A stretch of DNA of 64,000 nt from Scyliorhinus canicula (Eukaryota). The stretch spans positions 4,995,367 through 5,059,366 of the forward strand of contig NW_024055728.1 of assembly GCF_902713615.1 (NCBI RefSeq). Reading direction: 5' to 3'. Both the position numbers and the translations under genes were made by a program. Under the pieces are notes generated by a model. The model did not search any database, was not told where the DNA came from, and saw only the letters and a program-made list of their open reading frames with translations. Position 1 is the first letter of the stretch. The number at the start of each line of letters is the position of its first letter. Shown in pieces: positions 1-64,000 of the stretch.

Positions 1-97
1 CGCCCCCACAACCCAAAAATGTGCAGAGTAGGTGGGCCACGCTAAATTGCCCCTTAATTGGAAAAAATAATTGGGTAATCAAAATTTTAAAAAAACA
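1..97 (+). mobile_element. 3' end of an A-tailed V-SINE
   Basis: ccccacaacccaaaaatgtgcag...gctaaattgccccttaattggaaaaaa, shared with other copies in the window. Confidence 0.8.
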
Positions 98-767
98 ATA
101 GGGAATGATTGCGGATTCTGGAATCTGGAACAAACATAGGAAACTCTGCGCAGTCTCAGGAGGTCTGACAGCATCTGTGGAGAGGGAGTTCACGCCTTCA
201 TCCCTCTGTGTCAAAGGACGAAGACTGCACGAGCATCCATATCCCAGTTAATAACGCGCCTCCGGCCTTCCATGTCCGAGCCAATAATTGTATTTCCTGA
301 TTCCAGATATTCGGAATGAAACCGATATTAACCTACATTTTCTGATGTGCAGTAAGGACAATCTTCTCAGTTTCCAAATATCAGTTAATATCTTGAAACA
401 TTTTAGACAAGGGAAACATGGCTTCTCTGTCTATGGTCAGTCGGGTAGTTCACTCTGATTCTTCACTGATTCCCTTTCTCAAAGTGTTTCTGAACATTCA
501 CAAAACTGTAGATTGAGTTTCGTGCGTCGCTTATTTTCCATATTCTCCACGATCAACTGGCTCAATTTTCCAAATGTTGCACTCTACTAAATTATACACA
601 TGTTCCAGTAATATTATTATGGAACCTTGTTTAAGGTGTCCAAAACGTCTCTCTGGCGAAGCTGTAATTCGGCAGTGATAAAGTGTGAGGTTATGATTCA
701 TTCCAACTATTTCGTTGTTTGACAAGAAAATTCGTAGTTACCCGGTGCACGAAAGGTGAAGTATAGC

Positions 768-801
768 GCCTTGATCGTATCGTGGTTAGTACTGGGCGTT
801 G
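768..801 (+). pseudogene. 5' half of tRNA-His immediately upstream of the full copy
   Basis: GCCTTGATCGTATCGTGGTTAGTACTGGGCGTTG aligns with tRNA-His positions 1 to about 34. Confidence 0.75.
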
Positions 802-805
802 CATC

Positions 806-877
806 GCCGTGATAATAGAGTGGTTAGTATTCTGCTTTGTGGCCGCAGTAACCTCAGTTCGAATCCGAATCACGGCA
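806..877 (+). tRNA. tRNA-His(GUG), degenerate and probably a pseudogene
   Basis: GCCGTGATAATAGAGTGGTTAGTATTCTGCTTTGTGGCCGCAGTAACCTCAGTTCGAATCCGAATCACGGCA, 72 nt; about 8 substitutions against the vertebrate tRNA-His as I recall it; intact acceptor stem and B box, mispairs in the anticodon and T stems. Confidence 0.85.
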
Positions 878-1143
878 GCGATTATCTTGCTGTGTTTTCT
901 CCAAAGTCAACGCATTGGGAAAACAAACATTAATGTGCGTGATGGCGATTTTTTTTCCGGACAACATCGTTTCCTTAATCATGCTCCATAATTCAAACTG
1001 CTGTAAATAGAGAATCTCCTCAGCTAACCTACCATACTCCGGTTTTGTTTTTTAACTGTTATCTTAAATATTTATTTTCCAGTTGTTATCTTCTTCGAAG
1101 TTAAACCACTCTCCCAATTTCCTCTAACAACTTCTTCGGCGAC

Positions 1144-1241
1144 TCACCCGAAAATGTTTACACAAATCAATGCCCGCTTAACTTTTCCTTATTCACCCAA
1201 AAATGTTTAAACAAATCAATACCTGCTTAACCTTTCCTTAT
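1144..1241. repeat. Two-copy 49-bp tandem duplication
   Basis: tcacccgaaaatgtttacacaaatcaatgcccgcttaacttttccttat repeated with about 5 differences. Confidence 0.85.
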
Positions 1242-1888
1242 CCACAAGATAATAAATTCGCTTTCGATCATCTCTGGAAATAACCGAATTTACTGACACT
1301 TGGTCACGGGGCAGTGAGGACGGGTGCACAAAGATTTGAAAAACAGATCCAGCTGGCAGGGGAGTACATGGAAACGAAGCGACAGACGAAACTCAGTCTC
1401 CAGTTTTCTGAATGTTGCGTATGAAGGGTGAACTGCCCAACCAATCATAGGCAGACAAGGCACTTTTGCCTTGTTTAAAATGTTTCGAAAATCAACTATA
1501 TTTGGAAACAAAGAAGATTGTCCTGACTGTACATCTGAAAATACAGTTTGATATGGGCTTCATTCCGAATATCTGGAGGCAGAAAATACAAAAAACACAT
1601 CGAATGGATAAGTCTGAAGGAGGGTTAGTGACAGAGACGTTGTGTCTTGACAAAGAGTCACCCCGGGGCAAGAAAGACTATGCCCCACTGTGAATTGAAG
1701 GACATATGTAAATATGTAAGAAGCAGATCTAGAAGGAATAATACAGGGAGTAGTTGAATTGCCTTATTTGGAAAGGTGGAAATGTTATGTTTGTACACAT
1801 TGTAGCTCAGAAAAGTAACAGACGACTTGATCAAATGCTTTAAGGCCCTGCGCGACATTGACCGTGTGAGTGTGAAGATGCACTTTGA

Positions 1889-2225
1889 GAACATAGAACA
1901 TTACAGCACAGAACAGGCCCTTCGGCCCTCGATGTTGTGCCGAGCAATGATCACCCTACTCAAACCCACGTATCCACCCTATACCCGTAACCCAACAATC
2001 CCCCCCCCTTAACCTTACTTTTTAGAACACTACGGGCAATTTAGCATGGCCAATCCACCCGCACATCTTTGGACTGTGGGAGGAAACCGGAGCACCCGGA
2101 GGAAACCCACGCACACACGGGGAGGACATGCAGACTCCGCACAGACAGTGACCCAGCCGGCAATCGAACCTGGGACCCTGGAGCTGTGAAGCATTTATGC
2201 TAACCACCGTGCTACCGTGCTGCCC
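1889..2225 (-). mobile_element. Full-length HE1-type V-SINE with CR1-derived tail
   Basis: tRNA-like head with A/B boxes (TGGTTAGC, GGTTCGATT), V-domain ctccccgtgtgtgcgtgggtttcctccgggtgctccggtttcctcccacagtccaaag, tail gggcctgttctgtgctgtaatgttctatgttc. Confidence 0.9.
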
Positions 2226-2994
2226 ACTTCTCAGAGAATCTGTAGCTCATTTCTGACAGAAATTAGAAGAATTACCTTCATTCCGTTGTAGGGCCGAAGT
2301 CGGTGAGACCATTGTTCTTACAAGGAAAGTGTGTTAATATTTTCTGCAGGCGATGGAAATCTGTCAGAGCTGGGTACAGTCCTGAATAAAAAAAACGGGT
2401 GAAAAGTGATCGGTGGGAGGTACGTGTGATCGCGATAAAATCCGATCATTCTTGACCTCATTGAGTGTTGAAGCAGACTCGATGGGCCGAGTGGCCGACT
2501 GTTGCCTTTAATTTACATATTTATGTTGGTGTTGGGAATTTCGGCAGATGTCTAATGGTTGCACTTTATTTGGATTGTCTCCATCGATAATGTATCAACC
2601 AGCAATGAAAATCGGAAATGTTGGAAAAATTCAGCAAATCCGCATTTGCCCGTTGCTAGCCGGGGTGACTCTTTGTCAAGACACGACGTCTCTCTCGCAT
2701 CTGGATAGGGAGAGAGAAAAGCAGAGTAAAGTAAATGTCTCGAGCCCGTTTGAATCCTTTCATTTCAGATTTCCAGCCTCTGCAGAATTTTGCATCAATT
2801 CGTTTATTTCAGTCCGCTGTTCCTAATGGGCTGGATATATGTATATTAGACTGGAAATTAATATTGACGGAGTAACTGGGTGTGAACTGACTAATTAGCA
2901 GCAGAATGACAGCATTTGGCGCGTTTGATACTGAAACCGAGGAAAAAAACCTCAAATGAAGTGTAAAAACCAGTTCCTCTAAGGCTGTGCCCTT

Positions 2995-3150
2995 CCAATG
3001 GAAAATGTTCTCCCCATTCACTCTATCTAGGCGCCCCTCTATTCGATACATTTGAATGAGATCGCCCCTCATCCTTCTAAATTCCAGCAAGTACAGACCC
3101 AGATTCCTCCATCCTTGCTCATATGACAAGTCTTTCGTTCCGTTGATCAT
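2995..3150 (-). mobile_element. CR1 ORF2 3' fragment
   Basis: LSYEQ..RNLGLYLLEFRRMRGDLIQMYRI. Confidence 0.8.
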
Positions 3151-3329
3151 TTATCCCCTTTCAATCCTTTGAGTTTCCCCAGCACCATCCTCCAGGCCGG
3201 AATAAAATATGGCCAGATATAAAAAGGTCTGGTGGTCGTATCCGATGTTAAGTGTTTAATCTATATGTCCATGGCCGTTACTGCTATATTGTCGACGATC
3301 ACATGTCATTGAAAACTATTCGTTCAAAC

Positions 3330-4370
3330 CAGGCAGTCACTCCAACAACTTCTGCAAAGATCATTTGTGTCCAATTACGGGATCCCCTTTACAAGTGAAG
3401 AGATGGCCACTTTTGTGAAGAGCAACAGGATGTGTCATGTCCATGCCCTTACCATCTGTCATCCAATCATTTGGCAGGGAGGGCAGTCTAGGTGGTTAAA
3501 CGGGGACGGAAGAAACAGACGTCTGGCTGAATGGACACATTGTTTACTCTCGTACAGGACCACGCCACACGCAGTAACTGAAGTACCCGTCACTGAGATG
3601 TTAATGGCTTGTTGGCTTCTTACCTGACTGGATTGCATCGGTGAGAATTTGCGCCATAACCAACATTATCAATGCCGTTGTCCAGATCGAAGTCCGCCCC
3701 TTCGAAACGTCATACCTGATGACGCAGTGTTCTTTCCGAACTTCAGCAATGGTGGTCGCTGACGCTTGAGGTTGGCGTCTGTCAACGGGACCAGTCTCCT
3801 GCCAATTCCGGGTCCATGAGAAACTGATGGAGAGACACGTGGGTCTCATTCTCTCAGGGCGGTTACTTCATTGTGACTTGCCTCGGTGGGCAACTCCCTG
3901 GAACCTGCGGCTCTATTGCCGAACCAGCTGCTCTGATACCTCCAGTCTCTCTCCAGGCCGAAATGGCCGACGTTGTGTCGTCCGACTCCGACATGGAGAC
4001 TCAGACCTCAATGGTCTCGGATGCCGACTCCGTGTTCAGCCTTCTCTGGCTGTTCTGCCGCAGAACGCGTCCATCACCGTGGTGGACACCAACATTTCTG
4101 GTGCATCAGCTCCATCAGGACGTACAGGAGACGAACAGGCTTCGCCCCTCTTTCTCAGTCTCATCGCTTGATGAAGGCAGCTTCGGAGTCTGAGGGGAGG
4201 AATGTAATATCCGGCATGGGATCTGCTGGGAGCAACTGATTGTCTTCTCCGTCCTTCTTGCAGAATATGATCGAATTGCACCTTCTCCTGAGCTGCCGCC
4301 ATGCTGTGTCGCAGTACTTAGAATGTACAATTCCAATCCTTCACCCACTCCCTGAAATATCACATCACAC
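3330..4370 (+). mobile_element. Decayed Ty3/Gypsy LTR retrotransposon 3' part (integrase core, PPT, probable 3' LTR)
   Basis: SNYGIPFTSEE (SDNG.PFTS.EF-like), LLSYRTTPHAVT...EMLM and TGPVS remnants with frameshifts; purine tract GAGGGGAGGAA at 4192-4202 directly before TGTAAT at 4203. Confidence 0.75.
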
Positions 4371-4709
4371 CCTCTTAAACAGGTAAACGTTTGAAAAGCG
4401 TATAGCGTTTCTGCCCCCCAACCCCTACAAACTTTGACTCCGGTACTGAGCGAGCAGAGACCTCAGTGAAAGTTTGAGGGTTGGAACGTTCTCCCTCTCA
4501 GTCCAAATTGATCCTCCGCTTATTATGAGGATGTTCTGGTATTTCAATATTCAGCAACCGTAAGCACAATTCTGTCACGGTCTGCTCCGATCATCCCCAG
4601 AATAATATTGAATGTTCCAATGAGATCATTGTGCCATTCTTCAAAAAGGCAGAGACATGGAACTGACTGTCTCAGACTGTCTGTATAGCAGACATTCTCA
4701 GTCCAATGC

Positions 4710-4987
4710 CTCCACTGCCTGTGCGGAGTCTGCACATCCTCCCCGTGTGTGCGTGAGTTTCCTCCGGGTGCTCCGGTTTCCTCCCACAGTCCAAAGATGT
4801 GCCGGTTAGGGTGGATTGGACATGATAAATTGCACTTACTGTCCAAAATTGCCCTTAGTGTTGGGTGGGGTTACTGGGTTATGGGGATAGGGTGGAGGTG
4901 TTAACCTTAGGTGGGGTGCTCTTTCCAGGCACCGGTGCAGACTCGATGGGCCGAATGGCCTCCTTCGGCACTGTAAATTCTATGATT
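4710..4987 (+). mobile_element. 5'-truncated HE1-type V-SINE
   Basis: V-domain plus tail gactcgatgggccgaatggcctcc...ctgtaaattctatgattc. Confidence 0.85.
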
Positions 4988-5857
4988 CAGTGGATAATTG
5001 TTGGGTTGCCTGTGTTGCCAGAGCGTCCTGACTTAAATACGGACACCAACATTTTCACAGCAAGTTCCCAGTTTGGTGTCACAAAGGTTAATTAAGTAGG
5101 AGGGGAAAATGTACTCAAGATCCATTGTAATGAAGTTTGAATACGTCGTCTGACTTACTATTTGCGTTTCATACGGGCATACTACTTTCCTCAGCAAGAA
5201 TGAGAGAGAGGGGGGGGGGGGGCACTGGGCCGGGGGTGGCACTGGAGTGGGAACGACAGATGAGAGCGATAGATAAATGGTGCCATTGTAAACGCAATGA
5301 CAACAGGGGCCGTGTATCCTCGCCTCAAACTGATAAGTGATTGCCAGGACTAAGAAGCGATGAAATGTAGTGGCGACTGTCTTCCTGGTATTAACATGAC
5401 TCTGGTAAATGGCCCTTAGCAGAGGGTTGGAGGGAGTTTAAGTACCGTTTCACTGGCAGGAAGCAACACCCAGCTACAGAGAAGCTAAAGCCCAGGTCGT
5501 GGAAGCGCGGAGAAAGTACTGCACACGTCCCTCGGCAGAACCTTTGGATTCAAGCATGGATTTCGAAGGTCTCATGTACTCAGCCGGCGCGCGTTCACCG
5601 ACATTTCAGTCAGCGCAGCTCACCCTCCCAACTGAACATCTGAAATTGCAGAGCCCCCTCCAGAACGGTGTGTGTGGGACTGCAGCATTGTCTCCCTGTA
5701 GCTCTCAGAATACATTGCAATATCCAGACGACCAGGCCAACAGTTTATTATTCCGTCAGCACTGACACTCCAGTTACAGGTCACAAACAATACTGACAAC
5801 TCTGGTCTAATTCAGTCCCCACCCTTCGTCGATGTCACAATGCCTCAGATGTGAACA

Positions 5858-6422
5858 TCAGTGCCTCACTCCAACATCATTGACCCTCCCGCAGTGCCGC
5901 ACTCCAACATCATTGAACCCCCCGCAGTGCCGCAGTCCCACAGCATTGACCCTCCCGCAGTGCCGCACTCCCACAGCATTGACCCTCCCGCAGTGCCACA
6001 GATCTACAGCATTGACCCTCCCGTGGTGCCGCACCCCACAGGCCCGACCCGCCCTCAGTGCCGCATTCCCACAGCATTGATCGCCCCACAGTGCTGCACT
6101 CCCACAGCACCGACCCTCTCGCAGTGCCGCAGTCCCACAGCATTGATCGCCCCACAGTGCTGCAGTCCCACAGCATTGACCCTGCCGCAGTGCCGCACCC
6201 AGAGCATTGACCCTCCCGCAGTGCCGCACTCCCACAGCATTGACCCTGCCGCAGTGCCGCACCCAGAGCATTAACCCTCCCGCAGTGCCGCAGTCCCACA
6301 GCATTTACCCTCCCGCATTGCCGCACTCTCACATCATTGAACCTCCCGCAGTCCCGCACGCCGACCGCATTGACTCTCCCGCAGTGCTGCACTCCTACAG
6401 CATTGACCCTCCCGCAGTGTTG
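5858..6422. repeat. 33-bp minisatellite, about 17 units (cagtgccgcactcccacagcattgaccctcccg)
   Basis: Visible tandem units; the 11-aa periodic ORFs in several frames are a by-product; decayed related units continue to about 6900. Confidence 0.95.
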
Positions 6423-7320
6423 ATCTCGCGCTGACCCCACTCTGTTTTTGTACTGACCCTGTGCAGAGCAGATACAGAGTACTTACCCTCTGACTGTGAT
6501 TGCCCAACTGCCCAATCCTCCAATGAAAGCGTGGCACTGACGCACACCTGTCCCTCCAACATTGTATTGGTTGCCCTTTACTATCAACCCGACAGATAAG
6601 TATTTCCAAGATGCTGACAGTTACATGATGGTGTGCTCTCACAGTATGGATCGTCCAACAGTGTAGATCGGAATAGTTAACGCCACTCAAAGTCATTCCT
6701 CTGCCGACAATTAGATCTCAATCACCAATGATTCTCTTCAAGAGCAGAACTTCCTCTATGCTAACCCGTAGGCAGTGCAATCTCCCCTCAGTACTGAGCC
6801 TGTGACAGGCGAGCGCCCTGTCACTTCTGAGTATCTGAGTGCAGCACTTGCTCCGGACTGACTGTTGGACAGTGCACTGCTCCATCAGTGAGGTCCCAAT
6901 GTTAGCCTCGAAATTAACTGCTGTATTTATGAAACTGTGTAATGCTACTTCTGTATGATATGTGAGGCCGGAATCTGTTTTAATCCATTATAAATATTGA
7001 CAACCAGACACTTTGCTTTGCGTCTGCAGACACCAATAGGCCGCCCAAGGTAAGGATTTGTGAGTATCCTGTGATATCTGTGATATGGCGTGTATTTTCA
7101 AGGACAAACATTACAATTTATTGTTCACTGCTATTGATGTGGATGACCTCGGATTGAATGATTACTACACACTCAATGAGTTGTTTTTGTCTTATACACT
7201 GAACCATAAACGTCCCATAGCCCATCGTTTTAGTGCGTTAAATCTAGCCCCGTCTCATCCCAACTCGATAACAGCTGATGATCTGGATCTGTTAATTAGA
7301 ATAAGGCATCATATTTCTGT

Positions 7321-7553
7321 TTGGGGGCAGCACGGTGGCACAGTGGTTAGCATTGCAGCCTACGGCGCTGAGGATCCGTGTTCGAATCCCGGCTCTAGGT
7401 CACTGTCCGTGAGGAGTTTGCACATTCTCCCAGTGTCTGCGTGGGTTTCACCCCCACAACCCAAATAATGTGCAGGATAGGTGGATTGGCCACATTAAAT
7501 TGCCCCTTAATTGGGAAAAATAATTGGATACTCTAAATTTATATATTTTTTTA
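7321..7553 (+). mobile_element. Short V-SINE with AT-rich tail and 10-bp TSD
   Basis: TSD ATATTTCTGT at 7311-7320 and 7554-7563; tRNA head and shortened V-domain. Confidence 0.9.
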
Positions 7554-7744
7554 ATATTTCTGTGTGCGATTTCTCACACGAACAATGAGCGTGCTATGTT
7601 TGTTCTCTATCGCCTGGCTTGGATATTAGTGGGTAACAACCAGCCGTAGCTGGTGAACTCATGACTGATTCATCAAATGACTGTAGCGCTCTGTTTGTGG
7701 TGCCTTCACAGTCTCCAATTTTGGTCTATCATTATTCCTTTGTA

Positions 7745-8047
7745 TTATAGAATTCCTGCAGTGCCGTTCGTCCCACCGAGTCTGCACCGGCAGGCTTGGA
7801 AATAGCACCCGAGGAGAGAGCACCCTACTTGAGCCCACCTCGTAACTCTGTAATCCAATCTAACCTTTTGGTAACGTTCGGGGTCAATTTAGCATGCCCA
7901 ATGCACCTAACCTGCACCTTTCTCAACTGTGGAAAAGACGAGAACCCGGAGAGAAACTGCAAACCACACAGTCACCGGAGACCTGAATTGAAGACTGGTC
8001 CCCGGGCCAGTAATGTACTCATGGGAGCTGTGATAACCATGCTGCCA
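7745..8047 (-). mobile_element. Degenerate HE1-type V-SINE
   Basis: tagaattcctgcagtgc...caatttagcatgcccaatgcacctaacctgcac. Confidence 0.7.
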
Positions 8048-9049
8048 ACGTGCCGGATGATGAGCTAACTGTATTTCCCCCAGCCTGTTTGTGATGACCC
8101 CTTGTTTGATCAGTTCCGTGTGTATAATTAACCTCATCGCCGATCAGCTAGGTATATGAGATTGCTCCCTTGGGAAATGTCGACTTGCGGGGATGTGATC
8201 TTTCAGCCTTGCTTGATTCCCCTCCATTTAAATAAGAACACTTCGTCCTTATTGTTTTTAGAATTTCCTCTAACGGGAAGGTTTGATGAATTGCTGCTGA
8301 GCAGATGATCCGCATTGTTGCCTCTGGGAGTATGCTTTGCATGTGATGAGCGCCAAGAGAGGTGCGCTGCCGAATAGTTTGAACATTCATTGGACCTTCT
8401 ATGTTTTTATTATTAGCTCCAGTATCTGATTTGACTGATTACTGTTTATTACATTCGTAGGGCTTTAGTTAACCGGAATTCTGACATAATCATAGGCAAA
8501 GTGAATGATCAATAGCGCTTTTGAAGTTGGGAGTATTGTTTTTCACTCCAATGAATTTGAGATAATGTATTTCTTATAGCTATGGCGGTTTTACACGATG
8601 GAAAGATTCACTTATATCAACATCAAATTATGTTAACTAAATCTGAGACTATGATGTAGAACTGCAGAGATTATGATTGATGTGATGACCTGGAAAAGTA
8701 AGGTTTAATGATGGATGTTTCTTTTTTGATAGTAGGACAGGAGGAGATGTCACTGATTTGAAACAACATTTTGTATTAATGTGTTTAGCCGCCATTAGTC
8801 TGCAGCAGGCTGTGGTCATTCAGTAGAGCGCGGTGTTGGAAGTCATAATACATGGAAAACAAATATTTATTGCTGGTTCAAACCAATCTTCACCACAAGT
8901 GAAATCAAGAAAAAAAAGTGGTTACAAAATTAAGTTCGAATAAACACCATTAATTCATGTCAGCTCGAGAAACAAATACTTTTTTTAGATTCACTCATGC
9001 AAAGCAGCTTTACAATGGACAGTGGAATACTCAATTTCAAGTTTAAAAC

Positions 9050-11720
9050 TTCCAAACTGAACATCCAGGAGTATTCAAAAATTAGGAAGTACAGACAATA
9101 AGAAAAATGAGTTGGAGGGGGAATTGTTTGTGAAGGAGAAAACCAGTCCAATAGTGAGTAACAATATATATACTCCAGGAATCCTGATTTGGAAGTTGCA
9201 CGGTGGAGGTTAGAAATAGCAAGGTGCACAGAATTCTTTCGAGTGTTGCCTTCCGGCCCCTAAACAGCATTTGGGGTGAAAGCGAAGCTATTATATAAGA
9301 AATCAGTGAATAATTCAACACATCTAAAATTGTAATCATTGGTCACTTTAATTTACAGCGATTGGGGAAATCTAATCAGCATTGGAACAGGGGAGGGGGA
9401 ATTACTGAAGTGTTTACCAGGTGATTTTATAGACCAAAATGTTGGTGAATCAACCCGCTAACTGACTATTCATGTCGGTGAATCGACCCGCTAACTGACT
9501 ATTCTAGACTGGGCTCTGTGCAATGGGAAACGATTAATTAACAATCTAGTGCTGTGGGTTCCCTTGGCGGAGTATAACTCGAATGTGTTCCATGTATTCA
9601 TTAAGATGGAGAGTGAAGTCGTGGAATCAGGAACTCGGATCCTGAATCTCAATGATGGCACATACGAGGATATTATTGACAAAGATAGATTGGGAAATCT
9701 TACTAAAATGGTTGATGGTAGATACACAATGGTTCAAGTTGAAAGCACGTCTGCCTGTATGGCAACAATTATTAATTCCTGTCTTGCGCAAAGAAAAGCA
9801 AAAGCAGACACGTGACTCAACATTGGCTCACTGAAGAAAGTAGGGGTAATATTAAATCCAAAGCATATATATATATTATCGTCAGGGGAGTAAAATAACG
9901 AGCCTCAGGTTTGGGAACATTTAAATAAAAGAGGACGAATAAAGAATTCAATAAATGAGGGGAAACATGACCAAGAGAGGAAATGAGGATAACAGTAAAT
10001 TTGCAGGTAACACAGAAATTGACTGAATCGGGTTCTGTGAATATGTGATGAGAAAATGCTTAAAGACCAGTGTCGGTGCAGACAGAAGCAGTGGAAATTC
10101 TAATTATGAACGATGAAATGGCAAAAGAATTACACCCTTTGCTTGTGTCATGGTAGCGAGATAATGGTCCAGTAAAGGAGCTGATCTGAAGAAAATCAGA
10201 GTTAGTAAGACACGGGTGTTTGGGATTCGTAGTGGGTAAAATGAACCCATCACCAGGGTCTAATAGTCTACATCCTAGTATATTACAGGAAATGGACCTG
10301 GAAATATTGGATGTATTGATGGCCATTTTCCAAATGTTTACAGACTTTGAATACAGATTAGAGTATGGCAAATGTAATCTCAGCAATTAAAAGGGAGGAA
10401 GAAGAAAGAAAAATATAATCACAGACCAGTTAGTCTGATATCAGAAGACGTAATGCTCGAGTCTATTATAAAATAAGTGATATGAGAGCACTTGGACAGG
10501 ATGAACGTGATTGGACAAAACTACCATCGGTGTATGAAACGCAATTCATGCCTAACCACTGGATATGTTTGAGGATGGAACCACTAGCGAAGATAAGGCA
10601 GAGCCAGTGGATGTAATATATACGGGCATTCAGATTACATTGGGTAAAGTCCCTCATAAGTTTTTAGTGGCAAAATTAAAACAGCTGGATTATGGAATAA
10701 TGTCTTTGACTGTTTTTTTTTAAATTTAGAGTACCTAATTCATTTTACCACTTAATGGGTAATTTAGCGGCGCCAATCCATTTACTGTGCACATCATTGT
10801 GATGTGTGGGCGAAATCCATGCAAAAACAGGGAGAATGTGCAAACTCCACACGGACAGTGACCCAGAGTCGAACCTGGGACAATGGCACTGTGAGGCAGC
10901 AATGCGAACCACTGCGCCACTGTGCTGTACCCGGGTAATGTTTTTGAATGGACAGAGACTTGGTTGACAGACAGGAAACAGGGTGGGAATAAATGTGCCT
11001 TTTCCGATTAGCAGGCAATGACAAGTGTGGTACCGCATGTGTCTTTGTTTGGGCCCCAGCTGTTCACGATGTATATAAATGACCTGTGTGGTGAGACAAA
11101 GTGTACCATTTCTAAGGTTTTTGACGGCACAAAATAAGGCGTAGATATGAGTTGTGAGTAAGATGCAAGGAGAATAATTATTTGACACAAGTTCAGCAAG
11201 TTAGCAGAGAAGGCCATTCGCCCCATAGACTCTGCAACGACCATTTGAAAGAGCACTCTGACAGGCTCAAACCCCGCCCCATCGTTGTAGCTCATCCTAA
11301 AAAACATCTTCGGAACCTGAGAGCACGCAGGCACGGGGGAAACGTTCAATACCACCTAAAGTGCACATCTTTAGAAGCACGCAGATGGAGCGGGGGGACA
11401 TGCAAACTCCACACAGTTAGTCAACCAATGCTTGAATCGAGCATTCGTTCTGGCAGTGTGAGTGAGCCGTGCTAACTGTTGTGCTGGACTGCTCTTGTTG
11501 AGGAGTACAAAATTAGGGTACACAGTATCTGAGTACGTGATAATTTAGGCCACACGCCTGTCACATGCCTGGTATGAGGAAAAATTGTTTCACTAAAAGG
11601 TTAGCGAAACTGCCGAGTTCTCAAAACGGGAATGTGGAATTGAGGGTCAGCCATGATCTTATTGAATAACTGAGCAGATGCAAAGGTCCGAATGGCATCC
11701 TTCTGATCCCATTTTCTGTG
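9050..11720 (+). mobile_element. Old, heavily decayed CR1 LINE interrupted by SINEs at 10713-10930 and about 11180-11490
   Basis: Remnants of endonuclease (..GHFN), SPG.D..HP, RPVSL and RT motifs with many stops; CR1-type 3' tail near 11650-11720. Confidence 0.75.
10713..10930 (-). mobile_element. A-tailed short V-SINE with about 15-bp TSD
   Basis: taatgtctttgactg (10698-10712) versus taatgtttttgaatg (10936-10950). Confidence 0.85.
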
Positions 11721-11924
11721 TCCCTTTGAAATGTCAGTGAAACGCTGGTTCATTAAGACAACAAGTCGTGAATCTCAGTACTCCACACATTCTTATTTGA
11801 TATTTAATAAACTAAATCAGATCTTTTATCGTGAAATGTCAGATTATTGTCATGGCCATTTTGTTGGAAATTTTTGGGTTATTTTCATTTGTTTAAAACT
11901 GAACATTCGCGCAGGTTAGATAGG

Positions 11925-12066
11925 TAGACAGAGCAATACAGCGCAGAACAGGCCCTTCGGCCGACGATGTTGTGCCGAACTTTTGTCGTTGGTCAATCAT
12001 AGAATTTTGGACACTAAGGTCAATTTATCATGGCCAATCCACCTAACCTGCACATCTTTGGACTGA
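11925..12066 (-). mobile_element. V-SINE 3' fragments
   Basis: gaacaggcccttcggccgacgatgttgtgccg and caatttatcatggccaatccacctaacctgcacatctttggactg. Confidence 0.7.
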
Positions 12067-12069
12067 GGT

Positions 12070-13446
12070 AGGTGAGCCTTTTGTCAGTGGTAGGGAAATT
12101 ACTAGAGATAATTCTTCGAGACAGAATCTACTCCCATTTGGAAGCAAATTGTCGTATTAGTGAGAGCCAGCATGGTTTTGTGAAGGGGAGGTCGTTTCTC
12201 ACTAACTTGATATATTTTTTACAAGAGGTCACAAAGATGATTGATGCAGGTAGGGTAGTGTATGTTGTCTATATGGATTTCAGGAAGTCCTTTGATACGG
12301 TCCCTAATGGAAGACTGGTACAAAAGGTGAAGTCACACTGGATCAAGGGTGAGCTGGCAAGATGGATAAAGAACTGGCTCGACCACAGAAGACAGAGAGT
12401 AGCAATGGATGGGTGTTTTTCTGATTGGAGGGCTGGGACTAGTGGTGTTCCACAGGGATCAGTGCTGGGACCTTTGCTGTTTGTAGTATATATAAATGAT
12501 GTGGAGAAAAATGTAACTGGTCTGATTAGTAATTTTGCAGACGACACAAGGATTGGTGGAATTGCGGATGGCGATGAGGACTGTCAGAGGATACAGCAGG
12601 ATTTAGATTGTTTGGAGACTGGCGGAGAGCTGGCAGGTGGAGTTTTATCCGGACAAATGTGATGCATTTTGGAAGGTCTAATGCATGTAAGGATTATACA
12701 GAGAATGGAAGAACCCTCAAGGGTATTGACAGTCAGAGACATCTTGGTGTACAGGTCCACAGGTCACTGAAAAGGGCAATATAGGTGGACAAGGTTGTCA
12801 ATAAGGCATACGGCATATTTGCCTTCAATGGCCGGGGCATTGAGTATAAGCATTAGCAACTCATGTTGCAGCTGTATAGAACATTAGTTAGGCCACACGG
12901 AGAAGGTGTTCAATTCTGGTCGCCACACTACCAGAAGGATGTGGAGGCTTTAGAGAGGGAGCAGAAGAGATGAACCAGGATGTTGCCTGCTATGAAGGGC
13001 ATTAGCTATGAGGAGTGGTTGAATCAACTCGGTTTATTCTCACTCGAACGTCGGAGGTTGAGGGGCGACCTGATAGACGTTTACATAATTATGAGGGGCA
13101 TAGTCAGCGGATAGTCAGAGGCTTTTTCCCAGGGAAGAGGGGTGAATTACAAAGGGGCATAGTTTTAACGTGCGGGGGGCAAGGTTTAAGAGGAGATGAA
13201 CGAGGCAAGTTTTTTTGCACAGATGGTAGTGGGTGCCTGGAACTCGCTGCCGGAAGACGTGGTGGAAGCAGGGACGATAGTGACGTTTAAGGGGCATTTG
13301 ACAAATCCATGAATCGAATGGGAATTGAGCGACACGGACCCAGGAAGTATAGACAATTTTAATTTTGACGAGCAACATGATCGGCACAGACTTGAAGGGT
13401 CTAAGGTTCTGTCCCTGTACTGTACTTTTCTCTGTTCTTTGTTCAT
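12070..13446 (+). mobile_element. 5'-truncated CR1 LINE (RT to 3' tail)
   Basis: [33 protein letters not shown] and FADD motifs; tail ctgtacttttctctgttctttgttc. Confidence 0.93.
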
Positions 13447-13740
13447 GCCTTGGGATGGTGTCTACTTGTGCTTCATCATTCAACCTGAAACGTGCAGAGA
13501 AACGGCCTTAAGGATAAAATCACTATGATTCAAACAAACCTTACAAGTTACATGTAAACATACTGGTATTTTCAACTGTTAGTTGAATAAAAGCCGGTTA
13601 AGGGCAATACCCGTGGGTCTGAGTGCTGTCTACTGTGTGGAGAAAGAGAAGTTGGATTAATAATGGGATGACTGCCAGATAGATGGCGCTCCGGCGGTTT
13701 ATGCATGGTAAAAGCCTGAGGGTGTAGAACTTGTCTGGTG

Positions 13741-13850
13741 TCAGAATGAAATAACATTGCTTTCCACCAGCATTGTTGTGTTGTCCCGCTGGGTTGCAAC
13801 AGATGCGCCCTCAGGGTCAGGAGACTCAGAATGAGTACTGGAAGGATTTC
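13741..13850 (-). CDS. Candidate terminal coding exon ([15 protein letters not shown]...ESNVISF*)
   Basis: Phase-1 acceptor gagcag with a weak pyrimidine tract, Ser/Pro/Glu-rich open frame, TGA at 13741-13743. The stronger upstream acceptor ttgttcag would give an immediate stop instead. Confidence 0.45.
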
Positions 13851-16800
13851 CTGCTCGGTGTTTTACACTGAACAAGGATAAGCTTATTTGATGAATCAAC
13901 TCATTATTTGCGAAATGTAATTGTGCCGAATGACAACAGAAACTGACATTAACACGGTTCTGTGCCACATCCGGCTGGAATGGACTACATATACAGTAAT
14001 CATTTATCGTCACAATTATGAAGTTAATGTGAAAAGCCATTCGTCGCCACATTCCGGCGCTTGTTCGGGTAAGCTGGTATGGGAATTGAACCAGCGCTGC
14101 TGGCCTTATTCTGCATTGCTAACTAGCTATCTAACCCACTGAGATAAACCAGCCCCTTACATGAAATGAATTGAAATGAAATGGAAATCGCTTATTGTTA
14201 CAAGTAGGCTTCAAATGAAGTTACTGTGAGAAGCCCCCAGTCGCCACATTCCGGCGCATGTTCGTGGAGGCTGGTACGGGAATTCCCTGCAAACGACATG
14301 GTATGGGAATCCCCTGCACCCTCTCGCTTGCCCATTGCTGCCACATGGAACTCGGCTGTGGGACGCATCAAAGGCTTATCTCACCCAGAGTAGAGGCATC
14401 ACCACCAGAAATTGTCAGCGTTGAAAGATCAGCAGCAGCGAGATCGAGAAGTAAGTGTCGGCGCCTGGAGTCAACAGTTTCTGCCTCAATGTCATCATCA
14501 ACGTCTGTAAGCGAACAGAGAAGAGAATGGTAATTTTCACTGCAGCTAATTATACTTCTTGAATAATCAGGATGATTCCCTAGAATGGTAATCCACCAAC
14601 AAAGAGAAAGGCAGAGAGTGGACTATTTTGGTCTGCAGGATCAGTGAGTTTATCGATTGGAAAATCATTGTGCCACGTCAACTTTGCATTTTTATTTTGT
14701 GGTTTATTGTCACTGGATTCCAACGAATGACGGTAACATTTTGAGAGGTGGTGGCAGAGCGGTGTCATAGAATAGAATTTACAGTGCAGAATGAGGCCAT
14801 TCGGCACCTTACCTAAGGTCAACACCTCCACCCTATCCCCATAACCCAGTAACCCCACCCAAAACTAAGGGCAATTTTGGTCACTAAGGGTTATTTATCA
14901 TGTCCAATCCACCTAACTGCATATCGTTGGACTGTGGGAGGAAACCGGTGCACCCAGAGGAAACCGACGCACACACGGGGAGGAGGTGCAAACTCCACAC
15001 ACACAGAGACCCACGGCGGAATCAAACCTGGGACCCTGGAGCTGTGAAGCGATTGTGCTCTCCACAATGCTACCGTGTCACAACACAAATAGTTCTCTAG
15101 AACCCCAGGGTCATCGGTACATACCCGTTTTCGATCACCCGATGGCACAGAGTGAAATTTGAATTAAATAAATAATAGAAATTTAATGTCCAATGTGTAT
15201 TAAATAATCTGCTTCATTCCTGCCCCCTGTCCCATGAGGGAGAGCAATCAGCCACCTTGATCTGCTTTGCCGCACATGTGAATCTAGATTTAAATAATTC
15301 CGTTTAATCATGAATTCCCGCTAAAATTGTCAGGGCAGGCCCGTTCGGGATGGACAATAACATATGGTCGGGTCAGGGATAAATGAATGCAAGTCAAATA
15401 AATATCTGCGCCCACATTTCACTTCTCACTTCCTGGGGGAAAACTACATGAATGGAATGTTTTATATCTCTGTACAACATTCAGCGATCTCTATGAAGTT
15501 CATTTCGTCATAAAGTATGTTTGCCGATTTGCTTAAGTTAAATTAAAAACTTCTCCAGGATGTGGATCATTGCTCTTTGCGATATTTACATTCTTATTCT
15601 GGATTGAAAGTGTGAACATATCAACTAGAAATTGAGAATCCACCCATCGTGAACACTAGCCGATTGCCAGTTACCGTTTTCTGATTCAGAATCCGTGTCA
15701 CCCAAACTGTGACTGGTGTAATATTCGATCTGATTCAGGGAGTCAATGGAAGCAGAATCTGTTGAAGACAAAGGACAATGGATTATAATTGTATATATAG
15801 ATCACCTGGAAACACTTTAGTGGAAAACAACACAGATACATTGTGTTCCTTGGAGGAGAGATAACAATCATTTCACAGTGCCCATATAATTCCCTGGTGT
15901 TTGTGAATAAACAAGATGTTGGGAACAGTCACAGTGGGCAATTCAGTGAGAAGAGGAAGATTCAGCAGCATCAGATCAGGACAACCGGAGATAAACAATA
16001 CATTTAGCTGCAATCCTGTAATAGGCAGGATAACACATAGTGCATCCCAATTAGTAATGTAGTGTATTGTGTAACAGAAAAATATATATAATTTCAAATA
16101 TAACCCATTATTACAATATCCGTTTGCAGGCTTTCATTCTCCAGAATCATATCCTGACCCCAACGATCTCCCTCACTTTTATTTTAGAGCACTTAAATGG
16201 TGACTGGGGAAAGAATTATCTCCGGTAAAATCAGAAGAATTTTTTCTTCTCACGTCAGTTATTCTGGAATGCGCCCGTGGAGCATCTTTGCAATTGGTTT
16301 GCACAAGCCCCTGTTAGTTTTTATTTGAATTTGATAACATTCAGACCAGAACCGTAGCCAAATCTCCAAATGCTACCTAACAGATATTGTTTGGTGGTTC
16401 TGCTTAACGTCTTTAAATCACAATCACATCAATCTCGAAATAAATGCTTACGTTTGTTTTAATTTTGATGGTGTCGTTATCTGTACCTATATATTTAGTG
16501 TTTAGTATATTTGTACACCGAAATCACTTTGTTCAACAATCCAATTAGATTTCTCTCCAGCATTATGTAACATCCAGATTATTATTGCCAAGATGTAAAT
16601 CATTCAAAGTACGTATGTCGACATGCATTTGGTAATTGTACGTGAAGACTGCAAGTGTTTCATGTTGCATCAACAAGGTGTGTGTTGTTCACTGGTTTAG
16701 ATACATCAGGAAGCCATTGGGCTGAGGAAATGCAAATAAGAACAAACGCTCAGGTCGCTATTTACTAAGAAGTGGAACACAAAACACCCTTGCAGCAAAA

Positions 16801-19800
16801 ATGGGCAGAAACAATCTTCACCAATTCCATTGTTCTTCTCGTTGTGTACAGAACACTGAAATGACGCTGTTGCATACGAGCACTTTCAATGGTGTTACAA
16901 TTAAACAGTAACTTGTCCGGTGTATAGTGCATTTAAAATTGAAAATGCAAACCTGATGCACGGGTATGGATTGACTCCTTTCCAGGAGGGATATTGTCAA
17001 TTTCTTCATAAATTGCCGGTTCCAAAGCTACTGGTGAAACCCAGTCGCCAGTTACGACACCTGGTGGAATGAAAACGGAGCGTTTCATTTGTTGCATTGC
17101 ACCGCCTTTAGTATTTGTGAATGAAAATAAAGAAAGTTTCAAAGCGACGATAATCAAGAGACCAAAACAGTTAACTTGAATGTGATGGTATGTTATTACA
17201 TAATTTTATCCTGCGTGTCTGAGACATGGAGATACAACGAGTTGGAGAGTTCGCGAGCAAGGGAGAGAGAAAGGGAGATACATTTCGTGTCTCGGCGAGT
17301 GAACCAGTGACTGCCTGTGGGTGTCTGAGATTGAGTGCCGGTGCGAGTTACTGTTTTGTGTGAGTGGGAGAGCGAGCGAGAGCGGGAGAGAAAGATAGAC
17401 TGGCGTCGATGTCTCTGCAAGTGTGTGAGTGAGCACATATGTTTGTGAGGGAGCGACTGGCGATGTTTATGTCTATGTGCCTATTCGACAGAGAGCAGAA
17501 GAGAAAACAAGACACGAAGAGCGTGTGTGTATGTCCATCTGTGCAAGTAAGTCAGTGCGTGTGTGTGGGTGTACGTGAGTGTGCGTGTGAGTGTGTGTGC
17601 GTGTCTTTATGTGAGTGTAACTGTATATGTTGCTATTTTTGTCATCGTGCGAGAGGGAAAAAGAGATAACCTGTTCCCGAGTGTCNNNNNNNNNNNNNNN
17701 NNNNNNNNNNNNNNNNNNNNNNNNNNNNNNNNNNNNNNNNNNNNNNNNNNNNNNNNNNNNNNNNNNNNNNNNNNNNNNNNNNNNNNNNNNNNNNNNNNNN
17801 NNNNNNNNNNNNNNNNNNNNNNNNNNNNNNNNNNNNNNNNNNNNNNNNNNNNNNNNNNNNNNNNNNNNNNNNNNNNNNNNNNNNNNNNNNNNNNNNNNNN
17901 NNNNNNNNNNNNNNNNNNNNNNNNNNNNNNNNNNNNNNNNNNNNNNNNNNNNNNNNNNNNNNNNNNNNNNNNNNNNNNNNNNNNNNNNNNNNNNNNNNNN
18001 NNNNNNNNNNNNNNNNNNNNNNNNNNNNNNNNNNNNNNNNNNNNNNNNNNNNNNNNNNNNNNNNNNNNNNNNNNNNNNNNNNNNNNNNNNNNNNNNNNNN
18101 NNNNNNNNNNNNNNNNNNNNNNNNNNNNNNNNNNNNNNNAGGGAGACAGCGTTTCTGAGCGTTTCTCTGTGTGTGAATGAACAGGTTTGAGGAAATAATA
18201 CGATAATGTGTAACGAAGTAAATCTATGACTGCTTGTATATGTCTATGTGAGACAGTGTGAATTTCAGAGATAATATGTGCGTGTTGAAACGAGTATGTG
18301 TGACTTATTGTATGTGTGGAAGAGGGAATGAGTATGTTTTGGTGTGTGATAGAGTGTGAGTGAGAGGTAGTGTGCATGGGTATTTGTTGGTGTGTGTATA
18401 TGCACATGAGCAAATTAGTGAGACAGCGTGTACGTGAGTGAGTCATTTCATAAGTGCATGAGAGTGAGTGCGAGCGTGTGTATTTGTGTTTGTTTTCAGG
18501 AGAGATGAGTTATGGACGTGTGTGCAAGTGAAACTGCATGTGTGAAAACAGTCTCTGTGTGTAAGAGGCCGGGTGAGTGTGCTTGTAGCAGTGTCTGTAT
18601 GCGTGTGAGCGAGCATGAGGGACAAATATATAGATTTGGAGAGAGACCATTTGTACCATTAGACATGAATGAGTTAGTGAGTGTGTGCATGTGTGTATAT
18701 TCGTGCATGTGTGTGAATGCGTACATGAGTGAGTATATAACCAGGGGCTGGTTCAGCTCACTCAGCTAAATCGCTGGCTTTTAAAGCAGACCAAGCAGGC
18801 CAGCAGCACGGTTCGATTTCCGTACCAGCCTCCCCGGACAGGCGCCGGAATGTGGCGACTTGGGGCTTTTCACAGTAACTTCATTGAAGCCTACTCGTGA
18901 CAATAAGCGATTTTCATCTCGTTTTTGATATAGGGTACATGGGTGTGCGTACATGCGCACATATGTCTGTATATGCATACATGCATGTATATGTGGTACA
19001 TGTATGTGTATATGCATACATGTGTCTGTGTGTATGCGTACATATGTGTGTGTATAGGCGGACATGAGCGTGGAGATCTCTAACTGTGCAGGTCGTTTTT
19101 TGTACCATTGTATGAGAGAGATGTGTTCTGAATCTGTACATATTTATCTGAATCCAAAGAGATGACATATAAGTTAAAATGACTTAATTTAATATTCGGG
19201 AAAGATCGATTGGTTCTGATTGACATGGGAATATATTGGAAGAGACATTGACATAAACCGTGATTGATCGCTGACGACAGCATCAGGTGGGAAACACGAT
19301 TGAGGTGGTGATGTTGCCGAAAGTGACACATCTGCGTGAGAACAAATTTGTCCTTTACTTCGAACGGCAGGTTGTTGATGTTTGGGATATTAGTGCAATA
19401 ATTGCGTTAGGATGCGGAATAATCATTGACTAATTCAGCAAATTACAAATAATTGCCATATTGCAGATATAGTACATAGACATAGAACATAGAGCGCAGA
19501 AGGAAACCATTCAGCACATCGAGTCTGCACCGCCCACTTAAGCCCTCACACACCCTCCCCCCGTAACCTGGTAACCCCTCCTAACCTTTTTCAGTCAATA
19601 AGGGCTAGTTGTCATTGCCAATTCACCGCACCCGGACGTCTTTGGACTGTGGAAGGAAACCGGATGACCTGGAGGAAACCCACGCAGACACGGGGAGAAC
19701 GTGCAGACTCCGCACAGACAGTGACCCAGCGGGGAATCTAACCTGGAACCCTGGCGCTGTGAAGCCACAGTGCTAATCACTTGTGCTACCGTGGTGTTGA

Positions 19801-22800
19801 TGGATTCCGGTCAGGGAGCTCGAGGTTAGCAACCTTACCGACAACCTGCACTAGTGGAACGGATACACACGTATAAATGACCTAATTGAATAAAGGAAGA
19901 AGAGTGATTAGAATCGGATCACAGGAGCCAGAACGGTTTACTGAAATTTTCTGATCCAAGGCAGGAGCATCTTATGTACGGGCAGATTAACTGCGAACTA
20001 GAATTTGCACATTTAGGCAACTGAGTCGACTACTGACGTGAACAAAACCAATGAACAAAACCAGATTAAGATTTTAAATCAGCTTCAAACAAGGAGAAGT
20101 GACAGTCTTTTCAAATGGCCAATGAACTAAAGGTTGGTCTGTATATGAATCAATATGCGAGATCCAATATGAATGCACCAGGATAACTGCGACCTCACCT
20201 TTTCTATTTGACTTCTTCCGCATTACCAGCTGCAGTGCGATCAACTCACAGATTAACAGGACTCCCAGGGTAATGCAGATCACTACCGGGGTGTAAGTGG
20301 TTTCTGCTTCCTGTCCTTAATGAAAGGTTAGAAGACGATTTAACACAGGGACGCCAACTGATATTCTTAATGTTTCTAAAGATCTGAAGCCACACATATA
20401 ATCTTAAGAAATTATCAACAACAAGAAAACATCAACAAGAAAAAATCAATACTAGTAGGATGCTAACGCAAATACGAAGGATATGTGTTCGTAATAAGTA
20501 CCTGCAGCTGTGGGAGGAGATCTCTGCGGTAATTCTGGCCATGAGGAATGTATTATGCAAAAGTAATGGACAACACGTTATGAATTTCCTTGAAATAAAA
20601 CATGCGTTTTATTTTTCCGAAGAGTTATATCAAACACCACAAATTCCAAGCCTCCCGTTCCGCAACAACGCCCACCATCCCTTGTGCCGTACCCTTACCA
20701 GAACAAATCACACTAGCATCTTCCTTGTGATGACAATCAGGTTGATTTGCGGCTGAGGATGGACAGTCAGAGAGGATGGATTCGCTTCCGGTGCACCTCA
20801 CCTCATCGAGCCAGACAGCACCGTCACCCGTGCCGAACGCGGCCCCACCCGGAGCCTGTAGAGCCAGGCCACAATCCAGCTGCCTGCAGACAACATCAGC
20901 ATCGGCCATATCCCAGGAGTCATCACATACAGTGTCCCAGGTGTTATTACACAATATCTCCACTCTCCCGGAACACCTGGTGTTACCTCCAACCAGCCGC
21001 ACCTTCAGCCCGGAACCTGGTAAAGAGATCAGTTATTATTGTCCACATAATAAAAGCCAGGAATACAATTCAAACGAAGTAGATAAAATACAAAATTCCA
21101 AATACCTGTTTGATCAGTGCATTGCCGTGAACTGTGGGGCTCCGTCTCTATCACACTGGATTCTGTTGCGAAAAGAAACATGATGATTCTATTACATACC
21201 AATGTTTACAATGACATCCGAACATCGATCAATGTCTTTCCTGACCTGCTCAGAACTCTGGCAACACCAGGTTGTAGCCCAACAGGTTTATTTGGAATCA
21301 CTTGTTTTCGGAGCGCAGCTACTTCATCAGGGAAGTCATCATCTCTCCCTGATGAAGGAGCTGCGCTCCGAGAGCTAGTGATTTCAAATTGGACTTTAAC
21401 CAGGTGTTGCAAGACTTCGTACTGTTTCCAGTCCAGTCCCAGGCCGGTACTTTCACATAATTTTCTTACCTGAACAGACAACACTTGCATCTTCTCGGTG
21501 ATAACAGTTGTGTTGCCCCCAGGGGTTTGACTGACACTGCCATAGTGTTGACTCATGTGAACCACAGTCTATCTCATCGAGCCAAATCGGACCGGATCCT
21601 TCACCGAATGAGCGAGCGTCATAGTTAATGGACATGTGGGGACCGCACTGTAACTGTTTGCAGATCACTTCAGCATCGCGCTTATCCACATTGTCAGAAC
21701 ACAATGTTCCCCAGATCCCATTGTAAAATATTTCCACTCTCCCCTCACAGCGATGCTTTCCATTCACCAGCCGAAGCTCTTTGTGCTCTATCAATTAAAC
21801 ACACACACACACATGGAGTTAGATTGACTGGTGAATGTTGAACCTACATTGAGTCACACTATACGAATTGCAGTCGTTGTGTTCAGCATTTGCTTTCATT
21901 ACTTCATATCGGTAACAGCAAATGAGCTGAAATTTAATTATACAATCAAGAATGATCGGCACGAATCCCCTCAGCAAACCTTTGCACGACCTCCCGCCGT
22001 TGATCATTTGAAAACTTTGCAGGATGGTTAGCCGGGGAATGCAGCGAAGCTCGGCAGGATGATTATCAACATGATTTCGACCAGGCTCGACACTCTGACT
22101 TATCAATAGAACTTGTTGAAAAATGTTTACAAAACAATGGTAACTTCGGCGAGCAAAATATTGGACCTGGATTGTCCCTGTGGTCGCCGAAAGTGTACAT
22201 TGACATCGAACATTTGGACCATCAATCGGAAAAATTATGTCAAGCTGTAACTGAGGAAACTGAGATGTGTATTCAATGCACAAATGCACAAAATACACAA
22301 AAAACAATAATACACACCAAAGGCCAGGTCAATTGTGAATTTTTGTGGAGCTGTTAAAGATGCTTCATACTCATTGGAAAATAACAGTCGACATTTCGCA
22401 GAGAAAATGCATGTTGTTATACAGAGGGATCTATAGCCCCCCCCCCCTCCGCCCAATTAGTGGAGTTAAATCTATGTTAAGTATGAAAACATTTTGCGCA
22501 CTGCCCAGAGAACCCGATCAAATTAGTACTTGGAATGGGTAACCTTTGTGGAGAATGGTGCCGATGTATTTGAGGAGAACTTAGAACAGTACATAGGAGA
22601 GACAATGAGGAGTTTAAGGAAACATCGAGAGGGGTTTATTAAGTAATATTTTGGGGACAGAGGTGTGCACATGGGATGATCCAAATTGCCAGTTTATCTT
22701 CTCTTTGTTCTTACTTTCTCTCTATCTCTCGCACTCTAATTCACTAAAATATCTTCTGTTCGAATTTTCACTGGGCACTGAAGAATATTCAACTACTGAG

Positions 22801-24408
22801 ATCACATTTACCTGAGCACATGACCTTCACATCTTCTTTATGACTGCAGTCATGACTTCCCCGTGATGCTTTGGGACAATCCCAGAGGAAAGATTCGTTC
22901 CCGAAGCAATCCAGCTCATTCAGCCAAATTGGCCCAGTGCCTGGTCCACAAGAAGCAGGAAGTGTCAGCTGCAATGCATCTCCACAACCCAACTGTTTGC
23001 AAACCAGTCGAGCGGCGGTTAAATCCCAGGAATCATCACAAACTGAGCCCCATTTCTTATTGTAATAAACCTCAACACGGCCAGCACATGGGCTTCCACC
23101 GTCAGCAAGCCTTAGCTGCTTGTGTTCTGATAGAAAGAAATACAGTAAAACATGTTATTCCTCATGTGTATTTCATCATTCAATTTGAACGATATGATGT
23201 GCAGCTCAACTATTTCTGATCCGCCTCTGACATTCGAATAGATAGATTACACAGACCATCGATCTATACTTACCGAAAAGAAAGATTGCTGAATATACAG
23301 ACATTTATAATGCTCCTCCACCTGTCCTCGGCGATGGTCTGTTTCCCACTTTGCCTCTGTGGGCTAAATTCATTTGTTTTTAATATAAATTTGCAATACC
23401 CAATTCATTTTTTTCCAATTAAGTAGCAATTTAGCATGTCCAATCCGCCTGCCCTGCATATATTTGGGTTGTGGGGGCGAAACCCACACAAACAAGGGAA
23501 CAATGGGCAAACTCCACAGGAACAGTGACCTCGAGCCGGGGACGGCGTCGTGAGGCAGTAGTGCGAACCCACTGCTCCACCGTGCTGCCTTGTGGGCTGC
23601 ATTCTGGTTGTACAGTTTTACCAGCAACTGCATGTGTTCTTATTAATCACGCCACTTACACTCTTTTGATTTAACAACTTCCAATGTTCCTTTTTGCTGC
23701 GCATTTCTGTCACGTGAACTTCACGTGATCTCTCCACTCAGTAGTTCACATTGGGAAAAATCAGAAATTTCTCAAAATATACAGCATCTGTGAAGAGATC
23801 ACCGGAGTTGAACTTTCAGGCCGTGACCTTCTCTAGAAACTCAACCCATCTACTGCTGAGATGTTCATCAGAGCCTTAATGTTATGTACTGGGGGATCGT
23901 GAAAGCTCGGTAAAAGGAGAGAGTATTTACACTTAGTGGAGAATATAGAACTACGTGGATATTTTAAATTAAGTGTAATCCACGTATCTAACTGAAGTTC
24001 ACGAGTCGTTGGGAATTTCTATCTGTAAAGAAGCGGAGTGTTTGTATTTTTATGACAGAGATAGATTCTATCTTGATAAACAAGGAGGTGAAATGGTATC
24101 TGAACGAGGCAGGAGGCAGCTATAAGACCATTATTGATCTTATTAAATATCAGCGCGGACTCGATGGACCGGGTTGCCGACTCCTCCTAATTGGTCTGTT
24201 TCCATGTTGACTGATATTCCGCTGTACAGTGCAGTGGAGGGGGAATGGACGGGAGGGGGGGGGGGAGTGATGGCGATATCGAGGGTAGTAGAGGCAACGA
24301 GAGCAAATAAGTGAGAGGCGGGGAGAGATACAAAGATCGAAGAGAGAGAGCGAGAAATAGAGAAAGCGAGAGAGAGCGAGAGAGCGACCGAGAGGGAGAG
24401 AGGGTGAA

Positions 24409-24440
<32 letters not shown>

Positions 24441-27400
24441 CGAGATGCATGGCATTAAGGGTAAGTTAGTAGCATGGATAGAGGATTGGTTAATTAATAG
24501 ATAGCAAAAAGTGAGGATTAATGGCTGTTTCTCTGGTTGGCAATTAGTAGCTAGTGATGTCCCTCAGGGATCCGTGTTGGGCCCACAATTGTTCACAATT
24601 TACATAAATGATTTGGAGTTGGGGACCAAGGGCAATGTGTCCAAGTTTGCAGATGACACTAAGATGAGTGGTGAAGCGAAAAGTGCAGTGGATACTGGAA
24701 GTCTGGAGAGGGATTTGCATAGGTTAAGTGAATGGGCTAGGGGCTGGCAGATGGAATACAATGTTGACAAATACGAGGTTATCCATTTTGGTAGGATTAA
24801 CAGCAAACTGGATTATTATTTAAACGATAAAATATTAAAGCATGCCGCTGTGCAGAGAGACCTGGGTGTGATAGTGCATGAGTCACAGAAAGTTGGTTTA
24901 CGGGTACAACAGCTGATTAAGAAGGCAAATTGAATTTTGTCCTTCATTGCTAGAGGGATGGAGTTTAACACTAGGGAGGTTTTGTTGCAATTGTATAAGG
25001 TGTTAGTGAGGCCACACCTGGAGTATTGTGTTCAGTTTTGGTCTCCTTACTTGAGAAAGGACATACTGGCACTGGAGGGTGTGCAGAAGAGATTCACTAG
25101 GTTAATCCTAAAGCTGAAGGGGTTGGATTATGAGGAGAGGTTGAGTAGACTGGGACTGTACTCGTTGGAATTTAGAAAGATGAGGGGGGATCTAATAGAA
25201 ACATTTAAAATTATGAAGGGAAGAGATATGATAGATGCGGGCAGGTTGTTTCCACTGGCGGGTGAAAGCAGAACTAGGGGACATAGCCTCAGAATAAGGG
25301 GAAGTATATTTAGGACTGAGTTTAGTAGGAACTTCTTCACCCAAAGGGTTGTGAATCTATGGAATTCCTTGGCCAGTGTAGCAGTTGAGGCTCCTTCATT
25401 AAATGTTTTTAAGATAAAGATAGATAGTGTTTTGAAGAATTTATGGATTAAGGGTTATGGTGTTCGGGCCGGAAAGTGGAGCTGAGTCCACAAAAGATGA
25501 GCCATGATCTAACTGAATGGCGGAGCAGGCTCGAGGGGTAGGATGGCCTACTCCTGCTCCTAGTTCNNNNNNNNNNNNNNNNNNNNNNNNNNNNNNNNNN
25601 NNNNNNNNNNNNNNNNNNNNNNNNNNNNNNNNNNNNNNNNNNNNNNNNNNNNNNNNNNNNNNNNNNNNNNNNNNNNNNNNNNNNNNNNNNNNNNNNNNNN
25701 NNNNNNNNNNNNNNNNNNNNNNNNNNNNNNNNNNNNNNNNNNTAGAGAGAGAAAGAGGGGGAGGGAGAGAGGGAGAGCGGGAGGGCGAAGAGAGAGAGAT
25801 AAAGAAGGAAGAGAGAGGGAGAGAGCGAGACAGGGGGTGGGGGAGAGAGAGAGATAAAGAGAGCGAGAGATAGAGAGAGCAATCGAGAGAGAGCGAGAGA
25901 GAGAGTGGGGGAGAGAGGAAGAGAGAGAGAGAGAGAGAAGAGAGAGGGAGCGAAAGTGAGAAAAAGAGAGGGAGAGAGCCGATGAGAACGAGCGCGCATC
26001 AGAGAGAGCGAGATAGATAGTGAGAGTGAGAGAGATAGAAGGGGATGAGAGATTCTGAATTGGACATTCTGAATTCTCCCTCTGTGCACTCGAACAGGCC
26101 CGGAATGTGGAGACTAGGGGCTTTTCACAGTAACTACATTGCAGTGTTAATGAAAGCCTACTTGCGATAATAATTAAGATTTTCATTATTTTTATTATCA
26201 TCATCCATAATATTCGTTTTATGCATCACAACTTGCTTCCTGCATAATTTGTGGGCACGATTTAGACGATTGATCAAAATATTTGAATCCCCTCCTTAAC
26301 GATCATCTCCTTCCCACGCTCAATCACAATGATTTTCCTCATCCTCTGACGAAGACATGAGTCACAGTAACAAGTCGCAATTTTTGGATAAATCTTAATT
26401 TAATTTCTGATTATGTAATTGATCCATGCGTTGCTAAAGGCGCAACAGCATTTACTGCTCTGTTTGCTGTTCATTTACTGCTGTCTCCTCATATTCTGCA
26501 AACATATTCCACTGTTAATGAGCGTGAGTAAGGACCACAGTTAACCCTTGACGCTTGGGGACCCCACTTCGGAAATGCCCCCTCATTTTTCCGTAAGAGT
26601 TAATTTATTACCTGAACACATGACTCCGACGCCGATGCTGTTATTGAGAATCGGTTTCCGCTCAAATGAGCTGCAGTTCCAGAGATGTGATTCATTTCCT
26701 CTACATTGGACATTATACACCCACACAGGACCTTCACTCTCGCCGTACTTTGAAGCATTATAAGCGGCTATCGCGCGGCCGCACTCCAGCTGTCGACAGA
26801 CAACTTTGGCATCATCCATGTCCCAGAGGCTGTCCTGGACTCTGCCCCAACTGTGGTTGTAGTAAATCTCCACTCGCCCCTCACACCGGTTTCCCCCATT
26901 CATCAATCTCAGTGACAACATTGTGTCTACAGGATTAAATAAAATGTGTTAAAGGTCAGCAACTTTATCCATTTGTTGTCACTCCTGACCTGGGCGGAAT
27001 TTTTAACTTAATGTCTTTTCTTGGCAACAGCCAAGCAAAATCGCGCCACTTTGAAAATTCTTGCTCCGTGTCTGGAACAAGTTGAATGATTGAAATGATC
27101 CCTGGGATTGTGTTTAATGCACCTGGGAACAATCTAGCAAGCAGTATGTCAGCAGCAGCGGCAGCCTCATTAATCCCAGAATGACTGGGGAGCATAAAAG
27201 GGGGGAGAACAGTTGCTTTCGAGATGGTGATGGAGGGAAGACAGACAGCCCTACGACACTGGAGCAGTTTGGCGAGCTAGGGACCAATTGCAGCTGGGAT
27301 GTCATTGCAGATGAACAGAGCAGAGACAGATATTTTGATTAATTTGCTTTCGAATTAAGTAGGCTTCAACGAATGTCGCAAGGAATTGGGGAGCGGCAGG

Positions 27401-28029
27401 TAATTTTTGGGTGAAAACAGCAAGTGCGCTGGGAATTTGTAAAATGCAGATGGCATCGCAGAAGTAAAGAGCGTCCTATCAGTTTGTGTAAGAATAATAA
27501 GAGAGTGCAACATGACCGAAAGTAGTTTGAAAGTGCTGATATACAAAAATACTGTAGGATAAATTATGTTTTTTGACGCTTCAGCGCAGTTAGCCACTTT
27601 CAACTTGATTCCATGGCGCAGGTGGGCCTGTTTAGCTCAGTGGGCTAGACAGCTGGTTTGTAAAGCAGAACAAGACCAGCAGCGCTGGATCCATTCCCAT
27701 ACCAGCCTCCCCAAACAGGCGCCGGAATGTGTCGACTAAGGGATTTTCTATGTAACTTCATATTTGTGACAATAAAAGATTATTATTATGATGGGAGCTT
27801 GACTCAACCAGGTGTTGGATTATGTTAACGCCATAGGCCAGTGGACGAATAGAGTGTTTGAAGTAAACAAAATAGGAAAATCTGCCAAAGGAATATTTCA
27901 TGTGGCTAATACAATTGTGAACATAATAAAATTTAGATGTTTCAGAGGAGAAAAGCGCAATATAAAGAAATAAGAGCAAAACAGGAAAATACAGACAGGC
28001 AGGTATATAGATAGAAAGACAGAAGACAG

Positions 28030-28065
<36 letters not shown>

Positions 28066-31000
28066 ATTAATAGATAGATAGATACGTAGATAGATAGATA
28101 TTTTTACAAGCATGGTTGTAAAACGTTAAGCACATCAAAGGGTACGTTCGCATAGTCGGTAATAAACAGACTGTTTCAATTCGTCTCAGCTGGTGATGGC
28201 AGATACAGTATTTACTTATCCTTTGTTAAATAAGTTATGCAAGTATTACGTTGTTACTATGGGTTATTCCGTGGAACGTTACCAGTTGGCAAATAATTCG
28301 AAATAATAATTTGGAACAAAATTCGCAGTCCATTGGACCAATATGGATTAACATAAAGGAACGCAACTCGGTAACTGAAGGAGAAATCCTATTTAATCAG
28401 ATTCATGAAGTTTGATGATAAGGTGCCAGCGAGTTTTAATGAGGGTGCTACGGCTGATGTGGTTTTTCTGGACTTCCACTATATATATATGTTAAAGGGT
28501 CACATAGGATTATCAGGGAAGCTAAGTAATCAAATGGACGAATGCTGCAAGCATGGGCAATTGACTGTTTGACTGGAAACATCTAGCAGTGTTAAATAAT
28601 CGGGATTCGTTATTTTTCAATGAAAGAAGAGATACTCTGCATTTCAAAATGGTCATTATTTTCCTGAAAGAGATATCAATTAGCCAGTCGTGATATCAAG
28701 GTTACAATTTCAAACTCTGCAATTTAAAAAAAAAGCTTGAAGTGCAGTCCACAACGGAACATGTAAACTGCAAGAGGACATCGAGAGACTGGTGCAATGG
28801 AAGCAACAGGGCAGATAACATGTAACACAGGAGAATATGAAGTGACTGTTGGAAATAAAGTAATCAGACGTGCACAACAGAAGGATATGCAATGCCTCAT
28901 AGCACGTTGCTGTAAAAAGCTGTGCGTATTGAAGAGCAGCTGTTGTTGCAATATAAGCACAGCGGGCAGCATGAAATGCCATTCTCCCACAACTGACAAG
29001 GCCAACATCACCGCATTATGTGCATTTTGTCATCAGAACACCATGATTGGTGGCATACTGGACAGTGAAGAAGGTTATCAAGGACTGCAAAGGGATCTTG
29101 ATCAATTGGGCTAGTGGACTGATGAATGGCAGATCGAGTTTACTTTAGATAAATGTGAGGAGATATATTTTGGTCGATTGAATTGGGGCAGTTAATGGTA
29201 GGGAGTTGGGGATAGTTACAGAACAAAGAGATCTCGGGGTACAGGTTCATAGAACAAAGAACAAAGAAAAGTACAGCACAGGAAAGAGCCCTTCGGCCCT
29301 CCAAGAACGACCATGCTGCCCGTCTGAACTAAAATCTTCTAAATTTTCTCGGTCCGTATCCATCTATTCCCATCCTATTCATGTATTTGTCAAGATGCCC
29401 CATAAATGTCACTACCGTCCCTGCCTCCACCACCCCCTCCGGCATCTAGTTCCAGGCACCCACTACCTTCTGTGCAGAAAACATGCCTCGTACATCTCCT
29501 CTAAACATTGCCCCTCACACCTTAATCCTCCGCCCCCTAGTAATTGACCCCTCTACCCTTTGGAAACGCTTCCGCCAATCCACTCTGTCTATGCCCCTCA
29601 TAATTTTGTAGGCCTCTATCAGGACGCCCCTCAATCTCCGTCGTTCTAGTGAGGACAAACCGAGTTTTTTCAACCACTCCTGATAGCTAATGCCCTCCAT
29701 ACCAGGCAACATCTTGGTAAATCTCTTTGCACCCTCTCTAAAGCCTCCACATCCTTCTGGTAGTGTGGCGACCACAATTGAACACGATACTCCAAGTGTG
29801 GCCTAATTGAGGTTCCGTACAGCTGCAACATGGTTTGCCAATTCTTACACTCAATGCCCATGCCAATGAAGGCAAACATGCTGTAAGTCTTCTTGACTAC
29901 CTTCTCCACCTGTGTTGCCCCTTTCACTGACCTGTACACCTGTATACCTAGATCTCTCTGCCTTTCAATACTCTTGAGGGTTCTACCATTCACTGTATAT
30001 TCACTACCTGCAGTAGATCTTCCAAATGCATTACCTCACATTCGTCCTGATTAAACGCCATCTGCCGTCTCTCCGCCCAAGTCGCCAAACGATCTAAATG
30101 CTGCTGTATCCTCTGACAGTCCTCATCGCTATCCGCAATTCCACCTACCTTCGTGCCGTCTGCAAACTTACTAATCAGACCAGTTACATTTTCCTCCAAA
30201 TCATTTATATATACTGCGAACAGCAAAGGTTCCAACACTGATACCTGCAGAATACCACTAGTCACCGCCCTCCAATCAGAAAAACACCCTTCCATTTCTA
30301 CTCACTACCTTCTATGACCTAGCCAGTTCTATATCCACCTTGCCAGCTCACCCCTGGTCCCGTATGACTTCACCTTTTGTACCAGTGTACCATGACGGAC
30401 CTTGTCAAAGATTTTACTGAAGTCCATATAGACAACATCCACTGTCCTACCTACATCAATCATCTTTGTGACCTCTTCGAAAGACTCTATCAAGTCAGTG
30501 AGACACGACCTCCCCTTCACAAAACCGTGCTGCCTCTCACCAATACATCATTTGCTTCCAAATGGGAGTAGATCCTGTACTCCAAAGCTCCTTTGAAGTT
30601 GGAGTCGCAGGTGGACAGCGTGGTGAAGAAGGCATTCAGCGTGCTTGGTTTCATTGGTCGGAACATCGAATACTGGAACGTCTTGCTGAAGTTGCACAAG
30701 ATAATGAATTTAATGAAAATTGCTTATTGTAACAAGTAGGCTTCAAATGAAGTTACTGTGAAAATCCCCTAGTCACCACATTCCGGCGCCAGTTCGGGGA
30801 GGCTAGTACGGGAATTAAACCTTGCTGCTGGCCTACCTTGGTCTGCTTTAAAAGGCAGCTATTTAGCCCAGTGAGCTAAACCAGCCTCAGATAATAGTGA
30901 GGGCACACTTGGAATACAGTACAGTTCTGGTCACCGTATTGTTGAAAGGATATTATTAAACTAGAAAGAGTGCAGAAGAGATGTAATCTAAGATGAAGCT

Positions 31001-34000
31001 GTTTCCTTATTTAATGCAGCAAGCGGATTAGATCTGGAAGGAACATTGCAGGGAGGTGATGGATAAGGATCAATCGTGTTTCCTAGAAGCTAATTTGACG
31101 AATGATGGGAGAGAAACTGGCTTGTCCAGTGGGCGAATGCGGGAGGAGTGACTGGTTGAGTTACTTTTGCTGAACAGCGGAATGGACCGTGTGAAACGCG
31201 CGCCTTCTTCCTGTGCTGCGTCAACATCCCTTTATTCTCAGTCTGGAGAGATTCAGCGAACTCACCCGAGCAGACCACATGGACGTCATTCTGGTGTGAG
31301 CAGTTAAATTGTTCCGCGGATGAAAGCGGACACTCCCACAACCGGGATTCATTCCCGCGGCACCTGTAGTTCTCCTTCCAGATAGGACCGGTTCCCTTTC
31401 CAAACAGAGCGTATCTCGGGATGTCCTTCACCGCCCCGCACTGCAGATGCTCACAGATCACACTGGCGGCTTCTAAACCAAAGTGAACATCACACAGCGT
31501 CCCCCATTGCTCTCCATGCAGTACTTCCACCCGACCGGAGCATCTGTCCTCACCACCAACCAATCGAGGTCCATGGTTCCCTGTTTGGATCAAAATAGAA
31601 AGACACAAATAACTGGATATCTGATCATTAGAAGTAGATGGTGAAATGTCGAGATGGCCATAGGTTGATCCCATTATTTGCCCCAGGATTCTGTCGACTA
31701 CGTGCCCGGTTGCGGAAATTTGATCGATCTTCCTTTGCTGGTGGGGGGTGGGGGGGGGGGGGGGGATGGAATAGGACCTCAATCCTAAAGGGCCTTCAAT
31801 AACAATGCAAGGAGATGGTGATTCGGTCACTAGAGTTTTGGTCAGAAACCATCGCCATCCCACTGGCTACTTCCAGGAATAATCTATTGGCCTTGGAATG
31901 CTTTACGGAAATAAATCATATCTGACATTAATAAATATATTATTCTACCAGAATTATAAAACTGTCTTGCAGAATTTCTATCAGGTAGATTCATTCAGTT
32001 TAGATGTGTAAAATGTTAAATTAATTCGCTGATAGGCAGCATGGTGGCGCCTTGGTTAGCATTGCTGCCTCACGGTGCGGAGGTCCCAGGTTCGATCTCG
32101 GCTCTAGGTCACTGTCCGTGTGGAATTTGCACATTCTCCCCGTGTCTTCGTGTGTTTCACCCCCAGAACCCAAATATGTGCAGGCTAGGTGGATTGGCCA
32201 CGCTTAATAGCCCCTTAATCTCGAGACGTCGCATTTATGCTTCATCCCGCTTGTTCTTGAGAAAGTAATTGAAAATGTCACGATTGAACGACTGCTCTCC
32301 ACATGGACAAGGTACATTTGCAATCTATGGGAGCGTCTCTAATTGGGTAATGTGTAGGTACTCTAATTGGCAGGATGTGACTCGTGGTTTACTGCAGGGA
32401 TCTATATTGGGGCCAATTCTTAACAATATTCATCAGTAACGTGGATAGCACAGAACTACATATATCCAAATTTGCTGGTGATACAAAGTCAGATGGCATT
32501 GTCGACATGGCAGATGATAGCAGATATTGGCAGACGACGCAAATGGGCAAAATTGTGACAGGTGGAATTCAATGTCTTCAAGTGTGAGGTTATCCATTTT
32601 GGACCAGAAAAGCATCTGACAGATTACTTTCTAAATGGAAAGACGTCGACGTCCAAAACTTTGGAAATACAAGTGCAGAGATCATTCATACACCACGAAC
32701 AAGTGCAAAATATTATTAGCAAGGCTAACGGAATGCTCGAAGACTGGCGTGTAAATACATTTCGGTTATGCTGCAGCTGCATCAAACCCTAGTTCGACCC
32801 ATTTGGAGTACTGGCAGCATCAGAGGAATGGCCATTTAGCCTTGGAGGGAGGGAGGCATAGGTTTACAAAACATATATCTGGACGACAGGGGTGAATTTA
32901 GGACGAGGTTTTAAGAAAATTAGGTATTTTCCGTTAGAATTTAGAAGGTCAAGGGCTCATCGGATCAAAGTATTCCAGATATTGAGGGCAAAACACGGTA
33001 AATAAAGGTAAACAATTTCCACTGGTTGCGGATTCCAAAAGTAGGGGGCATTGTTGCAAAATTAGGAGTGGACGGTTCAGGAGAAATGTTAGGAAGCTCT
33101 TCTTTACTCATATCGTTGTAGAGGTTTCGAACTCTATCCCACAAACACATTTGTATCCAGAACAGTTGTAAGTTTTAAATATGAGATAGATATATTTCCC
33201 TTGAGCAAATTTATTTGGGGATATGGCCAAAGGCAGGTACGCGGAGTTAGGTCACAGATCAGCCCTTAACTTATTACATGGCGGGACAGGCTCAAGAGAC
33301 TGAATGGCCTAGCCCTGATCCTATGACAATTGCAAATTGCTACTCCTGTAGCTGACTTTCGCCAATAAAGTCCTTCTCTAAAATAAGAACTGTTATTAAC
33401 GAAGCAGTTTGTGTTGTTTATCTGCACTTGTAGTTCGTGACGTGACACTTGTTAGTGACATAAAGCAAGACTGGTTAGTTTTTAAGCCAGGCTTCTGTCG
33501 AATGTGAAAGCGAAACCCGTTTACACCGCAGCCAGTAAACACATTAGCAGCACATCTGTCCTTTTGCAGAACAAAAGCTGAAATTTTCAAATTTGTAATT
33601 TTTAAATACACGGGAATAAGATTAAAGTGAGTCCAAAACAGTCAACATCTGGGAACTGTCAGGTCACGTTTCGATATGGACACTTTCGAGAGAATAAGTG
33701 AATACTTGTTTCTTTCAGTTTTCGAAATATTAGCGGAAATTCTCTGTTTCTCAGTGGGTTTCTACTCACCGGAACAGATCACACTGATATCGTTCATGTG
33801 GCTGCAACCCTGGTGATTTACTGCAGACAGAGGGCAGTCATTTAGGTTTGTCTCTTTCCTTTACAATCGAAGCTGTCCTTCCGTATAAGCCCAGAACCCT
33901 CGCCAAAATATGCGCCTCCTGGCATGCGTACTGCGACTCCACAGTGCCGGTGAGCACAGACCACATTAGCGTCATTCCAATCCCAGTGACGATCACACAC

Positions 34001-37000
34001 TGTTTCCCAGGTTGCACCATTACTGATCTCCAGTCTCCCCGAGCAAAAGTTGTGTCCCGATTCAAGTCGAGGAATTAAGTGGGCTGACAAACAATATATC
34101 AATCGAATTATAGTGATTAGTATATTAATACAAGTCTGATGTATTATAATCAATCATGTTTATTGCTCAAGCTACTTCAATTCTTATCCAATACCTTATG
34201 TGACCTTCAGCCTCGAATGTTATTGTTTATCCAGTGAGTTCACGCTTCTGATATTTGCGTTATTTGTTGTAAACTCAGATATTTGGCTTCGGTTTATTTT
34301 TATACAAGCGCTATGTCACAAGTGAGAACTCGGTGAATTGTCGACTAGAAGATGCGGATGAAATTATTCCACTCTACCTCTGATTTTCTAGCTGCCACGT
34401 TACCTTCAACAACTGCCCGCCCCATCCATGTTCTCCTCCAGAAAACAGATGCAGGCAAGGGGTCGCAGGAAACTCCCTCACCCATCCTTCATTTAAGGAG
34501 GCGGCACAGTAGCCCAGTGGTAGCACTGTGGCTCCTCAGCTCCAGGGTGCCATGTCCGTTTCCGAACTTGGGTAACTGTACGGAGTCTGTGCGGAGTCTG
34601 CACGTTCTCCCCGTGTCTGCGTGGATTTCCTCCGGTTTCCTCCCACAAGTCCCGAAAGATGAATTGGACATTCTTAATTCTCCCTCTGTGTACCCGAACT
34701 ATCGCCGGAATGTGGCGACTAGGGACGTTTCACAGTACATTAAATGCAGTGTTAATGTGAGCCTGTTTATAGATTTTCGTCGAATTTACAGTGCAGAAGG
34801 AGCTCATTCAGCCCTTCGAGTCTGCACCGACTCTTCGAAAGAGAACCCGACCCAGGTTCCACACCTTCACCCTATCCCCACAACCCAGTAACCCCACCCA
34901 ACAGTAAGGGCACTTTTGGACACTAAGGGCAATTTATCATTGCCAATCCTCCTAACCTGCACATCTTTGGACTGTGGGAGGAAACCGGAGCGCCCGGAGA
35001 ATACCCACGCACACACGGGGAGGATGTGCGGACTCCACACAGACAGTGACCCAAGCTTGAAGCGAACCTGTGAGCCTGGAGCTGTGAAGCAATTGTGCTA
35101 ACCACAATGCTACTGTGCGGCCTCCTTGTGACAATAAAGAATTCTGCTGTCACTAAAGAATACAAAGAATACTGTCCGAACACATTGTCTCCCCCACGAT
35201 TAACCCACCTCATCACAGTATTTGACTTTAAGTCAATGCTACACATTTATTTTGAATAATCAGGGAAATAAATATATTTCCATCCTCTTTTACAATGTTC
35301 AGGCCCTTGAGAAAACTAACCCCTATCGCAGTGTGGGAAGAGGCAATTCTAACATTTCCTTACCGGAACACATAATCTTGACATCTTCATGATGCCCACA
35401 GTCATGTTCTCCCCAGGGGTCTGAGGAACAATTCCAGAGAAATGGTTCGTCACCAGAGCACTGCACCTCATCCAACCAAATTGGTCCCGATCCTGGTCCA
35501 GAAGAAACATGGGACGCATCCATTGCATTTCCACAACCGAGTTGCCGACAAACCACTCCTGTGTCAACATTGCCCCATTCGTCATTACAAACTGTGCCCC
35601 ACTGTCCACGATAAAATATCTCCAATCGTCCAGCACAGCGGCTTCCACCTTCGGACAGTCTTAACTGAAGATTTTCTGTCAGAGAACGCAACAGGATTAT
35701 ACGTTTCACAAACGGTAAATGCTTCAGTCAATATCAGCTTAACCATCCAGAAAAAATAAAAATTATGTATCACGTCCACGAATGGGTATGAAGCTGCATC
35801 CCCAGCATCTGCCTACACGAACCTATTGCTTAGAAATGGTTCTCTGTCTCGGCTGATCTATATTGTTCTGATGTCCAAAATGGGCCTCTTGCCACACCAC
35901 GTCGCTTACATTCACTGACTACAAGCAAATCCACCCATTCCTCCAGTTTTCACTGTAATCTATTATCTTCAGAAACACCTGCTGTCGCCCAGTCCATTTC
36001 GGAAAATTTGGGGGCAAATACAGTTTTGCAGAATTTAGTATTGTTTCAATAAATCTTTCTCTCATGTTGATGGCAGTTGAATTTAGGTCACTGCTCGAGC
36101 AGAAACATTATCTTCTTTTTAAATTCCAATCAATCAAACAGTTGTCCAGAAGAAGGAGTTCTGCAAATTACGCCCCACTCGATTATTGACCGAAAAATAA
36201 AACATTTTTTTCAGATGCTGCGGACTGTTATACGCGTTCAATTCCTCGAGATTCGATCTACATCGTGTTTCGGCCTGTCTCTGTGTATGGAAACATTATA
36301 TAACATGAAATTCTCTAAAGAGATCCAATCAATTGTGTGGGTTTAGTGAACTTAATCTCTCTAGTACTTAATAAAATTCCTCGAGTAGTGAACACTGTAA
36401 GAAGTCTTACAACACCAGATTAAAGTCCAACAGCTTTGTTTCAAACGCGAGCTCAGGTCCTGGGAAAGGAGAAGTGCATCGAAAGGTTTTGTTCGAAACA
36501 AACCTGTTGGGTTTTAACCTGGTGTTGTAAGAGTTCTAACTGTGCTCACCCCAGTCCAACGCCTGGCATCGCCAAATCGAGTAGTGAACAACTGTTAACT
36601 GTTGCATATTTCTGAAGTAATTGACTGAAGCCTACATATTAGTGATTTGTGTATCTGAGCCATTAGAACATGCTGCGCATTTCTATCTGTCCTTCCTAAA
36701 GGGCTCATAGATTGTCTGCTTGAAACGTTGCATTCCCTCTGATGAGTTATCTTCGTTTCGGATATTGGAGCGGAATCCTGATTATGTGAAGCACTGAGGA
36801 TGACATGTGCAATCTAAGGATGACATATACAATGTGGGAATGGTATGTCCAATCTGAAGATGACATGTACAATGTGAGGATGACATGTACAATCTGAAGA
36901 TGACATGTACAATGTGAGGATGACATGTACAATCTGAAGATTACATGTACAATGTGAGGATGACATGTACAATCTGAAGATGACATGTACAATCTGAAGA

Positions 37001-40000
37001 TGACATGTGAAGTATTAAATTGTTGTGAATTGCAGGATCCAGATATCCTGGAGGTGGTGATGTTATCATGAACCTGCTGTGCTTGTCCTGCTAGTCGATA
37101 TAAGTCGAGATATTCGAAGAATTTACTTGGCAAAGCACGGTAACTGAATGTGGCCGACCTGCTAATGACGAACCATTATCCGAATATATCGCTGTTTCTT
37201 ATTTATTAAAACATTACTAATCCGGTACTGTGGACAGCATTTTATTAGTCGTGTATCAGGTTATGCTGGAGAGCTTTTGGTAAACCAGGTGTTGAAGTGC
37301 TCGTCACAGACTATTCAGATTCTGACGAGCTTCATGAGCCTTCATTTTGTCATCGATGAGGAATACAAGACAGTGGGATGGGGCTACTGTACCTGGGCTC
37401 GGATCCCAGACATCAGGCATAAGACTTGAAGAACCCAAGTTCAAATCCCACAATGATATATGATGCCATTTGATTCCAATTAAATCTGGAATTAAATGTC
37501 AGATAATTACACTATCATAAAATTCATCTGGTTCACTAAATACCCCTCAGGAAATTTGCCACACTCACCTCGTCTGCATGCACCCGGATCCACAATAATG
37601 AAATTAACTCTTAAATCCTATCTAAAATGCACTAGCGAAACAATCAGGTCAAGGGGTAATTATTTATGCACAATTAAATTCTGAACCCGGCCAACGATAC
37701 AAAAATCGCATGAATAAATAGAACAATCCCACGACATGGAGGCTTCAGATAGACTGAGTATATAGAATTTGTTACTGGCTGCATCTGCGTGATTTAGTGA
37801 CGTTAGTTCGGATATTGTGTTTTGTCAAATACCGGCTGTAATACATAGAGAACATTTTCTGAACACTATTTCCTCGTGATTGTGAGTCTCTTTAATCTTT
37901 TTTTTAGCAATTTAGATTACCCAATTATTTTTTACAATTACGGATTTAGCATGGCCAATCCAACTACCCTGCACATCTTTTGAGTTGTTGGGGCGAAATC
38001 CACGCGCTCACGGGGAGAATGTGCAACCTCCACATGGACCGTGACCCAGTGCCAGTACCGGGATTCGAACCCGGATCCTCAGCTCCGTAGGCAGCAATGC
38101 TAACTACTGTGCCACCGTGCTGCCCTGGGCCTTTTTAATCTTAGTTGGCCTTATGCTTACTGGGTATACTGCCTTCATGTTAATCACAAATAATTTAATT
38201 TTTCCTTTGCATCTGCGTGGGTTTCCTCCGGGTGCTCCTGTTTCCTCCCATTGTCCTAAGATGTGCAGCTACGGTGTGTCCGTGTTTACGGGGAAGTGGG
38301 TCGAGGTGGGTGCTCTTTAAGAGGCTCAGTGCACTTTCGATGGGCCTACTGCCCTCCTTCAGCACTGTCAGAAGTTCTTGATTAACTTTCAGAACGCAAA
38401 CTGAGCCTCGTTAAGTTTGTTATTATTGACTGCCAACTGGAATAATGTCAATGTTACATTGCAACAAGCTGTGAGGATCGGGGTGTAACGGTGAACAGTA
38501 ATTTATCGGATATGATCTTCTCTACTTTTGACAAACGAGATACATCTCGCCTATTTTCCACATTGTCAGTTAAAAGTCAAAATCGCAGCTATACTGGGAC
38601 AGGAGGATCAGTGGGGCAGTGATTCCGGCGCACAGTTCTTCACTAATTTGTCCCTATTTATTCTCGAGTCCAGGCCCTTAACAATGTCAGATCACAGAGC
38701 ATGCTGTCTCATATAGAACATATAACATAGAACAATACAGCGCAGTGAAGGCCCTTCGGCCCACAATGTTGCACCGACATGGGAAGTCAAAAACTAAAGG
38801 CCATCTAACCTACACTATGCCATTATCATCCATATGCTTATCCAATAAACTTTTAAATGCCCTCAAAATTGGCGACTTCACTACTGTTGCAGATGGGCCT
38901 CACGGTAGCATGGTGGTTAGCATCAATGCTTCACAGCTCCAGGGTCCCAGGTTCGATTCCCGGCTGGGTCACTGTCTGTGTGGAGTCTGCACGTCCTCCC
39001 CGTGTGTGCGTGGGTTTCCTCCGGGTGCTCCGGTTTCCTCCCACAGTCCAAAGATGTGCGGGTTAGGTGGATTGGCCATGCTAAATTGCCCGTAGTGTAA
39101 GGTTAATGGGGGGATTGTTGGGTTACAGGTATACTGGTTACGTGGGTTTAAGTAGGGTGATCATTGCTCGGCACAACATCGAGGGCCGAAGGGCCTGTTC
39201 TGTGCTGTACTGTTCTATAGGGCATTCCACGGCCTCACAACCCTTTGCGTAAAAAACCTACCTCTGACGTCTGTCCTATATCTATTACCTCTCAATTTAA
39301 GGCTATGTCTCCTCATGCTAGCCACCTCCATCCGCGGGAGAACGCTCTCCCTGTCCACCCTATCTAACCCTCTGATAATTTTGTATGTCTCTATTAAGTC
39401 GCCTCTTAACCTTCTTCTCTCTAACGAAAACAATCTCAAGTCCATCAGCCTTTCCTCATAAGATTTTCCCTCCATACTAGGCAACATCCTGGTAAATCTC
39501 CTCTGCACCCGTTCCAAAGCTTCCACGTCCTTCCTATAATGAGGCGACCAGAACTGTACGCAATACTCCAAATGCGGCCGTACCAAAGTTTTGTACAGCT
39601 GCAACATGACCTCATGGCTCCGGAACTCAATCCCTCTACCAATAAAGGCCAACACACCATAGGCCTTCTTCACAACCCTATCAACCTGGGAGGCAATTAT
39701 CAGGTATCTATGTACATGGACACCGAGATCCCTCTGCTCATCCACACTGCTAAGAATTTTGTCATTAGCCAAATTATCCGCATTCCTGTTATTCTTTCCA
39801 AAGTGAATTACCTCACACTTCTCTACATTAAACTCCATTTGCCACCTCTCAGCCCAGCTCTGCAGCTTATCTATATCCCTCTGTAACCTGCAACATCCTT
39901 CCATACTGTCTACAACTCCACCGACTTTAGTGTCGTCTGCAAATTTACTCACCCAACCTTCTGTGCCCTCCTCAAGTACATTTATAAAAATGACAAAAAG

Positions 40001-43000
40001 CAACGGCCCCAGAACAGATCCTTGTGGTATGCCACTCGTAACTGAACTCCATTCTGAACATTTGCCATCAACCACCACCCTCTGTCTTCTTTCAACTAGA
40101 CAATTTCTGATCCACATCTCTAAATCACCCTCAATCCCCAGCCTCCGTATTTTCTGCAATAGACGACCGTGGGGAACCTTATAAAATTATTTACTGAAAT
40201 CCATATACACCACACCAACTGCTCTACCCTCGTCTACCTGTTCAGTTACCTTCTGAAAGAACTCAATAAGGTTTGTGAGGCATGACCTATCCTTCACAAA
40301 ACCATGCTGACTATCCCTAATCATATTATTCCTATCTAGATGATTATAAATCGTATCTCTTATAATTCTCTCCAAGACTTTACCCACAACAGACGTGAGG
40401 CTCCGGCCTATAGTTACCGGGGTTATCTCTACTCCCCTTCTTGAACAAAGGGACCACATTTGCTATCCTCCAGTCCTCTGGCACTTTTGCTGTAGCCAAA
40501 GATGACATAAAAATCAAAGCCAAAGGCTCAGCAATCTCTTCCCTGGCATCCCAGAGAATCCTAGGATAAATCCCATCAGGCCCCGGGGACTTATCTATTT
40601 TCACCTTGTTCAGAATTGCCAACACTTCTTCCCTACGCACCTCAATGCCATCTATTCTAATAGCCTGTATCTCAGCATTCTTCTCCAAAACATTATCTTT
40701 TTCCTGAGTGAATACTGACCAAAAGTATTCATTTAGTATCTCGCTTATCTCCTCAGCCTCCACACACAACTTCCCACCACTGTCCTTGACTGGCCCTACA
40801 CTTATCCCAGTCATTCTTTTATTCCTGACATACCTATAGAAAGCTTTTGGGTTTTCCTTGATCCTACCTGCCAAAGACTTCTCATGTCCCCTCCTTGCTC
40901 GTCTTAGCTCTCTCTTTAGATCCTTCCTCACTTCCTTGTAACTATCAAGCGCCCCAACTGAAACTTCACGCCTCATCTTCACATGGGCCTTCTTCTTCCT
41001 CTTAACAAGAGATTCCATTTCTTTGGTACACCACGGATCACTCGCTCGACCCCTTCCTCCCTGCCTGACTGGTACGTACTTATCAAGACCATGCAATAGC
41101 TGTTCCTTGAACAAGCTCCACATATCCAGTGTGCCCAATCCTTGCAGCCTACTTCTCCAACCTACACATACTAAGTCATGTCTAATGGCATCATAATTGC
41201 CCTTCCCTCTGCTATAACTCTTGCCCTGCGGGGTATACTTATCCCTTTCCATCACGACCGTAAAGGTCACCGAATTGTGGTCACTGTTTCCAAAGTGCTC
41301 ACCTACCTCCAGATCTAACACCTGGCCTGGTTCATTACCCAAAACCAAATCCAATGTGGCCTCGCCTTTTGTTGGCCTGTCAACATATTGTGTCAGGAAC
41401 CCCTCCTGCACACATTGTACAAAGAACGACCCATCTAATGTACTCGATCTATATCTTTTCCAGTCAATATTTGGAAAGTTAAAGTCTCCCATAACAACTA
41501 CCCTGTTACTTTCGCTCTTTTCCAGAATCATCTTCGCCATCCTTTCCTCTACATCCCTTGAACTATTAGGTGGCCTATAGAAAACCCCCAACAGGGTGAC
41601 TTCTCCTTTCCTGTTTTTAACCTCAGCCCATACTACCTCGGAAGAAGAGTCCCCATCTAGCATCCTTTCCGCCACCGTAATACTGTCCTTGACTAGCAGG
41701 GCCACACCTCCCCCTCCTTTTTTTGCCCCCTTCTATGAGCTTACTAAAACACCTATGGAGTGAATCGCCGTAAGTCAGCATATTACAAATATCATCTTCT
41801 CACCTATTGCCCTTTGATAAACAAGGATCATTCCAAACTATTCCTTGTCAAATAAATTAACTTCAAACTAAAATGAAATCTTTTCAATTAAATATGGGAG
41901 TAGCTGGTACCGAATACCCTTTGGCCATTAACATACAAACTACCTCACTTCCATCCTTCACTGCAGAGTATTTAAAACTGTTGCTTCACAGCTCAATGGT
42001 CCCCAGGTTCGACTCACGGTTTGGGTCACTGTTTGTGCGGAGTCCGCACGTTCTCCCCGTGTCTGCGTGGGTTTCCTGCAGGTGCTCCGCTTCCCTCCAA
42101 ATGTCCGTGCGCCTCCAGGATAAAAGTTAGCCTAATTGCGGAAGTACAGAGTGGCCATTGAGGCCTCAATAAATCCAGTTGGCCTGTATAAATTTTCTAA
42201 ATGGTGGCGAGTTAATTTACAGACATGTTTTAATGTGAGGACAAGGGACGGCCTGATAGAAAAATTTCCTCTGGGCATATTCACGGGACATTGTGGCTGC
42301 TGAATCGGGAATGAAAATGAAAATTCATCGCAAGACCTGAGGATTAGTGAATCCAATTCCTATAATTTCAATGCCAATTACACGTTGTTTTTCTCGAGAA
42401 ATGTGGTCAATTTATTAATAAAATTCGTCATATATTGTGAACCAGGGGACGTGCGGAGAAGGACCGATATAAGGCAATTGGCATCAGAATCTAATAGGAC
42501 TGGAAGAGACACGTATTAATGATCCCAGTAGTTTGATCGTTGGATACATTCGCTGAGGGTCTGGTCCGGGCTTTTCATGGGCAGTGCGGGCAGACACTTG
42601 CAAGACTGCAGAACAAGAAACTAGATTCAAGCTTGCTAAATTTTACTTGCAGCGAGAGAGTTTCGAATTGACGGTTTGATCGACTAATACCCTCGTTTAA
42701 ACAGTGCTGTCGAAACAATGAACACAGGCGCTCAGGCGAGCTGCAAATAAATATCCTCTGTTGATTGCTACATTGAAGAATTCAGGGCTGGATTAAGATG
42801 GCAACATTTCTAGTGGCGCAACTCAATGAATGCGGCTTTCGGTGAAGTCCAACTGGAATCATGTTCTTTCTGTTTTGGAAATGTGCCGAGTTACAGATTG
42901 CGACTGAACCCATTGGAAGGCATTTGTCAATTCTATGTGATAGTGTCACAACCGGTGGCAGTGGAAACATACTATATTTCAGGTGAAGGAACCTTGTACC

Positions 43001-44433
43001 TCTGCCAGGCCAGTTCTTCATAACGTTCAGGACTGACATGACGAACGAAGAGAGAAGCAAAGACCATTATGGATTGCAAGATATTTCCAGATTTTTAGCT
43101 TTGTTTGCAACCTGAGCAAGTACAAAATGTAAGGGGCTGAATGTCAATTTCATCTTCACGTTATCACTGATTTGTGTGGTTGGAAATCGTTGCTCCTCTG
43201 GCGCCAGCAAATGTTTGCCTGCATCTGATTCATCCCAATATGCTTTTAAGTAATGCCACTTATTTGCGTTCTTCAGGAAGGAATATATGTTTCTTATTTG
43301 ACAAGTTACCTGAAATGGCTAAATGAAGCTGTGCGGGAGGATTGGATGTATTTGTGTTTTGGAAGAGAGCGGTGAAGACTTAATTGAACCATCAAAATGT
43401 ATGAGGTGTATGCTGAAGAGTTTCCAATGCGCAGATGTTAGTAGACATGAAAGATACAGTAAAATGATTGGTGGAACGATTAGAGTGACGTACGCATCTG
43501 GACCTCAATATCTGTGACACAAATCCTGGATAGAGTTAACATGCACCGGCATTTCGATCTCGATACATGGAGATGTGAATTGGTCTTAAATTCACAATGT
43601 ATTATTCAGAGTGTTAAGTACATCAAGGGTCAAATGGCAGCCTTGTGTGTGTTAAATGTTTTAATGTTTCTTACGGTAGCTTTCATTGGGAAGCGGACGG
43701 GAAGCGGACAATGGATAGTTTGTTTTAAAAAAAAGAAAATGCGAGTTTCTGTATTCAATGCAAATGCTAACGCAAAACAATGCCACATAACGTGACAATA
43801 AAGTACATTACCTGACGGGCTATCTTCGCTGTTCCCAGGTTCATCTGAAATGAGATGCCAAAAATTAGAGTTGGCTGTGGTCAGAAATTATTGAAACTTT
43901 CACGCAGAATTGTCACACATGGAGGAAAATTTAAAATGGCAACTTCCACCAATCTGTGGACTGAATTGCAGAAACGGATTTGTGATCTACTTTGCATTAC
44001 AGGTCATATTGTTTAGACTGTGTTTTTAAAAATCAATTGGTCAATGAGCCTTAAGCACTTGATCCCGGGTCAAACCAAGAAGGGATAATTTATTAATATG
44101 ATGCAAACTCAAAGAAATGGAATAGTGAATTCCGAGGCCAGGAGAAAGCCAATGCCGATGTAAGGCAGAGTTATATACAGTGTTGCATAGAACTAACTTG
44201 GGCGGGCACATGGTTTCCCCGTTCACAGAGGCAAATAGAAATAATTACTTTTCCTATCCCACTCTCCTCGAGTCTCAGATTCCAATAGATACTGAAAAAT
44301 CTTACTGAAATTTACATTGAATAGTTTGTTCCAAACCATTATTTAGAATGTTAGTAATCCAGTTTAACTTCTCTCATCCGATATCAGCAATGAAAGGAAA
44401 GCAGCACACAGTAATATAAGAAACAATTTTAAA
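13741..44433 (-). CDS. Gene span of a CD163/WC1-like group B SRCR type I membrane receptor (7 SRCR + stalk + TM + tyrosine-containing tail); possibly a frameshifted allele or young pseudogene
   Basis: Seven exons of 312-318 nt, each one SRCR domain with AG/GT boundaries and phase 1-1, followed by stalk, TM and cytoplasmic exons in colinear order on the minus strand. The 5' and 3' terminal exons are less certain. Confidence 0.9.
14005..14290 (-). mobile_element. Two adjacent copies of a short (about 175 bp) tRNA-like SINE
   Basis: Match to copies at 18744, 27624 and 30705 (gtcgccacattccggcgc core). Confidence 0.8.
14385..14504 (-). CDS. Cytoplasmic exon 3
   Basis: 120 nt, strong acceptor ttctcttctctgttcgcttacag, donor gtgaga, phase 1-1; [40 protein letters not shown]. 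Confidence 0.7.
14766..15080 (-). mobile_element. HE1-type V-SINE
   Basis: catagaatagaatttacagtgcaga tail, V-domain and head. Confidence 0.88.
15150..15400 (-). mobile_element. Decayed Deu-domain SINE
   Basis: Reverse-complement similarity to the copies at 46861 and 37395. Confidence 0.45.
15675..15758 (-). CDS. Cytoplasmic exon 2
   Basis: 84 nt, tgtcctttgtcttcaacag/gtaact, phase 1-1; [28 protein letters not shown]. Confidence 0.75.
16953..17060 (-). CDS. Cytoplasmic exon 1 with AIYEEID tyrosine motif
   Basis: 108 nt, ccag/gtttgc, phase 1-1; [36 protein letters not shown]. Confidence 0.85.
17240..19070. repeat. Degenerate (GA)n/(GT)n/(TA)n low-complexity tract containing an assembly gap (N 17686-18139)
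   Basis: Dinucleotide-rich sequence around 454 Ns. Confidence 0.85.
18744..18917 (+). mobile_element. Short tRNA-like SINE (about 175 bp)
   Basis: ggggctggttcagctcactcagctaa...ggttcgattt (B box)...gaatgtggcgacttggggcttttcacagtaacttcattgaagcctactcgtgacaataa. Confidence 0.85.
19475..19795 (-). mobile_element. HE1-type V-SINE
   Basis: catagaacatag tail, V-domain and tRNA head. Confidence 0.88.
20199..20315 (-). CDS. Transmembrane exon ([39 protein letters not shown])
   Basis: cttctaacctttcattaag acceptor and gtgagg donor, 117 nt; about 22 hydrophobic residues followed by a basic stop-transfer RKKSNRK. An alternative in-frame acceptor would start the exon at 20303. Confidence 0.88.
20502..20534 (-). 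CDS. 33-nt stalk micro-exon ([11 protein letters not shown])
   Basis: ggccag|AATTACCGCAGAGATCTCCTCCCACAGCTGCAG|gtactt; phase 1-1, Pro/Ser/Thr-rich, lies between SRCR7 and the TM exon. Confidence 0.7.
20699..21016 (-). CDS. SRCR domain 7 exon (membrane-proximal, 9 Cys)
   Basis: 318 nt, cag/gtaagg; [35 protein letters not shown]...[12 protein letters not shown]. Confidence 0.95.
21250..21445. repeat. Hairpin (inverted-repeat) element, possibly Penelope-derived
   Basis: caacaccaggtt...tcggagcgcagctacttcatcaggga / tccctgatgaaggagctgcgctccga...aaccaggtgttg; related copy at 36398. Confidence 0.75.
21470..21787 (-). CDS. SRCR domain 6 exon
   Basis: 318 nt, tag/gtaaga; [32 protein letters not shown]...[12 protein letters not shown] with 8 Cys. 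Confidence 0.95.
22812..23126 (-). CDS. SRCR domain 5 exon (9 Cys)
   Basis: 315 nt, cag/gtaaat; [34 protein letters not shown]...[11 protein letters not shown]...[12 protein letters not shown]. Confidence 0.95.
23372..23590 (-). mobile_element. A-tailed short V-SINE with about 14-bp TSD
   Basis: tgtgggctaaattc (23358-23371) versus tgtgggctgcattc (23591-23604). Confidence 0.85.
24449..25566 (+). mobile_element. 5'-truncated CR1 LINE flanked by (GA)n tracts and a gap (N 25567-25742)
   Basis: [35 protein letters not shown] and RTRGH motifs, one in-frame stop, 3' tail. Confidence 0.93.
25743..26050. repeat. (GA)n-rich microsatellite (a similar tract lies at 24240-24448)
   Basis: Purine dinucleotide run. 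Confidence 0.9.
26612..26926 (-). CDS. SRCR domain 4 exon (6-Cys variant)
   Basis: 315 nt, tag/gtaata; [35 protein letters not shown]...[11 protein letters not shown]. Confidence 0.95.
27624..27790 (+). mobile_element. Short tRNA-like SINE
   Basis: gggcctgtttagctcagtgggctagacagc...gccggaatgtgtcgactaaggg...gtgacaataaaag(att)n. Confidence 0.8.
28005..28101. repeat. (TA)n/(GATA)n microsatellite
   Basis: Direct inspection. Confidence 0.9.
28250..31225. mobile_element. Nested CR1 cluster: old + CR1, containing a younger + CR1 (29037-30985), itself interrupted by a minus-strand CR1 (29250-30580) and a SINE (30705-30888)
   Basis: RT motifs on both strands; the host reading continues across each insertion. 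Confidence 0.8.
31266..31580 (-). CDS. SRCR domain 3 exon
   Basis: 315 nt, cag/gtgagt; [49 protein letters not shown]...[12 protein letters not shown] with 8 Cys. Confidence 0.95.
32035..32220 (+). mobile_element. Short V-SINE
   Basis: ggcagcatggtggcg...ggttcgatc...V-domain. Confidence 0.85.
32330..33330 (+). mobile_element. Decayed CR1 3' portion
   Basis: SKFAGDTK and [14 protein letters not shown] remnants plus a CR1-type tail. Confidence 0.75.
33770..34083 (-). CDS. SRCR domain 2 exon carrying a 1-nt deletion frameshift near 33856
   Basis: 314 nt, cag/gtgagt; [20 protein letters not shown]...SFDCKG, then the domain end ([10 protein letters not shown]...[12 protein letters not shown]) continues in another frame; the first frame stops at TAA 33842-33844. 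Confidence 0.92.
34500..35123. mobile_element. Two tail-to-tail V-SINEs (+ 34500-34765 with the alternative tail; - 34770-35123 with the CR1 tail)
   Basis: Heads at both outer ends and a V-domain in each. Confidence 0.85.
35364..35675 (-). CDS. SRCR domain 1 exon
   Basis: 312 nt, cag/gtaagg; [34 protein letters not shown]...[12 protein letters not shown] with 8 Cys. Confidence 0.95.
36398..36575. repeat. Hairpin element related to the one at 21250
   Basis: gtaagaagtcttacaacaccagattaaagtccaacagctttgtttc ... gaaacaaacctgttgggttttaacctggtgttgtaagagttctaac. Confidence 0.8.
36796..37010. repeat. 20-bp minisatellite, about 10.5 units (gatgacatgtacaatctgaa / gatgacatgtacaatgtgag)
   Basis: Visible tandem units with alternating variants. 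Confidence 0.95.
37395..37720 (+). mobile_element. Decayed Deu-domain SINE
   Basis: gttcaaatcccacaat...ctggttcactaa...ggaaatttgcc...aactcttaa. Confidence 0.6.
37900..38127 (-). mobile_element. A-tailed short V-SINE with 9-bp TSD
   Basis: tttaatctt at 37891-37899 and 38134-38142. Confidence 0.85.
38712..41755 (-). mobile_element. Relatively young 5'-truncated CR1 (endonuclease to tail) with a few frameshifts and a V-SINE inserted in its 3' end
   Basis: [47 protein letters not shown] and FADD motifs in ORFs 40380-41705, 40187-40459 and 39215-40159; tail at 38712-38760. Confidence 0.95.
38895..39216 (+). mobile_element. Full-length young HE1-type V-SINE inserted antisense in the CR1
   Basis: Highly similar to the copy at 1889-2225; interrupts the CR1 coding end. 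Confidence 0.92.
43812..43844 (-). CDS. 33-nt N-terminal spacer micro-exon ([11 protein letters not shown])
   Basis: tctcatttcag|ATGAACCTGGGAACAGCGAAGATAGCCCGTCAG|gtaatg; phase 1-1, open frame, joins in frame to SRCR1. Confidence 0.6.
44369..44433 (-). CDS. Candidate signal-peptide exon ([18 protein letters not shown]...)
   Basis: Pyrimidine-rich acceptor tttctcccatcattgtaccgtcag followed by a hydrophobic h-region-like run, upstream of the micro-exon. The donor is uncertain (weak A|gttaaa, or a G|atgaga that looks like a mutated gtgag) and the ATG exon is not securely identified. Confidence 0.3.
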
Positions 44434-45379
44434 CTGACGGTACAATGATGGGAGAAATTTGTCACAGGCTGTGGCTGGGACACGAATTCTAGAATGAGAG
44501 AGAACGTCACAAATGGTTCATTGCGTCGAAGAGAGGTGACTTAAAAATGATACAACGCATTCAATGCAGAGCTAAAACGGGAATCGTGACCGAAAATAAA
44601 TTGAAGTGCGTTATCAATAAGAATAATTATTCCACATTCAGTTTTCATTTCCAGTATTCAGTTGTGATTCTAAATACACTCATCTACTGTTTTGTAATGC
44701 ATTTTCTTTGCTGAAACATGCATCACTTCTTCTTCACGAGACGTGTAATCAAACTGGAGAGAAATATCTGAGATTAAAGTGTTCCTGTTTCCCTGTTTGA
44801 GCTGAGATCTACAAAACTGATTGGAAAAGCAGAGACCCCACAATTAAAGTGGGTCAAATGGAGGTGAAACCAACAATCCGAACTTGTTGCGACAATAGCG
44901 TGAACACTATTTTTTAAAATCAAAATGCATCATTACCCGTTAACCCACCCTGTTTAAAGATTGCAGCTATTAGGCATTAGCCAAGGTAAATTGAATATTC
45001 TGAAGTGTTGGATAATATACTCTGATCGCTAACTGTTTAAGTTTAATATACAAAGGGGTCGGTGATTTGTTGTTCAGCGCGACCAGATTAGATTCCTGGT
45101 GCGTGTCAGCATAGGTCTCACCCCCACAACCCAAAGTAATGCCGGGTAGCTGGATTTTCCATGCAAAATTGTCCCTTAATTTGAAAAGAAAGAATTGGGC
45201 CGTTTAAATTTACATAAAAGTTCCCTGGTGTGTTGTGACCAGCTTTGCGGGAGTTCAGAGATACAAGGCAAATCACTTGCAAGTCAATGGACCGGCGATT
45301 GACTCTCCACGGTTTCGAAGAATCATGTTGTTGGGCAGCGTTTATTCTCGTGTTTCCTGGAGATAGTAAACTCCGAGTG

Positions 45380-46840
45380 AATTGGCATCTGCCAAAGTTA
45401 GCAAGTGAGTGGAAATTGACAATGTTACGGAATGGATTTGGAAGGCGGAGGTATATAACTTAGAAAATTAAATAGCAATAATTTGGCAGTGTTTAAGGTT
45501 AGAGGGATACATGCAATAACTAGGACAAATAAAGATGAGGAGTTCAGTGAATAGATGAATACATAGTGGAATTATGTTTTACCTATTAGAGGAGTGTGGC
45601 TTAAAGAGAGATGGGACTATCAGCTCAAATGTGTTCATTACAGGGTTGCAGAACAGATATAGAGGGGATTGAACAAATATGAACGTTGGCAATATCGGTC
45701 CAGGAATCATTTTCAGCAGTGACGAGGGTTGTTAGGTTTGAAACCGTCAATTGAAGACTGAATGATTGGACTAGGTAACAGAAAGGGTGATCAAAATATT
45801 GAGATTACACTACAAACCCCCAAATATTTAGATGATTAGAGAATAACTGAAAATATAGAACCATAGAATTTCCAGTGCAGAAGGAGGCCATTCGGTCTGT
45901 CGACTCTGCACCAGCCCTTTGAAAATGCACCCGACTGAGACCCACGTCTCAACCATATCCCCAAACCCAGTAATCCGACCTCACCTATTTTGGACACAAA
46001 GGCGTTATTTAGTATGTCCAATCTACCTAACCTGGAAGTAATTACACTGTGGGAGGAAATAGGAGCAGCCGGAGGAAACCCACGCAGACATGATGCAGCA
46101 AAGTAACAAATTGTTTGTAAAAAGTAACATGTTGGTAAAGGTGGACATTTTAACTACCTGGGCATGAGCTGTGACAATGGAACTCTGAACTGAACTGTTG
46201 TTCTGAATTTTTTCACGATAGAGTTTCAGGCCGCCTAATAAGTGTCCAACAAAATGACATTTCAGAACGTTCTGGACATTGCTCAATGAAATGAAGCGGA
46301 ACAGGTAGAAGAGGAAGCAGTGGCAAAATACCAGTTGGCAATTATCACAATTTAGTTTGTTTTGACCAAAAGGTTTCTGATGTGCAAGTATGTAACATTT
46401 GCTCAAGTTGTCAGTTCTTGTAAGCAGAATACTACTGAACTGAAGATCCATTGAACAAAAGTCGGGTAGCAGCTTCTTAAAGACAAAGCAGTGCTACATA
46501 ATCTTGAGACATGCAAAGGGCAGGTTGTCAAACCTATAGACAATTGATGTCAATCGTCTTACAAGGCGAAATGAGGCAGATACGTAGAGCTTAGAGTGCC
46601 GTCAAGGCTAAGAAAAAGAAGACGACTATAACACGTGCAGCAGTGAATCAAAAATAAAATTAGTAAAACAACGTGATAACATGAAAAAATGTTGACAAGC
46701 AAGCTTCAATAGAACACAACTATGGTTCACAATACCTTATGGAAAAAGGATAATTAAGGAAGGAATAAAGCATTCAACAAGCAAACGGGTGACTAGTATA
46801 CGAAATTAATGATGTGGGTCTCATTGTAATCTCTTCCGCT
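45380..46840 (+). mobile_element. Fragments of an old CR1 with a V-SINE fragment (- 45855-46092)
   Basis: Decayed endonuclease-like sequence; catagaatttccagtgcagaaggaggcc SINE tail. Confidence 0.55.
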
Positions 46841-46860
46841 CTCCTCGCAGTGTGGAATAA

Positions 46861-47132
46861 TGGGGAGGCAGTGGCGTAGTGGAACACTGAAATAATTTGC
46901 TAGGGACCCAGCATAATGCGCAGGGGACCTATGTTCAACTCCCACCACTGTAGATGGTGAAATTTAATTTCAATAAAACTCTGGATATAAAAGTCTAACG
47001 ATGACCATAAAATCACAAAAAATGCCTGGTTCATTAAGGTCCTTTAGAGAGGAAAGCTGCTGCCCTTACCTTGCCTGGACTACATATAACTCCAGACTAA
47101 TAGTAATATAATTGACTCTTAACTGCCCTCCT
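46861..47132 (+). mobile_element. Deu-domain SINE (SacSINE1/AmnSINE1-related)
   Basis: ggggaggcagtggcgtagtgg head; ctggttcattaaggtcctttagagaggaaagctgctgcccttaccttgcctggactacat...ttgactcttaactgccctc matches the Deu domain as I recall it. Confidence 0.7.
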
Positions 47133-47149
47133 CAAAGGACACTGCGTTT

Positions 47150-50100
47150 CGGACACAGTGGCGCATCGGGGAAGGTGACATTTTCTTGCAGGCGGTCACA
47201 CCCCGTAGATTAAGTATTTCAAAAATGGTTAGTAGTCAGGGCCTGGAGGGAGCAATGAGGCACGTGGACAAAAAAATCGATTATTGTCACAAGAATCCCG
47301 AATTCAGGAACGGTCCTTGCCCAACAGGTATGAAGTAATTCTCCTTTGTCCAGGTGAGGAAAAGGGCTTTTGGGAGGATCAGCTTGCTGACCACTGCACC
47401 GTGCTACACGTGTGGGCAGCAAAAAGACATGGAAGTTGTTGGAGGTACTATCATAGAGGGATTATTAACATCATTTGGAAACAGGATTGAGAGTCTGTAT
47501 GGTACGTTGCCTGTCCAGTCATCTGGTGAGGGACATCTCTAACGAGCTTGAGAGGAGGAGAATCAAGTTGTTGTTTTCCAGATTGGGTCAATCAACATAG
47601 GCGAGATAGGAAAGGAGACCTGTTCCGGGGATTTCAGGCACTTGGAACTAAATTCAAGAACGGGTCCTCAAGGGCTATAATCTCACGATTACTACCCAAG
47701 CCACTCGCGAATTAGCATAGGAATGAGAAAATTGGGGAAGGGAATAAGTAGCTGAAGGACTGGTGCGGGAAAGATTGGTTCCTTTTCATGGGACAGTGAC
47801 ATCGGTATAGGAACAGGTGGGTTCTATACCGTTGGTACGGTCATCGCCTGAACTGATCGGCGACCAGTGACCAAGTTGAAATGATAAATAGGGTGGTCAC
47901 AAGAACTTTAAACTCGCAACGGGTTGCGGGGGTGGGGGGAGGGGGTTGGGCTGAACCTCCGGGAAGGATAATGGCTAATGAGAAGCAAAGCGGCAACTTA
48001 TAATGTGGGGAGGAGGATTCAACTACAGGGGAACTGATGAAAAAAGTTAAAGAGAAGAATAATTCAGGCTATGTTATTAATGGAGGTGTTAGGATTCAAA
48101 GAGAAGGTAAAACAAACTAGCATTAGAGCACCTCATCTGAATGTTAGTAGCATTTTAAACAAAGTGAAGTTGTTGATGGCACAAATCATTGCGAATGAGT
48201 GTGATTTAATGGCAGAGTCATGGTTGCAGTGTGGTCACGACTGGCAGTTAAATATCCAGTGGAATCAGACAATTCGGAAGAACAGTCAGGAAGTTAAGGG
48301 AGGTGGTGTAGCTCTGATATTTAAGGATGGCATCAGGGCCGTACTGCGAGTTGATGTTGGTTCTATGGAGAAAATGGTTGAATCCATTTGGGAGAAAATT
48401 AGAAATAATAAGAAAAGGTGGCTGATTGGCGTAGTTTATTGACCACCAAATAATATTACGGCAGTTGTCATGGAGGATTTTAAACTAAATGTCGACTGGA
48501 CAAGCCAAGTTGTTCAAGGCAGCCTTGAGGATGAGCTAATGGAATATATGTGCAACATTTTACACGAACGGTATGTAATGGAACCTACGAGGGAGCAAGC
48601 TACTCTCTATCTAGACCTGTGTAGTGAGGCAGGAATACATAATGCTCTAAAAGCAAATTCCTGTGGATGCTGGAATCAGAAACGAAAGAGAAAATGCTGG
48701 AAAATCTCACCAGGTCTGGCATGATCTGTAGGTAGAGAAAAGCACTAACGTTTCGAGTCCAATGACTCTTTGTCAAAGCAGTTGCCCCTTTGTGAAATAC
48801 ATAATGATCTCCTAGTTAGGGATGCTTTCGGAAGGAACAATCGTAGTATGGTTCAATATAATACACAGATGAAAGGTGAGAAGGTAAAATCCAATACCAG
48901 TGTCTTGCAATTAAACAAAGGAGACTACAGTTGGTAATAGGTTGACGGGTTATGGATGATGGGCAGGAGAATGGATTTGAAACTAGCATTGGATCAGCCA
49001 TGATCACATTGAGGGCGATTCGGCTCGCGTGGCTAAATTTCCTATTCCTGCTCCGAGGTGATGTTTTCTAGGGAGGAGATGACCTGGCTGATTTCGCAAT
49101 CTAGCTCCAGGACTGTAACATCGTAGGTAGCAGATGAGGAACATATCAGCCATGATAGAATGGAGGAGCAGACTCGATGGGCCGAACAGCCTAATTCTGC
49201 TCCTATATCTTATGAACTTGTGAACTTATGAACAATTAGATGAGGGCGTGATTGGCGAAGGTAGACTGGGAGCAAAGACGTTATGGTGGGACAGTGGAGG
49301 AACAGTAGAAGGCTTTCAAAGCGATGTTTCACAGTGCTCAGAAATCGTATATACCACTGAAAAGGAAGGACTGCAGGAAAAGGGCTAATCAGCCATGGAT
49401 ATCTAAGGAAATAAAGGAGGGTATCAACTTGAAAAAAAAGGCGGACAAAGTGCCAAAGATAAGTTGGAAACAAGAGGATTTGGAAATATTTAACTATCAA
49501 AAGAAAGCCAAGAAGAAAAGCGATAAAGAAATGTACAACAGATTACGAGAGCAAACTCGGTCAAAATATTGGAGAAAAAAACAGGTGCAAAATGTTTCTA
49601 AAAATGTATAAAAAGAAAAAGAGTGGTTGAGGAAAACATTAGTCCTTTGGATATTGATAAGATTTAATAAAGGGAAATCAGAAAATATCTGAAACATTGA
49701 ACAGGTATTCAATATCGGTCTTCACAGTGGAAGATATAAATAACTTGCCAATAATTGACGGCAAAGACGTTATGGCAGGTTAGGATGTAATAACGGTCAT
49801 TATCATTAAGGAGGTAGTGTTTGGCAATCTAATGGCGCTACACGGTGACAAAGGTCGGAGATCACACTACGATTAGTGGTAAAGTATGCAAAGTACACTG
49901 AAAACTGCAGAGGGATATGAGTAGTTTAGGTGAGTGTTCAAGGGCCTGGCAGATAGAATAAAACGTTGGGAAATATGAGGAAATTATTTTTTGCCAGAAT
50001 AACAGCAAAATGGACTATTATTTAAATGAGAAAAAAATGAAGCATAGTGTTTTACAGAGGGACCTCGATTTTCTTGTGCATGAAACGCAAAATGTTGGTT

Positions 50101-50770
50101 TGCAGGAAAAGTAGGCATTTAAAAAGGCAAATGGAATGTTGTCCTTCATTGATACAAGGATATTTTAAAACAGAGAGGTTATGTTGCAGTTGTAAAGGGT
50201 GCTGGTCAGGCCACCCCTAGAAAGTTGTGTACAGTTTGGTCTCCTACTTGACAAAGGATGGACGAGACTAGAGGGGGGTGCGGAGGTCATACACTAGGTT
50301 CATTGCGGAGTTGAGAGGATTGGCTTACGAGGCGAAACTGAGTAGACTGAGACTATATTCATTGGAATTTAGATGAAGGAGATCTGATGGAATCATATAA
50401 AATTATGAAGGTAATTGTTAAGACATAAGCAGGGAGGTGTGTCCAATGGGGGGGGGGGGTGAAACTAAACCGAGGGGGCATAACCTTTAAAATAGGGGGG
50501 GTGGCGGTTTAGGACTGAGTTGAGGAGGCACCTCTTCACCCAGAGGGTTGTAAATCTGTGCAATTCCCTGCTGAGTGAAGCAGTTGAGGAGACCTCTTTG
50601 TACGATTTTAAGGACCAGATAGGTAGATGTTGAAACAGTAAAGGAATTGCGGTTATGGTGAGCGGGCGGTTAAGTGGAGCTGAGTGGACAAAAAGTTATG
50701 GTCTGATTGGTTGGCGGAGCAGAGTCGGCGGTCCAGATGGCCTATTCCTGCTCCTATTTCATCTGTTCTT
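47150..50770 (+). mobile_element. Long decayed CR1 including the ORF1 SGNH-esterase region, ORF2 remnants and 3' tail
   Basis: VVVFQIGSINIG (V.HIGTNDIG-like), AESWL, KGGGVAL, EDFKL, EPTREQATL and RT C-terminal remnants; tail cctattcctgctcctatttc. Confidence 0.8.
48645..48795 (+). mobile_element. Short insertion (Penelope-end-like) flanked by the 11-bp direct repeat aatacataatg
   Basis: gcaaattcctgtggatgctggaatcagaaac...ctaacgtttcgagtcc; related pieces at about 105-215, 2600-2790, 23755-23835 and 51795-51920. Confidence 0.55.
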
Positions 50771-50879
50771 AAGTGAGTGCAAATAGGGATAGGAAATAAA
50801 TGCTGGCACAGCCTGTCGGTACTGTATTTAAAAAAAAGATTGAATATAAGTCGGATAGAAGAAGGGACAGTATTGTAAT

Positions 50880-52460
50880 CCTTGAAAGTGAGTGAGTTAC
50901 ATGGGTAATTCCAATGTACAAGAGACTATTAATAGAAGCCAGAGTGAACATAACCAACATTTTGACCACGGTTTAGAATCCTCACTCGGTGCAGCTCCTC
51001 AGTCTTGTGCACTGCAACTTTACTTAAAAATAGTCTGAGGGGACACCTTAAATGACAGGTAGTTCATCTAACCACGATAGAGGGCTAATAATTGGAAAAA
51101 AAATTATGTGAGACAGGAAAAAGTATTCTTAGAAGGGAATGGCCAAAGAGAAGATGGTTTGCAGATTTTCCTTCCGGAGATATTGTGACCGAACATATGG
51201 GTTGAAATTTTGAGGAGGAAGTCAGCAGGAGTTGTAATGAGCTGAATGCAGTTTATATGAACTCGTTGGACGTTTTCAAGTTTTTCAAAGGAAGGCTGGT
51301 TCAAAAATTGGAGTCAATGGGATCAGGGAGAATGTGACCAGCTCGATACCAGATTGCGTAGTGGCAGGAAAACAGTGCAGTGGTTGTAAAGGTTGTGCGA
51401 AGATATTTCTGTGTGTGATTCCGCAGTGTTTAGTTACAGATTCTCCACGTTGTCTTGAGTAAATTCATTAATTGGACTTAATCATCAAGATGTTTACAGA
51501 GAAGGCAAACTTCACCGCATGGTCGACAATGAGGATAGACCTGGATAATGAAATCCGATATCATTAATTGTTCCAGTGTGCAGATAATCGGATAATGATA
51601 TTCAACACGGAAAAGTGAAATGTGATTCATTGAAAGGTCAGACTGGACGAAAGATGGCACTGACACGGGATAATACCGATGTCTAGATGAATTGTGAAAC
51701 GATGATGTATGCGGTCACAGTTACATGAATGTAGCAGGGAAGGTGGATTACGCAGTGAAGAAGGCAGATGGGACATTATTCTGTTTTACCTAAATAAAAT
51801 ACTGTGGATGTTGGAAATCTGGATTAAACCCAGGAAGTGCAGGAAAACGCATACCATGTGGCAGCATTTGTGATGGGGAACAGAATTACCGTTCCCCGTC
51901 CAATGTGACTCCTCTGAGGAATTAAAGAGAGGAGCAATTCCCTCCCTTAAGGTATATACCATAAGAGTAAAGAGATTATGCTGGACAGATTGTAATGTCA
52001 CTCGGGCCACAATTTGAACACTACCTTCTGTTTTTTGACCTCATTACAGAAATGTTGTAGTTGCGCAAAGGAGGACGGGGTTCCAGAGGAAATTAACGAT
52101 GATCTTTTCGGAAGTACAACGTTGGAATTCTGAGGAAAGGTTGCAGGGGGTGCTGTTGATTTCCTTAGAACAGGGGAACTCATGATGGGCTTTGATTGAA
52201 GTGTGTAAGGTTGTGAGTCGCCTGCATATAGTGAAATGGAGGAAACTTTGAGGGGTAAACAATTATTGTCCATAGATTTAAAATGAAACGCTGAAGAATG
52301 ACAGTGGAGCAAAGCATTTTAATATTAAAGAAATTGAAGGCTTTGATCTCGACAGCGTTCCCTGAACTCATTTAAATGTAGCTGGCATAAGGCCCATTGG
52401 ACAAAAAAAAAGAATGTCAGGTTTAGCGGCTGCGTGCTGGGAAATGGCATTAGTCCGTCC
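50880..52460 (+). mobile_element. Very old CR1 RT remnant
   Basis: Scattered RT and C-terminal motif remnants. Confidence 0.5.
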
Positions 52461-53477
52461 GGCGCGTTTTACAGCCTGCCTAGCGAAATACGTTCTACAT
52501 GTTCAGATTTTCTGACGACCTGAACGGGATAAGAACCTGTGGAGAGAGATGGGGAATGGCAGTGCAGTTGAGATTTTTAATAGAGATATTAAGAGCATAG
52601 TGTGCCGAATGACCTTCAACTCTGATGTATACCTTCTCTAATTATATAATTCTGGAAACTGTTAATGGTGATAGAGAAACAGCAGCCAGTGTTCCACTGA
52701 ACGTGACAGCGCATCGGACCACCAAAATGGGTAAACGTTTCAGGAAACTGAGAAATGAATCTCTACATGATACTCTATGGATACTGCTCCGAATTATAAA
52801 GCAATTATAGGGTAACTGAAGAGCTTGACTGAATTAAAATATGATGATTAAAAAGCAACTAAAGCATCAATGCAAATGATCCTTGGCGTCACAGGAATTT
52901 TCACCAGCCTTATTCTTTCAAAGGATGCTTGCTGATAATTAATGATAGGTAATACTAACTGAAAGATTATCCTCCCAACTTAATCCAAAATTAGCATTGT
53001 AATATTCTCCATTAAATGTTTTAGTAAGTATCCCATCCATACACAAGGACAGACAACATGATTCCTGAGCAATATTGGTGCCACAACTGGCTACTGGATT
53101 TAGGCGCCCAGAAATAACTCGTTGTTCTGTGTTCTACACTTGTTGAATTCACTAAAGCATCAGAAACTGGCGCGCACACAAACGATGCAGACTTCAGATG
53201 AAGCCACACCGATCTAAAAGCTTAAATTAATATTTAATTGCATGCAGCGTTGGACGTACAGGGCAAAAAGACGTATAGAAGAACATCTCTATATTATTTT
53301 ATATTAGCTTTTAGGGTTCAAATCTGAGTTTGAGACATATATCACAGGAACCCTATTTCAATCAGATGCCAAAATAACAAAGGCAACAATCCTCATATGA
53401 AAATAACTAAAGCAACATTACATCAACGCACAATTTATATGTTAATGTCATTTAATTCCCTCGAATACCCTGTTATT

Positions 53478-53700
53478 TAAAATAAATTTAGAGTAGCCAA
53501 TTATTTTTCTTTTCCAGTTAAGTGGCAAATTAAAGTGGCCAGTCCACATAACCTGCACATTTTTCGGTTGTGGGGGTGAAACCCAAGCAGAAACCGGGAG
53601 AATGTGCAAACTTCACACGGACAGTGACCTAGGGCCGGGATTCGGACCCGAGTCCTCAGCGCCGCATTGCCAGTGCTAACCACTGCGCCACGTGCCGCCC
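53478..53700 (-). mobile_element. A-tailed short V-SINE
   Basis: aaatttagagtagccaattattttt...ggacagtgacc...cactgcgccacgtgccgcccc. Confidence 0.85.
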
Positions 53701-54546
53701 CCCCCCCCCACGAACAGCCAGCTTGAGTAAAATCCGCTAATTCTAATATGACTATTGCATCTGAGCTCGAGTTCGGTAAATTTGTTTCACAAAACAGCGT
53801 GCATATCACGTTGTGTGCACTGTAGTATGATCTGCAGTAAAACAAATCCTTTAAACGTTCAAAAAACAGGACCTGATCTGCAAAGTAGTTCTAGGTAGTA
53901 AATATCAAGTTAGTTAAAAGTATGAAGTGTGCAACCTTGGTTCGCTGTCATGTATCAATTTAACAATAAATTGCCAACGGTAAACATCAGTAAACATGAT
54001 GAGAATACAAACTGGAAATCATGAACCGAGACATCGGGACAAACTCAATAATCACTGTGCAGCAGGTCGAACACATTCAAAAATCTCTTTTAACGCTGCC
54101 GATTATTCAAGAAACGTTTGTGGCATGTTTTACGGTGTCGAGATACATTAATTGATCCATGATTGTTCCACATCACATGTACTGTTCAGAAATCTTAAAA
54201 ATATTACAAATGAGCACATTATGAACTTGCCGCTATTTAGAAAAAAAACGAATTAACACAATACTTGAGGAGGTCTAATAGATTTGGAAAGATTAGGCAT
54301 TTTGATATTGCACCTGGCCATCATTATACGAAAGCTTAATACAAACTGAAACATGTATTGATTCAGCATTTTGTTCATATTTATCGGGGAATAAGCATTG
54401 GAAATTTTCGACATCAAAACGGTGAATAAAGTTATTTTTTCCGGCTCAGCTGGCTGTATCATACAAGGATCAGTCGGTGCATGTACCGACAAATATATCC
54501 GCCATAAATGTGTATGTGGGTTCCGCCAGTAGCAGGTGCAGCTTTG

Positions 54547-55900
54547 ACTGATGTTCTTCTCTCAGTTTGTTCACTTACACCAAGGCTGTGAACACTTTAT
54601 GTAACAACGACTACGCTCAACATGTAACCCGGCAGATTACAACTATCTGATTAAAATTGCCAATCAGATGGGGTTTGCTTCCACAAGATCAACATGGAAC
54701 ATTTTGAAATACACTGTATTAGCTCTTGTCTAATTTGAGGCGAAAATTAATTTCCGTAGAAAACTCAAAATGACATGAATAGGCAGTCTGTTTTTCAATT
54801 CAGAGAACCCACTTTTTCCAATTAAGGGGCAATTTAGCGTTGCCAGTCCACCGACCTGCACATATTTGGGTTGTGGAGGCGAAATCCACGCAACACGGGG
54901 AGAATGTGCAAACTCCACACGGACAGTGAGCCTGAGCCGGGATCGAACCTGGGAGCTCAGCGCCGTGAGGCAGCACTACTAACTGTGCCACGGTGCTGAC
55001 CAGGCAAAATTGACCAATATCAAAATATTTAAATTATGTTTAATGACATCGACAGAATGGGAGATCACTCAGTTATTTACTGACTGGAGTTTTCAAACAA
55101 CAATAACATCAAACATATGTTTTAAGGGCAAGTGTGTAATTACGTGAAATCACGTCGACATTTGGCCCATCGAGCATGCAGAGGCCCTGCGAAGCCCAAT
55201 CTCCCGCACTTTCTCTCTAACCTCACCTAACTTTTTGGACACAGGGGCAATCCATCCAACCTGCACATTTTTGGACCTTGGAAGGAAACTGGAGCATCCA
55301 GAGGAAACCCAGGCAGGCACTGGGATAAATTGCAAACTCCACACAGACAGTCAGCCGAGTTCGGAGTCGAACCGGGTTCCTGGCGCCTTGAGGCAGTAGT
55401 GCTAACCACTGTGTCACCGTGCAACACGTTGTTTAAAAGAGATTGATGAATAAGTGCCGATTTCGCATTATGCCCCATGTTGGAGAACATTAAATGATCC
55501 TGGGTCACTACCCAATTATCTGAATTTGGAAATTGAATTTATGGTTAACATTCATGGTTTCACGCCACAACCCAAAGATGTGCCGGTAGGTGGATTGACA
55601 ACGCTAATTTGCCCCTTAATTGGAAAAAAGCGGGTTCTCTGAATTGAAAATAAACTTTGCCTATTCATGTCAGTTTGAGTTTCCGACCGAAATTAATTTT
55701 CGCCTCAAATTAGTCAAGAGCTAATGCAATGTATTTCAAAATGTTCCATGTTGATCTTGTGGATGCAAATCCCATCTGATTTACAATGTTAATCGGACAG
55801 TTGTAATCTGCCGGGTTACATGTTGGGCGTGGTCTTGTTACAAAAAGTCTTCACTGCCTTTGTGCAAGTGAACAAACTGAGAGCAGAACATGGTTTCAGT
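54547..55900. repeat. Inverted duplication with arms 54547-54890 and 55554-55900; V-SINEs lie at 54790-55000 and 55150-55425
   Basis: For example aacatgtaacccggcagattacaact versus agttgtaatctgccgggttacatgtt; colinear over about 340 bp. Confidence 0.92.
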
Positions 55901-56769
55901 TCAGCGATCGCCTCTAAATACACAACATATATTCAGACAGAAAAGAATGCGGTGACTCTAGATATTTCACAATTATTTCGAACATTTTTGAGATTAATAT
56001 TAATAATTCATACGAGTGGGAAACAAATTGATGGTCCGAAATAATATCGTCTAGTTCCTCTGTATTAATAATCTTTGGCGTTACTCAACATTGGAACCAT
56101 GAGCAAAAACAATAAGTAATTTTCAATTGAAATCGCTTCATCAACCGGAGGAACAAGCCGTCTTTCTGACACACACCTGGAGAGAACACAATTGTGCCAG
56201 TGCACTTGTCTGATATTCCACACTCAGTGAGTTAACTTACAGCCCAAACTCTGCTACATGATTTTACAAAACTGACAAAGACCTATTACTACATTGATTA
56301 CGTTTGAATTCTGTACATTTTCTGCTTATTGATTTTGGTCAAAGTCGATGCCGAAATAATTCAGAGAGTGAATACACATTCCATATATATTCATCGCTCA
56401 GCGATTTGCAGGGTCTGATCTTTAAATTATTTTATTTATTAAATTATTTAAAAAATAAAATTATTTGGGAAATTATGACATTCCTCCAGCCAGTTTTAAG
56501 AATGAAATGGTTCAAATGTCAAATGGTGAAACATTATTTTTTACATATCTTTTAACTGTGTGATAACATTTCCTTTTCAGTCGAGCAGAACATATTATTA
56601 CTGGAGATTAGAGAACGTAAGTAAAATAAAACTGGTTAATGCATTCAATCGAATAACTAAGCACAAAAAAACCATCGAGCTGGAAGGAGATTTGCAAACA
56701 TATCCCCAGATTTGCTTAACAGAGCATGGAGCAAGTGGAAGGAGATTGAGCGACTTGATAATTACATAC

Positions 56770-57045
56770 TACAGTGATTAGCACTGCTGCCCCACAGTGC
56801 CTCGGAAATGGACCGAATGTGACCTTGGGTCACTGTCTGTGTGCACTTTGCACTTACTCCGCGTGTCTGTGTGGCTTTCCTCCGGGTGCTCCAGTTTGCT
56901 TCAAAGGTGTGCAGGTAAGGTGGATCGGCTATGCTAATTTGCCCTTTCTTGTTCAATGTGCAGGAAAGATGCGAGGGTGAGTTGCGTGGAGGAGTGGATC
57001 ATGGTAAAGTGCTCTTTCGTAGGGTCAGTGCATGACTCGATATAG
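56770..57045 (+). mobile_element. Degenerate V-SINE
   Basis: gtgattagcactgctgcc...ctccgggtgctccagttt...gctaatttgccc. Confidence 0.75.
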
Positions 57046-57900
57046 TTCCATATAAATGCATAGAATAGGCAGATGATTTAATAAACAATATGATTTCAAA
57101 TCTATCATCACAAACTAAACACAAATGTGCTAACCACTGTGCTACCGTCGCGTTAATATGTTAATTCAACTTTTTCCTTCACTGCCCTCCCTTCGTCAGG
57201 TAACAACAATAATTACTTTAGAAATGCATTTACTTTAAAACTGACCATCTTTTCAATAGACAGCCGAATAAATTCAATGATGCCACTCACAGTTTAGAAG
57301 TTGTAGAAGAAATAAGATTAGGAAGGATTGTAACATCATACCGGGCGCGGGTTACAGTGACGACCTTTAACAAATTCGGCTAACTAATACTGAGCTGTCC
57401 TTCCCAGCATCGTCCAAATGACCGTCTGATGCGGAAACCTGTGTTTTCTTATCCCTAACCAATAGATTTTCTCATGCAGGAACCGCGAGTCGCAGTCTGG
57501 TGAATTGCACCAATCAGAAATAATGCAACCAGAAATAGACACTTTGAACATTATTCCAACCATCAGCCTATCCTTTTTTTTTTTTTAAATAATTTTTATT
57601 GAAATTTTTCGATACAAACATTTACCCCTACTACATTTTAAATTATAACACAACAAATCCCCCCTGGAAAATCCTCCCCACACCCTGCCCCGCGCGCACC
57701 CCCCCCCCCCCACCCTCCCCTCCCCCCCCCCCCCCCCCGCGCTACCAGTCTAGCAACCAAACCGTTTTTCCCTTTCTGCCGATGGCCTCGGGCAGTCATT
57801 GCCCGCGACCCCCCGCTGACGTGCTCCCTTCGTTGCTATCCCCCCCCTCCCTTCCCCCCCCCCTTTCTCCCCGGGTTGCTGCTGTTTCGGCCTCCAGTTC

Positions 57901-60900
57901 CTATCTCTGATCCAGAAAGTCAAGGAAGGGCTGCCACCGCCGGAAGAACCCCTGTACCGACCCTCTCAGGGCGAATTTGATTCTTTCCAATTGGATGAAG
58001 CTTGCCATGTCGTTTAACCAGGTGTTAACACTTGGTGGCCTTGTGTCCCTCCACTGAATCAAGATCCTTCTCCGAGCTACCAAGGACGCAAAGGCCAATA
58101 TTCCGGCCTCCCTTGCCTCCTGTACTCCTGGCTCCACCCCAACCCCAAAAATCGCTAGCCCCCACCCTGGTTTGACCCTGGTTCCCACCACTCTCGATAC
58201 CGTCCCCGCCACCCCCTCCCAGAACTCTTCCAGTGCCGGGCACATCCAGAACATATGTACATGGTTCGCAGGGCTTCCCGAACACCTAACACACCTGTCC
58301 TCACCCCCGAAGAACCGACTCATCCTAGTCCCCGTCATATGGGCTCTGTGCAGCACCTTAAATTGGATGAGGCCCAACCTTGCGCACGACGACGACGAAT
58401 TGACCCTCTCTAAGGCATCCGCCCATGTCCCATCTTCTATCTGCTCTCCCAGCTCCGCTTCCCACTTGTCTTTCAGCTCCTCTATCGATACCTCCTCCAC
58501 CTCCTGCATTATTTTGTAGATGTCCGAGACCTTCCCTTCTCCGACCCAGACCCCTGACAGCACCCTATCACTCACCCCTCTATCGGGAAGCAAGGGAAAT
58601 CCTTCCACCTGTCGTCTGGCAAATGCCTTCACCTGCAGGTATCTAAACGTGTTCCCCGGGGGGAGCTCAAATTTCTCCTCCAGCTCTCCCAGGCTCGCAA
58701 ACCTCCCCTCTATGAACATGTCCCTCAGTTGCCTGATGCCCGCCCTGTGCCAGCTCTGGAATCCCCCGCCAGTGTTCCCCGGGACAAATCTGTGGTTCCC
58801 TCTCAGTGCCGCCGCCATCAGACCCCCCACTTCCCCCCTGTGTCGCCTCCACTGCCCCCAGATTTTAAGGGTGGCCGCCACTACCGGACTCGTGGTATAC
58901 CTTGTGGGGGGGAGCGGCCATGGTGCCGTTACTAGCGCCCCCAGGCTTGTATTGCCGCAGGACGCCCTCTCCATACGTTTCCAAGCTGCCCCCTCCCCCT
59001 CCATCACCCACTTGCGCACCATCGATGCGTTCGCCGCCCAGTAGTATCCGGAAAGATTGGGTAGCGCTAATCCTCCACTGTCCCTACTCCGTTCCAAGAA
59101 AATCCTTCTCACTCTAGGGGTGCCATGTGCCCACACATAGCCCATAATGCTGCTAGTTACCTTCTTGAAGAAGGCCCTGGGGAGAAAGATGGGCAAGCAC
59201 TGGAACAGAAACAAGAACCTCGGGAGGACCGTCATTTTGACTGACTGCACCCTCCCTGCTAGCGACAGCGGTACCATGTCCCACCTCTTGAACTCCTCCT
59301 CCATCTGCTCCACCAGCCTTGAAAAGTTCAGCTTGTGGAGGGTCCCCCAGTTCCTTGCCACCTGCACCCCCAAGTACCTGAAGCTCTTTACTGCTCTCTT
59401 AAAGGGGAGCCGCCCAATTCCCTCCCCCTGATCTCCTGGGTGTATCACAAAGACCTCACTTTTACCCACATTTAATTTATATCCCGAAAAGTCCCCAAAC
59501 TCCGCTAGTATTTCCATTACCTCCGGCATTCCCCCTTCCGGGTCCGCCACATATAACAACAAATCATCCGCATAGAGTGATACCCGATGTTCCTCCCCTC
59601 CCCTTGTCAGTCCTCTCCACCCCCCTGAACCCCTCAGTGCCATCGCCAACGGTTCGATCGCTAATGCAAATAGTAAGGGGGATAGGGGGCATCCCTGCCT
59701 GGTACCTCGATGGAGCCCAAAATACTCTGACCTCCTCCCGTTTGTAACCACACTCGCCATCGGGGCCGAATACAGCAGCTTCACCCACTTGATAAATCCC
59801 TCCCCAAACCCAAACCGTTCCAGCGTCTCCCACAGGTATTCCCACTCCACCCTATCGAATGCCTTCTCCGCATCCAGTGCTACCACTATCTCAGCCTCCC
59901 CCTCCACTGCTGGCATCATAATCACATTCAACAGTCTCCGGACATTTGTGTTAAGTTGTCGTCCCTTTACGAACCCCGTCTGGTCCTCATGGATTACCCC
60001 TGGCACACAATCCTCTATTCTGGTTGCCAGGACCTTTGCCAACAGTTTGGCATCTACATTCAAGAGGGAGATAGGCCTGTAGGACCCGCACTGTACAGGG
60101 TCTTTGTCCCGCTTCAGGATCAAGGAGATCAGGGCCTGTGACATTGTCGGGGGCAGAACCCCCCCCTCTCGCGCCTCATTGAAGGCTCGCACCAGCACTG
60201 GACCCACCAAGTCCACATACTTCTTATAAAATTCCACCGGGAACCCATCCGGCCCCGGCGCCTTCCCCGCCTGCATCTGGCCAATCCCTTTAACTAGCTC
60301 CTGCAGCTCTATCGGCGCCCCCAGCCCCTCCACCCGTTCCTCCTGGACCTTTGGGAACCTCAATCTATCGAGGAAGTTCTCCATTCCCCCCCTCCTCCTG
60401 GGCGGCTCGGACCGGTACAATTCCCTGTAGAAATCCCTGAAGACCCCGTTCACCTCTTGCCCCTTCTGCACTACGTTCCCTCCCTTCTCTCTCACTCCCC
60501 CAATCTCTCTGGCTGCATCTCGCTTGCGCAGCTGGTGTGCTAGCATCCTGCTCGCCTTTTCCCCGTACTCATAGACCACGCCCTGTGCCCTTCTCCATTG
60601 CGTCTCCGCCTTCCTAGTGGTCAGTAGGTCAAACTGGGCCTGTAAACTGCGCCGCTCCCTCAACAGCCCCTCCTCTGGTGTCTCCGCATATCTCCTGTCC
60701 ACTTCTATAAGTTCCCCCACCAGTCTCTCCCTCTCCTGCCTCTCCTTCCTTTCTCTGTGTGCCCTTATGGAGATCAGCTCTCCTCTGAACACTGCTTTCA
60801 GGGCCTCCCAGACTACCCCCACCTTCACCTCGCCCGTGTCGTTCGTGCCCAGATATCTCTCAATGCCCTTCCGGACCCTTCCGCACACCTCATCGTCCGC

Positions 60901-61700
60901 CAGCAGCCCCACATCCAGGCGCCACAACGGGCGCTGGTCCCGTGCTTCCCCCAGTTCTACCTCTACCCAGTGTGGTGCATGGTCCGAAATCGCAATGGCC
61001 GAGTACTCCGTGTCCTGCACTCTCGAAATCAGCCCCCTGCTCAGTACAAAAAAGTCTATTCTGGAGTACACCCTGTGGACGTGGGAGAAAAAAGAATACT
61101 CCCTCGCCCTTGGCCTGCCAAATCTCCAAGGGTCTACCCCCCCCCCCCCATCTGCTCCATGAACCCCCTTAGCACCTCTGCCGCTGCCGGCCTCCTATTC
61201 GTCCTGGAACTCGATCTGTCCAGCCCAGGGTCGAGCACTGTATTGAAGTCCCCCCCCATGATCAGGCCCCCTGCCTCCAGACCCGGAATGAGGCCCAACA
61301 GGCGCCTCATAAAACCCGCGTCATCCCAATTCGGGGCATACACATTCACCAGCACCACATTCTCTCCCTGCAGCCTACCCTTCACCATCACGTACCTACC
61401 CTCCTTATCTGCTACCACCTGCGCCGCCACGAACGACACCCTCTTTCCCACCAAAATCGCCACCCCCCGGTTCTTTGCGTCCAAGCCTGAGTGGAACACC
61501 TGTCCCACCCACCCCCTTCTCAGGCGTACCTGGTCTACTACTCTCAAGTGAGTCTCCTGCAACATTGCCACATCCGCCTGCAGTCCCTTTAGGTGTGAAA
61601 AAACCCTTGATCTCTTGACCGGCCCATTCAGCCCCCTCACGTTCCAAGTAATCAACCGGGTCGCGGAGCGACCCGTCCCTTTCCCCTGTCTATTAGCCAT
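57901..61700 (-). CDS. L1 ORF2p (APE endonuclease, reverse transcriptase, Cys-rich C-terminus), one frameshift at the G13 run 61137-61149
   Basis: ITWNVRGLN, LQETH, NVYAPN, GGDFN, SRIDFF, SDH, PGPDG, YRPISLLN, LDAEKAFD, GTRQGCPLSP, YADD, YLG and CxRC...H...C motifs. Confidence 0.95.
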
Positions 61701-62641
61701 GTCCTGTCCCCTGTTCGCCCCGGGTCGACCCTCCCCTTCTGACCCGTTCCCCATGGCGATGGCCCCCCCCCTCTCTCCTCCCGTTCTTCCCTTCCCTTCC
61801 TCGGCCTTTCCAGCAGCAACCCGGTATCCCCCCCTAACCCCCCTTCCCCCCCCCTCCCCCTGGCTAGGACCCCTCCTAGCCGCGGTGTATCCACCATCGT
61901 ACTCCCGAGAGTCAGCTGGTTTTCGCTGACCCGGCTGCCCCTGCCACACTCCGACTCCTCCCGATGTGGGGGGGGAGGGGCCTCCCCCCCCCCTTGCCAT
62001 CCCTCTCTGACCCCGCTTCAGCGCGGGAAAAGCCGCCATTGCTGGCCACACCCCACTCTTCTCTCCTCCCCCTTCCTCCGTCCCGCGCGCGGGAAACAGG
62101 GGAAAGCCCGCGCTTTCGCCCGGCCACACCCTACCCCGCCATCTTCAATTCCACCCCCGTCCCCATCCAAGCCCATAAAAAAGCCCCCTTAAAACGAGAG
62201 GAAGAAAAAAGAGAAAAAGAAAACACGCATAACCAACTTGCACCCCCCCCGTCCCGCCTCCCCAACTTAACAATATAACAATATAAATAACAAATCTCAA
62301 ATAAATACATAAATACATAACTATGCCTGCATAACTAAATAACTACCCAATTATAACGTATTTAACCATCACCCTCCATCGAACAGAACAGTAACCATAA
62401 CCCTTAAAGAACAGATCAAAAAACAGTAAAAAAGCCCCCCCTACAACAACAATAATTAAGGGAAGTTGGCAACGGGAAGAGACACACAAAAAGGAACAAA
62501 GAAACCCCCCATAACACACGTTTCAAAGAAACCAAACGATCCATCAACTTTAACCAAGTTCCGACCTGGCCTAAGAAAGACATGGGCCACTTGATCAGTC
62601 AAGGGTACTCGGGCGGCCTCGACCGCCGGCGTTCCCAAGTT

Positions 62642-63598
62642 CTAGTTCAGGTCCAGCTTTTCCTCCCGAACAAAAGTCCATGCCTCCTCTGGGGTCTCAA
62701 AGTAATGGTGCTGGTCCTTGTAGGTGACCCACAAGCGCGCTGGCTGCAGCATTCCGAACTTGATCCTCTTTGCGTGCAGCACCGCCTTCGTCCGGTTAAA
62801 CCGGGCCCGCCGCTTTGCCACCTCCGCACTCCAGTCCTGATATATCCGCACCATCGAATTCTCCCATTTGCTGCTTTTCTCCCTCTTGGCCCACCTCAGC
62901 ACTTTCTCCCGATCACAGAAACGCTGGAATTGCACCAGCACCGCCCTCGGGGGCTCGTTCGCCCTAGGTCGCCTAGCCATGACCCGATATGCTTCTTCCA
63001 GCTCCAGGGGCGATGGACCGGCCCCCTCTCCCATCAGGGAGCTCAGCATCTCCGCTACATATTTCGGGAGATCAGGCCCCTCCAGGCCTTCTGCTAGGCC
63101 CAGGATCCTCAAGTTCTTCCGCCTCATTCGAGTGTCCAGCTCCTCAAAGCGGCTCTGCCATTTCAGGTGGAGTGCCTCGTGCACCTCCACCTTTCCCACG
63201 AGGACCGTGGCCTCCTCCTCCCTTGCAGTCATCTCCTGCTGCAGCTCTCTTATCGACGCCTCTTGGGTCGCCTGGGCCCCCATCAGCCTTGTGGTCGTCG
63301 CGTTCATAGACTCTAAGAGTTCCACTTTCAGCTCCGTAAAACACCGGAGGAGAGCGGCCTGCTGCTCCTCCGCCCATTTTCTCCAATCTTCTAGTGCGCC
63401 ACCGGCCGCCATTTTGGTCCTCTTCCCCCGCTTTTTTCGGGGAGCTGCTGCCGCTTTTTTTGTCGCCCCACTCCGAGTACCGACCATAAAGTTGGTCTCA
63501 CTCTCCTCAGGGAGCCTTCCCCCACCGGGATTTGTCTTTACAGTACCGTCGGGGCCCTCCAATCGGCCCTTAAACACCTTTGTCGCAGGAGCTGCCAA
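62642..63598 (-). CDS. L1 ORF1p (coiled coil, RRM, CTD; Transposase_22-like)
   Basis: RRKNLRILGLAEG, PRAVLVQF, IYQDWSAEVAKRRARF and KFGMLQPARLWV motifs; the true start is probably a downstream ATG (MVGTRS or MAAGG). Confidence 0.92.
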   Translation of the reverse strand: MAAPATKVFKGRLEGPDGTVKTNPGGGRLPEESETNFMVGTRSGATKKAAAAPRKKRGKRTKMAAGGALEDWRKWAEEQQAALLRCFTELKVELLESMNATTTRLMGAQATQEASIRELQQEMTAREEEATVLVGKVEVHEALHLKWQSRFEELDTRMRRKNLRILGLAEGLEGPDLPKYVAEMLSSLMGEGAGPSPLELEEAYRVMARRPRANEPPRAVLVQFQRFCDREKVLRWAKREKSSKWENSMVRIYQDWSAEVAKRRARFNRTKAVLHAKRIKFGMLQPARLWVTYKDQHHYFETPEEAWTFVREEKLDLN

Positions 63599-64000
63599 AT
63601 GTGCGACTTAGCTGGTCATAGCCGCAACCGGAAGTCACCATCAGCCTATCCTGAGAGGAAATGATGTTTTACACTGAAATAGAAATGAGTCCTCGCTCTG
63701 GCACGCAGTTTAATGAGTCAGTTCAGCACAGCAGGAGGCTTGTGGACTCGTTTGCCCTCATTTCAAAGTTGTTTCTGAATTTGATTTAGTGAACGTTGCT
63801 TTAACTCAGAATGCGTTCGACGTCTTCAAATATATGTCCAATAGCCTTAAAATAGATGCCATGGATCCCCCCAGCGCATCCCTACCAACCTTGCCACACG
63901 CCCGCCCCCGACGAAAGAGACCCCCCCCCCCCAACCCCCTCCACCCACCCCCACCCCCACTACAACATCAACTTCCACCAACCGCCCAGACACCCCATGC

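Follow-up and report, generated by a model that had tools for sequence, protein, structure and literature searches.

The 64-kb window, the whole stretch of DNA analysed here, very probably harbors one intact, transcribed gene on the minus strand, which begins at about 57.3 kb, ends at 13.7 kb and belongs to the WC1/SCART1 (CD163c-alpha-like) branch. The gene is newly added to an already known family. Its product is in all likelihood a type I membrane glycoprotein, and we are confident of a layout that comprises, from the N- to the C-terminus, a predicted signal peptide and short spacer, seven SRCR domains, a short proline-rich stalk, a TM helix that bears a conserved Glu, and a tail of about 147 aa. 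By type, D1 most probably duplicates D5, D2 is b-like, D3 is b, D4 is n, D5 takes the place of d, D6 is e and D7 is d'.

Gene structure, reading frame and splicing

The gene model has 15 coding exons and 14 introns, all of phase 1, and yields a 953-aa type I protein. The first-pass annotation had counted 13-14 phase-1 exons; the phase held throughout, while the number had to be raised. All coordinates are positions in the window, and exon numbering follows the minus-strand gene. The features are the following.

57291..57339, minus strand: predicted exon 1, coding part; start codon, signal peptide MMLQSFLILFLLQLLN and one base, phase-1 GTGAGT donor
43812..43844, minus strand: spacer micro-exon, 33 nt, phase 1-1, predicted from homology and frame
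35364..35675, minus strand: SRCR D1 exon, 312 nt, 8 Cys, D5-type duplicate; Pfam E 7e-33, RNA joint
33770..34083, minus strand: SRCR D2 exon, b-like; 314 nt in the window, 315 nt in all reads, RNA joints at both borders
31266..31580, minus strand: SRCR D3 exon, type b, with the VEVLxxxxW motif; Pfam E 2e-29, RNA joint
26612..26926, minus strand: SRCR D4 exon, type n, 6 Cys (C2 and C7 absent); Pfam E 1.5e-27
25567..25742, no strand: assembly gap in the D4-D5 intron, adjoining an (AG)n-like array
22812..23126, minus strand: SRCR D5 exon, 9 Cys, in the type d position; Pfam E 1.6e-33
21470..21787, minus strand: SRCR D6 exon, type e; Pfam E 1.4e-33
20699..21016, minus strand: SRCR D7 exon, type d', membrane-proximal, 9 Cys; Pfam E 1e-32
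20502..20534, minus strand: stalk micro-exon, 33 nt, AG/GT borders, phase 1; collinear with the xDLPPxxSPSTSAG stalk of shark homologues
20199..20315, minus strand: TM exon; tblastn 62-70% identity to shark homologues
17686..18139, no strand: assembly gap in the TM-tail A intron
16953..17060, minus strand: tail exon A with the YEEI motif; tblastn 56-61% identity to shark homologues
15675..15758, minus strand: tail exon B with the IEYYT motif; tblastn 63-77% identity to shark homologues
14385..14504, minus strand: tail exon C with VDDDIE; tblastn 34-43% identity, collinear with homologues
13741..13850, minus strand: tail exon D with the stop codon at 13743-13741; phase-1 CAG acceptor, frame open to the stop

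All seven SRCR exons lie on the minus strand, have AG/GT borders and phase 1, and are 312-318 nt long. Each of them matched PF00530 (Pfam) with E values of 1e-27 to 1e-33, D2 in two pieces. A six-frame HMM scan of the 64 kb revealed no eighth SRCR exon. Domain D7 is followed by a 33-nt stalk micro-exon, the TM exon and four tail exons, in the same order as in shark homologues. The Pfam matches, the exon borders and this collinearity confirmed an earlier description of seven one-exon SRCR domains, stalk, TM and a tail of about 150 aa, here assigned to the minus strand. The expectation of 8 Cys in each domain was not borne out, as the counts from D1 to D7 were 8, 8, 8, 6, 9, 8 and 9. The TM helix includes a Glu; the residues after the helix, MRKKSNRK, form a basic stop-transfer stretch. 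Tail exon D is the least certain exon, because its collinear similarity to the C-termini of homologues is weak.

The 5' end had to be revised. The first-pass annotation confined the gene to 13741-44433, and the open stretch at its 5' limit is 65 nt long, contains no ATG and ends in GAA. RNA contigs demand that the exon preceding D1 ends in CAG. Because of the missing ATG and the GAA end, an exon at 44433 is unsupported. The likely signal exon (57339-57291) falls outside that range, and the likely spacer is located at 43844-43812. Exon 1 matched the leaders of Carcharodon and Heterodontus homologues in tblastn, and the frame is kept into the spacer exon. The spacer at 43812..43844 was the best among the in-frame candidates ending in CAG/GT, has a good acceptor and resembles the RPGNSQxDPSE spacer of shark homologues.

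Both assembly gaps are located within repeat-rich introns with degenerate simple repeats on the flanks, and no letters were filled in. The homologue P0068 aligned without interruption over both gaps, and the frame was preserved. Homologues pass directly from TM to tail A and from D4 to D5.

In the letters of the window the D2 exon is frameshifted because it is 314 nt long; the frame changes and a stop appears near 33855-33843. This frameshift would be a sign of a decaying copy (pseudogene) of the shark SRCR multigene family, together with the lack of an ATG within 13741-44433, the lack of an a-type exon in the 64 kb and the sequence VDDDIE in place of the expected DYDDVE, by which the YDDV tyrosine is lost. 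We examined reads over positions 31250-36500 from the RNA runs X9 and X10 and the DNA runs X1 and X5, which stem from three studies. An extra G after position 33854 was present at full depth in all four runs and restored the frame. RNA run X9, which also has the extra base, otherwise showed zero mismatches to the window over the D1-D3 exons. The base missing from D2 is an assembly error and not the mark of a pseudogene, and D2 as a pseudogene exon was rejected. Once the single read-supported base was added, the 15 exons gave an uninterrupted CDS of 2862 nt, and the 953-codon frame is open from the ATG with its signal peptide to the stop codon. The RNA contigs of X9 and X10 contained exons only, with GT..AG joints at the predicted borders for D1-D2 (34083 to 35364) and D2-D3 (31579/80 to 33769/70); neither joint was present in the DNA runs X1 and X5. 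D1, D2 and D3 are thus correctly spliced in RNA. A Mustelus relative also has a first domain of the D1 type. In view of the read evidence, a decaying copy is very improbable, even though a single wrong base in the assembly would make the gene appear as one. We infer that the SRCR exons are joined to the TM and tail exons in the same transcript; the source species is presumably a shark.

Domain types and family membership

References for the per-domain ML tree were bovine WC1, SCART1 of macaque, Tasmanian devil and spiny mouse, DMBT1, and turtle domains labelled SSC5D, a name that is automatic only. The tree contained no bona fide CD163A, CD163L1, CD5L or CD6, and the sole "M130" reference proved to be SCART1-like. 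D3 was sister to the type b clade (97/83). D4 and the shark domain-4 sequences fell into one clade with SCART1 domain 5, which is of type n (98/97), and C2 and C7 are missing in D4 and SCART1 domain 5 alike, so that both have a common 6-Cys pattern. In the type e clade D6 joined SCART1 domain 7 and WC1 domains 5 and 10 (100/98), and in the type d' clade D7 joined SCART1 domain 8 and WC1 domain 11 (88/92). D1 and D5 formed a shark-only clade (97/94) that was unplaced on the tree backbone; within it D1 paired with domain 1 of Mustelus P0176 (99/90). D5/D1 and D2 were outside the tetrapod d and c clades. No domain of the window joined the m or l clades in the ML tree, and the window has no further SRCR exon. 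An a-like exon was found neither between the signal exon and D1 nor elsewhere in the 64 kb.

The n domain is diagnostic of CD163c-alpha and the a domain of WC1, and the WC1/SCART1 branch is recognized by e and d' domains next to the membrane, followed by TM (PMC2906472). In the shark gene D6 (e) and D7 (d') are the membrane-proximal domains, and the TM exon follows. Within the CD163 family of group-B SRCR proteins, a place in the WC1/SCART1 (CD163c-alpha-like) branch is therefore well supported and highly likely. The first-pass annotation had proposed that a shark has a CD163/WC1/SCART family member with seven domains in a different arrangement; the tree and the tail homology upheld this and narrowed it to the WC1/SCART1 branch.

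Grouping of the domains with DMBT1 or SSC5D, as opposed to the CD163 family, had been set beforehand as a test. The family assignment stood up to it, since the DMBT1 domains formed a closed clade (100/97) with zero shark members and the SSC5D-labelled turtle domains formed a clade of their own, also with zero shark members. A secreted mucosal agglutinin of the DMBT1 or SSC5D type is suggested by the name "DMBT1-like", which the closest shark proteins carry in NCBI and UniRef, and by D1, D6 and D7, which reached 123-127 bits with solved single domains of DMBT1 and scored lower with the one solved as CD163 SRCR5 alone. The gene resembles DMBT1 (gp340 / salivary agglutinin) in its tandem array of group-B SRCR domains, each on its own exon, and in a motif of the VEVLxxxxW type, here in D3. 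However, DMBT1 is a secreted protein with SRCR-SID repeats, then CUB and ZP domains, and neither TM nor tail; its SRCR domains also cluster apart in the tree. In the shark gene, a stalk, a TM helix and a tail of 147 aa, which is homologous to those of WC1/SCART, take the place of CUB or ZP domains after D7. SSC5D is soluble, with five SRCR domains, a mucin-like C-terminus and no TM, in contrast to the TM and tail found here. The names are automatic and inconsistent, as the same family is also called "M130-like". This reading is already largely refuted and of all the alternatives the most improbable.

A macrophage scavenger receptor like CD163A (M130), rather than a lymphocyte co-receptor, is a less remote alternative, still an unlikely one. 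In CD163A there are nine SRCR domains, among them the k type that is diagnostic for it, and the tail is short. Human CD163 was the top solved-structure match for every domain, and some of the shark relatives are called "M130-like". The top rank, however, comes from summed multi-domain scores, and the best-stretch matches to solved full-length human CD163 were to SRCR5, 6 and 7 only (the tree held no verified CD163A). The proposed likeness of D3 to SRCR5 was confirmed by its best match. For D2, compared earlier with domain 5, the match was SRCR5/6. D4 had been likened to the 6-Cys SRCR8, but its best match was SRCR7 and its true counterpart is SCART1 domain 5. The likeness of D7 to SRCR9 held for the last domain (SRCR9 by position) of the 563-residue chain 8h7j and gave way to SRCR7 in full-length chains; D5 also matched SRCR7 best in full-length chains and the last domain in the shorter chain 8h7j. 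D4 is of the n type, which is absent from CD163A (ML tree; PMC2906472), and the tail bears the WC1/SCART YEEI motif, whereas CD163A tails have YREM and no significant identity to WC1/SCART tails (PMC2906472).

Cytoplasmic tail and proposed function

About 32 residues past the TM helix the tail has the sequence AIYEEIDN, which fits the motif Y-(Q/E)-(D/C/E)-(I/L) that defines WC1/CD163c-alpha tails (PMC2906472). The YEEI motif was invariant among the shark relatives. Phosphorylation of the tail motif is required for WC1 co-stimulation (PMC8356672; PMC2906472). Turtle, camel and further WC1-like tails likewise carry an LxYYT motif. Tail exon C corresponds to the DYDDVE region of the homologues. 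We compared a profile of shark-homologue tails with a WC1/SCART tail profile by HHalign; the shark profile was built from the tails of the nearest homologues without the gene's own tail, and exons A-C of the gene align to those homologues. The probability was 96.2% (E 2.1e-9) over 76 collinear columns through YEEI, YYT and YDDVE. Judged from this comparison, the tail is homologous to WC1/SCART tails beyond a single motif.

By analogy with WC1, the SRCR ectodomain may bind microbial or other polyanionic ligands. The receptor would cluster with the antigen receptor, Src-family kinases would phosphorylate the YEEI tyrosine, and this phosphorylation would lead to stronger lymphocyte activation. 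With ligand-binding SRCR domains and YEEI signalling, the protein would thus be a hybrid of pattern-recognition receptor and co-receptor. Ligand binding, signalling and the expressing cell type are all suggested by the mammalian counterparts.

Among the lineage co-receptors of gamma-delta T cells, WC1 and SCART have been studied best. One evolutionary study followed them in mammals and chicken only (PMC2906472). Since a shark gene shares their domain cassette and has a signalling tail homologous to theirs, this type of receptor is present in cartilaginous fish. We tentatively consider a wider scenario, which is possible rather than probable: the complete WC1/SCART module (the b-n-d-e-d' SRCR cassette and a tail with YEEI, LxYYT and YDDV) would have existed in the jawed-vertebrate ancestor, sharks would have a multigene family of hybrid pattern-recognition/antigen-receptor co-receptors, and the shark-specific invariant TM Glu would couple directly to a partner with a basic TM residue, for instance a TCR chain or an adaptor. 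If true, such coupling would be a mode of association not known for mammalian WC1 or SCART. For comparative immunology, the gene offers a concrete marker for shark T-cell subsets in single-cell data.

Comparison with shark relatives, SCART1 and WC1

All closest relatives were elasmobranch proteins; some 20 from sharks share the SRCR-TM-tail layout, with identities of 62-80% per domain. Pristiophorus P0068, Carcharodon P0171, P0167 and P0168, Heptranchias P0159 and P0163, and Mustelus P0176 were compared. They are true family mates, with stalk, TM with Glu and tail motifs as in this gene. In contrast to this gene, most of them start with a 6-Cys first domain and many interpose a linker exon between D6 and D7; the D1 type is common only to Mustelus P0176 and this gene. 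Their automatic names in NCBI and UniRef, "DMBT1-like" or "M130-like", are inconsistent within one family; they point to the wrong family.

Known forms of SCART1 / CD163c-alpha are mouse SCART1 and SCART2 and human SCART1; our references were Macaca P0253, Sarcophilus P0109 and Acomys P0285. Like the shark gene, SCART1 encodes a type I membrane protein in which every group-B SRCR domain has an exon to itself and whose tail carries a Y-E-(E/D)-I motif about 40 residues past TM, and the C-terminal cassette is collinear with SCART1 b-c-n-d-e-d' (D3 = b, D4 = n with 6 Cys, D6 = e, D7 = d'). In contrast to SCART1, the shark gene has seven instead of eight domains, lacks m and l, begins with a duplicate of D5, has a b-like D2 in place of c and a D5 outside the d clade, and carries a Glu in the TM helix. 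Its tail has an extra IEYYT, absent from SCART1 tails, and the YDD of SCART1 tails, kept in the shark relatives, has lost its tyrosine in this gene.

The 11 domains of WC1 (a-b-c-d-e-d-b-c-d-e-d') begin with a, which is diagnostic, and include no n domain, whereas the shark gene is without a and has n (D4). Domain types b, e and d' are common to both, as is the YEE(I/L) tyrosine motif that is needed for WC1 co-stimulation. The LxYYT of camel and turtle WC1-like tails also occurs in the shark gene, and, as for WC1, its relatives form a multigene family, here in sharks.

Exon structure of the receptor gene

Seven SRCR loci were found in the window on the minus strand by tblastn with SRCR-like ORFs as queries, and a six-frame HMM scan revealed no eighth SRCR locus in the whole 64 kb. 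All seven exons (D1 to D7, from the N-terminus) have a pyrimidine-rich AG acceptor and a GTAAG or GTGAG donor in phase 1. They matched Pfam PF00530 with E values of 1e-27 to 1e-33, with the exception of D2, whose match is split over two frames (profile positions 3-70 and 74-100), because the D2 exon of the window has only 314 nt and meets a stop. The seven one-exon phase-1 SRCR domains described in the first-pass annotation were thus borne out by tblastn loci, Pfam matches and AG/GT borders. The eight cysteines that it had named as defining group B apply to D1, D2, D3 and D6, while D4 has six and D5 and D7 have nine each.

Exons of the gene and assembly gaps (window positions)
57339-57291, minus strand, predicted signal-peptide exon, located via homologue N-termini
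43844-43812, minus strand, predicted spacer exon
35675-35364, minus strand, D1 SRCR exon, phase-1 borders
34083-33770, minus strand, D2 SRCR exon, phase-1 borders
31580-31266, minus strand, D3 SRCR exon, phase-1 borders
26926-26612, minus strand, D4 SRCR exon, phase-1 borders
25567-25742, gap, D4-D5 intron
23126-22812, minus strand, D5 SRCR exon, phase-1 borders
21787-21470, minus strand, D6 SRCR exon, phase-1 borders
21016-20699, minus strand, D7 SRCR exon, phase-1 borders
20534-20502, minus strand, stalk micro-exon, 33 nt
20315-20199, minus strand, TM exon
17686-18139, gap, intron from the TM exon to tail exon A
17060-16953, minus strand, tail exon A
15758-15675, minus strand, tail exon B
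14504-14385, minus strand, tail exon C
13850-13741, minus strand, tail exon D

A scan of 35.7-52 kb for an ATG with a hydrophobic stretch and a phase-1 donor gave no credible signal exon; the exon at 57339-57291 was found through homologue N-termini only. Splicing of this exon straight to D1 was rejected, since the T+AA junction creates a stop. Of the in-frame exons ending in CAG/GT, the one at 43844-43812 was the best candidate for the spacer; its product, [10 protein letters not shown], corresponds to the spacer RPGNSQxDPSE found in relatives. RNA contigs extend 117-156 nt further 5' of D1, with CAG as the last three nucleotides, and this additional sequence is absent from 35679-36500. The 5' limit at 44433 that had been proposed earlier was unsupported: the 65-nt exon has no ATG, its use in phase 1 leads to a stop after the acceptor, and it ends in GAA, whereas the exon preceding D1 ends in CAG.

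An exhaustive representative search with D7, which ranks by summed multi-domain score, listed long DMBT1-like proteins at the top and not the nearest relatives; it served as the pool for local tblastn. The collinear relative P0068 (Pristiophorus) came from this protein pool, and a tail-targeted search yielded about 20 further shark proteins. The stalk, TM and tail exons were placed by alignment of shark relatives to the window, and for Scyliorhinus canicula homology and frame predict that D7 is joined to the TM and tail exons. The 15 exons, together with one read-supported base, result in an open CDS of 2862 nt (953 aa), in which 14 of 14 introns are in phase 1. Both gaps are flanked by degenerate simple repeats, and the homologues align over them without interruption and with the frame preserved; the gap letters were left unfilled.

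The protein P0176 of Mustelus asterias has a D1-type first domain like this gene, but six domains and no D2-type. Its gene model begins inside D1 without a signal peptide, and the micro-exon and leader may have been overlooked in it, as they were in this locus.

Reads over D1 to D3 and repeats around the gene

Four runs from the same organism were aligned to 31250-36500. Coverage by X9 and X10 was restricted to exons, and both runs contained the joints 31579/80 to 33769/70 and 34083 to 35364, with CT..AC ends that represent GT..AG on the gene strand. Both joints were missing from X1 and X5, DNA runs of two other studies, and we therefore concluded that X9 and X10 are RNA. In the RNA, the splice borders joining D1, D2 and D3 are exactly the predicted ones. 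One X9 contig runs 419 nt past D3, beyond the aligned region, which is the length expected of D4 and part of D5 and is consistent with these exons.

An extra base after 33854 was present at full depth in all four runs; apart from this base, X9 showed zero mismatches to the window over the D1-D3 exons. The extra base brings D2 to 315 nt, with the sequence ..[13 protein letters not shown].. also seen in relatives. The D2 frameshift in the window is an assembly error and not a pseudogene lesion.

Alternative letters at 31412, 33796 and 35522-35523 were common to X10 (RNA), X1 and X5 (DNA) at full depth, while X9 was identical to the window. On the gene strand they change Y to C in D3, M to R in D2 and M to W in D1. 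Synonymous variants occurred at 31381 (X10, X1, X5) and 35548 (X5 only). The pattern suggests non-synonymous alleles differing within the SRCR domains, although the letters could also stem from a near-identical paralogue.

A nearly intact LINE (57901-62129, minus strand) is located directly upstream of the signal exon; its first ORF (331 aa) has an endonuclease domain, and its second (1056 aa) contains reverse transcriptase. The promoter must therefore be confined to the approximately 560 bp between LINE and signal exon. LINE endonuclease/RT fragments at 39215-41705 (minus), 24511-25485 (plus), 29515-30295 (minus) and 12072-12662 (plus) are intronic or lie 3' of the gene; the one at 39-42 kb, within the spacer-D1 intron, has the gene's orientation. 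For the intronic stretches 31954-32305, 34418-35121 and 36354-36500, summed word depths were 1e4-2e6 in DNA and RNA runs alike. These stretches are SINE-like repeats, transcribed and of very high copy number, and are probably the reason for the small word shares (0.05-0.10) of many RNA runs at the locus. A tandem array at 36750-37175 (minus strand) in the intron upstream of D1, with a translated unit of about 20 aa (..[20 protein letters not shown]..), is probably a non-coding minisatellite.

Cytoplasmic tail and transmembrane helix

The tail contains AIYEEIDN, which fits the motif Y-(Q/E)-(D/C/E)-(I/L) that is common to all WC1 and CD163c-alpha tails and absent from CD163A and CD163b (PMC2906472). 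TCR co-stimulation requires phosphorylation of WC1 tyrosines by Src-family kinases (PMC2906472, PMC8356672). IEYYT corresponds to LxYYT of WC1-like tails (turtle, camel, others), and a third motif is VDDDIE in this gene versus DYDDVE in most shark relatives. HHalign matched a tail profile built from the shark relatives, excluding the gene's own tail, to the WC1/SCART tail profile (probability 96.2%, E 2.1e-9), with collinearity across all three motifs. A local search of a small set with the tail HMM gave weak matches to camel and sheep WC1 (E 7e-4 to 0.1). Homology of the predicted tail to WC1/SCART is settled by the profile-profile comparison of the relatives' tails.

The TM helix includes a Glu (LLICELIAL), as in every shark relative examined (ICELIAL, ICEFIAL, IVEFTAI). 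In contrast, the TM helices of WC1, SCART1, turtle, platypus, gar and frog have no Glu in the otherwise common xC(I/L)xLGxLL pattern. Through this Glu, the helix could pair with a basic residue in the TM of a partner.

Relation to CD163, DMBT1 and WC1/SCART1

In human CD163, D3 matched SRCR5 best, in agreement with the resemblance to domain 5 noted earlier; D2, for which the same had been claimed, matched SRCR5/6. D4 matched SRCR7 and not the 6-Cys SRCR8 to which it had been likened. For D7, the suggested similarity to domain 9 was seen in the shorter 563-residue chain 8h7j, where the last domain (SRCR9 by position) was picked, but full-length chains gave SRCR7. Since D1, D5 and D6 likewise picked SRCR7, this best-stretch mapping onto solved human CD163 has little discriminating power.

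Shark relatives are named both "DMBT1-like" and "M130-like" in databases, and family placement was therefore tested directly by a maximum-likelihood tree of 102 single domains, preceded by a quick version. It comprised bovine WC1, SCART1 of macaque, Tasmanian devil and spiny mouse, WC1-like proteins of turtle and platypus, gar, two mammalian DMBT1 proteins with a Pfam CUB match, an SSC5D-labelled turtle protein and three shark relatives. "M130" of Pteropus (P0299) was dropped as CD163 reference, because it has no TM and its domains pair with those of SCART1. Grouping with DMBT1 instead of the CD163 family was not observed: the DMBT1 domains formed their own closed clade (100/97). D3 was sister to the b clade (97/83), and D2 was just outside the b clade but inside the b+c clade (100/99). 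D4 grouped with the n type, SCART1 domain 5 (98/97), D6 with the e type (100/98) and D7 with the d' type (88/92). D5 and D1 formed a shark-only clade (97/94) with unplaced backbone position. C2 and C7 are both lost in D4 and in SCART1 domain 5.

We found no description of WC1/SCART in cartilaginous fish in the searchable literature. Predicted proteins of this shark family are already databased under other names, and we therefore class the gene as a further member of a known receptor family. It is best interpreted as a hybrid of pattern-recognition receptor and co-receptor of the WC1/SCART type, with ligand binding, signalling and expressing cell type inferred. D3 carries VEVLxxxxW, which we take to be the bacterial-binding motif of DMBT1 SRCR domains.

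The n type is diagnostic of CD163c-alpha/SCART1, and e-d' is the membrane-proximal pair (Herzig et al. 2010, PMC2906472). With this nomenclature and the tree placements, the shark order (b-like, b, n, x, e, d') is collinear with b-c-n-d-e-d' of SCART1. Unlike WC1, the shark gene has no diagnostic a domain, and unlike SCART1 it has no m and l domains.

What the first reader, a model, noticed from the sequence alone, without database searches (positions are those of the whole stretch)
20199..20315. Acidic residue in the TM helix of an SRCR receptor
Seen: the TM reads [22 protein letters not shown], with a Glu, a Gln five residues later and two Cys. Established: activating immune receptors normally carry a basic TM residue that pairs with acidic residues of adaptors (CD3, zeta, FcR-gamma, DAP12, DAP10). 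Here the ligand-binding chain has the adaptor-type acidic residue and its own tyrosine tail. Inference: it may assemble in the membrane with a basic-TM partner such as a TCR or NK-type receptor, or homo-oligomerise. That would be a receptor-plus-adaptor module I do not know from mammalian WC1/CD163.
Basis: partly seen in the sequence, partly recalled or inferred. Interest (0 to 1): 0.75.

Follow-up and report, generated by a model that had tools for sequence, protein, structure and literature searches.

The report
Conserved acidic residue in shark WC1-like receptor membrane helix
Sharks and rays have kept a buried acidic residue in the membrane helix of their WC1/SCART-type immune receptors, which the bony-vertebrate versions lack, and this suggests the receptor docks to another protein inside the membrane.

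Summary
Window 20315-20199 (minus strand) is a phase-1 exon encoding the transmembrane (TM) helix [22 protein letters not shown]. The Glu is residue 14 of 22, inside the hydrophobic core and inside the AlphaFold helix.

The gene is a WC1/SCART-type group-B SRCR receptor with seven SRCR exons, one of them frameshifted. It also has a stalk exon, the TM exon and three tail exons. Its tail carries the WC1 signature Y-E-E-I.

29 of 31 homologous proteins from 14 shark and ray species (8 orders) have Glu or Asp at this position; the exceptions have Ala and Val. None of 109 aligned TM copies from bony vertebrates is acidic there (Val/Leu/Ala), although the helix is clearly homologous. Those include sheep, goat and bison WC1, birds, turtles, coelacanth, gar and teleosts.

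The Gln is not conserved. The first Cys is pan-vertebrate and the second is elasmobranch-specific.

So the carboxylate is lineage-specific and selectively maintained. Its function is inferred only: most likely an intramembrane polar contact, either with a basic-TM partner or with itself. No partner was identified, there is no DxxxT motif and no ITAM, and a homodimer prediction gave no verdict. I found no paper describing this. Chimaeras were not sampled. The scan had noted this stretch and the gene before, on this same window.

The parts
35364..35675 (-). SRCR exon a (312 nt, phase 1-1)
   Evidence: Local HMM hit E 9e-50; splice sites; 70.5% identical by tblastn (75% by blastp on the exon peptide) to residues 27-131 of Mustelus P0022
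33770..34083 (-). SRCR exon a' (314 nt), frameshifted: one base short in a purine run near 33857-33851
   Evidence: The HMM hit is split over two frames. tblastn to P0022 131-241 is also split over two frames. Sequence read.
31266..31580 (-). SRCR exon b
26612..26926 (-). SRCR exon c, a degenerate type lacking the WG.VCD cysteine (WGRVQD); the same type occurs in other sharks
   Evidence: Pfam SRCR E 1.5e-27
22812..23126 (-). SRCR exon d
21470..21787 (-). SRCR exon e
   Evidence: acceptor read
20699..21016 (-). SRCR exon f, membrane-proximal
   Evidence: Pfam SRCR E 1e-32
20502..20534 (-). Predicted 33-nt stalk exon encoding [11 protein letters not shown] (phase 1-1)
   Evidence: AG/GT sites read. 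Matches ELPQTPSSTPAG of P0022 at the same place. Keeps the reading frame in the assembled model. No RNA evidence.
20199..20315 (-). TM exon: juxtamembrane [11 protein letters not shown] helix [22 protein letters not shown], stop-transfer RKKSNRK. The Glu codon GAG lies about 20247-20245.
16953..17105 (-). Tail exon T1 with [14 protein letters not shown] (WC1-type Y-E-E-I motif)
   Evidence: Sequence; tblastn to P0019, P0022 and P0025 tails; motif defined in PMC2906472
15675..15758 (-). Tail exon T2 ([27 protein letters not shown])
   Evidence: also matched by blastn to the Heptranchias locus L001
14369..14504 (-). Tail exon T3, terminal ([13 protein letters not shown]...TLGEISL, then stop). 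The Tyr of the distal YDD[VI] motif has been replaced.

Best explanation
The exon encodes the TM helix of an elasmobranch member of the WC1/SCART (CD163c-alpha) branch of group-B SRCR receptors. These are type I chains with tandem SRCR domains and a tail that signals through a Src-kinase-type Y-E-E-I motif. In sharks and rays this otherwise pan-vertebrate helix acquired a carboxylate (Glu, sometimes Asp) 8 residues above its cytoplasmic end. Selection has kept it there. My reading is that the buried carboxylate is an intramembrane polar contact that holds the receptor against another TM helix. The version I favour (about 0.35) is docking to a Lys or Arg in the helix of a partner receptor chain. 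The SRCR chain would then supply both a pattern-recognition ectodomain and a tyrosine tail to that partner, much as WC1 must be brought together with the gamma-delta TCR in cattle. Self-association through Glu-Glu hydrogen bonds is the next most likely version (about 0.25). What is shown: gene structure, family membership, position of the Glu in the helix, and its lineage-specific conservation. What is inferred: any binding.
For: 1. Position. High hydropathy and an AlphaFold helix over residues 7-36 put the Glu in the hydrophobic core.
2. Conservation. Glu or Asp is present in 29 of 31 homologous proteins from 14 elasmobranch species in 8 orders, including the rays Mobula and Pristis. In a MAFFT alignment of TM copies the column reads E25 D5 A1 in elasmobranchs. 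In bony vertebrates it reads V49 L36 A21 I1 S1 F1.
3. Substitution pattern. Glu-to-Asp exchange is tolerated while hydrophobic replacement is rare. This is what is expected if the carboxylate itself matters.
4. Codon level. GAG is invariant in five intact genes from four species although synonymous divergence of the exon is 0.4-0.8, and neighbouring Leu codons vary synonymously. The one copy with Lys instead (AAG) sits in a neighbouring paralogue that has lost its splice acceptor and YEEI exon, and so is a pseudogene.
5. Homology. The helix and tail are homologous to WC1. A Heptranchias TM plus tail aligns with sheep WC1.1 at E 2e-07, with Glu opposite Val, YEEI opposite YEEL, and YDDVE shared.
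6. Background. Conserved acidic TM residues in single-pass immune chains are, in the cases reviewed, assembly sites for basic residues of partner chains (PMC13107469; PMC1440944).
Against: No partner was identified. The window holds no other receptor gene. There is no hydroxyl residue one turn below the acid: the helix reads E-L-I-A-L, unlike the DxxxT motif of CD3 and DAP12. The known assemblies need two acids per basic residue, so a dimer would be required, and none is shown. The chain has its own signalling tail and does not obviously need a partner. Two apparently intact paralogues do without the acid (Ala in Mustelus P0022, the closest colinear relative of this gene, and Val in Heterodontus P0014). 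The homodimer prediction scored 0.08, which is no verdict. One SRCR exon is frameshifted.
Confidence: 0.6

Rival explanations
1. Homotypic association. The protonated Glu forms hydrogen bonds between helices of two or more copies of the same or paralogous SRCR chains. This would give preformed dimers or oligomers whose YEEI tails are cross-phosphorylated on ligand binding. No basic partner is involved.
For: From general knowledge of model TM peptides, a single Glu, Gln, Asp or Asn can drive TM helix self-association. Small residues flank the Glu on the same side (Cys13, Ala17). A Cys near the outer end of the helix is conserved in nearly all vertebrate family members and could link chains. The family lies in tandem arrays, so paralogues are probably co-expressed: two SRCR genes are adjacent in L002, and several proteins share one scaffold.
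Against: The homodimer prediction did not reach the mark, which counts as no verdict rather than evidence against. Nothing shows that WC1-family chains dimerise through the membrane. Bony-vertebrate homologues function without the acid.
Confidence: 0.25
2. A role other than assembly. The buried acid could tune trafficking or ER quality control. It could set helix depth or tilt and so the exposure of the juxtamembrane tail. Or it could bind a lipid or cation. None of these needs a specific protein partner.
For: Unpaired polar TM residues are known retention and degradation signals for unassembled receptor chains (PMC13107469). Bony-vertebrate homologues carry a conserved Gln seven residues lower on the same helix face (Q71 of 109). 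So a polar residue in the inner half of this helix may be a general feature whose exact chemistry is flexible.
Against: The strict preference for a carboxylate (Glu or Asp, never Gln, Asn or Ser in 32 chains) argues for a charge-specific or acid-specific interaction.
Confidence: 0.12
3. A neutral lineage marker. A substitution fixed in the elasmobranch ancestor persists by descent and gene conversion within a tandem family, without function.
For: Two intact-looking paralogues have Ala or Val. Tandem families homogenise by gene conversion. TGT GAG is identical at nucleotide level in all five genes read.
Against: From general knowledge, a charged residue in a membrane core is costly, and the crown elasmobranch split is about 270-300 million years old. 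The acid is retained across both sharks and rays, synonymous sites in the exon are near saturation (pS 0.4-0.8), and neighbouring codons vary. The only Glu-to-Lys copy seen is a pseudogene.
Confidence: 0.05

Closest known systems
WC1 (T19) and SCART1/SCART2 (CD163c-alpha), the gamma-delta T-cell co-receptor branch of the CD163 family of group-B SRCR receptors
   Same: One SRCR domain per phase-1 exon. Separate stalk or interdomain, TM and several tail exons. The TM core is homologous (C-I-x-L-G-x-L-L...L...L). The tail has Y-(Q/E)-(D/C/E)-(I/L) about 25-35 residues after the membrane, and in most sharks a distal YDD[VI]. The genes form tandem multigene arrays.
   Different: Sheep, goat and bison WC1, and all 109 bony-vertebrate TM copies sampled, have Val, Leu or Ala where elasmobranchs have Glu or Asp. 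Bony vertebrates instead have a conserved Gln seven residues lower. The cell type expressing the shark genes is unknown.
Signalling modules of activating immune receptors (CD3 gamma/delta/epsilon, zeta, FcR-gamma, DAP10, DAP12, CD79A)
   Same: Single-pass chains with a conserved Asp or Glu in the membrane core and tyrosine motifs in the tail. CD3 and CD79 also have folded ectodomains. A Cys lies toward the outer end of the helix.
   Different: No DxxxT motif. No ITAM or YxxM: YEEI and the next Tyr are about 28 residues apart. The ectodomain is large, with 6-7 ligand-binding-type domains. Dimer formation is not shown. There is no sequence homology.
CD5 and CD6, group-B SRCR co-receptors that associate with the TCR complex
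   Same: SRCR ectodomain, type I topology, tyrosine-phosphorylated tail, and functional coupling to an antigen receptor.
   Different: Not compared by sequence here. Their coupling is not known (to me) to rest on a TM charge.

Membership tests
CD163/WC1/SCART family (group-B SRCR transmembrane receptors) | Tandem group-B SRCR domains, each encoded by one exon | tested here: met
   Seven SRCR exons of 312-318 nt, all phase 1-1. Pfam PF00530 at E 1e-32 and 1.5e-27.
CD163/WC1/SCART family (group-B SRCR transmembrane receptors) | Type I topology with a single TM helix homologous to that of WC1/SCART | tested here: met
   The TM aligns column by column with 109 bony-vertebrate WC1/SCART-like TM copies; Leu17, Gly18, Leu21, Leu25 and Leu28 are shared. 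Shark TM plus tail against sheep WC1.1 gives E 2e-07.
WC1/SCART (CD163c-alpha) branch | Cytoplasmic Y-(Q/E)-(D/C/E)-(I/L) motif (Herzig et al. 2010) | tested here: met
   AIYEEIDNI in exon T1. The motif definition was read in PMC2906472.
WC1/SCART (CD163c-alpha) branch | Membrane-proximal d'/e-type SRCR domains by domain phylogeny | not tested
   No domain tree was built against the typed mammalian domains.
WC1/SCART (CD163c-alpha) branch | [quoted passage not shown] | not testable with these tools
Runs X9, X27, X28 and X11 hold 0.2-0.4 of the words of 20199-21016, close to the exon share, which hints at a transcript. Their type is not on record.
Acidic-TM signalling adaptors (CD3, zeta, FcR-gamma, DAP10/12) | Asp or Glu in the TM core | tested here: met
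Acidic-TM signalling adaptors (CD3, zeta, FcR-gamma, DAP10/12) | Hydroxyl residue one turn below the acid (DxxxT) | tested here: not met
   The sequence is E-L-I-A-L, and the +4 column is Leu in 29 of 31 elasmobranch rows. The motif is described in PMC13107469.
Acidic-TM signalling adaptors (CD3, zeta, FcR-gamma, DAP10/12) | ITAM (YxxL/I x6-8 YxxL/I) or YxxM in the tail | tested here: not met
   The assembled tail has YEEI, then EYYTS about 28 residues later, and no YxxM.
Acidic-TM signalling adaptors (CD3, zeta, FcR-gamma, DAP10/12) | Dimer that presents two acids to one basic residue | tested here: inconclusive
   A conserved outer Cys lies 10 residues above the Glu. The homodimer prediction gave no verdict.

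The most novel reading that the evidence does not exclude
Elasmobranch WC1/SCART-like receptors work as 'adaptors with a sensor ectodomain'. Paired Glu residues of a receptor dimer would clamp a Lys or Arg in the TM helix of a separate receptor chain, for example a shark TCR, NAR-TCR or NK-type receptor. That would hard-wire a pattern-recognition SRCR array and a YEEI tail into that receptor complex. Such an assembly mode has not been described for any SRCR receptor and is absent from bony vertebrates.
Probability: 0.25. Interest if true: 0.85.

Novelty: new variant of a known kind. Interest (0 to 1): 0.6.

Why it matters
In cattle, WC1 has to be brought together with the gamma-delta TCR to work. 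How SRCR co-receptors are coupled to antigen receptors is not settled. Here the oldest living jawed-vertebrate lineage with such receptors shows a clear sequence signature of intramembrane coupling that bony vertebrates lack.

If the Glu docks a basic-TM partner, it would show that the charge-pair rule for immune-receptor assembly was recruited independently by an SRCR family. It would also point to a specific, findable partner in sharks. If the Glu drives self-association, it would be a natural counterpart of the engineered and oncogenic TM Glu dimers.

Either way the claim is cheaply testable with point mutants. The family-wide contrast (30 of 32 acidic against 0 of 109) gives a ready set of natural controls, including two intact-looking shark paralogues without the acid.

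Tried and rejected
Splice junctions, tail exons and expression therefore rest on homology and splice-site reading only.
- Complex prediction, two copies of the 38-residue TM exon: score 0.08 against a mark of 0.32, controls not run. This is no verdict and is not evidence either way.
- A phmmer search with the TM exon also returned a saposin-repeat protein (P0002, E 2e-4), which I dismissed as chance.
- I considered the Lys-bearing TM exon next to the Chiloscyllium gene (L004 5216-5332) as a natural basic partner. I rejected it because the exon has lost its AG acceptor, no YEEI exon follows, and a stop follows the T2-like exon. It is a pseudogene.
- Paper searches for shark, elasmobranch or cartilaginous-fish WC1/SCART/SRCR receptors found nothing relevant.
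- The WC1 gene papers do not mention a charged TM residue.
- The look-up of encoding contigs gave no DNA for Mustelus, Heterodontus or Hemiscyllium loci, and no record for the S. canicula protein.
- A bacterial promoter/terminator scan run by mistake downstream of the stop is meaningless here.

Full report
**What is at the coordinates**

On the minus strand, window 20315-20199 is a 117-nt exon with an AG acceptor and a G|gtgag donor, both in phase 1. It encodes (G)[38 protein letters not shown](G). The 22 hydrophobic residues have mean Kyte-Doolittle hydropathy of 2.5-2.7. Their summed Hessa free energy (scale values recalled from memory) is near -0.8 kcal/mol even with Glu and Gln included.

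AlphaFold2, run on the exon with an alignment of 26 relatives, gives one continuous helix over residues 7-36, with pLDDT 95-96 across residues 11-30. The Glu is residue 23 of that peptide. It is therefore in the membrane core, 8 residues above the R-K-K stop-transfer signal.

**The gene**

A local HMM built from the obvious SRCR frames finds seven SRCR exons on the minus strand between 35.7 kb and 20.7 kb and none elsewhere in the window.
- Six are intact phase 1-1 exons of 312-318 nt. Pfam SRCR hits reach E 1e-32.
- The seventh (a', 34083-33770) is 314 nt. Its frame shifts in a purine run near 33857-33851. This is either a real one-base deletion or an assembly indel. Because the exon is symmetric, skipping it would keep the frame.

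Between the last SRCR exon and the TM exon lies a 33-nt phase 1-1 exon (20534-20502) encoding [11 protein letters not shown]. It matches ELPQTPSSTPAG at the same place in a Mustelus protein.

Three tail exons lie downstream of the TM exon:
- T1 (17105-16953) carries [14 protein letters not shown].
- T2 (15758-15675) carries [16 protein letters not shown].
- T3 (14504-14369) is terminal.

All three were found by homology and have consistent phase-1 splice sites. Joined together, the exons read through in frame to a stop. An assembly gap (17686-18139) lies between the TM exon and T1 and could hide a small exon. Four runs of one study hold 0.2-0.4 of the sampled words of 20199-21016, close to the exon share of that stretch, which hints at a transcript.

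**Family**

A phmmer search of 1.84 billion representatives with the 38-residue exon returned three shark SRCR proteins. Region-limited searches from those proteins gave 47 mostly elasmobranch relatives. A search from a Polypterus 'antigen WC1.1-like' protein gave 120 bony-vertebrate relatives, including sheep WC1.1 and goat and bison WC1.

The TM plus tail of a Heptranchias protein aligns with sheep WC1.1 at E 2e-07. The TM cores are collinear, YEEI lies opposite YEEL, and YDDVE is shared. Herzig et al. (PMC2906472) define Y-(Q/E)-(D/C/E)-(I/L) as the shared tail motif of WC1 and CD163c-alpha/SCART, and its phosphorylation is required for WC1 co-receptor function. The window gene has YEEI, so it belongs to the WC1/SCART branch of the CD163 family.

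A Heptranchias locus (L001) is collinear with the window, with 72-84% nucleotide identity across the matched exons. No database protein is identical to the window's exons; the best are 72-80% identical. I did not verify that.

**The conservation test**

I extracted the TM segments of all retrieved proteins and aligned them.

| Group | Sample | Residue at the window's Glu column |
|---|---|---|
| Elasmobranchs | 31 proteins with a family TM, from 14 species in 8 orders (carpet, cow, saw, bullhead, mackerel and ground sharks; Mobula; Pristis) | 26 Glu, 3 Asp, 1 Ala (Mustelus P0022), 1 Val (Heterodontus P0014) |
| Bony vertebrates | 109 TM copies from 103 proteins | V49 L36 A21 I1 S1 F1; none acidic |

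No bony-vertebrate row has Asp or Glu anywhere in the helix core. The rest of the helix is clearly the same helix in both groups, with shared Cys14, Leu17, Gly18, Leu21, Leu25 and Leu28 (exon-peptide numbering counted from the leading Gly, i.e. one search's; one more than, where the Glu is residue 23).

The window's Gln is not conserved: the column reads L18 M7 Q2, and the other Gln is in Mobula. The first Cys is nearly universal in vertebrates. The second is common only in elasmobranchs (22 of 31). Bony vertebrates have their own conserved polar residue, a Gln seven positions lower and so on the same face of the helix (Q71 of 109).

At DNA level, five intact TM exons from four species all keep TGT GAG. 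Synonymous divergence of the exon is 0.4-0.8, and the adjacent Leu codon varies among TTG, CTG, CTC and TTA. The only copy with a different charge (AAG, Lys) is in a neighbouring Chiloscyllium paralogue. That copy has lost its splice acceptor and its YEEI exon, so it is a pseudogene.

**What this means**

The acid arose in or before the common ancestor of sharks and rays and has been maintained by selection in a multigene family. Tandem organisation is seen directly in Pristis. It is also implied by several proteins per species sharing one scaffold. Tolerance of Asp, with near-absence of anything else, points to the carboxylate itself being needed.

In the single-pass immune chains reviewed in PMC13107469 and PMC1440944, conserved membrane-core acids are contact points for basic residues of partner chains, two acids per base. 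That is the best precedent and the reason I favour hetero-assembly. The analogy is incomplete in four ways:
- There is no hydroxyl residue one turn below the acid.
- There is no ITAM.
- A dimer is not shown.
- The chain already has its own signalling tail.

Self-association through the protonated Glu is a serious rival. A role in trafficking or helix positioning cannot be excluded. Neutral persistence is unlikely. The homodimer prediction gave no verdict.

**Novelty**

I found no paper on elasmobranch WC1/SCART-like receptors or on a charged TM residue in this family. The gene family is known. The lineage-specific conserved TM carboxylate is a new variant feature with a testable implication.

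**Limits**
- Chimaeras, CD163 proper, CD5 and CD6 were not sampled.
- Counts include paralogues and are not phylogenetically independent.
- Several database models are partial or chimeric; Rhincodon P0001, for example, strings three gene tails together.
- Expression and splicing of this copy are unconfirmed.

Noticed in passing
window 33770-34083 (minus): SRCR exon a' is 314 nt, one base short of its siblings. The frame shifts in a purine run near 33857-33851. This is either a real frameshift or an assembly indel, and because the exon is symmetric, skipping it would keep the frame.
   Followed up: partly
L004 5216-5332 (Chiloscyllium plagiosum): The TM exon of a neighbouring paralogue has Lys (AAG) where the family has Glu (GAG). 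Its AG acceptor has mutated, no YEEI exon follows, and a stop follows the T2-like exon, so it looks like a decaying pseudogene.
   Followed up: yes
L001 14023-14133 (Heptranchias perlo, protein P0004): The TM helix has Arg (CGA) in place of the conserved Gly (GGA), six residues before the Glu. A second Heptranchias gene (P0025) keeps Gly.
   Followed up: no
alignment of TM copies: Bony-vertebrate WC1/SCART helices have a conserved Gln seven residues below the elasmobranch Glu column, on the same helix face (71 of 109 copies).
   Followed up: partly
window 14369-14504 (minus): The distal YDD[VI] tail motif has lost its Tyr here (DVDDDIE) and in Mustelus P0022 (LDDDVE). Other sharks, Polypterus and sheep WC1.1 keep it.
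   Followed up: partly
window 26612-26926 (minus): SRCR domain c lacks the canonical WG.VCD cysteine (it reads WGRVQD) and has a divergent C-terminal third. The same degenerate type is conserved in bamboo-shark P0006, so it is a domain type and not decay.
   Followed up: partly
window about 17200-19200, around the gap 17686-18139: CA-rich simple repeats, which read as long His/Thr frames, flank the assembly gap.
   Followed up: no
window 62645-63607 (minus); 58000-64000: A 321-codon open frame with a coiled-coil-like, basic sequence resembles a LINE ORF1. It sits in a GC-rich (0.54-0.60) block.
   Followed up: no
protein P0001 (Rhincodon typus, 757 aa): This database model contains three TM-plus-tail units interleaved with SRCR domains. 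It is a chimeric prediction across tandem gene copies.
   Followed up: partly
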